Shown here piece by piece: positions 1-64,000 of a stretch of 64,000 nt of DNA. Each line of letters begins with the position of its first letter. Position 1 is the stretch's first letter. The notes beneath the pieces are model-generated. The model saw nothing but the letters and a program-made list of their open reading frames with translations. It was not told where the DNA came from and did no database searches. Both the position numbers and the translations under genes were made by a program. This DNA is from a virus (lineage: Duplodnaviria > Caudoviricetes), in IMG/VR virus record IMGVR_UViG_3300029288_004596, positions 1 through 64,000 of that record; one strand, given 5' to 3'.

Positions 1-53
1 AGTCTTTCTTCTTCTGGCATAGCCAGGATTGGATCTACCATTTCGTCTGTCAT
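1..53 (-). CDS. 5' end of the next gene in the sugar operon (truncated by window edge), MTDEMVDPILAMPEEER...
   Basis: ATG at 53-51 preceded by GAGGTG SD overlapping the stop of the radical SAM gene; frame open to the window edge. Confidence 0.6.
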   Translation of the reverse strand, partial: MTDEMVDPILAMPEEER

Positions 54-55
54 AG

Positions 56-1468
56 TCACCTCTTGAAGTCTATACTTAACATTTCTTTAACTGTGGCTAG
101 CGCTCCATCTCCAAACTTCTGTACTATCATATCCTGATAATTCTTATTGGAGTAGTAGTCAATAAAAGCTTTGTCTCTAAACTCCATAACCTTTCTACCC
201 GTTATATGTTTAGTGTCCAGGGGTTTAGCTTTTTCCCCATAGTAGTTGTAGCTTTCCCAGTCAGTGTTGGTCTTGTAGTTCTCATATAGTTTGGATCCAG
301 GGAAGGGCATGGTTATATTGAAGACAGACCACTCGGCGTTTATCTCCTTGGCAAACTCCAGAGTCTCCTTCATAGTCTCCATGTCATCTTCTGGGAGTCC
401 AAACATATAATTTCCCTGTAGGTATATGCCAGCGTCCTTTATTTTCTTTATGCCTTCTAACATAGAAGTCTTGTTTAGTCGCTTATCAGCATCTCCCCTG
501 ACTCTATTGTTGGCAGATTCTATTCCCACAGCTAACCAGTTTATCCCAGCTCTCTTCATCTTTATAAGTAGATCCTGAGGCACATAGTTAAGTCTGGCAT
601 AAGCCCATATGTTGAGCTTGTAGTCTCTGTCTATCAGGTAGTCGCATATCTTTTCCACATGTTCTCTGTGGAAAACAAAGAGTTCATCGGATATCTTAAG
701 GTTCACTGGTCCATACTTATCCACCAGATTGTCTAGCTGTTTTATAGCCCACTCAGGGGACCAGGTCCTATAGCTTTTTGTTAACTCAAAGGCCTCTGAT
801 TTCCTGAAAGGAGCCTGTATGCAGCAGAAGGCGCAGTCATATGGACACCCCAGGGATGTGTAGATAGACACATATGGTTTGTCTTTCCACTGGGGGTCTA
901 GCCCCAGCCAGTTATGGGGTCTAGAGTTGGATATATCCGCAAGGTCCCAGTATATTTCTGGCACAGTCTTGTCCAGATCCTTAACTAGGGGGACATTGCT
1001 TGTTTCTATAACCTTTCCATCTTTCATGTATACAAGGTTGGGAACTTCATTCAGATCCTTAGAGCAGTACAGCTGTACTATGCTACTGAATCCTTCACTA
1101 TCGCATACATAGTCAGCTCCTGTCTGTTTCAGGGAAAGTTCTGGCAAAACTGCCACATGTCCTCCCACTAACAGGACTTTGATATCCTTTAGGAGTTTGC
1201 ATAACTCTATGACATAGGGCATCAGCTGTGTCGAAGCTGACGGGTTCTGCCCATAGACTACTATGGCGACCAGTTTAGGTTTAATAGTTTGTATTTTTTC
1301 AGCGCAGTCTTCTGGGGATAGCCCCAGCGCATGCGCGTCCAATATCTCTACAGGTATTCCCGCATCCTTAGCTTGGGAAGCCAGCATTAGAGCCCATATG
1401 GGCGGTTCCTTAGCCGCCAGGTCTCCAAGAACTCCATAGTGCGGATGTGGATTTATAAATAAAATCAT
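56..1468 (-). CDS. Cobalamin (B12)-binding radical SAM protein (class B methyltransferase-like)
   Basis: N-terminal B12-binding domain (PPIWALMLAS...VGGHVA), TSLGCPYDCAFC CxxxCxxC motif, GIESAN and YMFGLPED motifs. Confidence 0.9.
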   Translation of the reverse strand: MILFINPHPHYGVLGDLAAKEPPIWALMLASQAKDAGIPVEILDAHALGLSPEDCAEKIQTIKPKLVAIVVYGQNPSASTQLMPYVIELCKLLKDIKVLLVGGHVAVLPELSLKQTGADYVCDSEGFSSIVQLYCSKDLNEVPNLVYMKDGKVIETSNVPLVKDLDKTVPEIYWDLADISNSRPHNWLGLDPQWKDKPYVSIYTSLGCPYDCAFCCIQAPFRKSEAFELTKSYRTWSPEWAIKQLDNLVDKYGPVNLKISDELFVFHREHVEKICDYLIDRDYKLNIWAYARLNYVPQDLLIKMKRAGINWLAVGIESANNRVRGDADKRLNKTSMLEGIKKIKDAGIYLQGNYMFGLPEDDMETMKETLEFAKEINAEWSVFNITMPFPGSKLYENYKTNTDWESYNYYGEKAKPLDTKHITGRKVMEFRDKAFIDYYSNKNYQDMIVQKFGDGALATVKEMLSIDFKR

Positions 1469-2406
1469 ATTATTTTTCTACACTCCTCAAGAAGCCATTG
1501 CAGAGACTCATCAATGTTGTATCTTTGAGTCCAGCCGGTCTTGTTTCTAAACTTGGTTGAATCTGGTATCTGATAACTTATGTCTATAGGCCTTAGCAGA
1601 GCAGGGTCCTCACAGAGCTCTATTTTCTTTGGAGACATGGATGTCAGCTTCTCCAGCACATCCCCTACCCTTATGCCTGTGTCTCCTCCTATGTTATACA
1701 CTTCCCCTGGTTCACAATATTTGGCCGCATGCCAGTAGGAAGCTACAGCGTCCCTTACATCCAGTATGGATCTTACAGAATCTAGGTTCCCATGTCTTAC
1801 CTTGTCAAGAAGTCCAGCTTCCACCTTGGCTATCTGCATAGCGAAGTTGGTGGCGAACAGATCTGATCTCCTAGGGTTTATGTAGGTGAACATCCTAGTT
1901 CTTATTACTGGAATGTTATAGGCCTGATAGTATACTCCGGACAGCAGATCCTGGGTTAGTTTTGATATAGCGTAGGGACTCGCTGGAGCCAGTCTCCCAT
2001 CCTCTTTTATAGGGCACTCCTCCTTAGTTATCTGTCCATACACTTCAGAGGTGGAACACATATGGAATATAACTTTGGGAGTTGTCAGTCTCACTGCTTC
2101 CAACAGGTTAGCTGTGCCCATTATGTTGTTTTCCATGACGGCTAACGGGATGTCAAAGGAAGCTCTGACATTGGCATGCGCTGCCAGGTGAAAGATGACG
2201 TCCGGTTTGACTAGTTCTATGACTCTTATTATAGAGGACAGATCTAGCAGGTCACACTCATGGGACTTGTACTTGGGGTTGACAAAGGACCTGGATCTCC
2301 ACCTGGCTATTCCATGAACGTCCACTTCTGGGTGCTCATCCAGTATATAGTCAGCAAGATAACTTCCTCCAGCTCCCTGTATTCCAGTTATAAGACAGGT
2401 CCTCAT
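1465..2406 (-). CDS. gmd: GDP-sugar 4,6-dehydratase (GDP-mannose dehydratase family, DmhA/WcbK heptose-dehydratase-like)
   Basis: ITGIQGAGGSYLA Rossmann, FHLAA, STSEVYG, SPYAISK, GNLDSVR, LRPID; start moved from 2592 to ATG 2406 (ATGA overlap with upstream stop). Confidence 0.85.
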   Translation of the reverse strand: MRTCLITGIQGAGGSYLADYILDEHPEVDVHGIARWRSRSFVNPKYKSHECDLLDLSSIIRVIELVKPDVIFHLAAHANVRASFDIPLAVMENNIMGTANLLEAVRLTTPKVIFHMCSTSEVYGQITKEECPIKEDGRLAPASPYAISKLTQDLLSGVYYQAYNIPVIRTRMFTYINPRRSDLFATNFAMQIAKVEAGLLDKVRHGNLDSVRSILDVRDAVASYWHAAKYCEPGEVYNIGGDTGIRVGDVLEKLTSMSPKKIELCEDPALLRPIDISYQIPDSTKFRNKTGWTQRYNIDESLQWLLEECRKII

Positions 2407-3434
2407 AGTTTCCATTTCTTGGACATATCCTCTAGCAGGAAGGTCAGAGAATCCCTGGCTTTTATAGCCCCTAAGGAATCTGCTAACTCTATCCCATCTT
2501 TCATGTATTGCACTTCTCTGTCCGACACCGGATATTCTAAAAGGTTTTCTTCTGGAGCTAGTGAACCATGTCCTCCTAGGTAGGAGAACCATATGCTTAT
2601 ATTGAGGTCAGTGGCTACTCTTATCAGTTCATTTATTGTGGGAAGGGTAGACCTCATTATTATAGAGTTTATATTTATCCTCCAGTGTTCATGCTTTGCT
2701 GCCTCAGCTGATATAGCTTCCATGTTGGCTTTTATTCTTTCCCATGGGAAGCTCCTTATATGTTCATAGACTTCTCCAGCTCCATCCACGCTCATTGTCA
2801 TGAAGATGTTTTCTAGGTTGCTGAGTTTGTCTATGTAGTAGTTCAGGAGACTGCCATTGGTGGTAAGGTAGAAGCAGGTCCCCTCCATGCCAGTTTCGCA
2901 CAGCCAGTTCAGGAGTTGTTTTCCATCATCTGCAAACAGAGTTTCTCCTCCGGAGGTCCCAAACCTGTCCAGTCTCTTCCAGCCTATCTCTTTTATAAGG
3001 TTCTTTACTCTCTCGACATTCAGAGGGGGTCTTGGTTTGGCGAAGTCCCCACACATCTTGCACTTGAAGTTGCAGGTGGTGCAGTGGGACAAGTATAGTT
3101 CTGGCGGTGGGTAGTCTACAGTGATGACTCCATCCCTATAGGCTTTCTTGACCTTCTCAAAGTGGTCTATGGCTTCTTTGGAGGAGTGAGAGTTATATAA
3201 CTTCATCTCGTCCCCTGTCCCAAAGATATCATAGTCTTCTTTGTATCTGAACTTGTCGCACCCGGGACACCCTGAACTCCTTATGTACTTGTACATGCTG
3301 TTGTTAAAGATAGTCATTATCTGTTTTTCTGTCTGAGGGTAGAACCCATAGTACATATCGGCTCCGCAGCAAGGTCCACCCTTCTTTTCAGTAGATAAAA
3401 TAACTGTCTTCCATGGAAAGAAACACCTACTCAT
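2403..3434 (-). CDS. Radical SAM protein with N-terminal SPASM/twitch-like Cys cluster
   Basis: CNFKCKMC motif, SGGE, TTNGSLL, SVDG; N-terminal CFFPW..PCC..CPGC. Confidence 0.85.
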   Translation of the reverse strand: MSRCFFPWKTVILSTEKKGGPCCGADMYYGFYPQTEKQIMTIFNNSMYKYIRSSGCPGCDKFRYKEDYDIFGTGDEMKLYNSHSSKEAIDHFEKVKKAYRDGVITVDYPPPELYLSHCTTCNFKCKMCGDFAKPRPPLNVERVKNLIKEIGWKRLDRFGTSGGETLFADDGKQLLNWLCETGMEGTCFYLTTNGSLLNYYIDKLSNLENIFMTMSVDGAGEVYEHIRSFPWERIKANMEAISAEAAKHEHWRININSIIMRSTLPTINELIRVATDLNISIWFSYLGGHGSLAPEENLLEYPVSDREVQYMKDGIELADSLGAIKARDSLTFLLEDMSKKWKL

Positions 3435-4359
3435 CAAGTTTTCCTAATCTCCTTAACACTTCTCTCCAGAAAGTGTCTGGAGAACAGTCTTCTTTTACTC
3501 TTTCATATGCTGTGTCAGACATTCTTTTGAGTTTATCCTGATCTCTTAGATGTTCTCTTATTATATCTGCTGACTTTTTAATGTCTGACTTGTCTAATAC
3601 TATGTACTCTTCATCTGGTCTAAGATAATACACAGACTCTGGAAGATTAGTTTTTTCTTCAGCCACTACAGTTCCACAGAGAGCCGCTTCTATAGGTCTT
3701 CCTTTCCTTGCTTGGGAATCCAGTATATCCTCATTCCTTAAAGGAAAGTTTATAGTTATCTTGGATCTCCTGAGGAGGTCTGTAAACTCTAGTTGTGATA
3801 GCCCGGACTTCCTCTGATCTCCAGATACAAATATATCTAGTCCTTCGTTCTGCAGAGAACGTATGAAGTCCAGTCTTCTGGGTACTAGAGAACCCAGATA
3901 ACTTATGTCTATATCTCTTTCCCTGTGGTCATTGAAGTAGGTTTCTATGTCATAGGCTTCCGGTATCAAAGTCATGCCTGGATGTTCTTTGTTGGGACCC
4001 ATTGGTATGACCATGTCGCTTACTTTCATGGTGAAATTGTTTGCTGGAGAATCCTCAGGCAGATTGGAATCCCAGAGCGTTCCGACCACAGGCACTTTGT
4101 ATCTGTACCTTACTAGTTGAAGAGTGGACTCTGCTGGTCTATGCCTTGTAGGGTGTATGCTTGAGTATACCAGGACATCTGATTTGCCCGCCAGCTCCAG
4201 AACCTTGCTGTCATGGTTGGAGGATGGCATATCATAGAAGACTTCCCCTGATCTTGTGGCATACTTGGTTTGTTCTAGGGTCTTGTATAGAGTATAGTAA
4301 GGAGTGCCAGGTCCATATATTTCGCAGTTCTTTTCTCCCACATATCCCACTCTAACCAC
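3427..4359 (-). CDS. GT-B glycosyltransferase (CgeB/Glyco_trans_1_2-like), tandem paralogue 4
   Basis: RDIDISYLG, LRRSKITINFP, RKGRPIEAALCG motifs shared with the three neighbours. Confidence 0.85.
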   Translation of the reverse strand: MVRVGYVGEKNCEIYGPGTPYYTLYKTLEQTKYATRSGEVFYDMPSSNHDSKVLELAGKSDVLVYSSIHPTRHRPAESTLQLVRYRYKVPVVGTLWDSNLPEDSPANNFTMKVSDMVIPMGPNKEHPGMTLIPEAYDIETYFNDHRERDIDISYLGSLVPRRLDFIRSLQNEGLDIFVSGDQRKSGLSQLEFTDLLRRSKITINFPLRNEDILDSQARKGRPIEAALCGTVVAEEKTNLPESVYYLRPDEEYIVLDKSDIKKSADIIREHLRDQDKLKRMSDTAYERVKEDCSPDTFWREVLRRLGKLDE

Positions 4360-5290
4360 TGATTTCCACCTCCTTTAAAACGTCTCTCCAGAAGTTATCC
4401 GCAGAGTGAAGGTTTGTGGCCTTCTCCTTTCCCCTGTTTGCTATTTCCTGTCTCTCCTTGTCATGTTCTAAGTAGTATCTCAAGATGTCAGCTGACTTCT
4501 TAGGATCCTTTCTATCAAGGACTATATATTCTTTGTCTGGAATAAAGTACAGATTAGAGAGTGGGTTCTTTTCTTCAGCTATGGCCGTTCCACACCTGGC
4601 TGCCTCAACTGTCCTTCCCTTCCTCTGATAAGAGTCTGGAAGACTTTCAGAGACTAAAGGGAAGTTAAGGGTTATCTTAGATCTCCTCATAAGATCCGCA
4701 TACTCTGGTTGCTTTATCTGATGCGTCTCCTCTCCAGCTGTGAATATATCTAGTCCTTCCTTTTTTAGGGCTTCTATAAAGACTGTTCTTTCTTCTCTGT
4801 TCCTTCCAAGGAAGCTAATGTCTATATCTCTTACTCTTCCATCATCATAGTAAGTCTCAGAGCATACTGGGAACACGAAGGTTTTGGTGTTTGGATCCTG
4901 TTTATAAGGAGCGTCCATGGCCACCACGAGGTCACACCAGTCAGCCATCGCCTGGTTTATTCTGTAGGAGTGTTCTCCATTGGTGTCTCCAAGAACTCCT
5001 ATCACCGGCACCTTCAGCCTCTTCCTTATAATCTTAAGCATTGAAGGGTCAGGCCCCCTTGGGCAGAAGAAGTAAACTACAAAGTCTGGGGATTTGAGGC
5101 ACTCATTATATAACCATTCGTCATGAGTTCTATAAGGACTTTTTACAGGGCAGTCATAAAAAACAGCTTCCTGTTTATCCACTATAGAACTCTGGGTCAG
5201 AGGCTGGTGTATGAAGTAGTACTCCACTCCTATGCCCATCTCTGGCATCCCGCCAGCGTATTTGTTCCCAGCGTAGATTCCTTTATACAT
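4352..5290 (-). CDS. GT-B glycosyltransferase (CgeB-like), tandem paralogue 3
   Basis: RDIDISFLG, MRRSKITLNFP, QRKGRTVEAARCG. Confidence 0.85.
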   Translation of the reverse strand: MYKGIYAGNKYAGGMPEMGIGVEYYFIHQPLTQSSIVDKQEAVFYDCPVKSPYRTHDEWLYNECLKSPDFVVYFFCPRGPDPSMLKIIRKRLKVPVIGVLGDTNGEHSYRINQAMADWCDLVVAMDAPYKQDPNTKTFVFPVCSETYYDDGRVRDIDISFLGRNREERTVFIEALKKEGLDIFTAGEETHQIKQPEYADLMRRSKITLNFPLVSESLPDSYQRKGRTVEAARCGTAIAEEKNPLSNLYFIPDKEYIVLDRKDPKKSADILRYYLEHDKERQEIANRGKEKATNLHSADNFWRDVLKEVEISG

Positions 5291-6221
5291 AGAGCCCAGC
5301 TTTCTGAGTTATCTCTTTCCAGAAGTTATCTGAGGTATATACAGTTTCCACCATTTCCTTATTGGTTTTTCTTATCTTATCTAGGAGTTGGGGGTGTTCC
5401 AGATGATTCTTTATAATAGAGGCTGATTCTTTAGGATCATGTATGTTCAAGACTATGTATTCCTCATGAGCTTTGTAGTAGTGAGGAACTGGATTGAACT
5501 CTTCAGCCAGTATAGCTCCACACTTCATGGCTTCCAGAGGTCTTCCTTTTCTCTGAAAGGAATCTGGTATATCTCTTGGGAAGCTTATGGTTATCTTGGA
5601 TCTCCTGAGTATATCGGCGTATTCATCCTGGCTCAGGAAGGTTTTTCTAAGTCCAGAGCTAGTGAATACAGGGATTTCTTTTGAGATTCCATTCAGGAAT
5701 TCCCCTCTGAATTTGCTTATGTTCCCAATGAAGGAGACATCTATGTCCCTCTCTCTTCCATCGTCATAGTAGGTCTTGGAACATGCGCTATATAGAGTAG
5801 GCACATGCAAGTATTCCTTGCTGTAATCTGAGCCATCAAGGCAGAAGGCTAGAGAACAGTAGGATGACACCAGTTTGCTCAACCCTTTCAGGAACTCGCT
5901 GTTTGTGTCTCCTACGCATCCTATAACTGGGATATGAAATCTATATCTTATAAGTTTGAGAACTTCAGGGTTGAGTCCCCATGAGGGGTAAGTATACATG
6001 TAGAATATAAAGTCTGGTTTGTTTTCCCTGCAGCTGTCTAGTATCTGGTCGTTTATGTCTGTGTACCCAGCCTTTAATGGCATGTCATAGAATATAACGT
6101 CTACCATATCTATGAAGCTGCACTCCCGCATGGTGTTGTGGAGAACCCAGTAATCTGGGCCTCCCCCTAGTTTAGGGTTGCCATCGCAGTATCTTCCTCC
6201 TATGTATATACACTTAAGCAA
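5283..6221 (-). CDS. GT-B glycosyltransferase (CgeB-like), tandem paralogue 2
   Basis: RDIDVSFIG, LRRSKITISFP, QRKGRPLEAMKCG. Confidence 0.85.
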   Translation of the reverse strand: MLKCIYIGGRYCDGNPKLGGGPDYWVLHNTMRECSFIDMVDVIFYDMPLKAGYTDINDQILDSCRENKPDFIFYMYTYPSWGLNPEVLKLIRYRFHIPVIGCVGDTNSEFLKGLSKLVSSYCSLAFCLDGSDYSKEYLHVPTLYSACSKTYYDDGRERDIDVSFIGNISKFRGEFLNGISKEIPVFTSSGLRKTFLSQDEYADILRRSKITISFPRDIPDSFQRKGRPLEAMKCGAILAEEFNPVPHYYKAHEEYIVLNIHDPKESASIIKNHLEHPQLLDKIRKTNKEMVETVYTSDNFWKEITQKAGLYV

Positions 6222-7182
6222 TGTTCAGTCTCCTGAGCACAGAGTGCCAGAAAGCGTTTGGAGAGTGAGTTGTCTGGCATTCTAGTTTTCCTCTTTCAGC
6301 TATAGCTTTTCTTTCATCTTCATGTTCTAAGTAATACTTTAGTATCCTTACTGATTCTTTGGGGTCTTCCTTTATTAGTTCTATATAGTCTCTTCCTGGA
6401 GTGAAGTAGTAATCTATAGGAGGATGTTTTTCTTCAGCCACAAGAGCCCCGCACCTGGTGGCTTCCAGTATCCTGCCTTTTCTCTGGTAGGAATCAGGCC
6501 AGTCATCTTCTAACATAGGGAAGTTGAGAGTTATCTTAGATCTCCTGAAGAGATTGGCATACTCCTCATTGGATAACTTTATCCTATCATGATCTCCAGC
6601 TGTGAATATCTCTATGCCCTCGGCTTCCAGGGCTTCTATCATGTTCTTCCTTGGGGTGGTTCCTCTCACCAGTCTGTCTTTGTCGCCTAGGAAACTCACA
6701 TCTATATCTCGTTTCCTGTTGTCATCATAGAACAGATGAGAAGTGGCTGGGGATACTGTGTAAAACATGTAGTCATAGTGGAGGTAAGGGGAATCCATAG
6801 CTATATCTATATCACAAGGTTTAGCTATTATTCTGTTCCAATGGTCTCCATCCCTTGTGTTAGTGTCCCACTGAGCCACAGCAACTGGTATGCGAAGTCT
6901 CTTTCTTATCATTAGTATGACGTCACTGGATGGGTTCAGCCATCCAGGGGTGAAGGAGTACATGACCATGTCAGGTCTGTATTTTTCGCAGGCCTTGTAT
7001 AGATACTCATCATGAGACTTGTATCCAGCTGGGATTGGCTCATCATACCACACTGCGTCCACTGGTTCCACTATGGAACTTTCTACCATGGACATGTAAA
7101 GCTCAAAGTATACTGCGCTTATGACATGCGAGTCATTAGTGGGGTTGGTATATTTCCCGCCAGCTAGGATTACCTTATACAT
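6214..7182 (-). CDS. GT-B glycosyltransferase (CgeB-like), tandem paralogue 1
   Basis: RDIDVSFLG, FRRSKITLNFP, QRKGRILEATRCG; ATG at 7182 follows an AGGAG SD. Confidence 0.85.
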   Translation of the reverse strand: MYKVILAGGKYTNPTNDSHVISAVYFELYMSMVESSIVEPVDAVWYDEPIPAGYKSHDEYLYKACEKYRPDMVMYSFTPGWLNPSSDVILMIRKRLRIPVAVAQWDTNTRDGDHWNRIIAKPCDIDIAMDSPYLHYDYMFYTVSPATSHLFYDDNRKRDIDVSFLGDKDRLVRGTTPRKNMIEALEAEGIEIFTAGDHDRIKLSNEEYANLFRRSKITLNFPMLEDDWPDSYQRKGRILEATRCGALVAEEKHPPIDYYFTPGRDYIELIKEDPKESVRILKYYLEHEDERKAIAERGKLECQTTHSPNAFWHSVLRRLNIA

Positions 7183-7759
7183 GCACAACTCCTATGCCAC
7201 AGTGTTTCTGGTTTTCTTCACTCAGTAGTTCAGTACATCTGTACTTTTTCTTTAGCTGTCTCCAGTACACATCCACTTCACAGAACGCTCCAAACTGTGG
7301 GTGTGGGAGTATATCGTGCAAGGCTATAAGCCCTCCGCTTCTAACCAAAGGACTGTACATCTCAAAGTCTTTTCTTATCCCAGCATAGGTGTGGTCTCCA
7401 TCTAGGAAGATGAAGTCATACTTTGAAGCTATAGATGTTATCTGATTATATGTTTCTTGGGAGTGGGAGTTGCCCTGTATAAAGTGGAACTCTACATCAA
7501 AAGGCTCCACTATTTTCTGGTATCCTTCTTTGAATCTCAGGTTATTTTCCACAAACAGATCGCAGGCTACTATCTTGGCTCCTGTAACAGCGTGTTTAGC
7601 CCACTGTCTAAGAGTCCCTCCCTCATTGGTCCCTATCTCCAGGACTCTGGTTGGCCTAAGGTCTGAGTACATCTGCACTAAAGCCTCAAACTCTTCTTTC
7701 ATTTGATAGGCTCTCACTCCTAGGGGTAGTTCTGGATCATAGTAAGTGAAGTTGTTCAT
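7175..7759 (-). CDS. Class I SAM-dependent methyltransferase (Methyltransf_24-like, probable sugar O-methyltransferase)
   Basis: VLEIGTNEGGT, DFIFLDGDHTY, GGLIALHD motifs. Confidence 0.85.
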   Translation of the reverse strand: MNNFTYYDPELPLGVRAYQMKEEFEALVQMYSDLRPTRVLEIGTNEGGTLRQWAKHAVTGAKIVACDLFVENNLRFKEGYQKIVEPFDVEFHFIQGNSHSQETYNQITSIASKYDFIFLDGDHTYAGIRKDFEMYSPLVRSGGLIALHDILPHPQFGAFCEVDVYWRQLKKKYRCTELLSEENQKHCGIGVVHV

Positions 7760-8727
7760 TGGTTGCCTCTGTTATAGTATATTATGCTTGACCCCATAGA
7801 GTCAACTGAGAAAGGCACATGTATGGGGTTGCCCAAGGCTTCCAGTATGCCAGGATGTTTTTCTGGCTCAGCATAGATCATCAGGAATCCTCCAGATCCA
7901 GCTCCTATAAGCTTTGCTGAAACAGCCCCGGCTTTCTTGGCCTTGTCATACATATCATCTATGAGAGGAGTGGTTATCTTATCAGAAAAGGCCTTCTTAA
8001 GTTTCCAGCCTTCATCTATCAGTAAACCAAACCTGTTCCAGTCTCCATCTCTTACAGCCATGAGTCCTTCTCTTGTCAGGACCTGCATCTCGGTTAGTTC
8101 CCTTTCAGCTTTCTTGAAGTCATAACACTTGGTGACATCGTTGGCCACTCTGGACATGCCAGTAAAGACTAACAGGATATTCCTAGTTATCTTTTCAGCG
8201 TTTCCTATAATGGGGGTTACGCTGAAGTCCTTGTCTTTAAACTCCACATAGTTGAATCCTCCATAAGCCGCCAGTATCTGATCCTGAGAACCTACACATT
8301 CTCCTATAAGGTTCTGTTCTATGTGAATAGCTATCTCAGCCAGTTCTTTCTTGGAAGTGTAAAGTCCCTGAGAGGCTCTCACAGCATTTACTAGTCCTAC
8401 TGTAAAGGAAGAGGATGAACCTATTCCCGATCTGGCTGGAATATCCCCATCGTGGTGTATCTCTATATTGTTAGTTTTGTCCAGATGCTTAAGGGTTTCT
8501 CTTATAGATGGGTGATCCAGTTCATCCACATGTGAACAGAGTTCTATATTGGAATATACAGCTCTTATGTTGTAGTCGAAGAATCTTGGGAGTTCTCTGC
8601 ATGTGATATAACAGTATTTGTCTATAGCCATGGCTATGACAGCCCCGCCATGTTCTTTGTACCATACAGGGTAGTCCGTACCTCCTCCAAAGAAACTTAT
8701 CCTGAAAGGAGTTCTGCTAATTACCAT
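7756..8727 (-). CDS. hddA: GHMP kinase, D-glycero-alpha-D-manno-heptose-7-phosphate kinase-like
   Basis: SRTPFRISFFGGGTD, PARSGIGSSSS, GSQDQ, KLIGAGSGG. Confidence 0.85.
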   Translation of the reverse strand: MVISRTPFRISFFGGGTDYPVWYKEHGGAVIAMAIDKYCYITCRELPRFFDYNIRAVYSNIELCSHVDELDHPSIRETLKHLDKTNNIEIHHDGDIPARSGIGSSSSFTVGLVNAVRASQGLYTSKKELAEIAIHIEQNLIGECVGSQDQILAAYGGFNYVEFKDKDFSVTPIIGNAEKITRNILLVFTGMSRVANDVTKCYDFKKAERELTEMQVLTREGLMAVRDGDWNRFGLLIDEGWKLKKAFSDKITTPLIDDMYDKAKKAGAVSAKLIGAGSGGFLMIYAEPEKHPGILEALGNPIHVPFSVDSMGSSIIYYNRGNQ

Positions 8728-9733
8728 TTATCCACCTCATAGCTTCTCCAAGAGTATATTCCGTGGTATGGACTGACATGGAATCCAGTCCTTTCTGAGC
8801 GTAAGGGTTCAGATCTATGTTTACTAGGTTCTCTATTTCATCGTTTGCGTCATAGGGAATTACTATGTTCTTAAAGAGGGCGTTGTTCATAGGCCTGTTG
8901 GGAATATTCCTGGCTATTATAGGAACTCCGGCTCCTATAGCTTCCGCTACTCTGGAGGCATAGGTCAGGCCGGTTCCTGTGAGACTTATCACTCCTCTAT
9001 ATTTTCTCATCCCATCCAGGTAGGTCTTAAATAGTTCTTCCCTCACAGCCCTCAGTCTGGGGACAAACTTCTCGAACACATCTCCGTTGTTCATCTCAGC
9101 CACCATCTGAGCTGTTATAGCTGAGTACTTTCTTGGGAGGTTGCTGTTGTTCTCTGGAGGTTCAGCTAGTTTTATTCCATATCTTTGTATAAGTTGAGCT
9201 CTATCATCATAGAGTTTCCCAAAGAAGGCTATGGAGTCATTCTCAGGAACTCTTATTTCTTTAGCTACCCATCTTTTGGGGACTGACAAATGTGTAGGAA
9301 TCCATCTTGATTTGACTCCCAAGTTCTCACAATACTGCGCGTCTGTCTCATCGCATGGAATTATATGGGTAAAGCGCTTTAGTCTCTCATCCAGTTCCTT
9401 GTATTCTATTTGATGACACTGGGGCGTAGCTATACATTCTATGAGAGTGGCTACCCTTACAGGAGCCAGCGGTTCCAAGAATTTCAGGAAGTCCTGGTTG
9501 GCCCTTGTGTGTATAAGTTCAACCCATATCTGGTCGTATCTATTGTTATAGTGTTTCTTTATTAGCTCCATCCATTGTTCTGGACAGGTCCCTAATCCCA
9601 TGGAAGTGAAGACTGTGTCCACTTCCCCATAAGATTGGAGTCCCTCATCTAATCCAAACTGCACGCAGTAGGATAGAGCCTTTCCCAGGTAAGACCAGTT
9701 GGTTCTCTTGGTTATGATGTTAAGAATTCTCAT
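8717..9733 (-). CDS. Putative GT-B glycosyltransferase
   Basis: IAFFGKLY..R and ASRVAEAIGAGVPII nucleotide-binding-domain motif; operon context. Confidence 0.65.
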   Translation of the reverse strand: MRILNIITKRTNWSYLGKALSYCVQFGLDEGLQSYGEVDTVFTSMGLGTCPEQWMELIKKHYNNRYDQIWVELIHTRANQDFLKFLEPLAPVRVATLIECIATPQCHQIEYKELDERLKRFTHIIPCDETDAQYCENLGVKSRWIPTHLSVPKRWVAKEIRVPENDSIAFFGKLYDDRAQLIQRYGIKLAEPPENNSNLPRKYSAITAQMVAEMNNGDVFEKFVPRLRAVREELFKTYLDGMRKYRGVISLTGTGLTYASRVAEAIGAGVPIIARNIPNRPMNNALFKNIVIPYDANDEIENLVNIDLNPYAQKGLDSMSVHTTEYTLGEAMRWINGN

Positions 9734-10415
9734 GCATAGCTCTTTTTATCTTATTAGCCCATTCATCTATCTGAGATTCAGACAACCCATGATATAAGCT
9801 GGAGTCATGTTCATAGGCTTCTTTATTCCAGTAGGCAGCATATGTGGAGTCCAAAACTCCTTTTCCGGCGGTGGGGTGCATATGTTCTATGATCACATCT
9901 GGAAGATAGTAGGACACATTCCCCACCCTGCCCATCACATCCCTCAATATGAGATCCTGAAAGAGATGGTGAAACTCTTCTCTATGTACCCAACCTAAAG
10001 CCTTTACTAGCTTGGCTCCCATAGCTGGGTGAGTTCCCAGGGTATTGTCATGGTAACCATCGTTGCCATAGACAAAAGCCCAACTATTAGCTTTCTTTAT
10101 AGTCTCTACTATAGTCTTATCCCAGCCTTTGGTTCTGTATCTTATATCGTCTGCGGTAAAGGCCATGCCCACATAGTTATCTATCCTCGACATCACATGT
10201 TCATTTATAGTTCTAGGGGTATTTCTTCTTTCCTCCACTATATAGGTCACATCTTTTTCCACTGGGTATGGGCTTTCGTCATCGCTGTCCAGGACTACTA
10301 TAATGTCTGAGTATCCGAAGGTTGTCTCCCTCCAGGTTTTCAACATCCTAGCCAGTTTATCTGGCCTGCCTCTGGAAGGGCATATCATTAAGAGTTTATC
10401 TATAACTTCACCCAT
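9720..10415 (-). CDS. GT-A (family 2-like) glycosyltransferase
   Basis: ICPSRGRP, VLDSDD, TADD DxD-like motif, IEHMHP. Confidence 0.8.
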   Translation of the reverse strand: MGEVIDKLLMICPSRGRPDKLARMLKTWRETTFGYSDIIVVLDSDDESPYPVEKDVTYIVEERRNTPRTINEHVMSRIDNYVGMAFTADDIRYRTKGWDKTIVETIKKANSWAFVYGNDGYHDNTLGTHPAMGAKLVKALGWVHREEFHHLFQDLILRDVMGRVGNVSYYLPDVIIEHMHPTAGKGVLDSTYAAYWNKEAYEHDSSLYHGLSESQIDEWANKIKRAMHENS

Positions 10416-11068
10416 TTTATCTCCTTAGCCGCCAGTCTAAAGGACTCTGGGGTGCCTATATCCAGGAATCCATGTATAGATCTGTATCCCAGGATATTCT
10501 TATATTCCTGGAGGACCTCCTCCATAGAGTACTTCTTTTTCTCAGGTCTCTTGGTTTTGTTAACTTCCTTAAGCATGGCTATTCCAGCATAAGCTTTGTT
10601 GCCTCCACCCCATCTCACAAAGCCTCTGTTGTTTACGCTCACTAGGGAAGCGGTTGTGCTAGGAGGATCGCATAAAAGCATAGTGGCTTTGACTGAGGAG
10701 TTGTCATGGTAGTCTTCCATTCCCTTGAGGTCTCCAAAGAAATAAGTGTCGCCATTTCCAACCACTACATCTGTGAGACCAAACTTGTCTACCGCTTTCA
10801 TGAGAGCCCCCCCAGTTCCTAAGGGCTCGTCTTCCTCAGAGTATTCTATGTTTATTCCTCTGTAGGAAACTCCCACCATGTCTTTTATAAGCTGAGCCTG
10901 GTAACCTACTGAGAGTATTATGTCTTTAGCCCCATAGTTACTATAGCTCTCTAAGAGATATAGTCCAAAGGGTATTCCATTTATAGGGGCTAGAAACTTT
11001 GGGAGTTCATCTATTTCACTTTTGAGACGGGTTCCAAATCCTCCCGCTAACAGCGTTACTGGTTTCAT
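10400..11068 (-). CDS. hddC: Sugar-1-phosphate nucleotidyltransferase (heptose-1-phosphate guanylyltransferase-like)
   Basis: LAGGFGTRL, PKFLAPING, EPLGTGGAL, NGDTY, FLDIGTPES; single short domain in the same operon as hddA. Confidence 0.75.
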   Translation of the reverse strand: MKPVTLLAGGFGTRLKSEIDELPKFLAPINGIPFGLYLLESYSNYGAKDIILSVGYQAQLIKDMVGVSYRGINIEYSEEDEPLGTGGALMKAVDKFGLTDVVVGNGDTYFFGDLKGMEDYHDNSSVKATMLLCDPPSTTASLVSVNNRGFVRWGGGNKAYAGIAMLKEVNKTKRPEKKKYSMEEVLQEYKNILGYRSIHGFLDIGTPESFRLAAKEIKWVKL

Positions 11069-11076
11069 CTTTTCTC

Positions 11077-12003
11077 CTAGAGGTAGTTGCAGTCCTTATC
11101 TCCAAGCATGGAGTAAGCTTTCATTAGTTGAGTTATACCAAGGTCTAGTCCTCTGCTAGCCATAAATCCCTTGCCCCACAGTTTCTTCGAGGACACAATA
11201 TAGTTTCTCTTGTCTGGGTCTTCCCTTGTGTCATCTGTGGTTATCCTGAAGGATGGGATGCGCTCCTTGACTTTCAGGGCCATATCCAGTTTGGACATGT
11301 TGATAGAGTCGTTTCCCAGGTTATAGACTTCTCCCTTCATAGAGTCGTAGTTGTCTAAGCAGTATGCAAAGCAGTCTGCCACATCCTGTATATGGACATA
11401 GTTTCTCATGAAGTGAGGCTCGAATATGTCCACTCCTCTATTGAAGTAGGCTCTTCTCACAAAGTCATTAACTAATAGGTCTAGTCTCATTCTGGGCGAA
11501 CATCCAAAGACTGTGGCTAACCTCAAGGTTATAGAGTCTGTGGTCATTACAGCTTTTTCTCCAGCAGCCTTTGTTCTTCCATAGTGGGTTATAGGCTCTA
11601 AGGGAGTTTCTTCTGTGCAGTAGAACTCTCCTGTCTGAGTCCCATATCCGCTGTTGGTGTTAGGATATATAAGTTTCTGCTCAGGCTTCTTTCTACTGGC
11701 AATATATTCTATAGTTTCTTTATTGACTCTGGTGGCGTCATCATAATTGGCGTCGCATATCTCCGCTCCAACGTATGCGGCCAGAGGTATAATTGCATCT
11801 GCCTCATCTAATAGGAGATCCAAAGTGTCATGGTTTAGGACGTCCCCTTTTATAAAAGTCAGGTTCTCCTGGTCACATAGGTGGAGGAGGTTCTCTCTGC
11901 CATATCTCTGGATGTCCAGCACAGTCACCTCATGTTTTGGCAGCAGGGTCTTTGTAAGGACTGATCCTATATAGCCAGCCCCTCCTGTTATAAGTACTCG
12001 CAT
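11077..12003 (-). CDS. NAD-dependent epimerase/dehydrogenase, Cj1427/WcaG-like (GDP-heptose C4 oxidoreductase-like)
   Basis: ITGGAGYIGS, IIPLAA, YPNTNSGYG, YGRTK, RLATVFGxSPRMRLDLLVNDF, EDPDKRNY. Confidence 0.85.
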   Translation of the reverse strand: MRVLITGGAGYIGSVLTKTLLPKHEVTVLDIQRYGRENLLHLCDQENLTFIKGDVLNHDTLDLLLDEADAIIPLAAYVGAEICDANYDDATRVNKETIEYIASRKKPEQKLIYPNTNSGYGTQTGEFYCTEETPLEPITHYGRTKAAGEKAVMTTDSITLRLATVFGCSPRMRLDLLVNDFVRRAYFNRGVDIFEPHFMRNYVHIQDVADCFAYCLDNYDSMKGEVYNLGNDSINMSKLDMALKVKERIPSFRITTDDTREDPDKRNYIVSSKKLWGKGFMASRGLDLGITQLMKAYSMLGDKDCNYL

Positions 12004-12377
12004 AGACCTCTATTCCTTTCTGGGGATACCCCTGTAGCCATGGGCTCAACGCCCTTAGGCTTCTTATCATTTACCACTATTCTAGGACCTCTTCCAAGAC
12101 CCATGATGAGCAGGTCATATTCTATCCCATAGTGTTTCAGCATTCTTTCAGTGTCAGCTCTGGCTGATTCTTTTCTCCCAGTGGTCACTATGATTGTGTA
12201 ACAGTCCTCCGCGTACTTAGCCAGGAACTCCTTCACTCCAGGCAATAACTTGGGCCATACAGTCTGGTAAGCGCAGTCATGGAGAATTTGAGTCCCATGG
12301 ATCTGGGTCTCCATGTCTCCTGTGTGTTCTATGATGGTGCCGTCTATGTCTATGAATATAGTCCCTGGATAGCTCAC
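11988..12377 (-). CDS. Small capless HAD-family phosphatase
   Basis: IFIDIDGT motif I, VTTGR motif II, YDLLIMG, VNDK. Confidence 0.8.
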   Translation of the reverse strand: MSYPGTIFIDIDGTIIEHTGDMETQIHGTQILHDCAYQTVWPKLLPGVKEFLAKYAEDCYTIIVTTGRKESARADTERMLKHYGIEYDLLIMGLGRGPRIVVNDKKPKGVEPMATGVSPERNRGLCEYL

Positions 12378-12967
12378 TCAACAATACCTCTTAGGAGGTT
12401 TTTGCCAACCTCGCTGGCCGAACTCACCCTTATAAGTTTCTCGGGGTTAAACTTCCTAGCTGCTAGTTCCCCGAAGTTGGTGCCTTCTATGACAATACAC
12501 TCCTCAGGTTTTATCCCAAGGAGCGTGGCTGTCTTTGTATATAGTTCTGTTCTAGGGGTTGCCTGGTCCCTGCCAGTTATTGTATTTATGTATAGTCCCA
12601 AGTCCATCCTGTCTATGATCATCTCCACTATGTGGGCGCTGATCTCTGAACATACCCCTATCTTCCTGGCGTACAGGGCTAAGGCGCTAAGCAGGGTAGT
12701 TTTCCTGGGATCCACTTCTATCTTGTCTATCTCTGAGAGGATACACTCCTCTATCAGCCTGTAGGTCCTGTCCTTATCCAGTTCAGCTATGTTACATAGA
12801 ACATCTAGTCTGTACTGCAGACTAAACTGCCCAAGGTCTTCTCGGGTATATATCTCTATGAGTTCTGGATGACCCCTCTTAGTCAGAGTCTTGCAGATAG
12901 CGGAGTCATATAAGTCATCGGTGTTAACGATGACATTTTCTAGTCCAAAAATTACGCCCTTGTTCAT
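12374..12967 (-). CDS. HAD-fold protein (beta-PGM/CbbY-like) with degenerate catalytic motifs
   Basis: VIFGLENVIVNT in place of IFDxDGV, LGIKPEECIVIEG in place of ED; overall HAD-IA layout. Confidence 0.7.
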   Translation of the reverse strand: MNKGVIFGLENVIVNTDDLYDSAICKTLTKRGHPELIEIYTREDLGQFSLQYRLDVLCNIAELDKDRTYRLIEECILSEIDKIEVDPRKTTLLSALALYARKIGVCSEISAHIVEMIIDRMDLGLYINTITGRDQATPRTELYTKTATLLGIKPEECIVIEGTNFGELAARKFNPEKLIRVSSASEVGKNLLRGIVE

Positions 12968-13023
12968 TTATCACCCACAAAAAATAGGCTGGCGAAGGCC
13001 AACCTATTATAAATAATATCCAT
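12964..13023 (-). CDS. Putative 19-aa leader peptide MDIIYNRLAFASLFFVGDK
   Basis: GGAGG SD 8 nt upstream of ATG 13023; its TGA overlaps the ATG of the next gene; it reads through the hairpin at 12979-13008. Confidence 0.45.
   Translation of the reverse strand: MDIIYNRLAFASLFFVGDK
12979..13008 (-). terminator. Intrinsic terminator-like hairpin at the head of the sugar operon
   Basis: AATAGGTTGGC-CTTC-GCCAGCCTATT followed by a T run on the minus strand. Confidence 0.7.
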
Positions 13024-13037
13024 ATGGTTGTCCTCCA

Positions 13038-13051
13038 CTTATATTATAGAA
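13038..13051 (-). promoter_or_regulatory. Candidate promoter (CTATAATATA core) for the sugar operon
   Basis: TATAAT at 13048-13043; the 10-nt core is shared with sites at 18.86, 46.31 and 54.95 kb. Confidence 0.55.
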
Positions 13052-13089
13052 TAGTAGACAACTTTTTCTCTGCTAGTGTGTAGGAGAAC

Positions 13090-13119
13090 AAAAAAAAGAG
13101 CTAGGTTAATACCTAGCTC
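13090..13119 (-). terminator. Intrinsic terminator after rmlB
   Basis: Perfect GAGCTAGG/CCTAGCTC stem, 6-nt loop, T8 tail on the minus strand. Confidence 0.85.
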
Positions 13120-13164
13120 GATTACAGAGAGACTGCATGGTCTATGAACAGTATAGCACAGGCG

Positions 13165-14121
13165 TTAGTTCAGGTAAATCCATCTCTCTCTATGGTCTCT
13201 ATACCAATTTACAGTCTCTATCAGTCCATCCTGGAAGTTCCACTTCCTTGTCCATCCTAGCTTCTCAGTCTTGGAAGGATCCATGCTATACCTATAGTCA
13301 TGGCCTGGTCTGTCTGTCACGTATGAGATTAAAAGCTCTGGTTTTCTCAGTATCCTGAGTATATTCCTAACCAGGTCTATCCCAGTTATCTGTTCTCTGG
13401 CTCCGAGATTGTATATGCCTCCAGGAGTTCCCTTCTCTAAGACTAGGTCTATGCCAGAGACATGGTCTTCCACATGCATATAGTCCCTTACAGCTTTCCC
13501 ATTTCCATATAAAGGAATAGGCTCATCTCTTAGAGCTTTTATAGTGAATACTGGGATGGCTTTCTCTGGATACTGATAAGGGCCATAGGTGTTGGAGCCT
13601 CTGGTTATCACAGTGTCCATCCCATAGCTGTTGTGGTAACTCATCACAAAGTGTTCTGCCGCAGCCTTACTGGCTGAGTATGGATTCCTGGGGCCATAGT
13701 TGCTGGTCTCTATGGAATGATATGTCGAGTCCAGAAGTTCTGAATACACTTCGTCAGTTGAAACCTGGAGGAACCTCTTTACCCCTATTCTCTTGGCTTC
13801 ATCTAGGAGAGTGACTACTCCTTCTATGTTGCTTCTGATAAAAGGCTTGCAGTTTCCCAGGGCTCTATCCACATGACTTTCCGCCGCGAAGTTTACCACT
13901 GTGTCGCATCCTTGCATGGCTTCTCTCACATCTGTAGGTTCAGCTATATTCCCTGGAAAGAAAGTTACTTTCTCACGAAGACCTTCCAAGTTCTCCAGCT
14001 TCCCAGCATATGTCAGGGAGTCTATCACTGTTATCTGCCAGTCAGGGTGGCGCTTGACTGCCCACCTGACATAGTTGGAACCTATGAATCCAGCTCCTCC
14101 AGTAACTAGTATCTTTCTCAT
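13165..14121 (-). CDS. rfbB: dTDP-glucose 4,6-dehydratase
   Basis: LVTGGAGFIGSN, DSLTYAG, NFAAESHVDR, STDEVY, PYSASKA, YGPYQYPEK, DRPGHDYRY. Confidence 0.95.
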   Translation of the reverse strand: MRKILVTGGAGFIGSNYVRWAVKRHPDWQITVIDSLTYAGKLENLEGLREKVTFFPGNIAEPTDVREAMQGCDTVVNFAAESHVDRALGNCKPFIRSNIEGVVTLLDEAKRIGVKRFLQVSTDEVYSELLDSTYHSIETSNYGPRNPYSASKAAAEHFVMSYHNSYGMDTVITRGSNTYGPYQYPEKAIPVFTIKALRDEPIPLYGNGKAVRDYMHVEDHVSGIDLVLEKGTPGGIYNLGAREQITGIDLVRNILRILRKPELLISYVTDRPGHDYRYSMDPSKTEKLGWTRKWNFQDGLIETVNWYRDHRERWIYLN

Positions 14122-14345
14122 TCAATTACCCATCCAGTCTGAGCTGAGAGGAAGCCCCCGAAGATTTCCTCGAGAGCTTCTTTAGAACCTTTTTTAGTAC
14201 ACCTGTACTTGGTGGGGGCATTTCTTATTCCACACACATCCTGAGTCACATTAGCCCCTATGCCATTTTCATAGAGCACTATAGCGTAGCTTCCCCTGAA
14301 CTCTTCTACAGTCCATAGTCTGTTAAACTTATCTCGGGCTCTCAA
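14118..14345 (-). CDS. Hypothetical protein
   Basis: 75-aa ORF overlapping both neighbours, ATGA-coupled to rmlB. Confidence 0.55.
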   Translation of the reverse strand: MRARDKFNRLWTVEEFRGSYAIVLYENGIGANVTQDVCGIRNAPTKYRCTKKGSKEALEEIFGGFLSAQTGWVIE

Positions 14346-15300
14346 CTGGCGCCACCCCCTGGTATATTATTTTATTCCAGTGGTCTTGCCAGGTTGGGGT
14401 AGCCTCCTCTAGTTTACAAATGTCTGGAGTGTGGTAGAAGAATACTGTGCCTGAGAATGAGGAGACCTTAGATTTCACTATGGCCAGCTCTAGCACTGGC
14501 ATCATTTCCCCATCCTTAGGCCACCATATCTTGGCCGCAGTGTAGTTAGACTTGTAGTCTGAGTAGATAGAACCTATGATCTTGGCGTCAAATATAGACT
14601 GCCCAGATCCTTTTATAGCCTCTATCTCCAGTCCTCTGTATTTGAATCCTTTAGTGGTGTGAGTGGATATGAATATAGTCACTCCCAGCTGCTCAGTTAT
14701 CCTTTTAAGAGTGGAGGATATTAAGATGTCCTTGTCATTTCTTTCCATCCTTCCATCCACCAGGATATTGTGAAACCCGTCTATGCAGACTATAAGTTTC
14801 TTATCAGGTTCCTCTTCCTTTATTTCTCTGATGGTGTTCTCTATAACATCCAGGTATGCCATGCTCTTTCCTCGTTTGTCACAGTCTCCTCCATCCTTGA
14901 TCTCCATGTGAGGAAATATCTTTTCTCCCAGGTACTGTTCCCCCAAGTATCTCTTCTTTAGTTCTTCCTCTGATAAGTTCTTTCCCAGCTTTAAGTCATT
15001 TATGGGAATGTGAGTGGCGTTAGCCAGCATGTTGGTGTATCTGGTCTCCCTGTCATCATCTAAGGAGAAGTCTAAAACGAAACTGTCTTTGGTGTTCTCT
15101 ATGATCTTCATGGCCACACAGATCATAAAGGTGCTCTTTCCCCTATTGGCTTGTCCTGGGATCATGAATACCCCGTACTTTAGTCCTCCTATGGCCTTGT
15201 CCAGATAAGACCACCCTGTTGTTATATATTGCTCCTTCGTTTCCATCTGTTCCAGGAATACATCCTGAGCTAAGAGTCTTTGATTCCTAATCACACCCAT
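14329..15300 (-). CDS. dnaB: DnaB-like (SF4) replicative helicase, C-terminal RecA-like domain
   Basis: ITTGWSYLDKAIGGL, Walker A GQANRGKST, FSLDD, Walker B VCIDGFH, IKGSGQS, KSK. Confidence 0.85.
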   Translation of the reverse strand: MGVIRNQRLLAQDVFLEQMETKEQYITTGWSYLDKAIGGLKYGVFMIPGQANRGKSTFMICVAMKIIENTKDSFVLDFSLDDDRETRYTNMLANATHIPINDLKLGKNLSEEELKKRYLGEQYLGEKIFPHMEIKDGGDCDKRGKSMAYLDVIENTIREIKEEEPDKKLIVCIDGFHNILVDGRMERNDKDILISSTLKRITEQLGVTIFISTHTTKGFKYRGLEIEAIKGSGQSIFDAKIIGSIYSDYKSNYTAAKIWWPKDGEMMPVLELAIVKSKVSSFSGTVFFYHTPDICKLEEATPTWQDHWNKIIYQGVAPVESPR

Positions 15301-15941
15301 CTATTGGAGCCCCCCTGTATTATGTCTTGCGCTTCTTCCAGTTTATTTTCTAAATTGAATGGGGATGTTACTCTTTCGCCAGCGCTCAGGTCTATAGCAT
15401 ACAGTATAGCGTCCAGGCTGACAGACTTTAGCAAGTGGTTGAACTGCCCTATGACCGACCCTGGGTTTACAGGGAATTCTTTTCCTAAGCTTTTGGTGTA
15501 GTAGTCTATGAGGTCTTTCATGGTGAACTTGGGGATTGGTTCGTAGATCATATCTTTGGTGAGGTCTTCTGGTATTTCAATCCTCAACAGTTTTCTATGG
15601 GAGAACACCGCTCTCTTTACAAGGTTGTCCTGCAACTTTAAGGTGGCGTCGTCTCCATTCACTAGCTCATTAACACTCTGGTAGTGCTTTCCAGTGCCAG
15701 GGTTGATGGCTAATCCATCCTGGTCTCTGTGTCTCATGGCGCACATGCACCTGTCTATAAAAGTGGATCGTCTCCCAGAATCCAGTTTCTTAAGTTCATC
15801 TAGAGCCTCCTTGTAGAACTTAGATTCTTTGTATCCTGGCCTCATGTTCTTGGTTTCAGGGTTTAGTATCCCTTCTTTTATAGCTCTTCCAGCGCCTGCC
15901 GTTTCCATAAATCTTCTTACGCTTATATCAAACGTGCTCAT
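15291..15941 (-). CDS. Hypothetical protein, possibly helicase-associated (loader/initiator-like C-terminus)
   Basis: 216 aa overlapping the dnaB start; helical C-terminal LDAILYAID segment; function inferred from position only. Confidence 0.55.
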   Translation of the reverse strand: MSTFDISVRRFMETAGAGRAIKEGILNPETKNMRPGYKESKFYKEALDELKKLDSGRRSTFIDRCMCAMRHRDQDGLAINPGTGKHYQSVNELVNGDDATLKLQDNLVKRAVFSHRKLLRIEIPEDLTKDMIYEPIPKFTMKDLIDYYTKSLGKEFPVNPGSVIGQFNHLLKSVSLDAILYAIDLSAGERVTSPFNLENKLEEAQDIIQGGSNRWV

Positions 15942-15947
15942 AGTATA

Positions 15948-15958
15948 ATTATATCACA
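15948..15958 (-). promoter_or_regulatory. Extended -10 promoter (TGTGATATAAT), probably leaderless transcript
   Basis: TRTGn-TATAAT ends 6 nt before ATG 15941; no SD. Confidence 0.6.
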
Positions 15959-15961
15959 GCC

Positions 15962-15991
15962 AAAAAAAGGGCGCCACAAAAATGACGCCCT
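15962..15991 (-). terminator. Intrinsic terminator after the putative holin
   Basis: GGGCGTCA/TGGCGCCC stem followed by T7 on the minus strand. Confidence 0.8.
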
Positions 15992-16006
15992 GTTTCCCTA
16001 TGGTTT

Positions 16007-16324
16007 CTAGAGTTTTAACTGTTTAAAGAAGTACTCCACAAGTCTGTTGGCTACAGAGGTTGGGAGTTTGACTTCCAGTTTTTCCATTGAAAGGGTCTGC
16101 AGTTCTTTCACAACCCAGGCTCTCTTTTCCTCTGGGCTTTTGTCTCCTAATTCCGCGGCCAGTAAGAGAAGATTTCTGACTGCATCTTTGCCTCCTAGTT
16201 TCCTTAACCAGGTCCATGATTCCCAGTCAAGAGAAGGCCAGAATCTTCCCACTAGAGCGGCTAGAAGACTAGCCACAAAGGCTATAGTTTCCCAGTTAAT
16301 CCTTGCCCATTCTATGTATTCCAT
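16007..16324 (-). CDS. Putative holin (LL-H-like) / small membrane protein
   Basis: One N-terminal TM helix followed by AAELGDKSPEEKRAWV...LVE pattern resembling LL-H holins. Confidence 0.5.
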   Translation of the reverse strand: MEYIEWARINWETIAFVASLLAALVGRFWPSLDWESWTWLRKLGGKDAVRNLLLLAAELGDKSPEEKRAWVVKELQTLSMEKLEVKLPTSVANRLVEYFFKQLKL

Positions 16325-16333
16325 TTCTTCTCC

Positions 16334-16798
16334 TTAAAAGGTGGTGACCAGTCCAAAACCCCAGCCATCTCCAGTTGTTGAGTTTCTTATATCCGTGTAG
16401 TACACTTGCAAATACTGGTCAGAGGTTACTCTTATCTGACCTTCAAGGAAAGCGCCTGGCTCTGTGAATTTATTGACTCCATCCTTGACTGTGTAGATGC
16501 CGAGACCTCCGCCCACTCTCAGTCCTAGAGCAGGATCCCCAAGGTTTATATACTTTCCAACGCTGAGTCCATATCTCTGATAGAGAGTCTTCTGATTAAG
16601 AGCGTCAAAGGACACTGAGGCTTCCACCCTGGATAGGGTTGTAGTCCATGTGTCTGATGCTAGTTCCTTGGTAGCTACTGTGTTCACTACCGCTTCTTGA
16701 GTAGTCACTCCCTTGGGAGTGAATATCCCAAGAACTACGTTGTCTGCGCTGACAGTTGTGGCTAACAGCAACGCCAGCAAGATTGCAAATACTTTCAA
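16334..16798 (-). CDS. Secreted small outer-membrane beta-barrel-like protein
   Basis: Signal peptide MKVFAILLALLLATTVSA, amphipathic beta strands, C-terminal GWGFGLVTTF ending in Phe; GGAGG SD with TTG start. Confidence 0.6.
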   Translation of the reverse strand: MKVFAILLALLLATTVSADNVVLGIFTPKGVTTQEAVVNTVATKELASDTWTTTLSRVEASVSFDALNQKTLYQRYGLSVGKYINLGDPALGLRVGGGLGIYTVKDGVNKFTEPGAFLEGQIRVTSDQYLQVYYTDIRNSTTGDGWGFGLVTTF

Positions 16799-16819
16799 TG
16801 TTACCTCCGTAATGTTTAG

Positions 16820-16951
16820 TTAGTCCTCCACTATGTAAGTTAGGGTTTCGTTTCCGCAGACAGGACAAGAGTCATTGTCTGGGTCGTTCTCAAAGGTCTC
16901 TGACACTAAACCTTCCCATCCACAGTCTTCGCAGATGACTTCTGGGTCCAT
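16820..16951 (-). CDS. 43-aa acidic zinc-ribbon protein MDPEVICEDCGWEGLVSETFENDPDNDSCPVCGNETLTYIVED (absent from ORF track)
   Basis: Hand translation; CxxC...CxxC; GGAG SD; overlaps the 3' end of rmlA and fills the gap to the next gene. Confidence 0.7.
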   Translation of the reverse strand: MDPEVICEDCGWEGLVSETFENDPDNDSCPVCGNETLTYIVED

Positions 16952-17793
16952 ACAGGATCTCCTGTTCTTCTCAGAGCCTCCCCATACTGAGATTTGATAT
17001 TTTTTATGAGTTCTTTAAACTGAGCGGTGGTTATGTATCCTTCCCTCCAGGCTACTTCTTCTGGAGCGGACACTAATAGTCCTTGTCTTTTCTCTATGGT
17101 CCTCACATACTCTGAGGCTTCCAGCAGATCATCAAAGTTGCCTGTGTCAAACCAGGCTATTCCTCTTCCCAGAGTCTTTATGGTGGCCGACTCCTCAAGG
17201 TACTTATTATTAAGGTCTGTTATTTCCAGCTCTCCTCTGGGAGAAGGCTCTAGAGACTTGGCTATCTCAGAAGCGTTCTCATCGTAGAAGTACAGTCCTA
17301 TGATAGCTAGGTTGCTCTTGGGTTCTGAGGGTTTCTCCACTATCTTGCCATCTGATAGGATGCCATATAATTCAGGATGATCTATTGGGGTCACAAATAA
17401 AGTGGTGGAGTCTGAGTTGTTGGCTTCTTTAAGCAGTCTTCTCAGGTTCCCTCCAAAGAGAATGTTGTCTCCCAGCATGAGAGCGCAGGGAGAACCATCA
17501 AGGTAGTTTTCAGCTATTATAAGAGCCTGGGCTATTCCCTTAGGTTCCATCTGTATCTCATAGTCTATGGATATGCCCCACTGGGAGCCGTCTCCCAAGA
17601 GATGCCTGAAGCTCTCTTCGTATTCAGGAGTGGAGATGATAAGGAAGTCCCTTATCCCAGCCATCATCAAAGTCGAGAGCGGGTAGTAGATAGTGGGCTT
17701 ATTGTATACGGGAATTAATTGTTTGCTGAGAACTGCGGTGATGGGTCTCAGTCTGGTTCCAAGCCCACCAGCTAGGAGTATTCCTTTTCTCAT
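16906..17793 (-). CDS. rfbA: Glucose-1-phosphate thymidylyltransferase
   Basis: GILLAGGLGTRLRPIT, SKQLIPVYNKP, LGDN, EKP, PSPRGELEIT, GRGIAWFDTG. Confidence 0.95.
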   Translation of the reverse strand: MRKGILLAGGLGTRLRPITAVLSKQLIPVYNKPTIYYPLSTLMMAGIRDFLIISTPEYEESFRHLLGDGSQWGISIDYEIQMEPKGIAQALIIAENYLDGSPCALMLGDNILFGGNLRRLLKEANNSDSTTLFVTPIDHPELYGILSDGKIVEKPSEPKSNLAIIGLYFYDENASEIAKSLEPSPRGELEITDLNNKYLEESATIKTLGRGIAWFDTGNFDDLLEASEYVRTIEKRQGLLVSAPEEVAWREGYITTAQFKELIKNIKSQYGEALRRTGDPVWTQKSSAKTVDGKV

Positions 17794-18117
17794 CTAGTCC
17801 AATAGTTTCCTAGCGGTATTCATTATATCTGAGTATTTCTCTAGTTCCTCTGGGTAGATGCTAGTTTCTTCTTCAAGGAAGTTAAGTACCTCTTCATATA
17901 TAGCTTTTCTAACAGCAAGTTTATCTAATATTCCAGACTCTATGTATTGATATGTTCCTATGAGCATATCATGGTCACGAGACATTTCTATTTCAATGTC
18001 TTGAGTTTCTTTATTATATGAAATTGTACAAGGTGTGCTCTTTAATTCTATAGCCACTTCTTCTACATACTGTGCTAACTCTTCAAGAAGTATATCATCC
18101 TCAGCTGTGTTTGTCAT
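17794..18117 (-). CDS. Hypothetical acidic protein
   Basis: 107-aa ORF with GGAG SD, abutting rmlA. Confidence 0.6.
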   Translation of the reverse strand: MTNTAEDDILLEELAQYVEEVAIELKSTPCTISYNKETQDIEIEMSRDHDMLIGTYQYIESGILDKLAVRKAIYEEVLNFLEEETSIYPEELEKYSDIMNTARKLLD

Positions 18118-18130
18118 GATAATTACTCCC

Positions 18131-18286
18131 TCATAGTTTTAATATAGCCACTATTAACTGGAGTAGAGTAAACCCTAGTATAGAGATTGCTATTAGTCCT
18201 AGCATCCATGCCATACCAGCTCCATCTTCTTTTACTGTTCTAGGTGGTGGAGGCTTTGGTGGAGGCGAGTAGGTCTTATGGGACAT
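18131..18286 (-). CDS. 51-aa membrane protein with Pro-rich N-terminus (absent from ORF track)
   Basis: Hand translation MSHKTYSPPPKPPPPRTVKEDGAGMAWMLGLIAISILGFTLLQLIVAILKL; fills the intergenic gap. Confidence 0.6.
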   Translation of the reverse strand: MSHKTYSPPPKPPPPRTVKEDGAGMAWMLGLIAISILGFTLLQLIVAILKL

Positions 18287-18590
18287 ATACTAATCCTCCA
18301 CCTAGATTTATTCCATATCCTGCAGTGCTTAAACTTCCTGCGCCAGTTTGGTTTTCATTAGGATTTCCATCGCATATTGGTATTCTTATACCAATGTGAC
18401 TTCTATGGTCTCCTTGGGTATCTACTTCCTTTGGTTGGTCATAAGTCTTTAACCACTCAGGAGTCTCTTCTATAGAAACACGAGTGGGTGCGCTAGTTGT
18501 TTCCTGCTCTTGCTGTCCTACAAAGCATGCTATCAGAGCTATTACCATTAATACTAGTACTATTGTGAGTCCAAATTCCTCAGTAGCCAT
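18276..18590 (-). CDS. Hypothetical membrane-anchored protein
   Basis: N-terminal hydrophobic helix ending near Cys; GGAGG SD. Confidence 0.6.
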   Translation of the reverse strand: MATEEFGLTIVLVLMVIALIACFVGQQEQETTSAPTRVSIEETPEWLKTYDQPKEVDTQGDHRSHIGIRIPICDGNPNENQTGAGSLSTAGYGINLGGGLVYVP

Positions 18591-18604
18591 GTTGTCCTCC
18601 TAGT

Positions 18605-20287
18605 CTATAGAGCTAATCCAATGTCCAGTTTAAGAAGGGTCTCTCCCTCCTCAGGTTTTATCCTGGCTCTCTCAGAGTAGCCTTTCTTTTCCCCTGAGAG
18701 TTTGAGCATGTACTCTCCAAGTCTGTGGTTTATATTCACCTTGAAGAAGTCTCCGTACTCGCTGTCTCTCCCATAGTTTATCTCATAGAAGGTTTTCCCG
18801 TAGTCCAGTCTGAACCCCAGGGATCTATTTATTCCTTCTATGGAATCCTCATTATACTCACTATATATTATAGCTCTTGTGGATAGAGTTCTCAAAATCT
18901 TAAAGGAGTCTCCATAGGCTGGGATTATCTCTCCATCTTCCTCCCTGCCATTATACATTCTCATTCCCAGAGTCAGTCCCATGGTCTTTATGTCTATGTT
19001 GTTCTCTTCTCTGACCCCCAGGCTTCCATCAGGATTTATTAGTCTCTTGGATATATGCCCGAATCTTATCTTGCTGGTTGGGTTGGACTCATATTGTATG
19101 GCTCTGGAGTATCTGTAGATGCCACTCTTAGTATCCAGCTTCTCAGCATTGGACAGGGTGGCTGTCCCATTGAGCAGGGAAGCCTGCAGCTTTATGGCGT
19201 TATCCAGTTTAGTTTCTTTATCATTGGTAACCTGAGTATTTATGGAGGAACTGATAGTAATGTCCTTTATCCCAGCCAGTTCCTTAGCCACCATGCCATC
19301 TATGGTTAGCTTCTTCTCTTCCTGGTCAGGCTTGTCATCTATGGACATAGTCATGTTCAGAGACTTGGTGACCTTATAGGCTATCCCCACATTGTAGTTG
19401 TCGTCTACCTTATTGTCTTTAGTGGAGTCTTTGTAATACCCCACTAAGGAGAACCTGTCGCTGAAGGGAGCCCTGATTCTAAGGGACTTGGAATCCAGAT
19501 TCTTATCCCCGCTCAGTTGGTTTATATTTAGTTCCGCCCCATACTTAGCTTTGGGATCAGTGACTACTTTGATATCTGTCTTCTGAAGAGTATCTGTTGT
19601 ATCTGATAAGTAGTCTATATCCAGACCCTTAGGAGAGTAGTTTACAAGAGTCTTCCTGTTGGTTTCTGTCTCGGATCTAGTTATCATGAGATTCTTTGAG
19701 GGAGCCATAGCCAAGGTGGTGTTGTACTTATCCTTGTCCCTCATTGAGGAGTAGGATATGTTCCCTAAGGATATATCGGTTTTCCTTACATCCTTGGTCT
19801 TTTCGCTAGAGACTTTCAGTTTAGCTGGCGCATAACTCAGGGAACTCTTGTTATCCTTGTCTCTATTCACTGAAGCTTCTATAGCCAGAGTCTTGGAGGG
19901 CTTTATGTTAGCTGATAGTAGACTTTCTTTCTTGCCATTTGTGTTAGTGGATAGATATGATAGTCCTCCAAGGGATAGACCTATGCTGGTGTTCTTAGAA
20001 GTCTCAGTAGACTTCTTAGTGGCATATCCAAGTTCTATTCCCAGCATTCCCATCTGAGTCTTTAATGTTTGGGATAACTCCTTTGTGTACTTTCCTTTTT
20101 CCATAGCCTTGGAAGACACGGAGCCTTCCAGCATTCCGAACCCAAGGTCAAACTTGTTGATAGCGTTAAGTCCATCCAGCCCTATGGATACCCCATTGAC
20201 GAAGGAAAACGGAGTCCCCTCCATAGTTTCTGAGGCTATGGCTGGAACTCCTAGTAGAAGGATCATTATTATTAAGATGTATTTCAT
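18605..20287 (-). CDS. Secreted beta-strand-rich protein (possible outer-membrane beta-barrel)
   Basis: Signal peptide MKYILIIMILLLGVPAIA; alternating beta-strand pattern with K/D/T-rich turns throughout. Confidence 0.6.
   Translation of the reverse strand: MKYILIIMILLLGVPAIASETMEGTPFSFVNGVSIGLDGLNAINKFDLGFGMLEGSVSSKAMEKGKYTKELSQTLKTQMGMLGIELGYATKKSTETSKNTSIGLSLGGLSYLSTNTNGKKESLLSANIKPSKTLAIEASVNRDKDNKSSLSYAPAKLKVSSEKTKDVRKTDISLGNISYSSMRDKDKYNTTLAMAPSKNLMITRSETETNRKTLVNYSPKGLDIDYLSDTTDTLQKTDIKVVTDPKAKYGAELNINQLSGDKNLDSKSLRIRAPFSDRFSLVGYYKDSTKDNKVDDNYNVGIAYKVTKSLNMTMSIDDKPDQEEKKLTIDGMVAKELAGIKDITISSSINTQVTNDKETKLDNAIKLQASLLNGTATLSNAEKLDTKSGIYRYSRAIQYESNPTSKIRFGHISKRLINPDGSLGVREENNIDIKTMGLTLGMRMYNGREEDGEIIPAYGDSFKILRTLSTRAIIYSEYNEDSIEGINRSLGFRLDYGKTFYEINYGRDSEYGDFFKVNINHRLGEYMLKLSGEKKGYSERARIKPEEGETLLKLDIGLAL
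18858..18874 (-). promoter_or_regulatory. Intragenic copy of the candidate phage promoter motif GCTATAATATATAGTGA
   Basis: 17-nt exact match to 54938-54954. Confidence 0.4.
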
Positions 20288-20292
20288 CGCGT

Positions 20293-20901
20293 TTACTTTT
20301 TAAGGATATAAGCTTGAGCAGCCGCAAAGGCTGTGTACATATCCTTTAGAGGTTTGATATTAGAGAGACTCTCAAGTATCTCTCCATCCTTTATGAAGGC
20401 TCCTATAGAAGTCTTCTTTCCTGGGAACACATCAATGGCTATCCCTATCATAGGACCAGCGGGAGAGCCATCCTTGCCCTTGGTTATGAGAGTAATCCTC
20501 AGTCTCCTGGAGACATACTCTGCATGGTATTTGTCATTCTTGTTTACTCCTCCTCCCCATTTATCCATGAGGAGCAGGGAACCTTCAGATTCCAGGGTTT
20601 CCTTGTCCTGTTTGCTTAGAGTATACTGCCCATGCAGCACTCTGTAGCATAGAGCCAGAAACTCATCTGTGTCCACGAAGTACTGAGCTCTCTTGTTCTT
20701 GCTCTTGTCTTCCTGGTTGAAGTCCTGCAAGGTTATAACTACCTTGCCTTTGTCTATAGCTCCATACTCATCAAGGTCTAGTCCTTCCTTGTGACTATAG
20801 ATCATCATGTCAGAGAAAGCTATTATCTTTCCCTGTGATTTGTTTGCCCCCATAGTGGAGGTGAGCTGGTAAATTTCTGGGTTTCTCTTAGGTTCGTCCA
20901 C
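20293..20901 (-). CDS. Hypothetical protein
   Basis: 202 aa, GTG start with GGAGG SD and an upstream extended -10. Confidence 0.65.
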   Translation of the reverse strand: MDEPKRNPEIYQLTSTMGANKSQGKIIAFSDMMIYSHKEGLDLDEYGAIDKGKVVITLQDFNQEDKSKNKRAQYFVDTDEFLALCYRVLHGQYTLSKQDKETLESEGSLLLMDKWGGGVNKNDKYHAEYVSRRLRITLITKGKDGSPAGPMIGIAIDVFPGKKTSIGAFIKDGEILESLSNIKPLKDMYTAFAAAQAYILKK

Positions 20902-20918
20902 TTTAGTCCTCCACTCTT

Positions 20919-20927
20919 ATTATACCA
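20919..20927 (-). promoter_or_regulatory. Extended -10 promoter TGGTATAAT
   Basis: TGn-TATAAT directly upstream of the SD of 20293..20901. Confidence 0.55.
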
Positions 20928-21029
20928 CTAAGTCTGCTTGTTTTCAAGTTTTTTTCGCTTGTCAGCCTTGCGCTCCTTAGGGGATTTCTTGAGGGCTCTC
21001 GCAGTTCTCTTGATGCCCTTATCAGCCAT
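20928..21029 (-). CDS. 33-aa highly basic peptide MADKGIKRTARALKKSPKERKADKRKKLENKQT (absent from ORF track)
   Basis: Hand translation; GGAGG SD; TAATG overlap with the upstream micro-ORF. Confidence 0.6.
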   Translation of the reverse strand: MADKGIKRTARALKKSPKERKADKRKKLENKQT

Positions 21030-21067
21030 TAACAGCCTCCTCCACATTTCTTTCTTTTCTTGGCCAT
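21029..21067 (-). CDS. 12-aa micropeptide MAKKRKKCGGGC
   Basis: Strong GGAGGTGG SD; stop overlaps the next ATG. Confidence 0.5.
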   Translation of the reverse strand: MAKKRKKCGGGC

Positions 21068-21078
21068 GTTACCACCTC

Positions 21079-21186
21079 CTAGCCATAGAGTATTCTCATT
21101 ATGTAGTATGCGTCCACATACTGCAAGTTTATCTTGTCATAGATGATGTAGTACAGCGGTACTAGCAGTAGAATCAGGTTCTTCAT
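21079..21186 (-). CDS. 35-aa Tyr-rich hydrophobic peptide
   Basis: MKNLILLLVPLYYIIYDKINLQYVDAYYIMRILYG; ATGA overlap with the stop at 21183. Confidence 0.45.
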   Translation of the reverse strand: MKNLILLLVPLYYIIYDKINLQYVDAYYIMRILYG

Positions 21187-22289
21187 GACCAGCTCCCTTC
21201 TATGGAAGTTATTACTGGGGAAGCCCCAGCTATAGACTGAGTGAGATTGTACTCTACAGTATTATCAGATATTGTTTTGGATATGTAAGCCAGGGCGGAC
21301 TCGTCCTTTCCCCTGAGGGTGTAGGTGGGAGAAGAGATTGTGCCAGCTCCCACTATGGGAGTGAGGTTTATAGTCAACTTAGAGGCTGTGGCAAACTCCA
21401 TGTAGTTGGCTTCTATGTTAGAGAAGCCCCAGTATAGGTTGGATATGTCTATCAGTTCCAGATGAATGAGTATATCAGAAGCTTTGCTGGGAGCGAAGAT
21501 GACTCTAGTGTTCCCATAGTTTAAGACTTTGGAAGAAGAGTATCCTGGCTGATAACTTAGGTCGCAGGCTATCCAGGTGGAACCGTAAGGTCTATAGTAT
21601 ATACCCTTTAAGTTCTGAGTCATGGCTGGGAAGGGATGAACTACTATAGAGTTTATGTAGTCATTGGTATATACTTCCACTGGCAAGGTTATCTTGACCC
21701 ATACATCCGATACAGTCTCAGCTTTTTCTACCCATGCAGTTTCGTTCTTTCCGTCCAGGGCATAAGGGTGCTCTGTGGGAATTGTGTACTCATAGTCCTG
21801 GGGAGGAGTAGTCCCAGCTGTTTTGTAACAGTAACCAACTTTCACAGTCTCAGGTATCCATATGTCTCCATTGGCGTCTTCCACTGTTATCTTTGGAGTA
21901 GTGTTGTTTACAGCCAAGGTAGCCTGTCCATACTTAGTGTCTACAGTGGCTGAAGTGGTAGAACCTCCCAAAGGAGTTACTCTGCACTCAGTGTCATACA
22001 TAGATATGACTGTGGACTTGGAGGACTGAGCCACTGTAGCTAAGAGTTGAGTTATGCTTCCAGATAGAGCTGCTATCTTGGAGGCTAGAGTCGAGGCCTG
22101 CATGACATACATAGCATTGGACTTGGTCACCCAGCTGTCTATAGTGTCCGCATAGTCATACAGCATCAGCAGGTCAGTTCTCAGATTCACATTCATGGTG
22201 TTTAAAATACTGGAATCTGATAGACCTCCATATTTTATCAGTGGATTATTGGGCGTCTCTAATAGGTTTTCCGATGACTTAAGAGCCAT
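21183..22289 (-). CDS. Putative virion structural protein (helical N-terminus plus discoidin/galactose-binding-like domain)
   Basis: YALDGKNETAW motif resembles paralogous segments in 24712..26718 and 26715..30017; structural operon. Confidence 0.6.
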   Translation of the reverse strand: MALKSSENLLETPNNPLIKYGGLSDSSILNTMNVNLRTDLLMLYDYADTIDSWVTKSNAMYVMQASTLASKIAALSGSITQLLATVAQSSKSTVISMYDTECRVTPLGGSTTSATVDTKYGQATLAVNNTTPKITVEDANGDIWIPETVKVGYCYKTAGTTPPQDYEYTIPTEHPYALDGKNETAWVEKAETVSDVWVKITLPVEVYTNDYINSIVVHPFPAMTQNLKGIYYRPYGSTWIACDLSYQPGYSSSKVLNYGNTRVIFAPSKASDILIHLELIDISNLYWGFSNIEANYMEFATASKLTINLTPIVGAGTISSPTYTLRGKDESALAYISKTISDNTVEYNLTQSIAGASPVITSIEGSWS

Positions 22290-22515
22290 ATTTAAGCCTC
22301 CTCATGAATTCTTGAACTACTCTGGCTTTCTGGAGTATAGGGGTATAGTCTGTATTGAAGTCCTCAAAGGGAGTCACGCTTAAAGAGTTCTCTGAAGTGG
22401 TCAGGCTGTAGTATATTCTGGACACATCAGCTAGAGCCCCTCCTGTCTGAGAGGTCAGCTTTATGGATTCCCTTGGTCCTCTATATCTAAAGTTTACTAG
22501 TGGCGTATGTATCAT
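22279..22515 (-). CDS. Small putative structural protein
   Basis: 78 aa, coupled to both neighbours, RYRGPRES motif. Confidence 0.55.
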   Translation of the reverse strand: MIHTPLVNFRYRGPRESIKLTSQTGGALADVSRIYYSLTTSENSLSVTPFEDFNTDYTPILQKARVVQEFMRRLKYGS

Positions 22516-24719
22516 GATAATAGCAGCTCATAGGAATGTAGTTTGGGAGTGGCGTTCACATTCTCCTCCTTGGAAAAGTCAAATCTCAGTCTCACTGTGT
22601 TTAATGGTATGTCTGTATAACTTTGACACTCAAGAACTAGAAGCTGTTTAGCTCCATTGTTTACCCCATCAAAATTGGAAGAGGTTGTTATGCTGGTGGG
22701 ATCATAGTTTAAGAGCACGGCTGGGCCTCCAGATAAAGTCTTAGAGATAGCCCAGGTGTTGTTATCCTTAATAGGGACCATCTGTCTCAGTTCAAACTCA
22801 GACACTTTTCTCTGGGTTCCTTCTACGCACCTGGTCTTGTATACTCCCTGGTCTAGTCCTAGTGGATTAAAGCTGGAATAAAAACCTATGGAGTATGGGT
22901 ATACTCCTCCCTGCAGTCCTTCGGCTGTCAGGTCTGAGTTCCCTGAAGTTCCTGGGCTATAAAGATAAATCTGATATTTGTTCCAGCCCTTCTTAAGTCT
23001 TATGCTGGCCCTATACTCGAAGCCTTCAGTTCCTATCATCTCTGATCTTTTGGTGGCCATGTACTTGGAGGATATGACATTCATGTCATTGACATAGACT
23101 GAGAAGGGAGCCACCACCTGTTTCTCCACAGAGCCCTGCCCGTATACAAGGAACTTTTCCCTGTAGAAGGTCACTTCCTCAGGAGCGAATATATATGTGG
23201 TGAACCTGTAGTTTCCTTTGTCTGCTAGGATTTTATTCCCTGAAGAATCCCTTATCCCTATGTTCAGCCAATCTTTTATTTCTACAGCCCCATCAGTTTT
23301 TTCCGAGTCCTGCATGAATATGGGCGTAGCTTCATCATGTAGGGTTGTGTCCCCGCTCTTGGATATCAGATCAGTCATTCCATAGTATATAGGAGTCATG
23401 TATGCTGAATAGACTCCTGGTCTGGAGTAGTCTGAGGGGATTGGTATGTGATCAGAACCATCATGATAACTCCAGTCATAGCTGAAGTGCTCCACAAATA
23501 TCTGGCCTTCCCCTTTAGTCAGTATCTCAGTGCCATTTATGTAGCCATTGGGTATGCCAGTGAACTTGTAGAAACACAGAGCGGCCCCACTGGTGGATCT
23601 TTCATCCAAGGCCACATTGCTTATGTAGGTCTTGTTTATATTAGGGGACTTGAGCATGGTCTCAGAGTCTGAGAGAGCTATCCAGTTATCCTCGTCTCCC
23701 CTGGCTATATATCCTTTTATACTTGTTCCTATGGGTAGTTCTGTTTCCATTCTTAGAGACGCGCTTATTATGGATGTATTGTCGTCTGGGTTTGGAGATG
23801 TCACTGTGAGAGGAACTGTGTACAGGCTTCCAAAGTGAGCGAAGCTGGTCTTTAAGAGTTTAAGTCTTTTCAGCCCTACTTCTCCTCCGGAGATTCTCAC
23901 TCTTATCTGAGACGCCTCCACTCTGGGAAAGGAAAAGGTTTTGGATGTGGTCAGGGATTCCCCTATCAGTTGATAGTAGTTATAGCCATCATTAGTCCAT
24001 TCTACACTTATAGTTAATGGAGTGGCTATGTCTATATATATAGCGTCTATAGGCTGGAGTTTGACAGTCTTGACTGGGTTTATCTCTTCAAGTCCCAGAG
24101 CAACCTCATAGTCAGAGGTGACTATCCATACATTGTTGTCATCATTTAATATATACCTGATGCTGGAGATGGCTGTTCCTTTTTCAGATATTACCCTGGC
24201 CTTGCTCATGTCATAGGCGTAAGTGCTTTGTTTTGTCATGGGAAGGGTTGCCGCCCCTTCCTCATTGTCTATATTTACTGTGGATAATAGCTGATCCACT
24301 TTCATGGAGTCATTGAAAGTGTCATAGATTGCATATCTGCTTCCATATCTTATGGCGTCCAGGTTTCTGTCTATGGACTGCTCCAGGGCATGCAGTCTTT
24401 TCTTGACGGCTGTGGCTCTGGAAGAGAATAAATTATATGTGGATAGCATAGAGTCTGAAGCGTCTATTATTGAGGAGAACAAAAGGCTTAGGTCGTCCTT
24501 TATCTCCTCAAAGGTCCTCTGTATGTCTTTGGAGTCTTCTCCTCCTATCTTGGCTCTGTATATAGCTGGTCTGAGAGTGGCTGTGGGAACGCCCCATTCC
24601 CCTGTCATCTTCTCCTTGGTCTTGGCGAGGATCATATCTGTGGTTGGAAACTTTCCGCTTCTAAGCAGTTCCCTGATGGCCTCATTTGTAACTTTTAATT
24701 TCTGCCTGGAATCAATCAT
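22512..24719 (-). CDS. Putative baseplate/tail structural protein
   Basis: N-terminal coiled-coil shared with two upstream paralogues, beta-rich body with LKKGWN motif, C-terminal TPKLHSYEL. Confidence 0.65.
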   Translation of the reverse strand: MIDSRQKLKVTNEAIRELLRSGKFPTTDMILAKTKEKMTGEWGVPTATLRPAIYRAKIGGEDSKDIQRTFEEIKDDLSLLFSSIIDASDSMLSTYNLFSSRATAVKKRLHALEQSIDRNLDAIRYGSRYAIYDTFNDSMKVDQLLSTVNIDNEEGAATLPMTKQSTYAYDMSKARVISEKGTAISSIRYILNDDNNVWIVTSDYEVALGLEEINPVKTVKLQPIDAIYIDIATPLTISVEWTNDGYNYYQLIGESLTTSKTFSFPRVEASQIRVRISGGEVGLKRLKLLKTSFAHFGSLYTVPLTVTSPNPDDNTSIISASLRMETELPIGTSIKGYIARGDEDNWIALSDSETMLKSPNINKTYISNVALDERSTSGAALCFYKFTGIPNGYINGTEILTKGEGQIFVEHFSYDWSYHDGSDHIPIPSDYSRPGVYSAYMTPIYYGMTDLISKSGDTTLHDEATPIFMQDSEKTDGAVEIKDWLNIGIRDSSGNKILADKGNYRFTTYIFAPEEVTFYREKFLVYGQGSVEKQVVAPFSVYVNDMNVISSKYMATKRSEMIGTEGFEYRASIRLKKGWNKYQIYLYSPGTSGNSDLTAEGLQGGVYPYSIGFYSSFNPLGLDQGVYKTRCVEGTQRKVSEFELRQMVPIKDNNTWAISKTLSGGPAVLLNYDPTSITTSSNFDGVNNGAKQLLVLECQSYTDIPLNTVRLRFDFSKEENVNATPKLHSYELLLS

Positions 24720-26718
24720 TGGGCAATCCTTTTATGGCGTAGTATGTCAGAGTTGGAGACTGGGTGTTTTTGTCTGAGGGTCTGGACAGGGTAGCCCTGA
24801 AGTATATCACAGAGCTGGACTCTATCTCCACCACAGACTTCTCCAGATCATTTATCTGAGGAATTATTTCTTTCCAGTCGCTAGCATTAGTGGAAACTTC
24901 ATACTTGATCCACTTCCCTACTCCCCATCCATCTGGTATCAGTTCCCCCACTATTAAGGAAACAGCTTTAACTTCCTTTCCAAAGTACAGGGGCGCTGAC
25001 TGTATTATGGAAGTTTGCGTGTAAGTTTTTCTGTACATAGAAAAGTCTCTTACGCCCATGGCAAACCTGTAGGCTCTGAAGATATCATAAAGTTCTCTTA
25101 CTCCAAGCACAGTCTTTGTGGTCTCTCCAAAGACGGCTTTACCAATGGAAGATCCTGTGCTCAGACCCATGAATCCTCCGATAAAGCCTCCAGTTATGGC
25201 TCCTATCACAGCCCCAGCCACAGCCATGGCTGACTCTCCTCCGGACTTGTCTGTGGAAGTTAGTTTAGCCACTTCAGCGTCTGATACTCTTTCATAGTTT
25301 ATGGATGTGTCCGCTTCCCAGTTGGTAAGGGAGGCGCTTTCATTTACCTGTGTTTCCTTCCTGTAAAACTTGTGGGCTATTTTTGTGTCGTAGCTCTTGT
25401 CCTGAGTCATGGACACCTTTATAAACTTTGCAGTCTCGTTGCATGGGATGACCGCTATGCCATTGGAAGTTTTTACAGGTATGTCCCCTGAGGGCATGTT
25501 GAGATCTTTGTTAAGTATTATTGGGGTCTTTATTAGTTCCTTCCATGAGGTGGATTCTGAACCCCTCACCTTTACAGAGTCCAGGGTAAAAGGAAGACCA
25601 TTGGGCAGATAAGGTAGCAGTTCCATCCAGGTCACGTCTATATCTGTGTCTAGCTCTATAGTAAATGTCAATGTCAGTTTCTGGTTCTTGGGATCCCCTA
25701 AGCAAGTGTGCACGCATCTGTAGGGTCCTATGGGAGTTGTATTGTCCGGATACATTATGGAAGATTTCCAGCCGTAGTCTCTTGTTATAGTGTATTCTGG
25801 TCTAGCTATAGTGGATCCTTCTCCCGATCCATAGTTCTTGGCTGTAGTCTCAGTGCTTTTATCCTTGTCCCCTGGATTCAAAGTCAGTATGGCTTTCTCT
25901 CTTCCAGAGTCATTGGCCACATATCCACTCCTGCTTACCACTTTCTGAACTACGGGAACTATGTACTTCTCCCATTCAAACCATGTGGTGGCATCCCCGT
26001 CATTTATGTTTCTTATATCTGAAGAGTCCTTATAAGCGCTCTTCGCATAGTTTGGTATGATAGGGGAGTTGATTTCTTCTGAGGTAGACTCAAACTTTTC
26101 ATCCTTCTCAAAGTCCCTGTTTAGTACCTCAAAGTTATTTCCTGGCAGTCCTTCCGGAACCTCATCTGAAGTGAAGTGTTTGTCTATGCTTATGTTTACT
26201 ATGTGAGAACCTAAAGCCTCTGAGGAAACGCTTGCCAGCTGGGCATATCCTTTGGAAACTTCTATGTGAGCGTTGGTGTTGGAAGAGTCTATCAGGTTGT
26301 CTGTAGTGAAGGAATCCCCTACCCACTGATAGGTGGGATCCGAGTCGGATACCCAGAGTTGCAGTCTGTCCACCTTGGAATTTACGTTGTCAGCCAGGTT
26401 CTGGAGTCCTTTTCTTTCTATAGCGCACAGGTTTATAAGTCCTTTGACTGACACTCTTAAATCGTCCACTTCAGAGTATCCCACTCCCAAATCATAATCT
26501 AGTTTCTCCATGGGTTTCCTGAGATAGTCTATCCTAAGGAGAGAACCTTTGATCATGTTCTCCGCCTCCAAGGTGGGCTTGCCTAGGTTGTCACAGAAAT
26601 CAGCGCACTGGCTGGCTATGTACCCTAAGAGCTGGTTTTCTATAGTCAGCTCTCCCATGTTGAATCTGGTCACTATGTCAGATAATGTTGTCTTGGCTCT
26701 GTCAGTGGTTAGGCTCAT
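24712..26718 (-). CDS. Putative baseplate/tail structural protein with internal glycine-zipper
   Basis: Paralogous N-terminus, NINDGDATTWFEWE, Gly-rich hydrophobic segment, C-terminal SPTLTYY. Confidence 0.65.
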   Translation of the reverse strand: MSLTTDRAKTTLSDIVTRFNMGELTIENQLLGYIASQCADFCDNLGKPTLEAENMIKGSLLRIDYLRKPMEKLDYDLGVGYSEVDDLRVSVKGLINLCAIERKGLQNLADNVNSKVDRLQLWVSDSDPTYQWVGDSFTTDNLIDSSNTNAHIEVSKGYAQLASVSSEALGSHIVNISIDKHFTSDEVPEGLPGNNFEVLNRDFEKDEKFESTSEEINSPIIPNYAKSAYKDSSDIRNINDGDATTWFEWEKYIVPVVQKVVSRSGYVANDSGREKAILTLNPGDKDKSTETTAKNYGSGEGSTIARPEYTITRDYGWKSSIMYPDNTTPIGPYRCVHTCLGDPKNQKLTLTFTIELDTDIDVTWMELLPYLPNGLPFTLDSVKVRGSESTSWKELIKTPIILNKDLNMPSGDIPVKTSNGIAVIPCNETAKFIKVSMTQDKSYDTKIAHKFYRKETQVNESASLTNWEADTSINYERVSDAEVAKLTSTDKSGGESAMAVAGAVIGAITGGFIGGFMGLSTGSSIGKAVFGETTKTVLGVRELYDIFRAYRFAMGVRDFSMYRKTYTQTSIIQSAPLYFGKEVKAVSLIVGELIPDGWGVGKWIKYEVSTNASDWKEIIPQINDLEKSVVEIESSSVIYFRATLSRPSDKNTQSPTLTYYAIKGLPND

Positions 26719-29700
26719 TGTTTTCTCGCATTTATTAGGAGTGTGTAGTCATACAGGATTGGGGTTCCGGCTATCACCTGGTCTCTGAGATTGGAACTCA
26801 TCTTCACTATGATCCTGGGATTTATATCCAGGGTCTCATACCTTATGGTGATATCCGCCTTGGTGTCCCCAAATCTGAACAGGTCATCGGCGAACACGAC
26901 TTCCCCAGCCTCATTAACAAAGTATTCATATACAGGATAGTAGCTTTCTCCAGCCCTTGGGTCCATGTTGGAAGCTTTAAGTGTGGGAGCAGTCCTGTTC
27001 ACATAGTCTGTCATATTCCTGGTAACTGGATAAGACTGTGAGAGAAGGGGAGTCAACCCGCTCACTTGGAAGGTCTCAAGCATGTACTCTTCTCCAGCTA
27101 TATAACCAGCGGCTGAAACCTTTGTTCTATAGTAGGCTATCAGGTCATACATCTCTTCTTCATCGTCGTCTGTAGTTTTTATTATCTGGGAGAAACCAGC
27201 ATCTTTCATTATAATGGTGGTCTTCCCATAGTATCTGCTCCTGGAATCGGAGGTGTCTGAGGGAGAATGTCCCCCTGATTGCACTATATCATAGTTGGCT
27301 GGACTTATCAGTATATCTTCAGACGTATCAGTCCCAGCGCTCACTCTATGCCAGTACAAAGCCAGTCTGTGTCCTTTTCTGGAGATATCGTCCCACTCCA
27401 CAGGATACTTGGTGACGTAGGAGTCTGAGGAGAGTTTCTTTTCCTCATATAGTTTCCTGGAAATGGAAGATCCTCCTGACTTTTCTACGGTTGAAGACTC
27501 TGAGGTGTCTTTTATTATAGCTCCATCTGTTTCCAGAGACAGAGTCTCGTTGGATATCAGCTTAGTCAACTGATTGCTGGACTGTCCCAGGATATCTGGG
27601 AGGATATATTTTCCTCCCACCTTCAGGACTACGTCCAGAGGCTTGTATCCGTTGATAGTCTTTAGTATTCCTTCCACCTTCTGCCAGTAGGAAGTGGCTA
27701 TTACCCATGGTCCATAAGTTGAGCTGGTGGCTGGAGTGCAGGTGTGGTATCTTGTGCAGGAATAAATGTTATTTAGATAAGTGACCTTATCCCCAAAGAC
27801 ATATGTTCCTGTAGGGGACCAGGCTCCACTAGTTCCTATAGGCTCCTGAGTATATATTATTGTGGTTAAGTTAGGATCATAGTCAAAGAGATTTAAGTAA
27901 TCGTTGTCGTCCAAAGTCTTTTGGATGGAGGCTATCTTCTCCCTGTTGACATAAGGGTAGTGGCTTAGTTTTACTTTGTGATACCTATCGCTACCTTCAA
28001 ATCTATCTGTCACAGGCTTGGGGTGGATGGCTGTCCAGTCATCATGCCCTGTCTCTCCAGCGGCGTAAAGTCTCATGTTATAATCTGGGGATGTCAGTTC
28101 CATGATATTGGCACTGGCCAGTATATCTTGATCGTTCATGGATATAAAGAACTTTAAGTCCTGGGACTCACTTATATTTGAGTTGGGCAACAATTTAAGT
28201 TCTCTGATTTCCCCATTTACTGTCACTGGCTTAGATATCCAGTAGCCTTCTTTGAGGTACTCTCTATACCTGAGGTCCAGTTCATACCCTCCCATCTGAT
28301 ATTCATACTTTGTGAACTGAACCATTTTGTCTGAGGGGTTGGCTATTTCATAGAGGCCCAGTATAAGTTCTTTTACCTTTCCTCCAAGCCTGTTTATAAG
28401 GATATTGAATTCAGAATCCTCTGGCAGAGTTCTGGACTTCTGTTTTTTAATGACAGTTCTCTCCTGGGAATAGCTGTAAGCCGCTGTCTCTGAGCGGTCG
28501 AGTATCAGGTTCCATAGTTCCTCATCCTTAAGAAAACTTTCAGGGATATTGTAAGTCTTTAACATGTAGTGCGGTTGAGATATGGTGAGCCATAAGGTCT
28601 TGGCTGTTATGTTCTTGCCCTTGCTTTGATTGAGACTTATGACCTTGTCTCCTGATATATCCTCATCCACAAGCATCTGTTCATAGTAGTCATTGGACAG
28701 CTGTATATTGTCTATGTAGGTTGTGGAGCAAGTTCCATAGGTTTTTATATTCAACCATAGATATGAGTAGTCAGTGTCGCTGAGTATCCTAAAGAATCTA
28801 TCCACAAACTCCCAGTCCTTGGAGTATTTGTTGGTGTTGGAGATATCTCCCGAGTACAGCTGTACTTCCCCTCCAGCTGGAAGTCCGGCTCCTAGGCTTA
28901 GAGTCACTATGGTGTCTGGGTCTGTCTGTTTTATGAGAGCGCTAAAGGATAGCAGATGGGACATATCCTTTGTGAGGTTTGTCATAACCCCGTTCCTCAC
29001 AAAGTATATATTTCTTCTTATGTCTACACATCCAGTTGTGGCGTAACCGTCTATCCTGAGGGCCTGGGACCCATCCATTCCAGCTGTGGTAGCCACATAC
29101 CCTGAGGCTGAGGATTGGGTTTTGGTCCACCCAGTTAAACCGTCCGCAAAGTTTCCATTAATAGGGATCATGGAACCTGTGGTTTTAGGGTTGAGAGTGT
29201 TTGTGGTCCATTCTATGGCCAGGAGTTTCATGGGATAGGGGGACAATGGTTTGAAGGAAAGTTCATTTATTGGGGTTATGTAGTCAAAGTCTATCCTTAG
29301 CTTTACACAGGCTCCCCCTTTATAGTTGGGGGGCAGCCATCCAAGGGTTTCCACATTGGCTCCTATAGGGGAGTCTGATAATATGGTCTCTTTCCAGTAG
29401 GTGTTATAGTTGCCATCGACTAGTTCTTCTACACCATGTCTGGTTTCGGTAGATATGCCAAGCATCTGTTCTGCTTTTATACTGCATAGTTTTCTTCCAC
29501 CAACGGATATGGTTCTGGATATGTCTCCAGCAATGGGTCTTCTTAAAGAGAGAGTGTCCTGATCGTTCCATAGTTTTGGGTAGCCTTTAGGCAGCATGGA
29601 GTCGTCGCAAGTGTCATGGGAGAAGGTTTCAGTTACTATATCTGTGTAGTTGTACCCGCTCCTGTTGGACTCCAGCTTGTTCTTTACAGTCCTTTCCATG

Positions 29701-30017
29701 TGGTCTAGGGATTGCTCCAGCTTAGAGATCTCCGCGTTGTTTATAGCATTGACAGATTCTATAGCCCTGGCTATATTATCTAGTTCCTTGTATAAGGCTG
29801 TCAAGTCTGTTATAGCCGCAGTGATAGCTTTATTGTACTCATTAGGGTCCTTGTAGTCTTTGGGGATAGAGTATATCTTGGAGCCTATCCTGGAAAGAAG
29901 ACTGGTCAGGTCCCCTTCATTGAGGCTTAAACTCTTGGAGTTGCTGATAAACCCATTGAGTATGCCCTTCTGGGTCTCGCCTATTATTGAATTATAATTA
30001 TCTATGTACTCTTTCAT
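26715..30017 (-). CDS. Large virion structural protein with carbohydrate-binding modules (CBM4/9-like and CBM5/12-like)
   Basis: NGNFADGLTGW...YIDNIQL and WSPTGTYVFGDKVTYLNNIYSC...YWQKV; paralogous N- and C-termini. Confidence 0.7.
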   Translation of the reverse strand: MKEYIDNYNSIIGETQKGILNGFISNSKSLSLNEGDLTSLLSRIGSKIYSIPKDYKDPNEYNKAITAAITDLTALYKELDNIARAIESVNAINNAEISKLEQSLDHMERTVKNKLESNRSGYNYTDIVTETFSHDTCDDSMLPKGYPKLWNDQDTLSLRRPIAGDISRTISVGGRKLCSIKAEQMLGISTETRHGVEELVDGNYNTYWKETILSDSPIGANVETLGWLPPNYKGGACVKLRIDFDYITPINELSFKPLSPYPMKLLAIEWTTNTLNPKTTGSMIPINGNFADGLTGWTKTQSSASGYVATTAGMDGSQALRIDGYATTGCVDIRRNIYFVRNGVMTNLTKDMSHLLSFSALIKQTDPDTIVTLSLGAGLPAGGEVQLYSGDISNTNKYSKDWEFVDRFFRILSDTDYSYLWLNIKTYGTCSTTYIDNIQLSNDYYEQMLVDEDISGDKVISLNQSKGKNITAKTLWLTISQPHYMLKTYNIPESFLKDEELWNLILDRSETAAYSYSQERTVIKKQKSRTLPEDSEFNILINRLGGKVKELILGLYEIANPSDKMVQFTKYEYQMGGYELDLRYREYLKEGYWISKPVTVNGEIRELKLLPNSNISESQDLKFFISMNDQDILASANIMELTSPDYNMRLYAAGETGHDDWTAIHPKPVTDRFEGSDRYHKVKLSHYPYVNREKIASIQKTLDDNDYLNLFDYDPNLTTIIYTQEPIGTSGAWSPTGTYVFGDKVTYLNNIYSCTRYHTCTPATSSTYGPWVIATSYWQKVEGILKTINGYKPLDVVLKVGGKYILPDILGQSSNQLTKLISNETLSLETDGAIIKDTSESSTVEKSGGSSISRKLYEEKKLSSDSYVTKYPVEWDDISRKGHRLALYWHRVSAGTDTSEDILISPANYDIVQSGGHSPSDTSDSRSRYYGKTTIIMKDAGFSQIIKTTDDDEEEMYDLIAYYRTKVSAAGYIAGEEYMLETFQVSGLTPLLSQSYPVTRNMTDYVNRTAPTLKASNMDPRAGESYYPVYEYFVNEAGEVVFADDLFRFGDTKADITIRYETLDINPRIIVKMSSNLRDQVIAGTPILYDYTLLINARKQ

Positions 30018-31300
30018 CCTACCGCCATCAGTGAGATTATAAAGTCTCCCATGTCTCCCTTAGAGTTGGCTATCATATTCAGTTGCTGGTTCATCCCAGG
30101 GATGATCCTGAAAGATATCTGGTTGTCAGCTGACCACCACCACTTAAAGGTATACAAGGGATGAGGTCTGTCTGCCACAAAGGAGCTAGTCTCAGTATTT
30201 TCCAGGAATTCTATCCTTTCTATTCCCACATTCCAAGTCTCCAGGGAGTTTCCGCTGGGAGTGTGTATTCCTATAGCTGAACAGGTCTTGGCCTGTGGAG
30301 TTACTGGGAAGTCCACCACTCTCACCTGTCCAAATCCCACATCGCACCAGGTGGCCGCTGTGGAAGACTGCAGATAACCAGCCGCTCCAGAAGTATCTCC
30401 CACCGCATGGGTTTCAAACATAGCTATAGTCAAAGGAGTGGCCTCGTAAGCTCCCATTATTCTCAGGTGCATCCTCACAGACACAGTTGAAGACAGACTG
30501 ATAGTTGGCATCTCCAGATAGAAGGGATATCCTGGCGTTACGCTTCTATTATGAAGTCTCACCATGCATTCCAAGTCATGTCCTGTAGCAGTGTCCACAT
30601 ATACAAAACTTCCTGTGGCTGGATAGCCTGCCACTCCTAGTCCACTTCCCATAGATATGCCTATGGGTCCATTTCCTAGAGGAGCCCAGTCCAGATCCAC
30701 TTTATTGTCTGCCCATTGGGGGTACTGTACAGCTAAACCATCGAGTACTCTTGTGAGATAAAGTCTTTTATTGTCGTCAGTTATTCCTACCCTTAAAGGA
30801 GTTGCTGACATGCATGCTGAGAAGAGATTAAATGAGTTGGTGTCATAGGAACGTCTCCTGTTGGTGGAGTCTTCCACTGTGAGGGTGTTCCTCATAGTCT
30901 GATTGTTTATGATAACATAGCCTGTAAAGTCTGTTCCAGCCACAGATTTGTCCATGCATGGCCTGGCCTGAACTAATAGTTTAGCGGAACCATTCTTAGT
31001 GAAAGTCCCGCTGGGAATAAAGGTGCACAAAGATGAAGTGTCTGGAGTGGATGAGTTAAAACTTATAGTGTAGGTTGCGCTAGCTGAAACTGATTGCACT
31101 AACACAGTTTCTGCCGCCATCTTTTTGACCCCTATCCCTATAGGAGAGTCTATCATGTGGGTTTCCATCATGAATACATCATCCAGCATCCTGTTCATGG
31201 CTGAAGATGGTATGGTTTCCCCATTGTTAAACTGAGAAGATGTGGAGGCTGTGTAAGGAAATCCTGATCTTGCTCCTGTAGATATTCCGCCGGTGTTCAC
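30014..31300 (-). CDS. Putative tail fibre/appendage protein
   Basis: N-terminal IPSSAMNRMLDDVFMME anchor-like helix; S/T-rich beta body. Confidence 0.55.
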   Translation of the reverse strand: MNTGGISTGARSGFPYTASTSSQFNNGETIPSSAMNRMLDDVFMMETHMIDSPIGIGVKKMAAETVLVQSVSASATYTISFNSSTPDTSSLCTFIPSGTFTKNGSAKLLVQARPCMDKSVAGTDFTGYVIINNQTMRNTLTVEDSTNRRRSYDTNSFNLFSACMSATPLRVGITDDNKRLYLTRVLDGLAVQYPQWADNKVDLDWAPLGNGPIGISMGSGLGVAGYPATGSFVYVDTATGHDLECMVRLHNRSVTPGYPFYLEMPTISLSSTVSVRMHLRIMGAYEATPLTIAMFETHAVGDTSGAAGYLQSSTAATWCDVGFGQVRVVDFPVTPQAKTCSAIGIHTPSGNSLETWNVGIERIEFLENTETSSFVADRPHPLYTFKWWWSADNQISFRIIPGMNQQLNMIANSKGDMGDFIISLMAVG

Positions 31301-31920
31301 TAGTAGGACCTCCCTGGATTTATGTTAGCTAATACTGTCACCTTGTATGTTCCTGATAATAGAGCTGTGCCTATTCCGCAGACTCCCACATTCTGGTGGA
31401 GCATGGCTCTTATTCCTATGATAACCCCTGTGCTTGTAAAGTCATTCCATGTGAAACCTATGAATCTTGGAACTATGGTCGCGTTTTCATTATAAGCTAT
31501 TAAGGAAGTTGTGGTTCCCGTATTAGTGAAAGGCACATTTGTCTCCACCCAGACCAGCATGTTGTCAAAGTCTACACACTCGTCTTTCCCATGGTCTATG
31601 ACTACTGTGGCTAGAGCCGTGTCTGTTATGTTAGTCACAGATGATATTTTGTATCCAGCTGAGATCTTCTTCCATTCTCCAGTAAATCCCAATCCCCTGA
31701 AGGAGTTGACCATACAGGAGCCCCCAGAGCGCAATCCAGAGGAAGACATAACTGTCTGGGTGTCGGCTATCGCCTTGGATATGTCGCTCCATACAGAGGC
31801 GTCCACTGGATCGGAGTTGTAGGCATTGGGGTCATTGCCAAAATAGTTCCTGAATGGATATTTGCTGTTCTCATATTCTGTTGTCTTTAGGGGATCATGG
31901 GTCCCATTTAATATAGCCAC
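31300..31920 (-). CDS. Putative tail fibre/appendage protein
   Basis: N-terminal VDASVWSDISKAIADTQ anchor-like helix. Confidence 0.55.
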   Translation of the reverse strand: MAILNGTHDPLKTTEYENSKYPFRNYFGNDPNAYNSDPVDASVWSDISKAIADTQTVMSSSGLRSGGSCMVNSFRGLGFTGEWKKISAGYKISSVTNITDTALATVVIDHGKDECVDFDNMLVWVETNVPFTNTGTTTSLIAYNENATIVPRFIGFTWNDFTSTGVIIGIRAMLHQNVGVCGIGTALLSGTYKVTVLANINPGRSY

Positions 31921-32576
31921 TATCCACTCCTTATAAGCAGCAGGTCATCCAAGTATAGTCTTGTCTTTTCTCTGGCTGATATTGTTGGGGCTGTATAAGA
32001 ACTTGCGACTGCATTTGCTATTGATAGTCTGATGCACTTTACTGAGCTGGGTATCGCTGAGACAGTGTTTATATACTGAGTCCAGTTCTTGTAAGAATTG
32101 TAGGAGAACTCCTGAAGGTAGTCTGACCAACTCCAGCTGGGTATAACTGATGTCACTGTTGAGGATGTGACCGTGAGGACTGTAGTGTACCCAACTATAT
32201 CTATTCTCATGTGACACTTGGTGTAGTCAAATTCATTGTCAGGGTAGCTCATTCTGTACTGGAACTTCAAGTCAAAGGTCCTTGTAGGCGCAAGAACTTC
32301 TCCTGTCAACATCACTGTCTGAGAAGCTGTCTTTACCTGGTGTAAGGAATAGTATCTGAAGTCCATGGCAGAAGCTGTTATAGTCCAGTACTGAGGGAGG
32401 TGCATCGCTCTCAGCTCCATGCACTTGTCTCCATTGTAGGGTCTTGTGTTAACTAACTGTCCCTGAGCTGTTAACCCAGTGGATCCAGTGGTGGATATTG
32501 ACCATGCAACTTCAGGTATAGCGGATGACCATCCAGCTTCAAAAGAATAGTTTGCTATAAGATTGGATACTGACAT
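31920..32576 (-). CDS. Carbohydrate-binding-module-like virion protein
   Basis: NLIANYSFEAGW start and LYLDDLLL end, typical of CBM4/9-type beta-sandwiches. Confidence 0.6.
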   Translation of the reverse strand: MSVSNLIANYSFEAGWSSAIPEVAWSISTTGSTGLTAQGQLVNTRPYNGDKCMELRAMHLPQYWTITASAMDFRYYSLHQVKTASQTVMLTGEVLAPTRTFDLKFQYRMSYPDNEFDYTKCHMRIDIVGYTTVLTVTSSTVTSVIPSWSWSDYLQEFSYNSYKNWTQYINTVSAIPSSVKCIRLSIANAVASSYTAPTISAREKTRLYLDDLLLIRSG

Positions 32577-33208
32577 TATGTTTTTACCTTGGCGTTAGTC
32601 ACTATTAGGACTTTGGCATGAAGTCTTATAGTAGTGTCCGGAACAACGAATCTCGCTCTCATAGAACCTGTTATCCTGCCAGCGCTGGGATCCATCCCAT
32701 AAGACAGCCACACCGGGTGCCCATGCACAAAAGTTTTCCAGTTGTGAGGCCAGTTGTACACATCCACATGTTCGGCCAATCCAAATAGGAATACAGCTGT
32801 GTCGTCATTATCCAGATGGGTTTCTAGAACTGTCTCATAGGCTGTTCCTGTGTTGGAATGTTTCCAGCACACATTAACTGGCAGCTCTATATCTACAGCT
32901 GAATTGTAGTAGGTGAGGTCTGTGGAAGCCGCTGAGTTTGAACCCATCAACCCTTTCATAGGATTGTCTGTTATTGGAAATTTATCTGTTTTGTATTCGC
33001 TCCTGTTTAAGGAGAACTCTCTTTGGTCTGGAACTGTGGAACTCATAGTGGCATGGTAGTCTGTCTTTATTCCGGAGATAGTCTTGGTCTGCAGTTCATA
33101 GATAGCTTCTATCATTATGTTTACGCTGTTTGCGTCCACTATGGTTGAAGAATAAGCTTCTCCCGCCAGCTGTAGGATATCTACATTGTTAGGAAATCTT
33201 GAAATCAT
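32576..33208 (-). CDS. Putative tail fibre/appendage protein
   Basis: SRFPNNVD...VDANSVNIMIEAIYELQ N-terminal motif of the kind seen in phage fibre proteins. Confidence 0.6.
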   Translation of the reverse strand: MISRFPNNVDILQLAGEAYSSTIVDANSVNIMIEAIYELQTKTISGIKTDYHATMSSTVPDQREFSLNRSEYKTDKFPITDNPMKGLMGSNSAASTDLTYYNSAVDIELPVNVCWKHSNTGTAYETVLETHLDNDDTAVFLFGLAEHVDVYNWPHNWKTFVHGHPVWLSYGMDPSAGRITGSMRARFVVPDTTIRLHAKVLIVTNAKVKT

Positions 33209-34785
33209 ATGTACCTCACAATGGCTTTCACACCAGCGGCTACATGAGAGTCCACTATTTCCTGTATTTCTTCTTCAGTGAACTCTTTCAATCCCACGGT
33301 GGCATCCAGGAGTCCTTTGGGCAGTTCCACTACTATGACTCCATTAAGCATGGCTGGCTCCCCATCCCATGTGGAAAGATCGAAGTATCCCTTCATAGCT
33401 TGGAGTTGATCTCCTGTCAGTCTTATCTTTCTGAGCTGGGCATCCTCCGCCACTCCTCCTCCTCTTCTCCTAGTGTCTATCATCTTGACAGTCTCCACTG
33501 TGCCGTTGGGACTCACATATAATTTGGCTAGCACTAAAGCTAGAGGCCACTTTACCAGACTTCCCACTCCTCCAGCGTGCACATTGGAACCCAGAGTTCC
33601 ATCTTCTTTAAAGACCGTTGGGCTGTCTGCCGTAAAGGTCTGCATAAACTTGTTCTTATCATATCTGGCCTTGCCATAGATGGACAAAGCTAGCTCTCTA
33701 TCATCTATAGTTCCAGTTCCTATTCCGCTGGCGTAGGTAGCCTCCAAGGTAATGGCTGGACCAGACTCCCACCTTACAAACTGGTTGGTCCACTTTAATC
33801 CAGTCCTTATTTTTATAACTCCTGAGGCTATCGAGTCATAGAGGTAGACTGCGGATGGCAATAGGAATATATAAACCACTGAACTTAGCAACTCCACTGT
33901 GTCCCTCCCATTGTCATAGGTATGTCCGTAGGAGGGATTGAGGTTTAGATCGCAGTATCTTCCCAGCGTCTCATCATAGTAGCCTCTGAAGATATAGTCT
34001 TTCTGACTATACCTATAGGAGATCTCTATGACATCCGCTGGATCTATGCTTGTGGTGAACTCCACTATTCCATTTTCATAGTCCACTCCTTTGACAGCGT
34101 CTGGAGAACTATTTTCTATGGAGTCTATAGGAGAGTTTAGGAGTTCTTTATCATTTATCTTTATAGAGTCTATCTGGTATAATTTATTCTTGTAGGTTTT
34201 TATCCTGAAGCTGTCCAGGACTTGAGGCTGTTCATTGGTTATAGGCAATCCCCTAAGTCCATACTCTGTTAAGGATCCATACTCATTAAATATTGAGGCT
34301 ACACTTCCAGTCAGGTAAGGAAGGGTCACACTTTCTGGTATTGAGTATATGAGTCCAATATCAGTTCCCACAGCCCAGCCCTCTTCAGCTGCCACCTTAT
34401 CCACCCAGCATTTTCCCGAGTCCGCGGACGCATATATAGTGCTTGTGTACTTGGTATGCACCTTAAAGATTCCATCCCTTATCACTACATGCCAGGCCCC
34501 TGTTTCATCTTCTATGGGATCTAGCGCATCCATTGGGGATGTCAGGGTTCTATATTCTTTCAGGTTCTTGCTTTGAGATATATAAGGTTCTGTTTCGTAA
34601 GCTCCAGATAAACTGGGAGAGTACAGCACTGGCTGATATTCTTCTCCAGCTTTGTTTGCTGGGATAGCCCCCACAGCGTTGGTCATCAGACAGTTCTCGT
34701 CAGGTTTCAGCACAGGAGGAGCGAAGTAAGCCAAAGATATTCCAGTGGAAGGCACAGTAGACCCGTATTGAAGGTTGTATGTCAT
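33205..34785 (-). CDS. Putative baseplate structural protein
   Basis: VDYENGIVEF...IEISYRY beta motif, DTRRRGGG, C-terminal HVAAGV wedge-like end. Confidence 0.65.
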   Translation of the reverse strand: MTYNLQYGSTVPSTGISLAYFAPPVLKPDENCLMTNAVGAIPANKAGEEYQPVLYSPSLSGAYETEPYISQSKNLKEYRTLTSPMDALDPIEDETGAWHVVIRDGIFKVHTKYTSTIYASADSGKCWVDKVAAEEGWAVGTDIGLIYSIPESVTLPYLTGSVASIFNEYGSLTEYGLRGLPITNEQPQVLDSFRIKTYKNKLYQIDSIKINDKELLNSPIDSIENSSPDAVKGVDYENGIVEFTTSIDPADVIEISYRYSQKDYIFRGYYDETLGRYCDLNLNPSYGHTYDNGRDTVELLSSVVYIFLLPSAVYLYDSIASGVIKIRTGLKWTNQFVRWESGPAITLEATYASGIGTGTIDDRELALSIYGKARYDKNKFMQTFTADSPTVFKEDGTLGSNVHAGGVGSLVKWPLALVLAKLYVSPNGTVETVKMIDTRRRGGGVAEDAQLRKIRLTGDQLQAMKGYFDLSTWDGEPAMLNGVIVVELPKGLLDATVGLKEFTEEEIQEIVDSHVAAGVKAIVRYI

Positions 34786-36416
34786 ATGGTGACCTCATTG
34801 GAGAATATAACTGTGCTGGAGAAACCGTCATATAAAGAAGCATATATTATGTCTGGGCCTACTATATCCACTGTGGCTATGCCTTCCTCATTGGTCCTCA
34901 CCTCAGTTGGGTTTGTTATACCATTCTTGGAAATGAATTTTATTGTCACTCCCGCATTAGTTAGGATTACTCCATCATTTCTGGTTATGCACGCCTTGAG
35001 TCTATTTATGGAAGTCTCGCTTGTGTCCTTGGCCAGGAAAAGTTTTGGTATGAAAGACCCTGAGGTGTAGTTTATATTGGACGCTCCCACGCATACTGCG
35101 GAAACTACATCCGTTACAGCCAGCCCGCTAGAGGATATAGTCATAGTCATGGTTCCAGCCGCTGAAGGTTTCCATGTGTAAGTGACTTCTCCCAGGAAGT
35201 TTGTTATCTGAGTAGATGGCAGTACAGTCTGTACTAATCCTGGACCTGAGATGGCGTAGTTTAGACACACTCCAGCCACAGGATTGTTATTTTTGTCTAC
35301 AGCCCTGGCTCTTATCCTTACAGGACATCCTGTTCCTGATAGTATAGCCACTCTTGATGGGGCTGATCTGGCATATATCCTGGCGGCTTCCTTGTATGGG
35401 TCTATAGCTGGAGCCAGATAAATAAATCCTGGGACTATCCCAGAATACATGGGATTTAATTGCAGGTATGACAGGTCTGTAGTTAGGACTTCTGAGATAT
35501 CCTGATAATCATCCTTTTCGCCCTCAAAGTCAAGAGTTGTGTTTCCTGACGTGGTAGAATAGGCATGGATATGGTTCTTGGTTAACCCAAAGGAGTTGTT
35601 GACTCTATATAATACCCCCACTACTTCCTTGGCTGGAACTGCGATTGGGAGTTGAATGACATTTCCAGACACAGAAGAGGAGTATATGGTCATTGAGGAT
35701 AAACCCCATGTCCCTACTCTTTTTACTACTGGTCTAGCTCCATAATAGGTAGCTATGTTTTCATGCCTGAGCCTTATTCTGGAATTGGCGTCTACTAACA
35801 GTTCTTCCTGCAGCAGGACTACTTCAGAACCTGTAGGCTCATAGGAGTAGGTATAAAATACTGTAGAGCATGGGTCTGTCTCTGAGGATACTGTCAGTTC
35901 TCTGGATCTTGGGTTGAAATAAAAATAATCAGATTCCTTTACCAGACTGGAGGATGGAACTTCTTTTAAGGAGGTGTGCAGAGTGGAGATCACATGCTCT
36001 ACATTGCCTGGCACAGTTATTTTCCACTTGTTGTTCCCAACGCAAGTCCAAGATCCACTGGTCATAACTGCTATGGAACCCACAACCCTCTTATAGCTTG
36101 TGGTTCCCTTGGTCATAAAGACTGGCCCATATTGAGATATTGCCGAGGTGTCTAAGGTGGAACATATTATGGAACTTGTGGTTACAGAAGATGGCGCCAG
36201 ATTTATTATGTTCTGATATTTCTTGGAGAATAAGTATCTTTCTTCAGTCCCTAGGTAGTACCATCCCTTGTGGATCATGGGATACCATCTGCTGTCAGCA
36301 CTCTTTTTTATTGACACCTTGAGGTCAAGGTTATCCCCAACTCCTATCTCAAGCATAGTTGACAGAGGCGAAGTTATAGTTTGTCCTGAGCTTCCTGACT
36401 CAAAAAATGTGCTCAC
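34782..36416 (-). CDS. Structural protein with Ig-like (Big_1/invasin-type) domains
   Basis: VDKNNNPVAGV...TNFLGEV and TIKF...TNEEGIATV. Confidence 0.65.
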   Translation of the reverse strand: MSTFFESGSSGQTITSPLSTMLEIGVGDNLDLKVSIKKSADSRWYPMIHKGWYYLGTEERYLFSKKYQNIINLAPSSVTTSSIICSTLDTSAISQYGPVFMTKGTTSYKRVVGSIAVMTSGSWTCVGNNKWKITVPGNVEHVISTLHTSLKEVPSSSLVKESDYFYFNPRSRELTVSSETDPCSTVFYTYSYEPTGSEVVLLQEELLVDANSRIRLRHENIATYYGARPVVKRVGTWGLSSMTIYSSSVSGNVIQLPIAVPAKEVVGVLYRVNNSFGLTKNHIHAYSTTSGNTTLDFEGEKDDYQDISEVLTTDLSYLQLNPMYSGIVPGFIYLAPAIDPYKEAARIYARSAPSRVAILSGTGCPVRIRARAVDKNNNPVAGVCLNYAISGPGLVQTVLPSTQITNFLGEVTYTWKPSAAGTMTMTISSSGLAVTDVVSAVCVGASNINYTSGSFIPKLFLAKDTSETSINRLKACITRNDGVILTNAGVTIKFISKNGITNPTEVRTNEEGIATVDIVGPDIIYASLYDGFSSTVIFSNEVTI

Positions 36417-45460: not shown

Positions 45461-45933
45461 AAATTCTTTAGAATCTCCCCTAGAGCCTTTACCTCTCTTA
45501 TCTCTTTTGGAGGCAGAGGTTTGTATAGTGGCTCATTTACAAGTTTATCTGACAAAGTCTTAAACACAGTCCCTATGTCCATTCTGGTGGCAGGGTCTGT
45601 GGTGTTATAAGTCTTGGCTATTTCCAGTACAGCCTGTACTAATGGAGTGTAGATCTTCAGCCAGGCTGGGTTGAGTTTATAATCATTGATAGTTATGTTA
45701 TTTAGATTAGTGGTGGTTACATTCTTTGAGGAGTTGGAGTACTGGATATTGGAATCAAAAGTTATCTGGTTATTGGCAGAATCCAGTATAATAGCGCAGT
45801 CCCCGGCCTGCAACACAGCACACCCATCGTCCCTGAGGTCCAGCCTTACTCCTGATTTCTGGTTGACAAAGCTTATCTGTTCTTCAGACGCATACTGTTT
45901 TTCTCTGGTTAAAGTCTCTAAGTCCTTTGTCAT
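45457..45933 (-). CDS. Putative baseplate spike-associated protein
   Basis: Short beta-strand repeats (GVRLDLRDDG.AVL.AG..IILD); position between spike-like and gp25-like genes. Confidence 0.5.
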   Translation of the reverse strand: MTKDLETLTREKQYASEEQISFVNQKSGVRLDLRDDGCAVLQAGDCAIILDSANNQITFDSNIQYSNSSKNVTTTNLNNITINDYKLNPAWLKIYTPLVQAVLEIAKTYNTTDPATRMDIGTVFKTLSDKLVNEPLYKPLPPKEIREVKALGEILKNL

Positions 45934-46292
45934 GGGACAACTATCCTCTTGTCAGTGGCTGTGGGTCTGTTGACATTCCTCAGAGCTTCTTTAGTAATTT
46001 CTGGATGTAGATCAAACACTCCTGTTATAACTGCCTTGCCTATATCTCCATCTATGAAGGATATGGAAACTCCCATTCCTATTCTGGGATTTCTAATCTT
46101 TCCGGATGTCCCATCTGTGGGCCATGGAACTCTTATCTTTCTCTGTCCAGCCACAGTTCTGGAGTTGATCAGCACATCCACCATGCCCTCGGGGGATAGT
46201 GGCACATCCACTATTATCCCATGGGCTCCAGTGGGAAAAGCGTCCAGCGCTTCTCTTGTTCTCTGATCAATTATATCTGAAAACTTAGACAT
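45930..46292 (-). CDS. Putative baseplate spike (gpV-like OB-fold) protein
   Basis: VPW...PRIGMGVSISFIDGDIGKAVITG motif typical of gpV/gp5 OB domains. Confidence 0.65.
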   Translation of the reverse strand: MSKFSDIIDQRTREALDAFPTGAHGIIVDVPLSPEGMVDVLINSRTVAGQRKIRVPWPTDGTSGKIRNPRIGMGVSISFIDGDIGKAVITGVFDLHPEITKEALRNVNRPTATDKRIVVP

Positions 46293-46303
46293 CTTATCCT
46301 CGT

Positions 46304-46318
46304 TATATATTATAGCCT
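46304..46318 (-). promoter_or_regulatory. Candidate phage (late) promoter AGGCTATAATATATA
   Basis: 15-nt exact match to 54942-54956, just upstream of the GAGGA SD of the spike gene. Confidence 0.6.
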
Positions 46319-49300
46319 AGTAGTTAGGGCGAGCATACCAGGATATCCTGCTGGCCTGGCTCTGCAGGGTTCTGGATATCTGGACGTTGCCATTAAGGCA
46401 CTCGTTAAGATATAGGTCTCCCTCTGAGTTTCTGCACACCATAGCGAAGTGCTGTTTGGAAGTTCTGTAATCCAGGGCTATAATATCCCCAGGTTCCAGT
46501 TCATTTGCGCTGGGATACCATTTCTTGTAGCATCTGTCGGAGGCGGCTGTTATCCTGCTGTCTCCCACATCAATGAGTTTTCCACTCTTGTCTTTGGCTC
46601 CCATGACTTTGAGGAGTTGGGTGACATAGTCCCCACAGTCCCCTTCAACCCAGTTTCTCCCATCAAGTCTTTTGTCCAAAGTTGTGGTGAACATTCCCAC
46701 TTCTTTCTTTCCAGAGGTATATGTTCCTAATCGGGGAGCCGCTGGTCTCTGGGGCCCAAGCATCTTAGCTGCGGCAACCTCCCCTCCAGGGAGTCCGCTG
46801 GCCTCTTCATAGTTTATGTCGAACTCATACTCTGGGACGTCAACTCCCACTCCAAATAAAGTAAAGGCCACTGCCCCTTTCAGGAAATCCTTAGTGAAGA
46901 TGCCTCCCAGTCCATAGCTTTCCTGAGCTCTGCTCCAGCCTTCCATCATTCCCTGATTAAGACTGAACTGAGATATTATACTGTCCCAGTATCCTTGGTG
47001 ATCCCCAACTACGCAACCCATGTGTCCATCTATGCCAGCCACCAGTTTTCTTCCCTTGAAAGAAAGAGGAAACAGGATAATGCACTGTCTTCTTATAAGA
47101 TATCTGCCAATCCAGTCAGCTATAGAGTTAGCCACAGCAAACCATATGCCAGCCTTGGTCAGCATCTTGGTTATAGAACCTCTTCTGATATTGCCTAGCC
47201 ACTTGATAGTTCCGCCTCTTATGGCTTGGGCAGACATAGCGTAAACTTCTTCCACTTCCTTAAGTTTTGTGGAAGCTCCTTCAAGAACTTCTTGGGCTGT
47301 CATCATATCTTTGTAGGTTTTAGAGGCTCTAACTGTGGCTTCCGCCGCCTCTGTGGCAGTCTGTTTTCTAGCCACATCTATAACATCCATTGTCTGGAAT
47401 TTAGATTCCTTAGGCAGAGTCTTGGCTCTTAAAGTCTCTACCTTCTTGGAGGCTTTGAGATAAGCCTCATTGGCTTCAGTGTAAGCTTTCCTTGCTGGTT
47501 CCACATCCCTGCCTGTCTGCTGCAGTCTATATAACTTGGCTGCGGTGGACTCATTGGCCGCTAAGGCTTCTTCCTGTTCTTGTATAGTCTTGGTTACATC
47601 ATCTAGCTTCTTTTGCCGATATCTGGCCTTGTTGTATAAACTCTTGGCCTCTTTCTTAGTCTCATCTATTTTCTTCTGGGTCTTCAGGGTTGTGATCTTT
47701 TTCTTCTTAGCAATCCGTTCCTTATCCAGTGTGTCTATGTCTTTTTTTATGTTCTCAGCCACGCTCTTAAGTTTTGATATCTCATTCTTCTGGGTGGCTA
47801 GGGTTTCTATTTCTTTGCCATGTTTAGCTACTAGTCTTCCTATCCTGGTATTCTCTAAGGAAGTCTCCAGTCTATCCCAGAAGTTAGCCACAAAGTCCCA
47901 TACATCAGCTATAGACTCATGTTTGCTTAGGAACTCGCTGAGGCTGGACAGGTTCTTTTCGTTGGACACATATGTCTTAAGCACTTCCCCAATCTTGCCA
48001 TCCGCTATTAGCTTAGTGAACCATTCATCCACCACATCCACAGCCTTGGAGCCTTTGGCCTGTATCTTGAATAACAGTTTTTCCATGGACTCATAGGACT
48101 TGGATCCTTTATAAATTTCTTTCAGATTTCCCATAGTGGCTTTGTAGATAGCGTCCTTGACAGATAGTCCCAAAGTTTTTAGCTCCTGGGAACCCTTGGC
48201 GTCTATCTTTATAAGGAGAGTAAGTAAGGCCTTCCCCAACGCTTCTTGGTTTAGTTGAACAGCGTAAGAAGTCACCAGTCCTCTCAGAGCCATTCCTCCA
48301 GCTATCTTTCTCCCCAGCTGTCCATACCAAGCTATGCCTAGCTGGTCCTGAGCATCTGTGGCTGAAGCCATAATATCTGGGGACACTGTGGAGACTAACC
48401 CAAACTCTGAAGAGAGGTGGTGGGTCACTTCCTTGACCTCTATAGTTCCATGCATGTCTATATGGGTATCTGAAAGATAAATCCTATCATAAGGTTTTAT
48501 GGAGGGGTCTCCCATTATTACCAGGTGCCCATCATACATATCCTTAAGAGCTGTTTTCAGAGAACCCACAGCATAGTTGTTGTCTGGTTTCCTAGTAGTC
48601 CAGCCTATGAATCTGGCTATATCCCACTGTTCTATTCCTTCTATAACATCTTGCGTTTGAGTGGAATATAATCCACTCTTTATGTACATCATCCTCTGGT
48701 ACTCTGGGAATATATCTGTATCCAGGAACCAGGGTTCAGTCCAGTACTGGTGGTTGTCTGTGGTAAACCAGGAGTTGGAGGTTCCCCCAGCCATGCATCC
48801 AGTGTATACCTCAGCGTTAGTTCTTATCTTGTTAGCTATTAGGTTATGCTCTGAGGAGATTATATGGAACTGGGAGAAGGGTTTCCAGTACATTAACTTT
48901 TCAGGGAACTTGCTTATGTCTATATCTTCAGGATTCTTTACTAGACCTTTCATTTCTGAGGTCATGGCTTTTCTAGATGCGGCAAGTATATCAGCTCTAT
49001 ACTCATAGTATACTGGCCAATAAGGCCTGCCATAGAACAAGGTGCTTCTCAATTCAAAGGGATGCACTGCCGCCACATAGTCCATGGTTACCTTGGCGCA
49101 GGTGTCTATAACCTTCCAAGGTGTAGCCTCATCCATCTTTATCCCTATCAGGGATTCAGTGGAGAATCCTCTGCATAGTCCCAGCACATCCAATCTTGTC
49201 CAGAGACTAGACTCTGCGTTAGCCACATCACTTTCCATGCCTTGAGGATCAGCCCTGTAGATGTTGACTCCTATTTCCTGAGTGTGCTTATCCATGGTGG

Positions 49301-52300
49301 CGTAGCTGACTGAGCCGAAGTGGGAGATGCCATAGGGGTTATCATGTCTATACCCACCCTTAGTCACCAGTTCCACTAGTCCTATGGGGGACATAACTTT
49401 GTTTATTATTTCTCTGGGTTCCATAGCACATCCCAGGATAGAGTGACTCTTATAGGAACCTTCCGACATGACGTTGGTCAGTTCTCTACCATCAGATAAA
49501 GCCACCACAGTCAGGTTTTCTTCCTGAGCCGGCTGTTCTGTGATAGTGCCATTGAAGACTACAGGGAGTCTATTACTATTGCTGCCATAGCCAATTCTGA
49601 TATGGACTCGGGCTCCTGGCCTCAGCAGGAGTCTGTTGGCATGCATGCTCCACTGTTCCAGGTAATCAGATGGGGATGGGAAGAGTCCTTGTATGATTCC
49701 TTCTATTATATAGTCGAGACCCCACTTGTAGTTTATCCCTGGAACCATTGGGTTCTCTACTGGAAGACCTGAGAGTCTGCCAAATATATTAGAGAAGCCT
49801 ATGACAGCTGTGTCTATAGGACCTTTCCTGGTCTTGTGTATCTCTATGGACTGCACGGCATTCATCCCATAAAACTTATCATAGAGTCTCCAGAACCTCA
49901 GCCATCTCCCCTCATCCACCAGGAGCAGACAGTAGGTGGGGAATGCTCTCACCAGTCTCCCTACATTGGAGTAGTTCCTCATGTCATAGAGCATATCCAG
50001 CCCATCTTCTCTTAGGAACATCTCGTCTATGGGGAACATCTTGGCTCCCGGCATCTCAGGTTTAGGAGTCTTTCTCAGTTTTTCTTCCTGTCTTTTAGCC
50101 AGAGCCATCTGAGGGACAGAGGTTGTGACATCCACATGGCCTTCCTTAAATCCAAAAGGAGATCTCCCATAGTTTACCGGGATTAAGGTTTCTTCTTTTG
50201 TCTCTTTGGTCTTTAACAGTCCCTTGGCTTTGTCTATGTAGTTTTTAGTTTCGTTGGGAACCTGGGACCTCACAGCTTCCAGCAAACTTTGTTCTGTGGC
50301 TGTGTTGGAAAGATTATCAGTTATTATTCTTTTGACTCTGGTGTCCCCGCAGTTGTAGGCTGCCATGGCCATTATCCAGCACTCATCACTGTCTTTGGGT
50401 ATTCTTCTGCCAGCAGCTTCCCAGACCATGTCTCTTTTCATAGTCAGGTAAGCTAATGACAGATCTGCTGCCATCAAGGGGTCCAGTCTAGGATCGTTGG
50501 GGTCCACTTCGCTCTTGGAGGAATAACCGCTTTTAGTGGAGTAGGAGAGTCTGGAACTTCCCTTAGTGTAGGTTCCTCCACTTCCGCTTTCCACAAAGTT
50601 GTACTTGCCGCTGTACTTTAGGGCAGTGGATAGAGCGCTGTTGCCTAGCTGCCCTAGGCCTATATTATTGTTATGAGTTCCATTGACTACGGTAGAGGCT
50701 CCGCCTTCTATGGATAGCATTACTTTAGCCGGACCCTCAGGCACTCCCCTTTGTTTGATCACTTCATTGAGGTCTTTGGCCTGCAGTCCTATGCTATTGG
50801 CTGCTGTCTCTATGTCTTTGCTGACATTGCTTGTGGAGCTCTCCATATCGGCTTTTATTTTCTTATACTCTTCTTCGTAGTATCCTATCTGAGCTTGGCA
50901 CTTCTCATCAGGTTTCCATTTCCCATTGAAATCCAGGGTGGCTTTGGCTTTGGTAGCGTCTATGAGATTAGAGGTTATCTTAGTTTTGTTCTTCTTGCCA
51001 GCATCATCCCAAGAGAGTTCATCTATTAGTTTCTTTCCAAAGGATACCCATGGAGAACAGTAGAAGTCTGGGTCCACATAGGCGTTAGCGGCGTTGTAAG
51101 TTAGCCTCCCTTCCTTATCAGTGATGCTTGGGAGCAGATACTCTCTTATCTCCTGAGCGGTCCACCTTTCGTCATAGCCCTGTTCCATCATGGTTTGCAT
51201 CCAGACAAAGAGTTCCTTGTATGTGGGGAGTTTCATATCTGGATAAAGTTCCAAGGTTCTCAGTTTGGAGTGCAGTTGTTCAGCTCTGATGGCATGATTG
51301 GATGGGTCATCTGTGGTTCTCTGCAAACCTTCCATGGTATTGCCATACCAGTTTGGGTCATCCATGGGCTTGAGGTTTTCCCTGGAGTTGTTCTCATTTT
51401 CAAACTTCACAAAAGCCAGTTCAAATTTGTGTTCTCCTGGAAATCCTGGCTGAGTCTGTATGGAGCAGTTTATAGGCAGTAGGGAGTCTATTCCTAGTAT
51501 AGCCGCTAGCTCATTGGATATTCTCAGGTAACCTGGATAACCAGTATCTGTTCCAATGCCCTTGCCCTGGTAGGTCCTAACCAGGTAAGTTAGTTTCTCC
51601 ATCATCTGTTTTAGTTTCTTGGCCGCTTCGTCAGATTCCAGGGAACCTGATATTGTGAACACAACGTCCCCAGTCCCCATGCACTGCATAGCCCCTACTT
51701 CATTTCCCTGAGTCTCATGCTTTACTATCTTAGGAGCCATCCCAGCGTTTATCTGTTCTGGTATAAGACCTTCTATTTCTATAGACTCATACTTTATGTC
51801 TTCCATTTCTTTTAGTTTGGTCTGGTATCTATTAGTGGCTTCCTTTAGTTTGTCTTCTCCCTCTCCCTTTTTAGCGTAGGTCTCCACGCCTTTTTTCAGG
51901 ATATTGAAAGCTCCTTTATTGTCGTTTACCTCTTTAAGGTCTACTTCTACCCAGTAAACAGCATGGGATAATCTGAATAGAGTGTTCTGGTCTGCTGTTG
52001 TAGTGGAGGCTCCAGTCCTCCCCAACACTGATTGACCCATAGGAACTGCTACAGCATCCAGGTCTTTCCATAAAGTTTCTAGTTCTGAGTCTGTGAGTTT
52101 AGCGTTGGTGATCTCTAGCTTGCCATGTTTGTCTTTCTTATATCTTAGTCCAGTCTCAGAACTATAGTATACATCGTTTAGGTTTCTGCTAGTGCCACTG
52201 TACACATTCTTTATGGCTCCCTGGGTGTGCAGCAGCTGCAGCCAGTGAGGAGATGTCACTTTCACTATGACTCCCTTTTCCTTGACAGACTTAGTGGTGA

Positions 52301-53951
52301 CAGTAACTTCTCTGGATCTTTCAGCTGGATCTGCCAGAGTCCCTGGACCCACAACTACAGTCTTCTCTTCCATATAGGTTTCTTCTGGAAGTTCTAGTAG
52401 TGAACCATCAAAGATTCCGCCAGCGCTGTCACCCTCTGTGACTGGGAGGTTTAACGCGCTATAGCCAGTGGACTTGCCATTGAGATAGTCATACATGGAA
52501 GCTATTGTCTGGGCGTCGGCTATCCTCTTCTTTATAATGTCTATAGGCCTATAGAGTTCTTCCACTGTAGTCATGGCCTGCAGATACTCTTCTGTGGGAA
52601 TATAGAACCTTAGGTCTCCTGTAAACTGAGTCTTTCTTGTTTCCAGGCTGGGTTCCAATCCCAAAGTATTGGTCTTGGAGTCACACCACTTCATGAACAA
52701 CGGATAACAGAAGGAAGAGTCAAAGCTGGGACAACCCTGTATATACTGCTGCCAGTCAAACTTCTCAGCCTGCAGGGTCACTTCCAGCATGTTAGGATAG
52801 TTGGGAACTGTGGCTACCTGAAGACCATAGATAGCTATTGCGTCTATATCGTAGGTGTTGTTTAGCAAATCATTTTCTATTGGCAGGAAAGGAGTGTGTT
52901 CTACCATCCTTATCAGTGGAAGGAGAGAATTATTTATAGATGGGCCATCTGGCATAATAAACCTCATGGTTATGCTTTGCTCTGTGTGCCCAAATCCCTT
53001 GGCGATAGATCCCGCCGCTCTGAGCAGGGGCATCATCTCTACCTGAGACTTATTGCCAAAGACTATATCCTCTGGGGGAACATCCAGAACAGCGTATCCA
53101 ATCCTGGTGTAGCCTAGACTTTCTCTCATGCTGACTTCATCTTCTGTTTCCCTGAATGGTATGGGAGGAGCCAGGTACTCAGGTTCTGACTCAAAGATCT
53201 CAGACCAGTCAGTTTCCCCAATTTCAGTGACATCGTTTAATATCTTGTTTATAGTATGGGGTTCTTCTACCTTAGGATCTGCGGCTTTGTCCAACAACTG
53301 TTGGATATTCTCTACGTTCTTGTCTATGCCATTAGAGTGTTTAGAGTCCAGATTCTCCTGGAAGGAAAGGTTACTAGCAGTCTGCCCTCTGTTTATGCTC
53401 CCAGCGACTGACTCATTTAGAGCTTTGTTTGTCTTATCTATTCTATCTGTGGTATCTAAGTAGGACGCGTACAAGGTGCTGGCTTTAAATGGAGTCTTCT
53501 TGACTACAGGATCAGGGGGGAACAGCCTGAGGGAAGATTCTATGGCTTGGTCTCTTTCGCTCTTTGCATTAAACCTTTCAGTCTCATTCTGGTAGGAGTA
53601 CTCTATCATCCTGTTCCCGAGCTGATTGGTTGTGATAGATAGATTTATCTTTTTCTTATCAGTTTCTGGTATTTCCTTTAGGAGATTCTCAGTAGCTCTC
53701 TGAACATTGCAAGCCTTGACAGTCAGGTTTCTAGTGTGGGAGTCTGTAGTGGGAGGCAGGTTAGCCAGACTCTTATTCTTTATAAGTCCATGGTTTCCAT
53801 CATCTGTCAGGGTTACCACTACCAGGTCTTCTGACACTACAGGAGGAATATCTGTGGGCGTGAATCTGCAGACAGATCCGTCCCCTATCAAGGTTATCTC
53901 CTGAGCCGCAGGCCCATTTCTTTTAGTTACCAGTCCTAAGGCTTTCTTCAA
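46317..53951 (-). CDS. 2544-aa baseplate hub / tail lysin with lytic transglycosylase (SLT) and C-terminal NlpC/P60 domains
   Basis: SLT motifs SIEGG, GLGQL, AAYNCG, ETKNYI; hub motifs RVHIRIGYG..VVFNGTI and IMGDPSIKPYDRIYL; coiled-coil; GDCGDYV..PGDII..HFAMV..NE. Confidence 0.8.
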   Translation of the reverse strand: MKKALGLVTKRNGPAAQEITLIGDGSVCRFTPTDIPPVVSEDLVVVTLTDDGNHGLIKNKSLANLPPTTDSHTRNLTVKACNVQRATENLLKEIPETDKKKINLSITTNQLGNRMIEYSYQNETERFNAKSERDQAIESSLRLFPPDPVVKKTPFKASTLYASYLDTTDRIDKTNKALNESVAGSINRGQTASNLSFQENLDSKHSNGIDKNVENIQQLLDKAADPKVEEPHTINKILNDVTEIGETDWSEIFESEPEYLAPPIPFRETEDEVSMRESLGYTRIGYAVLDVPPEDIVFGNKSQVEMMPLLRAAGSIAKGFGHTEQSITMRFIMPDGPSINNSLLPLIRMVEHTPFLPIENDLLNNTYDIDAIAIYGLQVATVPNYPNMLEVTLQAEKFDWQQYIQGCPSFDSSFCYPLFMKWCDSKTNTLGLEPSLETRKTQFTGDLRFYIPTEEYLQAMTTVEELYRPIDIIKKRIADAQTIASMYDYLNGKSTGYSALNLPVTEGDSAGGIFDGSLLELPEETYMEEKTVVVGPGTLADPAERSREVTVTTKSVKEKGVIVKVTSPHWLQLLHTQGAIKNVYSGTSRNLNDVYYSSETGLRYKKDKHGKLEITNAKLTDSELETLWKDLDAVAVPMGQSVLGRTGASTTTADQNTLFRLSHAVYWVEVDLKEVNDNKGAFNILKKGVETYAKKGEGEDKLKEATNRYQTKLKEMEDIKYESIEIEGLIPEQINAGMAPKIVKHETQGNEVGAMQCMGTGDVVFTISGSLESDEAAKKLKQMMEKLTYLVRTYQGKGIGTDTGYPGYLRISNELAAILGIDSLLPINCSIQTQPGFPGEHKFELAFVKFENENNSRENLKPMDDPNWYGNTMEGLQRTTDDPSNHAIRAEQLHSKLRTLELYPDMKLPTYKELFVWMQTMMEQGYDERWTAQEIREYLLPSITDKEGRLTYNAANAYVDPDFYCSPWVSFGKKLIDELSWDDAGKKNKTKITSNLIDATKAKATLDFNGKWKPDEKCQAQIGYYEEEYKKIKADMESSTSNVSKDIETAANSIGLQAKDLNEVIKQRGVPEGPAKVMLSIEGGASTVVNGTHNNNIGLGQLGNSALSTALKYSGKYNFVESGSGGTYTKGSSRLSYSTKSGYSSKSEVDPNDPRLDPLMAADLSLAYLTMKRDMVWEAAGRRIPKDSDECWIMAMAAYNCGDTRVKRIITDNLSNTATEQSLLEAVRSQVPNETKNYIDKAKGLLKTKETKEETLIPVNYGRSPFGFKEGHVDVTTSVPQMALAKRQEEKLRKTPKPEMPGAKMFPIDEMFLREDGLDMLYDMRNYSNVGRLVRAFPTYCLLLVDEGRWLRFWRLYDKFYGMNAVQSIEIHKTRKGPIDTAVIGFSNIFGRLSGLPVENPMVPGINYKWGLDYIIEGIIQGLFPSPSDYLEQWSMHANRLLLRPGARVHIRIGYGSNSNRLPVVFNGTITEQPAQEENLTVVALSDGRELTNVMSEGSYKSHSILGCAMEPREIINKVMSPIGLVELVTKGGYRHDNPYGISHFGSVSYATMDKHTQEIGVNIYRADPQGMESDVANAESSLWTRLDVLGLCRGFSTESLIGIKMDEATPWKVIDTCAKVTMDYVAAVHPFELRSTLFYGRPYWPVYYEYRADILAASRKAMTSEMKGLVKNPEDIDISKFPEKLMYWKPFSQFHIISSEHNLIANKIRTNAEVYTGCMAGGTSNSWFTTDNHQYWTEPWFLDTDIFPEYQRMMYIKSGLYSTQTQDVIEGIEQWDIARFIGWTTRKPDNNYAVGSLKTALKDMYDGHLVIMGDPSIKPYDRIYLSDTHIDMHGTIEVKEVTHHLSSEFGLVSTVSPDIMASATDAQDQLGIAWYGQLGRKIAGGMALRGLVTSYAVQLNQEALGKALLTLLIKIDAKGSQELKTLGLSVKDAIYKATMGNLKEIYKGSKSYESMEKLLFKIQAKGSKAVDVVDEWFTKLIADGKIGEVLKTYVSNEKNLSSLSEFLSKHESIADVWDFVANFWDRLETSLENTRIGRLVAKHGKEIETLATQKNEISKLKSVAENIKKDIDTLDKERIAKKKKITTLKTQKKIDETKKEAKSLYNKARYRQKKLDDVTKTIQEQEEALAANESTAAKLYRLQQTGRDVEPARKAYTEANEAYLKASKKVETLRAKTLPKESKFQTMDVIDVARKQTATEAAEATVRASKTYKDMMTAQEVLEGASTKLKEVEEVYAMSAQAIRGGTIKWLGNIRRGSITKMLTKAGIWFAVANSIADWIGRYLIRRQCIILFPLSFKGRKLVAGIDGHMGCVVGDHQGYWDSIISQFSLNQGMMEGWSRAQESYGLGGIFTKDFLKGAVAFTLFGVGVDVPEYEFDINYEEASGLPGGEVAAAKMLGPQRPAAPRLGTYTSGKKEVGMFTTTLDKRLDGRNWVEGDCGDYVTQLLKVMGAKDKSGKLIDVGDSRITAASDRCYKKWYPSANELEPGDIIALDYRTSKQHFAMVCRNSEGDLYLNECLNGNVQISRTLQSQASRISWYARPNY

Positions 53952-54901
53952 AATGCGTACCCCTTTGTAAGGTCATTTACAAACATCTCATCTATCCTCG
54001 CTTTGTCCATAGGGACATCAGCGTAGTTTATATTTATATTCATGTTGGGAGTAGCCATGGGATCCTCTTTAGTCTCCTCGCTTACGCTCATGCTCTCCTG
54101 TTTCTTTTTATACTGGATATTGCTGGTCACATTATCAAAGGCTCGTCCTATAGCTTTTAGACCTACGCTCATCCCAAACCACAAGGGAATGGATAGCAAT
54201 GGTCCTATGGCCATCCTGCCGCTCATCTTTAGTTTATCTTTCAAGGCTGAGTCTATGGCATCTCCCACTATGTCATGGGCCATGCCTCTCCATTCCCTGG
54301 CTTTCTCTACAGCTAAGGGATACTTGGAGAGTTTAGGTTTCTCCAGCCACCCAGCCATTGTATCCAGGACTTTAGATACAGTTCCCTTAGTAGTTTTGTT
54401 AGTTCCAAGGTATATCCCAGCCCTTCCGCCCAAGTAATCGGCTATTGGGTCTGTTATAGCAAAGGCTAACCCACCTATCTTTTCCTCATAGTTCTTGCCT
54501 ATAGCTAAGGAGACTACTCCTGAACCAAAGGCCGCATAGTATCTGCCCATGATAGAAGCGCTGACCCCAGACTTATATATGGCCCCTATCTTATCCATGA
54601 GGGCTCCCTCAGTTCTCATATAAGTCTTGATAGCGTCTATCCCCATGTATCCCCCAAAGATAGCTAGTCCTGAGAATGGGACCATGTACTCTGTGGGGTG
54701 CAGGATAGCTTCTGTGGTGGTGTCTACTCTTTCAGTGGCTAGGGTCTTCAGCACATCTGTGGTAGACTGATGCTTATATGGCAGTCTCCACTTTTCTTTA
54801 AAGTGCTGACCTACTTGGGATTCCAAGTTCTGGTGATACGAGTTTATCTGTCCACCCTTGGATACTATATGTGAATAATATGAGTCTTGGGGATTATACA
54901 T
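53948..54901 (-). CDS. Hypothetical protein with hydrophobic Gly/Ala-rich helices (tape-measure/ejection-like)
   Basis: Several hydrophobic helices; ATGA-coupled to the hub gene; C-terminus resembles that of 56949..62378. Confidence 0.55.
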   Translation of the reverse strand: MYNPQDSYYSHIVSKGGQINSYHQNLESQVGQHFKEKWRLPYKHQSTTDVLKTLATERVDTTTEAILHPTEYMVPFSGLAIFGGYMGIDAIKTYMRTEGALMDKIGAIYKSGVSASIMGRYYAAFGSGVVSLAIGKNYEEKIGGLAFAITDPIADYLGGRAGIYLGTNKTTKGTVSKVLDTMAGWLEKPKLSKYPLAVEKAREWRGMAHDIVGDAIDSALKDKLKMSGRMAIGPLLSIPLWFGMSVGLKAIGRAFDNVTSNIQYKKKQESMSVSEETKEDPMATPNMNININYADVPMDKARIDEMFVNDLTKGYAF

Positions 54902-54906
54902 GGCGC

Positions 54907-54936
54907 AAAAAAAGTCCCTCTAGAAAAGAGAGACTT
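54907..54936 (-). terminator. Intrinsic terminator downstream of the DNA polymerase
   Basis: AAGTCTCTCT...AGAGGGACTT stem followed by a T run. Confidence 0.75.
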
Positions 54937-54937
54937 A

Positions 54938-54956
54938 TCACTATATATTATAGCCT
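54938..54956 (-). promoter_or_regulatory. Candidate phage (late) promoter AGGCTATAATATATAGTGA
   Basis: Repeated at 46304-46318 (15 nt) and 18858-18874 (17 nt). Confidence 0.6.
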
Positions 54957-54979
54957 TAGATTAAGGATATCCTTAGAGG

Positions 54980-56947
54980 TTACTTTTTCCAGGTGTCTGC
55001 TATTTCCACTCCTATTTCTATAGGAACTCTAGGAAGGAACTCCTTTCCAGCCTTGATCATCATGCTCTCGACAATGTCAGCCACAGCCTTTATCTTGGGC
55101 TCAGGTCCTATGGCCACTATCTCATCGTGCACCCACATTATAATCCTGCACTCATTGGGGAAGTCGGATATCTTCTGGAGTTCCCTGTCTGCTAGGATAG
55201 TGGCTACCTTCATGATGTCCGCGTTGGAACTCTGGGCTCCATGATTCATGGCGGCTCTTTCTATGGAAGCCACCCTTTTCTCCCATTCCTTTAGTCCTTC
55301 AGCTGTGGTAGCGTCTCTAAGAGCTGGAGGATAATATCTTTTTCTTCCAGCTACAGATAAAGTGTATCCTACTCCCAGAGCCATCTTCTTTTGTCTATTG
55401 AGATATCTTCTGAGTCTAGAGTAGGTGCTGAAGTACTTGTTCATGATCTCTATAGCTTCCTGGAGTTCTATGCCATTCTGTTTAGCCATGGAACCAGGTC
55501 CTACTCCATAGGGAATGCCAAAGGTGGTGGCCTTGGATGTGGCCCTCTGTTCCTTGGTTACTTCCTTGGGAGGTATCTTGTATAGAAGGGAAGCTGTAGC
55601 TCTGTGGAAGTCTGTGTTGTATACTTCATCTAATATAGCTGTGAGTTCTGGATGAGCCTTCATGAACTCCTCTGAGTCTGGGAGTTTTTCCAGGCCATTC
55701 TTCTTCAGGAACTCTTTGAGTTTAGCGTTAGCTATATATCCTCTGTTGAAGACGTCAATCATAGTCTGGTCATTGGCTTCATTGGCTATGATGCGCACCT
55801 CTATCTGAGACATGTCAGCTATTACCACTTTGTATCCAGGCTGGGGTTTAATCATTACTCTATATGCGTTGGACCTCGGCAAATTTTGGGCATTGGGTTC
55901 ACTACTTGCGAACCTCCCAGTGCTTGTCTGGGTCTGATGGAAACTTGGGTGCACATTGTGGGTCACTGGATTTACCAGAGTTCTACCCCACTGTATGGGA
56001 TAGTCTATTTCCTTAGAGACTCTCCTGTGCTCCATGAGCAGATCTATTAATGGATCTCCCTTGTACTTCTCAAGCTCTTCTTTCTCGGTGCTTTCCAGTT
56101 CAAAGCCCATCTTTTCCAGGACATACTTCATCTGAGCGGTGGAACTTATGTTTAGTTTAGGGTCTCCTATGTGATCCAGTATCTTTCTTTCTATCTCCAT
56201 GAGTTCTTCTCTCATGGAGATTTCCAGTTCCCTGGCATATTCCATATCTACTGGTATCCCTAGGGCTTTGTTTATTCCTATGATAGGGATAAGGTGCCTT
56301 TCCATGTTATACCAGAGGTGGAGCATCTTCTCTTCTTTTAGTTTTTTGACCAGTTTATCTTTCAAATCTATGAGGTGCTCTACATCTCTAGCTGAATACT
56401 CTATCTGTCCATTAGTAAGAGGACTCTTCTTGGAGAGGGTGGCAAAGAGTTTCTGGCAGGTCTTATCCAATACTATTCCTAGTTCTCTTTCAAGACAGTT
56501 GTCCAAGCTTGCGCTTTCAGCTATCCTCCCAGCTCTTAGCATCTGAGCCATTACCAATGTGTCATAAGAAACATTGAGGGACACCCCATACTTTACATAA
56601 AACCATGGGAACTCAAAACTGGCATTGTGTATGATGCACTTTCTAGAGGCTATCTGGTTAATGAAATTAGAGACCTCCAGGTTCCTTGGGTCCACCACCT
56701 TGACCTTCTTGCCCCTTTCTTTAATGGCTATAAGGAATATGGTCTCTGTGTGGGGGTCAAGCCCTGAGGTCTCTATGTCTAAGGCTATCTCTTCGTCTAG
56801 TATTATGGAATCTAGTTTCTCTTGGGAGTCTATATACTCATAGAATTCTCCATCTCTTATCTTCTCTGGCAGTTGTGTCAGTCTTCTCCTAGTGTTCTCT
56901 ACCAAGGAAACCTCAAATAGACTTTCCTCTACCCTCTTATTTGCCAA
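54980..56947 (-). CDS. polA: Family A DNA polymerase with 3'-5' exonuclease, no 5'-3' exonuclease
   Basis: Exo ALDIET, HNASFE, YSARD; TGRFASSEPNAQNLP; motif A DMSQIEVR, motif B RATSKATTFGIPYG, motif C VHDE. Confidence 0.95.
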   Translation of the reverse strand: MANKRVEESLFEVSLVENTRRRLTQLPEKIRDGEFYEYIDSQEKLDSIILDEEIALDIETSGLDPHTETIFLIAIKERGKKVKVVDPRNLEVSNFINQIASRKCIIHNASFEFPWFYVKYGVSLNVSYDTLVMAQMLRAGRIAESASLDNCLERELGIVLDKTCQKLFATLSKKSPLTNGQIEYSARDVEHLIDLKDKLVKKLKEEKMLHLWYNMERHLIPIIGINKALGIPVDMEYARELEISMREELMEIERKILDHIGDPKLNISSTAQMKYVLEKMGFELESTEKEELEKYKGDPLIDLLMEHRRVSKEIDYPIQWGRTLVNPVTHNVHPSFHQTQTSTGRFASSEPNAQNLPRSNAYRVMIKPQPGYKVVIADMSQIEVRIIANEANDQTMIDVFNRGYIANAKLKEFLKKNGLEKLPDSEEFMKAHPELTAILDEVYNTDFHRATASLLYKIPPKEVTKEQRATSKATTFGIPYGVGPGSMAKQNGIELQEAIEIMNKYFSTYSRLRRYLNRQKKMALGVGYTLSVAGRKRYYPPALRDATTAEGLKEWEKRVASIERAAMNHGAQSSNADIMKVATILADRELQKISDFPNECRIIMWVHDEIVAIGPEPKIKAVADIVESMMIKAGKEFLPRVPIEIGVEIADTWKK

Positions 56948-56948
56948 A

Positions 56949-59900
56949 TTATCCTCCCGCTAGTTTTGTCGCCATGTCGTCTATGTAGTTCTTATCAAAT
57001 ACAGTCCTGTTGTCCTGAGTGTTTACTGTGGGTTGAGCTGGGATAGGAGCGTTTGAACCAGCCCCTAGAGCTGTCTGTATGGATTCCACTAAATCATTAT
57101 GGGAGATGTGCTGTTCAGTGGTGCCGTCAACGCTTATTCTTATACTCTTATACTTGGGGGATATTTTGGTAGAGATGTCGTTGTGCTTCACTGATATTGG
57201 CATTTCTTTTTCTTCCACATTCTCCAAGTTTGGTTTTCTCATAGCTGCAAAGGCTGCCCCAGCCGCCATGATGGCTACTGGCAGTTTATGATCCGACATC
57301 CATTCCACTACTCTTGGGGCTGTCTCTTCTGCCTGGCTAACTATATTATACATCCCTCCGCTGAACTTTGTAAAGCTTGGTTGCGTGACTCTTTCTATGG
57401 CTAAAGGATCTATGCCCATGTCTCTATTGATATAGGATCTCACCAGGTTCCTGAGTTCAATGGGGTTCCTCCAATCAGAGGCCACCTTATCAAGTTCTCC
57501 TGGGGATAAAGAACCAATAATTCTGCCCTCTAAGTCCATGGCTTCTTCAGGGACGTTGTTCCATCCAAGGTAGTCCATTATGTTTCTTCTGGTGACATCG
57601 TCCAGATCTGGAGTAGCAAATATCTGTCTGCCTACTCTGTCTAAGGGAACTTCAGATAAGGGCTTGCCTTTAAATTCCTTAGCTATCCAGTTGCTGTAGG
57701 GCACTGTCAATGGAGGTCTTAAGGAGTTTTCCAGAACCTCATTTCCTATGCTCTCTATCTGAGCTGATTGAGCAGCCAGGTTATTCCTTCTATTCTGCAG
57801 GTAGTTGGAGAACTCTCCCTGAGTTAGCAGGTTGTACCTTTCTATATCTAGCAGGTGTTCTGGAGTTGAGCCTATTTTTAGAGCATACTCTCTGAGAGAA
57901 GTCGCCCCTCCTTGTATAGCTTCTAGTAGTTCAGGGTCTCCTATCTTCTGGGCTAGAGGAGTTCTCTGAGTAGCCAGGGCTGGAGCTATTGTTTCATTCC
58001 ATAGAGTAGCGCTGACTCTAGCTAAATCATCAGGAGGCATCTCCTTGCTTAGTCCCAGGACTGCTTTTTCTGTGTCAGACATATTGCCTATCAGTCTTCT
58101 GGAGATTCTCTGGACATCAGCGTCAAAAGCTTCAGCTGAACTTATGTTTATGCTTTCAGCGTTTGCCCCTAGGGCGTCTATGTTAAAGGAGAGTTTCCTA
58201 TTCCAAGTATCTATCCTTCTGTTGAGTCTCTCATAGGGAGCCAGCTCATCTACTCTGGACCAGTAGTTGGAAAGGATTTCCTTTTCCTGTTCCTTAGTGA
58301 AGTTGAGGGAGTTGAGTCTCTCATAGAATCCTCTATGAAAATCATTGTACTCATCCAGCCAGGCTTCTCGGACATAACCCATCTGTTTCTGGAGTCTCTC
58401 ATCATCCAAGAGACCAACATACTTGGTTACATCCTCTCCCCTTTGCTGTCTCAGATATATCTCATCCAGGTTCTCCAGCCTGTAGGCTTCATCAATTCCT
58501 GCGGCTGTGGACTCTCTGGCTCTTCTGATTCTTCTGCCCGCTAAGTCCTGAGCATATTCTATCCTAGCCTTAGTGCCTTCTTCCAGGGTCTCAAAGGTAT
58601 GGAACTGTCCCTGTAATCTGTTTACCAGATTATAAGTAGAGTCTGTCACTCTCACATACTTGTCAAGAGCATTGCCTCGGTCATCCAGTTCTCTTAGTAC
58701 AGCTGTACTGGAGTCCGAGAAGTCATAACCATGTATCTGGAAAAGTCTGCCTTTAGTGGAAGTCCCTTCTAAACCAAATAGATACTTGCCAGTGAAGGGA
58801 TCAGTTACTTCCTGACCAGAAATCCTAGACTGCAGAGCTCCTATTCTATTCATTAACTCTGCAGCTATATCTCTTGTAGTGGCTGCATCATAGACGCCTA
58901 TGTGTTCTTCTTTCCAGGTTCCAGCTCTAACACCAAGGTACTTGGCTAGGTTCTCTAGGCTATAACCTCCAGGTATAAGGTTGCCTGTCAAGTCCTCATA
59001 GACCTTAGCCAGCAGCATAGTGTCTATACTCTTGAGTCTTTTCTTTTCTAAGCTGGCTAATACTTCTGGGGGAAATCCCAGTTCCTGGGCTCTGGATATG
59101 AGAGCGTTAAAGTCAAACTGAATGTTGTGCCCGACTACATAAGGGTTTTCTCTTCCCAGCCATGAGGTCAGCTGTTCTATGCTTTCCTTCTCGGTGGTTA
59201 CAAAGTTAGGAGTATAGCCAGGAACCTTCTTTCCAAACTCATTCTTCCAGTTAGGGGCTTCTCCTACATTGAGAGCTCCTCTGTCATGACTGTAACCAAC
59301 CCCGCCAATGTTTGTTATCTGATTCTCAGGGTTGGTCTCTATATCTATATAGGTTCCATACTCTGACTTAAAATACTTTAACCTTTCCAGCATATCCATG
59401 TCAGAAAGAGGTATTACTGCTCCGTTAGCTAGCTTAACAAACTTAGCTTCAGTGGTCCTTGAGATATCAAGAGATCCTGGAGGAGGAGTGGAGGATATAG
59501 TGTATAGGTCCTTAAGTCCTAACTCTATTTCTTCTGGGTTCTTGTAGTAAAGGTTTCCATTATAGAGTAGCCCTTGTTCTGTCAGGGTACCCGTTCCCTC
59601 TAATCCTATAGTCTTATTCAGATTGAGGTTTATGCTATTTCTTACAGCGTTGATGGCTTCTTCTAGAGAACTTCTCTGAGCAAAGAGTTTGTCTACCTTT
59701 GACATATGGGTGGAAAGAGCCTGACCTGTTAGGTTTGCCGCTTCCCTCATAGCCGCGTCTATCTTGAGTTCTGTTTCCTGTATTCTCTGTAATAGGAGAC
59801 TAGCTTCCTGGAGTTTCTTCTTTGCGTTGCCACTGACAAGTCTTCCTAAGACAACCTCTAAACCTAGGTTATCCTCTCCAAGTATGGGACCTAGAGCTTC

Positions 59901-62378
59901 CATCATGGCTCTGAATCTGCCTTCAGTTCCCCATGACTCTCCAAGGATATTGCTCAGTCCCTGGATCGGAAGCACTTTCTTTCCTTCTATATCTAGGATT
60001 ATTCTTTTAGCTGGGTTAATCGCTTCGCTGGATCTGACTCTCAGGTCTTCTAAGGCAGAGACTTCAAATAGCTCGGAGGCTTCTTTGTATTCCTGGTCAG
60101 CTGGACTTATTCTCCACTTCCCTTTGGCTATTCTCTCCAGCTCTATCCGCACTACATCCCTGGGGTTGAAACCTCTGCCTATGTTCTCATACTTTTTGAG
60201 TCTCTCATCTAAGGCTAATAGTATATCCCCAGCTTCCGCGTTTATGTTTCTATTGGTGAGGTCAAAGCCAGCTTCTTTAAGGGCCGTTATCAGCGGGGCT
60301 CTCTCTAGGTTATTTTCAGTCACTCCCTGGCCAAGGATTCTTCCCGCTATACCCAGCTGTCTAAACTGCCATCTTTCCAGCTTGGAAGTTTGTCCAGCGA
60401 GTCCTATCAACCCAGGAACAGCTTCTTCTGATGCTGGGGCTATTCCCTGTTTTACCTTATATAAGTCTATCTGTCCTATAAGGTTATCTAGGACATCTTC
60501 ATCCATTCCCTGGGGTAGGACTATACCCACATCAAACTTGCTAAGAAGGACCTCGACATTGTTAGTGGGGACTCCATATAGTTTGGTTTCCCCTCCCTCA
60601 AGGGCTTTCCTAGTAATTCTGTATGGGACTTTTCCTACTGTGGCATACTTGGTTGTGCCAGCTGAGTAAGCCATGGCCTCTTCTATAAGAGCCGCTTTCT
60701 TAGAGGCTGTGGAGTGCGCCTCTTCCCATGAGGGTCTGGTGTAGATATCCCTTATGGTGTCTCCCTGTAGTCTTCTTTCACTCCATTCATTTTCTATATC
60801 ATCCCATGGTCCTCTGAAAACTTCATAAGGTCTTGTTTCTCTAAATTCTCTTTCATACTGGTCCACCTTCAGCCATTGCAGAGTTGGGTTTACTATGCCC
60901 TTGGTTAGATTCTCAGGATACTGTGCTGGGATTATATCCGCTACTGTGTTGGATATGTCTCCCATCACGCTGGATAGGTACTCTAGGGTTGAATCTATCC
61001 CATGGGCTCTGGATGCAGTGACAAACTTGGGAGATTTGGATGAGCCTATCAGGGCTCCTTTTTCATTGGCGTAGGAACTCCATTCTCCCGCCACTATGCT
61101 GTAACCTTTTGTTGTTCTCTGAGGAATGGTTGATTGACGAGCTTTGTTTCTTACGCTAGATCCAAACAGACTGGCATTCCCTGGGTCTGTGGCATAGAAG
61201 TCTCTATCAAAGGTCCCAGCATAAGTGTTGACTACCTGGTTGTACTCGAATCTGTTGGGGAACTCTTCAGCCATCATAGAGATGGCGTTCTCTATGTTAG
61301 CCCCAGTCAACCTCAACTTAGCCAATTCATTATTTAGTTGAGGTATGAGACCTCCTTTCCTCATGAGTTTCCTGGAGAGTCTCTCAGCGTATAAGTTGAT
61401 AGCCTGTCTATCCCCAGCCTTTAAAGCTCCAGCTAGATTAGAGATAGCTCTTATTACATCATCTGAATATGCTACTTTGGGTCTATCAAAGAGGGTGGCA
61501 AACTCCCTCCATATCCTGGCCTGCTCTGGGGTAGCGTTGCCAGCATGCGCGGCTTGCGCAGCCCCTATGATATTTTCCAGCCTCTGTCCAGTGAAGAGTC
61601 CTGAGAAATCTGAACTTGGGTTTACAAGTTTCCACACATCCATCAGGTTCTGAGCCTGCCAGGACTTGGACTCTATAAGAGTCTGGATATTCTTTTTCTT
61701 ATTGAGCAGAGTCCTAAGTCTTTCTTCTGCCGCATCAGACTCGCTCACATAATGTTTGAGGTCTCTAGCTCCATCTATTGGAGCGTTGGTGGATAATCCA
61801 AGGGTTGTTCTTCTGCTCTCATCCAGGATAGCGGCCAAGTCATTAACCACATTCCTAACAGTGGCGTTGCTTCTATCTGGTAGTTTCTGGAGGATATAAG
61901 CTCTGAGTCTAGCCTTGTCCACATTCCTGAGGTTGATGCCCATGACTCTGGAGGTTTCCATGCTGTCCGCTTCCAGAGCGTTTAACACCGCCAGGATATC
62001 ATGTTTAGTCTCTAGCCTGGGTTCATTCTCCACTTTCTTCCTGACAGCGTCTATAGAACTCTTGATAGTCCCTGTCTTCACATGGGTGGCTGGAGTCCCT
62101 GGGATATTCCTGGCCGCCATAGCCGCTTGGGCGTTGGCGGTGTAACTTCCAGCTATCCTGTTAGGTATGGTTTCTCTTATTGCTTTGGAAATATTCTCCA
62201 GGACAGGTCTTATGGAGTTGGCGTCTATAGGATATCTTTTGTAGGTGGAGTAGGCGGCATAGTAAACCGTGACAGCGATAAAGCCCTCGCTGATAGGATC
62301 AATCGAGGTTATCCTGCCTTCTCTTAAGGTTTGGTTGTCGCGTACTCGGTCTCCGACCTTGTAGTGTCTGTAGTCCAT
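56949..62378 (-). CDS. 1809-aa helical protein with embedded DEDDh 3'-5' exonuclease domain (putative virion/ejection protein)
   Basis: YIDIET, VGHNIQFD, IDTMLLA, YSLENLAKYLG, HIGVYDA at about 58.86-59.36 kb; N-terminal SH3/KOW-like KVGDRV; C-terminal hydrophobic helix. Confidence 0.75.
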   Translation of the reverse strand: MDYRHYKVGDRVRDNQTLREGRITSIDPISEGFIAVTVYYAAYSTYKRYPIDANSIRPVLENISKAIRETIPNRIAGSYTANAQAAMAARNIPGTPATHVKTGTIKSSIDAVRKKVENEPRLETKHDILAVLNALEADSMETSRVMGINLRNVDKARLRAYILQKLPDRSNATVRNVVNDLAAILDESRRTTLGLSTNAPIDGARDLKHYVSESDAAEERLRTLLNKKKNIQTLIESKSWQAQNLMDVWKLVNPSSDFSGLFTGQRLENIIGAAQAAHAGNATPEQARIWREFATLFDRPKVAYSDDVIRAISNLAGALKAGDRQAINLYAERLSRKLMRKGGLIPQLNNELAKLRLTGANIENAISMMAEEFPNRFEYNQVVNTYAGTFDRDFYATDPGNASLFGSSVRNKARQSTIPQRTTKGYSIVAGEWSSYANEKGALIGSSKSPKFVTASRAHGIDSTLEYLSSVMGDISNTVADIIPAQYPENLTKGIVNPTLQWLKVDQYEREFRETRPYEVFRGPWDDIENEWSERRLQGDTIRDIYTRPSWEEAHSTASKKAALIEEAMAYSAGTTKYATVGKVPYRITRKALEGGETKLYGVPTNNVEVLLSKFDVGIVLPQGMDEDVLDNLIGQIDLYKVKQGIAPASEEAVPGLIGLAGQTSKLERWQFRQLGIAGRILGQGVTENNLERAPLITALKEAGFDLTNRNINAEAGDILLALDERLKKYENIGRGFNPRDVVRIELERIAKGKWRISPADQEYKEASELFEVSALEDLRVRSSEAINPAKRIILDIEGKKVLPIQGLSNILGESWGTEGRFRAMMEALGPILGEDNLGLEVVLGRLVSGNAKKKLQEASLLLQRIQETELKIDAAMREAANLTGQALSTHMSKVDKLFAQRSSLEEAINAVRNSINLNLNKTIGLEGTGTLTEQGLLYNGNLYYKNPEEIELGLKDLYTISSTPPPGSLDISRTTEAKFVKLANGAVIPLSDMDMLERLKYFKSEYGTYIDIETNPENQITNIGGVGYSHDRGALNVGEAPNWKNEFGKKVPGYTPNFVTTEKESIEQLTSWLGRENPYVVGHNIQFDFNALISRAQELGFPPEVLASLEKKRLKSIDTMLLAKVYEDLTGNLIPGGYSLENLAKYLGVRAGTWKEEHIGVYDAATTRDIAAELMNRIGALQSRISGQEVTDPFTGKYLFGLEGTSTKGRLFQIHGYDFSDSSTAVLRELDDRGNALDKYVRVTDSTYNLVNRLQGQFHTFETLEEGTKARIEYAQDLAGRRIRRARESTAAGIDEAYRLENLDEIYLRQQRGEDVTKYVGLLDDERLQKQMGYVREAWLDEYNDFHRGFYERLNSLNFTKEQEKEILSNYWSRVDELAPYERLNRRIDTWNRKLSFNIDALGANAESINISSAEAFDADVQRISRRLIGNMSDTEKAVLGLSKEMPPDDLARVSATLWNETIAPALATQRTPLAQKIGDPELLEAIQGGATSLREYALKIGSTPEHLLDIERYNLLTQGEFSNYLQNRRNNLAAQSAQIESIGNEVLENSLRPPLTVPYSNWIAKEFKGKPLSEVPLDRVGRQIFATPDLDDVTRRNIMDYLGWNNVPEEAMDLEGRIIGSLSPGELDKVASDWRNPIELRNLVRSYINRDMGIDPLAIERVTQPSFTKFSGGMYNIVSQAEETAPRVVEWMSDHKLPVAIMAAGAAFAAMRKPNLENVEEKEMPISVKHNDISTKISPKYKSIRISVDGTTEQHISHNDLVESIQTALGAGSNAPIPAQPTVNTQDNRTVFDKNYIDDMATKLAGG

Positions 62379-62920
62379 TAGAATAACGATAGCGGGTGTA
62401 GATCTTTAAGGGGTATACACTTGGCTGGGTATTTCAGTTTTTCATCCACTGGTATATCTTCTATAGTCTGAGCTGTAGTCCATCCAAGGACATAGCCGTC
62501 CCTGTTCTTAGGGTTATAGCCACAGCATATGTAGATATCATGAGAATTTTCCAGATCATAATCTGAGATCATGACTGTAAAGGTCTCCAGGTTAAGAGAA
62601 TCATCATAGAGCTTCTTCTTATTCTTAAGAATCCTAGGGGTGAGTCTCCTAGTCTTCACATAGATGTTCTTGTTATTCACTGTGTACTCCGGGGTCTCCC
62701 AGAAAGGGCTTATCCTTTCATAGTCTGTTCCCATGTAGTTGAGGAACTCCTCAAATAGGAAACCTCCTATGGAACTCACGGCTCCAATCCTGGAATCTTT
62801 CTTCCTTGTCAGATCATAGGCATGTTTCTTCCAGGTGTCAGCGCCTACCCTCACATAGAACCCTTCACTCAGAGGGTCTAATCTTTTTGCTCTCTTGTAT
62901 TTCTCTCCTAGTGTCGTCAT
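62378..62920 (-). CDS. Hypothetical protein, possibly PD-(D/E)XK nuclease fold
   Basis: G..FEEFL...NIYVKT...DIYI...YVLGW layout as in phage PD-(D/E)XK-like proteins. Confidence 0.5.
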   Translation of the reverse strand: MTTLGEKYKRAKRLDPLSEGFYVRVGADTWKKHAYDLTRKKDSRIGAVSSIGGFLFEEFLNYMGTDYERISPFWETPEYTVNNKNIYVKTRRLTPRILKNKKKLYDDSLNLETFTVMISDYDLENSHDIYICCGYNPKNRDGYVLGWTTAQTIEDIPVDEKLKYPAKCIPLKDLHPLSLF

Positions 62921-63107
62921 CTAGATACTTTATCTCCCAAAATCTCCTGTTGAATTTTTTCTGGTACTCCCTTGGTTTATCGTATAACCTGAAGGAGAAG
63001 TCAAACATCTCCTTGGTCAGCAGTTCCTTGTTATACTTTGTGGCTATGTTTTTCATCACCCTGTCAATGAAGGTTTTCCTATACTTTATTTTCTTCGTGC
63101 GGCCCAT
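62865..63107 (-). CDS. Hypothetical basic protein
   Basis: 80 aa; overlaps both neighbours. Confidence 0.45.
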   Translation of the reverse strand: MGRTKKIKYRKTFIDRVMKNIATKYNKELLTKEMFDFSFRLYDKPREYQKKFNRRFWEIKYLDDDTRREIQESKKIRPSE

Positions 63108-63405
63108 CTACTTCCACTATAAGTTCATAACTTATAGCATCTCTCTCCTTTCCTCTCTTTACATGAACTCCTATCTTTCCTCCCACTTCAGGGACGAAAC
63201 CCATCCCTATGAACTCTAGGGGTTCATCTTTGCTGGTTCCTTTTATATAGACATCTCCAACCTCAAAACCTGTGGGATCATCTGTGAGGGCTCCTTCCTT
63301 TATGTACCCCAGCTTACTATACATTATAGTTATTCTGGAGCCCTCTCCTGTCGTTACCTCGTACCTAGTCAACCCAGATTTTCTAGTAGTGCTATTTGAT
63401 ATCAT
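63079..63405 (-). CDS. Hypothetical protein
   Basis: 108 aa ORF just downstream of the IsrB gene. Confidence 0.55.
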   Translation of the reverse strand: MISNSTTRKSGLTRYEVTTGEGSRITIMYSKLGYIKEGALTDDPTGFEVGDVYIKGTSKDEPLEFIGMGFVPEVGGKIGVHVKRGKERDAISYELIVEVDGPHEENKV

Positions 63406-63415
63406 TATTAAGAAC

Positions 63416-64000
63416 TTATCTCCTTAGAGTAGAAGAAAGAAAACCTCCCTTCCAGATTTGCTTAGCTAATAATTTACAATCTTCTTTTCTAATGTCTTGA
63501 CTTAGTCTTTTTCCTTCTCTGATACTATGTAAGGAAACTCTTCTATTAGAAGAACCTCCAACAAGACACTTTCCATACTTTGGATGAAGGATCAGCATTC
63601 CTCTAGGTATTCCTAAACTAACTGTAGAACCATAAGTCTTCCTTTTCCCTTCTTTTGGATTAGCAACATGTAGTTGTCTTCTATGCCACTGCATGAAATC
63701 AAACTTATAGAACCCCTTGAATGGTATAATATCCCCTAAGACAAGTTCACAGAGACAGTGGCTATCAACACAGTGCGCTTCCCATGTGTCTTTTAATTTA
63801 TTACTGGTCTTCTTGAATCCTCTGTAGTTTCTCTGTTCATGAGTCTCAAAGCCTCTGTGTTTCCATGATCTGAGTCCTCTCTTTTCTACCTCGGACCCAA
63901 ACCACTGCTTGCCAACTTCTAAAGGACTGAACATGACATTCCACCTGCGTTGTCCTTTCTTACTTTCTGCACATAAATCTTCTACTACTATATCTGTTAT
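63416..64000 (-). CDS. isrB: IsrB-like RRXRR protein of an IS200/IS605 (OMEGA) element, 5' part outside window
   Basis: Frame open to the edge: ITDIVVEDL (RuvC-II), FSPLEVGK, HCVDS (RuvC-III), HRRQLH, YGSTVSLG; no HNH between RuvC-II and RuvC-III. Confidence 0.8.
   Translation of the reverse strand: MTDIVVEDLCAESKKGQRRWNVMFSPLEVGKQWFGSEVEKRGLRSWKHRGFETHEQRNYRGFKKTSNKLKDTWEAHCVDSHCLCELVLGDIIPFKGFYKFDFMQWHRRQLHVANPKEGKRKTYGSTVSLGIPRGMLILHPKYGKCLVGGSSNRRVSLHSIREGKRLSQDIRKEDCKLLAKQIWKGGFLSSTLRR

Follow-up and report, generated by a model that had tools for sequence, protein, structure and literature searches.

The locus described here raises the question of why a phage would encode its own pathway for modified sugars together with a battery of glycosyltransferases (GTs), and to which acceptor the resulting glycan would be attached. 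The window analysed is a stretch of 64,000 nucleotides (positions 1 to 64,000 of IMG/VR record IMGVR_UViG_3300029288_004596), and the island that it contains belongs to a circular 217-kb genome of an uncultured phage (G000), with a landfill metagenome as its probable source. A preliminary description of the window had reported a 13-kb operon with nucleotide-sugar enzymes, six GTs, a methyltransferase and two radical SAM enzymes. Pfam and NCBIfam matches at positions 56–12967 bore out the methyltransferase, the two radical SAM enzymes and the nucleotide-sugar enzymes, the last comprising two SDRs (one of them a dehydratase), a GHMP kinase, a nucleotidyltransferase and two HAD phosphatases (Table 1), but the length has to be revised. 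The end of the record is artificial: an ATGA overlap links the stop codon of the B12 radical SAM gene to the start codon of the island gene that follows across the record junction, and seven further sugar genes are found beyond it. The complete island is thus one translationally coupled chain of 19–20 kb with approximately 22 sugar genes crossing the junction. Together with nearby genes it encodes an activation set resembling HddA, HddC and GmhB and an RmlA/B/C set; its other enzymes are a Gmd-like dehydratase, an RfbH/ColD-like enzyme, a YerE/ALS-like TPP enzyme, the two radical SAM enzymes, two methyltransferases of the CmcI type and six GTs.

Table 1. Features of the window, with the matches or observations on which each assignment is based.
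Feature	Position	Strand	Evidence
B12-binding radical SAM enzyme, 470 aa	56..1468	-	PF02310 + PF04055
NDP-sugar 4,6-dehydratase-like SDR (Gmd/RmlB-like)	1465..2592	-	PF16363 at 1.5e-63
Twitch-domain radical SAM enzyme, 344 aa	2403..3437	-	PF04055; NF033640 N_Twi_rSAM 86.9 bits, below 170-bit cut-off
Four tandem paralogous GT-B GTs (310, 312, 312, 324 aa)	3427..7188	-	PF13524 in 4/4; stop/start codons overlap
SAM methyltransferase, CmcI / rhamnosyl O-methyltransferase type	7175..7759	-	PF13578 + PF04989
GHMP sugar kinase, HddA-like	7756..8727	-	PF00288/PF08544
Probable fifth operon GT, CgeB/YkvP-like GT-B, 338 aa	8717..9733	-	ESM Atlas only: feature score 0.97, TM 0.86 to cluster 100% PF13524
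GT-A fold glycosyltransferase, 231 aa	9720..10415	-	PSRGR, DSDD, DD motifs conserved in 3 orthologues; Foldseek PDB
Sugar-1-phosphate nucleotidyltransferase, HddC-like	10400..11068	-	PF00483
SDR reductase/epimerase, RmlD-like	11077..12003	-	PF01370 + PF04321
Two HAD phosphatases: 129-aa GmhB/PNKP-like, 197-aa beta-phosphoglucomutase-like	11988..12967	-	PF03767/PF25109; PF13419, beta-PGM family match
Promoter-like motif CTATAATATA	13040..13049	-	73 nt upstream of operon's first gene
dTDP-glucose 4,6-dehydratase RmlB	13165..14121	-	TIGR01181 389.5 bits, over 365.1-bit cut-off
Glucose-1-phosphate thymidylyltransferase RmlA	16906..17793	-	TIGR01207 358.3 bits vs 360.65-bit cut-off; PF00483 at 9.6e-59
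894-aa tail protein, 10 dispersed Thr-Ser-Gly tripeptides; candidate acceptor, lead only	36413..39097	-	TSG count
Baseplate J-like wedge protein	40969..42072	-	PF04865 at 6.5e-32
Baseplate-operon GT-B glycosyltransferase, 994-aa precursor, exteins 389 aa total	42082..45066	-	PF13524, PF14528, PF02810
SecA-type zinc-binding (SEC-C) C-terminal motif of baseplate GT	42097..42153	-	PF02810 at 2.5e-08
Intein 2, 373 aa, residues 492-864, LAGLIDADG endonuclease	42475..43593	-	Inserted in FNxxK|SxLK; PF14528 at 2.6e-21 + PF14890
Intein 1, 232 aa, residues 176-407	43846..44541	-	Inserted in GWSGGN|TH motif
gp25-like sheath initiator / baseplate wedge protein	45068..45460	-	PHROG baseplate wedge subunit
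Second CTATAATATA copy	46306..46315	-	14 nt upstream of first baseplate-operon gene

A misassembly with a bacterial EPS locus, a danger raised in the preliminary description, was considered and rejected. The GC content is uniform, genes are coupled across the junction, and two related phages (G001 and G002) hold a conserved ten-gene core, at roughly 40–60% identity, at the same position, between RecU-like and DnaB-like genes; the island is therefore phage-borne. Protein identity to the relatives ranges from 30 to 64%, the SDR reductase/epimerase being the most conserved island gene (64% to G001, 53% to G002), and the periphery of the island and the number of GTs vary among the three genomes. 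A megablast search with 25 kb returned no match among GenBank phages.

Annotation of the enzymes makes heptose chemistry plausible, judging from their closest families. The best NCBIfam match of the GHMP kinase is HddA (2.2e-35; 122.7 bits, far below the 600-bit cut-off), followed by mevalonate kinase and fucokinase, and that of the nucleotidyltransferase is HddC (105.5 bits, below the cut-off of 300). The 129-aa HAD protein, with 59% identity in G001 and 45% in G002, matches only acid-phosphatase-B and PNKP-type HAD families and has no NCBIfam match. A SIS_2 profile search for GmhA gave no match in G000 or G001, so G000 would have to rely on the GmhA of its host; in the G002 island, a 183-aa SIS protein (PF01380, 33.2 bits, over the cut-off) adjoins the HAD gene. 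Of the rmlA and rmlB genes previously noticed nearby, RmlB scores over its cut-off and RmlA some 2 bits under, and an RmlC-like protein scores 122 against a cut-off of 155.75; the sole RmlD-like match is weak (SDR308, 55.9 against 224). A search of 185,579 genomes found RmlA homologues at 50–57% identity across many phyla, hence no host can be proposed from this protein. The dehydratase-like SDR has gmd as its best NCBIfam match (133.8 bits, below the 415-bit cut-off), and its true start is probably near position 2415, since the Rossmann domain begins at residue 66. The B12-binding radical SAM enzyme is a candidate C-methylase or rearrangement enzyme acting on a sugar; its best NCBIfam match, HpnJ, lies far below the cut-off, and AprD4 and PhpK-type families are among the weaker matches. 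The methyltransferase encoded in the window has a 53% orthologue in G001.

All six operon GTs of the preliminary description were recovered, namely the four tandem PF13524 proteins, the 231-aa GT-A protein and, through the ESM Atlas only, the 338-aa CgeB/YkvP-like protein. The seventh was located as well, but the overall count falls short, for the replication module contains an eighth GT (PF13712), whose neighbours there are clamp, clamp-loader, SSB and dUTPase genes; tblastn matched it to no GenBank phage. The tandem GTs share 33–45% pairwise identity and 61 invariant columns; the family has four copies in G000, one in G001 and two in G002, and it co-occurs with the radical SAM enzyme in 16 of 80 viral loci, 53 of which carry the SDR reductase/epimerase. 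No homologue of the tandem GTs was detected by tblastn in 50,697 GenBank phage records or by a profile search of the PDB; a word-based homologue search produced three weak relatives only, and IMG/VR single-protein scans with Baseplate_J and the tandem GT returned no or only weak relatives. The 338-aa protein has no Pfam or NCBIfam match and its AlphaFold model (pLDDT 41) is unusable, and hhalign comparisons of the tandem-GT profile with this protein and with the baseplate GT were not significant. Foldseek placed the 231-aa protein with GT-A transferases at a probability of 1.0, although with TM scores of only 0.37–0.54. Its family is dominated by viruses (Atlas clusters 85–100% viral), with homologues in Streptomyces, Arthrobacter and Pelagibacter phages. 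The pI values of all GTs are acidic to neutral, between 5.5 and 6.6.

The suggestion that chemistry of this kind is new to described phages finds support in searches with the radical SAM enzyme. The B12 radical SAM enzyme, with orthologues of 41–46% identity in G001 and G002, has no close homologue in the 50,697 GenBank phage records (the best, in Streptomyces phage SF3, is 25% identical), where the tandem GTs are likewise unmatched, and the radical SAM core is present in at least 127 IMG/VR contigs. Related genes do occur in bacteria, as a cassette comprising a nucleotidyltransferase, a GHMP kinase, a GmhB-like HAD protein, in some cases GmhA, a TPP enzyme, an SDR, DegT and a B12 radical SAM enzyme. 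These cassettes form part of surface-glycan loci, where their neighbours are genes for YfhO, DedA/VTT and GT2 and one related to Kdo. One of them contains GmhA-like genes, and the HddA-like kinase type there adjoins GmhA and GmhB-like genes. The phage shares this gene set, with radical SAM enzymes of 43–49% identity and, in one bacterial locus, an adjacent PF13524 GT; furthermore, a natural fusion (P0034) links the TPP and radical SAM enzymes. The bacterial TPP component, however, is split into E1 alpha and beta, whereas that of the phage is a single ALS/YerE-like chain, and the bacterial loci add membrane parts (YfhO, DedA, GT87). A literature search on the product of the cassette, and on the combination of TPP, radical SAM and heptose enzymes, found nothing useful.

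The absence of membrane export machinery, first remarked for the window, extends to the whole 217-kb genome and to G001 and G002: none of the three contains an ORF with four or more hydrophobic segments, and no initiating polyprenyl-phosphate transferase, flippase, polymerase or ligase was found in them. The system is entirely soluble and conserved in the lineage, and would act in the cytoplasm. The preliminary description had concluded from the lack of export genes that the acceptor must be cytoplasmic, an argument that does not follow. The GTs for LPS core and O units in bacteria are soluble or peripheral and have no transmembrane helices, and soluble phage GTs could likewise use host carriers and flippases. 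Indeed, the published reading of comparable phage clusters is remodelling of the host surface (PMC7824862; PMC7029224).

A GT with a fixed position among tail genes provides more specific information. As the preliminary description had it, this gene lies between the gp25-like and baseplate J genes (the former assignment is strengthened by a 58% orthologue in G001 that matches PF10934), and the arrangement is the same in four related phages (G000 to G003), with 42–60% identity. Its families (PF13524 and PF13692), PDB profile matches to BshA and MshA, and the nucleotide-sugar Lys/Glu motif FNxxKSxLKxxE...GIP conserved in three orthologues identify the protein, at the level of sequence, as a GT-B (GT4-like) glycosyltransferase. 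Aligned over their full length with P0006 and P0007, two orthologues that lack inteins (386–389 aa), the exteins show 52–60% identity. Both insertions in the precursor are inteins by their sequence features. Intein 1 has Cys as its first residue and Asn as its last, with Thr coming next, and P0006 and P0007 lack it at exactly this site; it has no Pfam match and lacks the penultimate His. Intein 2 starts with Cys and ends THN|S, and the same two orthologues bound the insertion exactly. In G003 the orthologue has 742 aa, and its alignment with the intein-less form breaks off at the intein 2 residue, 258. The presence of inteins within conserved nucleotide-sugar motifs in two of the four phages points to a conserved, selected enzyme. 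The protein ends in a SEC-C tail that matches YchJ and the C-terminal peptide of SecA in the PDB and is also present in the orthologues of G001, G002 and G003. In SecA itself, this tail is a binding site for SecB and ribosomes. More distant relatives of the GT are found in replication or other modules and not with tail genes (phAPEC8, Arthrobacter phage Mimi), and among 48 records with such relatives adjacency to Baseplate_J occurs in G003 only; the wider family is therefore not linked to the baseplate. Nothing useful was found in the literature on the phAPEC8 GTs.

Two further lines of evidence had been proposed to tie the island to the tail. The first, a promoter core shared with tail genes, stands as an observation: CTATAATATA occurs four times in the window against 0.21 expected, and six of the seven copies genome-wide are intergenic. 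In G000 the motif also precedes an M23 endolysin-like gene and endonuclease VII, and in G002 the orthologue of the first baseplate-operon gene carries TATAATATA at −34. In G001, CTATAATATA precedes the first gene of the island but also dUTPase and nuclease genes, so the shared core makes no specific link between island and tail. The second was the richness of the tail proteins in Ser, Thr and Gly. Their content of 24–31% is ordinary for fibre proteins and carries no weight as evidence for an acceptor. The tripeptide Thr-Ser-Gly (TSG) is a lead, subject to the caveat that it was picked after inspecting these proteins: the 894-aa tail protein has 10 copies against 1.0 expected (z = 8.7), and no enrichment is seen in the remaining G000 proteins (22 against 20, z = 0.5). 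For the 15 tail-block proteins of G000 the z value is 7.2, falling to 3.1 without the 894-aa protein, and for the tail blocks of G001 and G002 it is 3.4 and 2.4. Most copies are not conserved in the orthologues, which have four and three where G000 has 10.

Taken together, we infer that the most likely acceptors of the glycan are tail and baseplate proteins of the phage itself, modified during assembly, with a probability of roughly 0.45. A heptose phosphate, probably supplied by the host, would be activated by the HddA-like kinase, the GmhB-like phosphatase and the HddC-like nucleotidyltransferase, while RmlA, RmlB and the RmlC-like enzyme would provide a dTDP-6-deoxyhexose by a parallel route. 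The Gmd-like 4,6-dehydratase, the RfbH/ColD-like PLP enzyme, the twitch radical SAM enzyme and several SDR reductases would tailor the NDP-sugar; the YerE/acetolactate-synthase-like TPP enzyme may add a two-carbon branch, and the B12 radical SAM enzyme may carry out C-methylation or rearrangement. Six soluble GTs would then assemble an oligosaccharide capped by the two CmcI-type methyltransferases, and the SEC-C-tailed GT, translated from the baseplate operon, would act on or beside the proteins of that operon. Such a scheme is favoured by the coupled gene chain, the lack of polytopic membrane proteins, the placement of the baseplate GT, the virus-dominated GT-A family, the motif shared with the baseplate operon, the TSG enrichment confined to tail proteins and the acidic-to-neutral pI of the GTs. 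An exotic sugar kept constant across phages that probably differ in host also fits a target intrinsic to the phage. Virion glycosylation in mycobacteriophages and autonomous glycosylation in giant viruses, both discussed below, serve as precedents. Against it stand the possible use of lipid-linked host intermediates by soluble GTs, the occurrence of the bacterial cassette in cell-surface glycan loci, the distant baseplate GT relatives outside tail modules, the motif before dUTPase and nuclease genes, the poor conservation of TSG, and the lack of any mycobacteriophage among the listed matches of the three GTs searched. A bolder version, which we regard as quite doubtful, would make the baseplate GT a priming protein O-glycosyltransferase whose SecA-type zinc tail docks on the ribosome (or SecB), so that baseplate and tail-fibre polypeptides are glycosylated co-translationally from the same mRNA; the tandem GTs would extend the primer with a heptose-derived, two-carbon-branched, radical-SAM-methylated sugar, giving a strain-variable glycan coat on the tail.

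The soluble GTs might instead act at the inner face of the membrane on lipid-linked intermediates of the host (LPS core on lipid A, or Und-PP-linked O or capsule units), with export by the host MsbA, Wzx or ligase. The altered surface would block superinfecting phages or prevent the loss of progeny on debris. Sugar and GT clusters of jumbo cyanophages and pelagimyophages have been read in this way (PMC7824862; PMC7029224), and remodelling of the envelope would suit the surface-glycan context of the bacterial cassette, the soluble nature of bacterial LPS-core and O-unit GTs, and a GT content that differs among related phages in the manner of serotype loci; recruitment of the baseplate GT to the Sec/SecB system by its SEC-C tail is conceivable in principle. 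We nevertheless think it a somewhat unlikely explanation. The transferase, flippase, polymerase and ligase are missing from all three genomes, one GT is fixed inside the baseplate operon, and the ten-gene exotic-sugar core is kept across phages at approximately 45% protein identity, though host acceptors should differ. In addition, the motif common to lysis and structural genes suggests expression too late to exclude competitors, a timing that is itself inferred. If the product were instead soluble, as a free oligosaccharide, a glycosylated small molecule or glycosylated non-virion proteins (of the host, or of the large microprotein families of the phage), the TPP, aminotransferase, B12 radical SAM and deoxysugar genes could be compared with antibiotic sugar tailoring (AprD4 and PhpK-type families are among the weaker matches of the radical SAM enzyme), and metabolite-type clusters have been proposed in some cyanophages (Iyer et al., PMC7824862). 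Given that SecA uses its SEC-C tail to bind SecB and ribosomes, the targets might conceivably be pre-secretory proteins of the host. Neither an aglycone pathway nor a carrier or exporter was found, however, the bacterial homologues lie in polysaccharide loci and not in metabolite clusters, and the baseplate position of one GT would be left unexplained; a product of this kind is improbable.

The remaining candidate acceptor is DNA: a hydroxylated or hydroxymethylated pyrimidine would receive the sugars, as in T4, RB69, DLP3 and RL38JI, and several GTs would extend the chain on the base. Phages with genes for NDP-sugar synthesis as well as several GTs for poly-glycosylated cytosines are known (PMC13326640). 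A divergent thymidylate-synthase homologue in G000 (genome positions 195239–196054) has a CMP hydroxymethylase as its best PDB match and carries a Ser aligned to L143 of E. coli ThyA, a substitution linked to hydroxymethyl products (PMC13326640). The eighth GT lies among replication genes, RecU-like and DnaB-like genes flank the island, and a T4 glucosyltransferase domain occurs in 40% of the members of one Atlas cluster, of lower rank, that neighbours the 338-aa protein. However, the G000 homologue keeps D169 and N177, and so has neither the D169N signature of 5-hydroxy-dCMP synthases nor the Asp expected for cytosine specificity, and the GTs are acidic. Profile and tblastn searches found no thymidylate-synthase homologue in G002 or in G001, which is 98% complete and has the island. 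A Tet/JBP search gave no match in the four genomes, nor in 14 control genomes, and hence does not demonstrate absence. Moreover, 4-bp palindromes are strongly avoided, in a lineage-specific manner, in G000, G001 and G002 (mean z −5.6 to −8.0; for CTAG in G001, 90 observed against 1042 expected), as are 6-bp palindromes (16–34% at z < −2, compared with 3%), the signature of DNA exposed to restriction enzymes, although as evidence it is indirect. Avoidance of palindromic restriction sites in three genomes and the lack of the synthase homologue in one relative make DNA glycosylation the less likely, and we consider it very improbable.

Sugar and GT clusters in large phages have already been described, in the 15-gene clusters of P-SSM2-type jumbo cyanophages (Iyer et al., 2021; PMC7824862) and the GT-rich hypervariable regions beside the tail fibres of pelagimyophages (PMC7029224); they were read as modifying host O-antigen or capsule, or as remodelling the host surface, and the acceptor is unproven in every case, as it is here. 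The island agrees with the cluster description of Iyer et al. 2021 (PMC7824862) in its co-oriented SDR paralogues, kinase and nucleotidyltransferase, paralogous GTs and polymorphism between relatives; like those of the large myophages generally, which have one to four SDR epimerase/dehydratases, HAD phosphatases and methyltransferases, it is variable in content and lies beside tail genes. It differs in having a GHMP (HddA-like) kinase where the others have PfkB, a tailoring core of TPP, B12 radical SAM and RfbH/ColD-like enzymes, and a dedicated baseplate-operon GT with inteins and a SEC-C tail. Virion glycosylation by phage-encoded GTs is known from mycobacteriophages, where capsid and tail-tube subunits are modified (Freeman et al., 2023, as summarised in PMC12619734). 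According to that summary, action on virion proteins is cytoplasmic and needs no export machinery, as would be the case here, where the system is known from its genes; the mycobacteriophages, however, use few GTs and host sugars and place glycans on the C-termini of the subunits, in contrast to a complete sugar factory with eight GTs here. The GTs showed no homology to the mycobacteriophage genes, tblastn searches of 50,697 phage records with the GT-A, baseplate and a tandem GT giving no Mycobacterium phage among the matches listed or in the organism tallies. Giant viruses also glycosylate autonomously, as with the chlorovirus PBCV-1 capsid and Megavirinae fibril glycans (PMC9614988; PMC10117803; PMC4691112). 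They share virus-encoded rare sugars of bacterial type, soluble GTs and sugar methylation, with attachment to virion proteins in the cytoplasm, but they are eukaryotic viruses with other GT families, and no heptose, TPP or radical SAM chemistry was found reported for them. The glucosyl-hmC of T4 and the poly-glycosylated 5-hydroxycytosine of RB69, DLP3 and RL38JI (PMC13326640) have NDP-sugar synthesis and several GTs in common with the island, and differ by the D169N signature missing in G000, the synthase gene absent from G001 and the restriction-site avoidance seen here.

Whatever the acceptor, the TPP, B12 radical SAM and heptose-type cassette is an uncharacterised pathway common to many bacteria, which makes its product worth solving. 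The baseplate GT, with its intein-less orthologues of 386–389 aa, offers a small experimental handle, and cultured phages with homologous GTs (Arthrobacter phages Mimi, Racecar and Atuin, Streptomyces phages of the BE/BK type and phAPEC8-like coliphages) could settle the purpose of sugar clusters in large phages. Should the priming reading be true, it would represent co-translational, operon-local glycosylation of the virion with a sugar chemistry undescribed in any virus. If the glycan is on the virion, self-glycosylation would extend from a few actinobacteriophages to widespread uncultured large phages, which would matter for how hosts are recognised, how receptor-mimicking or lectin-like defences are evaded, and how antigenic the phage is.

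Pfam and NCBIfam matches from window position 56 onward bore out the operon genes listed in the preliminary description and extended that list. The record of G000, the genome under study (216,899 bp in IMG/VR, of which the window is the initial 64 kb; CheckV completeness of 93%), repeats bases 2–127 at 216,774–216,899 and is therefore a circularly closed assembly. On the minus strand, the B12-binding radical SAM gene ends in a stop codon that shares bases with the ATG of the gene after it (AAGAGGTGACTATGA). This second gene is found at the opposite end of the linear record, and seven further sugar genes were found beyond this junction. Almost everywhere within the island, neighboring genes overlap or are separated by no more than 15 nt. 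Because these junctions are tight and the chain crosses the record end, the island is a coupled chain of 19–20 kb, and the extent first reported was too small. It starts at a promoter-like motif that lies a short way downstream of rmlB and stops at a RecU-like gene. The rmlB and rmlA genes were also recovered, with RmlB scoring above the curated cut-off and RmlA 2 bits below it. The first gene past the radical SAM gene and another beyond the RecU end encode paralogous small proteins (34% identity) to which annotation gives no function, and both match one single gene in G001 and likewise in G002, two related IMG/VR phages.

Coordinates of the features described (window positions unless marked G000, G001, L112 or L009; L112 and L009 are handles of a G000 and a G002 region, respectively)
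Feature	Position	Strand	Remarks
B12-binding radical SAM enzyme	56-1468	-	Pfam/NCBIfam
Gmd-like SDR dehydratase	1465-2592	-	Pfam/NCBIfam
Twitch-type radical SAM enzyme	2403-3437	-	Pfam/NCBIfam
Four PF13524 GTs	3427-7188	-	Pfam; tandem paralogues, 33-45% identity
CmcI-type methyltransferase	7175-7759	-	Pfam/NCBIfam
GHMP kinase	island	-	best-matching family HddA
Nucleotidyltransferase	island	-	best-matching family HddC
SDR and two HAD phosphatases	11077-12967	-	Pfam/NCBIfam
155-aa protein of unknown function	G000 216364-216831		first gene beyond the junction; small paralogue
578-aa TPP enzyme	beyond the junction		acetolactate-synthase type; presumably YerE-like
RmlC-like epimerase	beyond the junction
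Second Methyltransf_24 enzyme	beyond the junction
Two Fcl-like SDRs	beyond the junction
DegT-family enzyme	beyond the junction		best match RfbH
Second small paralogue	G000 208344-208901		beyond the RecU end
Tail block	18600-42000
Tail protein	36413-39097		894 aa
Baseplate GT	42082-45066		994 aa
CTATAATATA copies	13040, 18864, 46306, 54944; G000 109493, 187010, 187568
DNA polymerase A	54980-56947		655 aa
DNA polymerase A of G002	L009:1-685		1103 aa; intein and LAGLIDADG matches
DnaB-like gene of G001	G001 142877-145270		797 aa
Thymidylate-synthase homologue	G000 195239-196054 (L112:9240-10055)	+	outside the window
Eighth GT	G000 199285-199929 (L112:13286-13930)	+	PF13712, GT-A; outside the window

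The evidence for the six glycosyltransferases (GTs) attributed to the operon is mixed from ORF to ORF, so that the number resolves into four that are firm, one well supported and one only probable. A 231-aa ORF had no Pfam match; however, its PSRGR, DSDD and DD motifs are conserved, its model matched GT-A transferases with a Foldseek probability of 1.0 at TM scores of only 0.37–0.54, and in the ESM Atlas it falls in a virus-dominated GT family. A 338-aa ORF is CgeB/YkvP-like by the ESM Atlas alone, and its profile comparison with the tandem GTs was not significant. The window has all its long ORFs on the minus strand, an even GC content (0.42–0.47) and no tRNAs. The claim that export machinery is lacking was upheld for the whole genome: no predicted protein of G000, nor of two relatives, has four or more hydrophobic segments in a Kyte-Doolittle scan, which is crude, yet such membrane proteins are many-helixed. 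Hence a Wzx, Wzy, ABC permease or polyprenyl-phosphate transferase cannot be present.

Homologues of the B12 radical SAM enzyme number in the thousands among bacteria, with 43–49% identity, and in four bacterial contigs a recurring cassette surrounds the gene, made up of a nucleotidyltransferase, a GHMP kinase, split TPP E1 alpha/beta subunits and the radical SAM enzyme itself, with a GmhB-like HAD protein, an SDR and a DegT enzyme each in three of the four and GmhA at one locus. These cassettes sit inside surface-glycan loci with YfhO, DedA, GT2, GT87 or a PF13524 GT. In the 696-aa metagenomic protein P0034, a TPP-enzyme domain is fused to a B12 radical SAM domain with 47% identity to the phage enzyme, an argument for both enzymes working on one intermediate. 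The cassette context favors a substrate of the heptose type that undergoes TPP-dependent carbon transfer and radical SAM reactions. The heptose chemistry proposed at the outset is plausible; however, the HddA, HddC and GmhB assignments are all below curated cut-offs and no GmhA was found in G000. Our literature search found no paper on a cassette combining TPP, radical SAM and heptose enzymes. At least 127 IMG/VR contigs encode the radical SAM enzyme; of the best 80, 53 have the island SDR (SDR308) nearby, 43 a DegT gene and 16 a tandem-type GT. Its sole homologue in 50,697 GenBank phage records is a distant one (25%) in Streptomyces phage SF3. G000 itself has no close GenBank phage, as megablast gave no match; its family-A DNA polymerase shares at most about 26% identity with those of the phages listed, and a landfill metagenome is the sole public sequencing run containing its DNA.

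G001 (211 kb, 98% complete) and G002 (143 kb, 72% complete) have about 120 and 75 proteins, respectively, in common with G000, and both carry the island at the same locus, between RecU-like and DnaB-like genes. Misassembly with a bacterial locus is thereby ruled out, and the comparison shows an island with a conserved core and a periphery that varies. The ten core genes encode the kinase, the nucleotidyltransferase, a 129-aa HAD phosphatase, the GT-A enzyme, a methyltransferase, at least one tandem-type GT, SDR308 (64% identity in G001 and 53% in G002), the DegT/RfbH-like enzyme (57 and 51%), the TPP enzyme (53 and 50%) and the B12 radical SAM enzyme (46 and 41%). Genes outside this core differ between the genomes; G002 has in addition a GmhA-like SIS protein adjoining the HAD gene, a ribulose-phosphate 3-epimerase, another aminotransferase, a methyltransferase and a SPASM protein.

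The GT placed among the baseplate genes, with Baseplate_J and tail proteins of 455 and 894 aa as operon neighbors, matched PF13524, LAGLIDADG, intein-splicing and SEC-C profiles. Its three extein pieces align without gaps to the intein-less orthologues P0006 (389 aa) and P0007 (386 aa), which fixes two inteins at residues 176–407 (inserted between GWSGGN and TH) and 492–864 (between FNxxK and SxLK). In their own phages, the latter genes are flanked by Sheath_initiator and Baseplate_J genes. In G003, a third relative, the same gene position is occupied by a copy of 742 aa that likewise ends in a SEC-C tail; its alignment with the intein-less form breaks off at the second intein site (residue 258). 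Matches of the SEC-C tail are to the SecA zinc-binding peptide and YchJ, those of the catalytic part to BshA and MshA. More distant relatives (22–27% identity, 180 viral contigs) do not adjoin Baseplate_J; in phAPEC8 they form a four-GT cluster beside primase and polymerase, and in Arthrobacter phage Mimi they lie within a cluster of GTs and a nucleotidyltransferase. Cultured phages that have homologous GTs include Arthrobacter phages Mimi, Racecar and Atuin, Streptomyces phages such as Wofford and Blueeyedbeauty, and coliphages of the phAPEC8 type. Inteins move among core genes in this phage lineage: DNA polymerase A has intein and LAGLIDADG matches in G002, where it is 1103 aa long, compared with 655 aa in G000. 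The DnaB-like gene likewise differs in length between G001 (797 aa) and G000 (323 aa), possibly through an intein.

The core CTATAATATA occurs four times in the window against 0.21 expected, and six of the seven genome copies are intergenic, though intergenic DNA makes up 7% of the genome. A fuller form reads (g/c)CTATAATATA(a/t)agt, and in G001, too, TATAATAT ranks first among upstream 8-mers; the motif is likely a promoter element of the lineage. In G000 it is found upstream of the sugar and baseplate operons, a gene pair of 317 and 2544 aa, and the genes for an M23 endolysin-like protein and endonuclease VII, which look late as a set. In G001 it again lies upstream of the island, and also of dUTPase and nuclease genes. 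Consequently, the shared motif would mark the main promoter type of the lineage, and its earlier reading as co-regulation with the tail genes was not sustained.

The best of several readings, though unproven, is that the glycan is placed on the virion, to which we assign a probability of roughly 0.45. It draws on the baseplate GT, the virus-dominated GT-A family, the probable late-type promoter and an excess of Thr-Ser-Gly (TSG) tripeptides. The 15 tail-block proteins of G000 hold 20 TSG against 4.9 expected (z 7.2), ten of them in the 894-aa protein (1.0 expected), compared with 22 against 20 in the rest of the proteome; the z values for the tail blocks of G001 and G002 were 3.4 and 2.4. The enrichment is confined to tail proteins, and the permutations GTS, GST, STG, SSG and TTG showed none. 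Since the motif was chosen after inspection and most copies are absent from orthologues, the excess is a lead only. Remodelling of the host surface, the published reading of such clusters, fits the bacterial origin of the cassette; we consider it rather unlikely, as it leaves unaccounted for both the baseplate-locked GT and the retention of one exotic sugar core in diverged phages.

Glycosylation of the phage DNA, a rival kept alive by an eighth GT among the replication genes (45% identity to a G001 gene; no tblastn match in GenBank phages), appears highly improbable. G000 does encode a divergent thymidylate-synthase homologue, adjoined by SSB, dUTPase, clamp-loader and clamp genes, with a CMP 5-hydroxymethylase as its best PDB match. 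Relative to E. coli ThyA, residues C146, R166, D169 and N177 are retained and Ser stands at the L143 position, and the protein may be a dUMP hydroxymethylase; however, with D169 kept, the D169N signature of 5-hydroxy-dCMP synthases (PMC13326640) is missing. Moreover, G001 and G002 bear the island but have no such homologue, and the GTs are acidic. A Tet/JBP search found nothing in four genomes, yet nothing in control genomes either, and is hence uninformative. Also against DNA as the acceptor, 4-bp palindromes are very strongly avoided across all three genomes in genome-specific patterns (G001: CTAG, 90 observed vs. 1042 expected, and GTAC, 460 vs. 885; G002: TGCA, 368 vs. 660; G000: GGCC, 359 vs. 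582), and several 6-bp sites have zero copies (e.g., TTCGAA and CAATTG in G000), which suggests that the DNA is exposed to restriction.

Sugar and GT clusters of large phages have been described (PMC7824862; PMC7029224), and moraphages have four core groups of GTs (PMC12619734). Glycosylation of the virion is proven for mycobacteriophages, according to the summary in PMC12619734, and for giant viruses (PMC9614988; PMC4691112), as is poly-glycosylated DNA for RB69-type phages (PMC13326640). What is particular here is the core of TPP, B12 radical SAM and heptose-type enzymes, with a clean comparison across three genomes, together with a GT that has two inteins and a SEC-C tail and keeps a fixed place in the baseplate operon.
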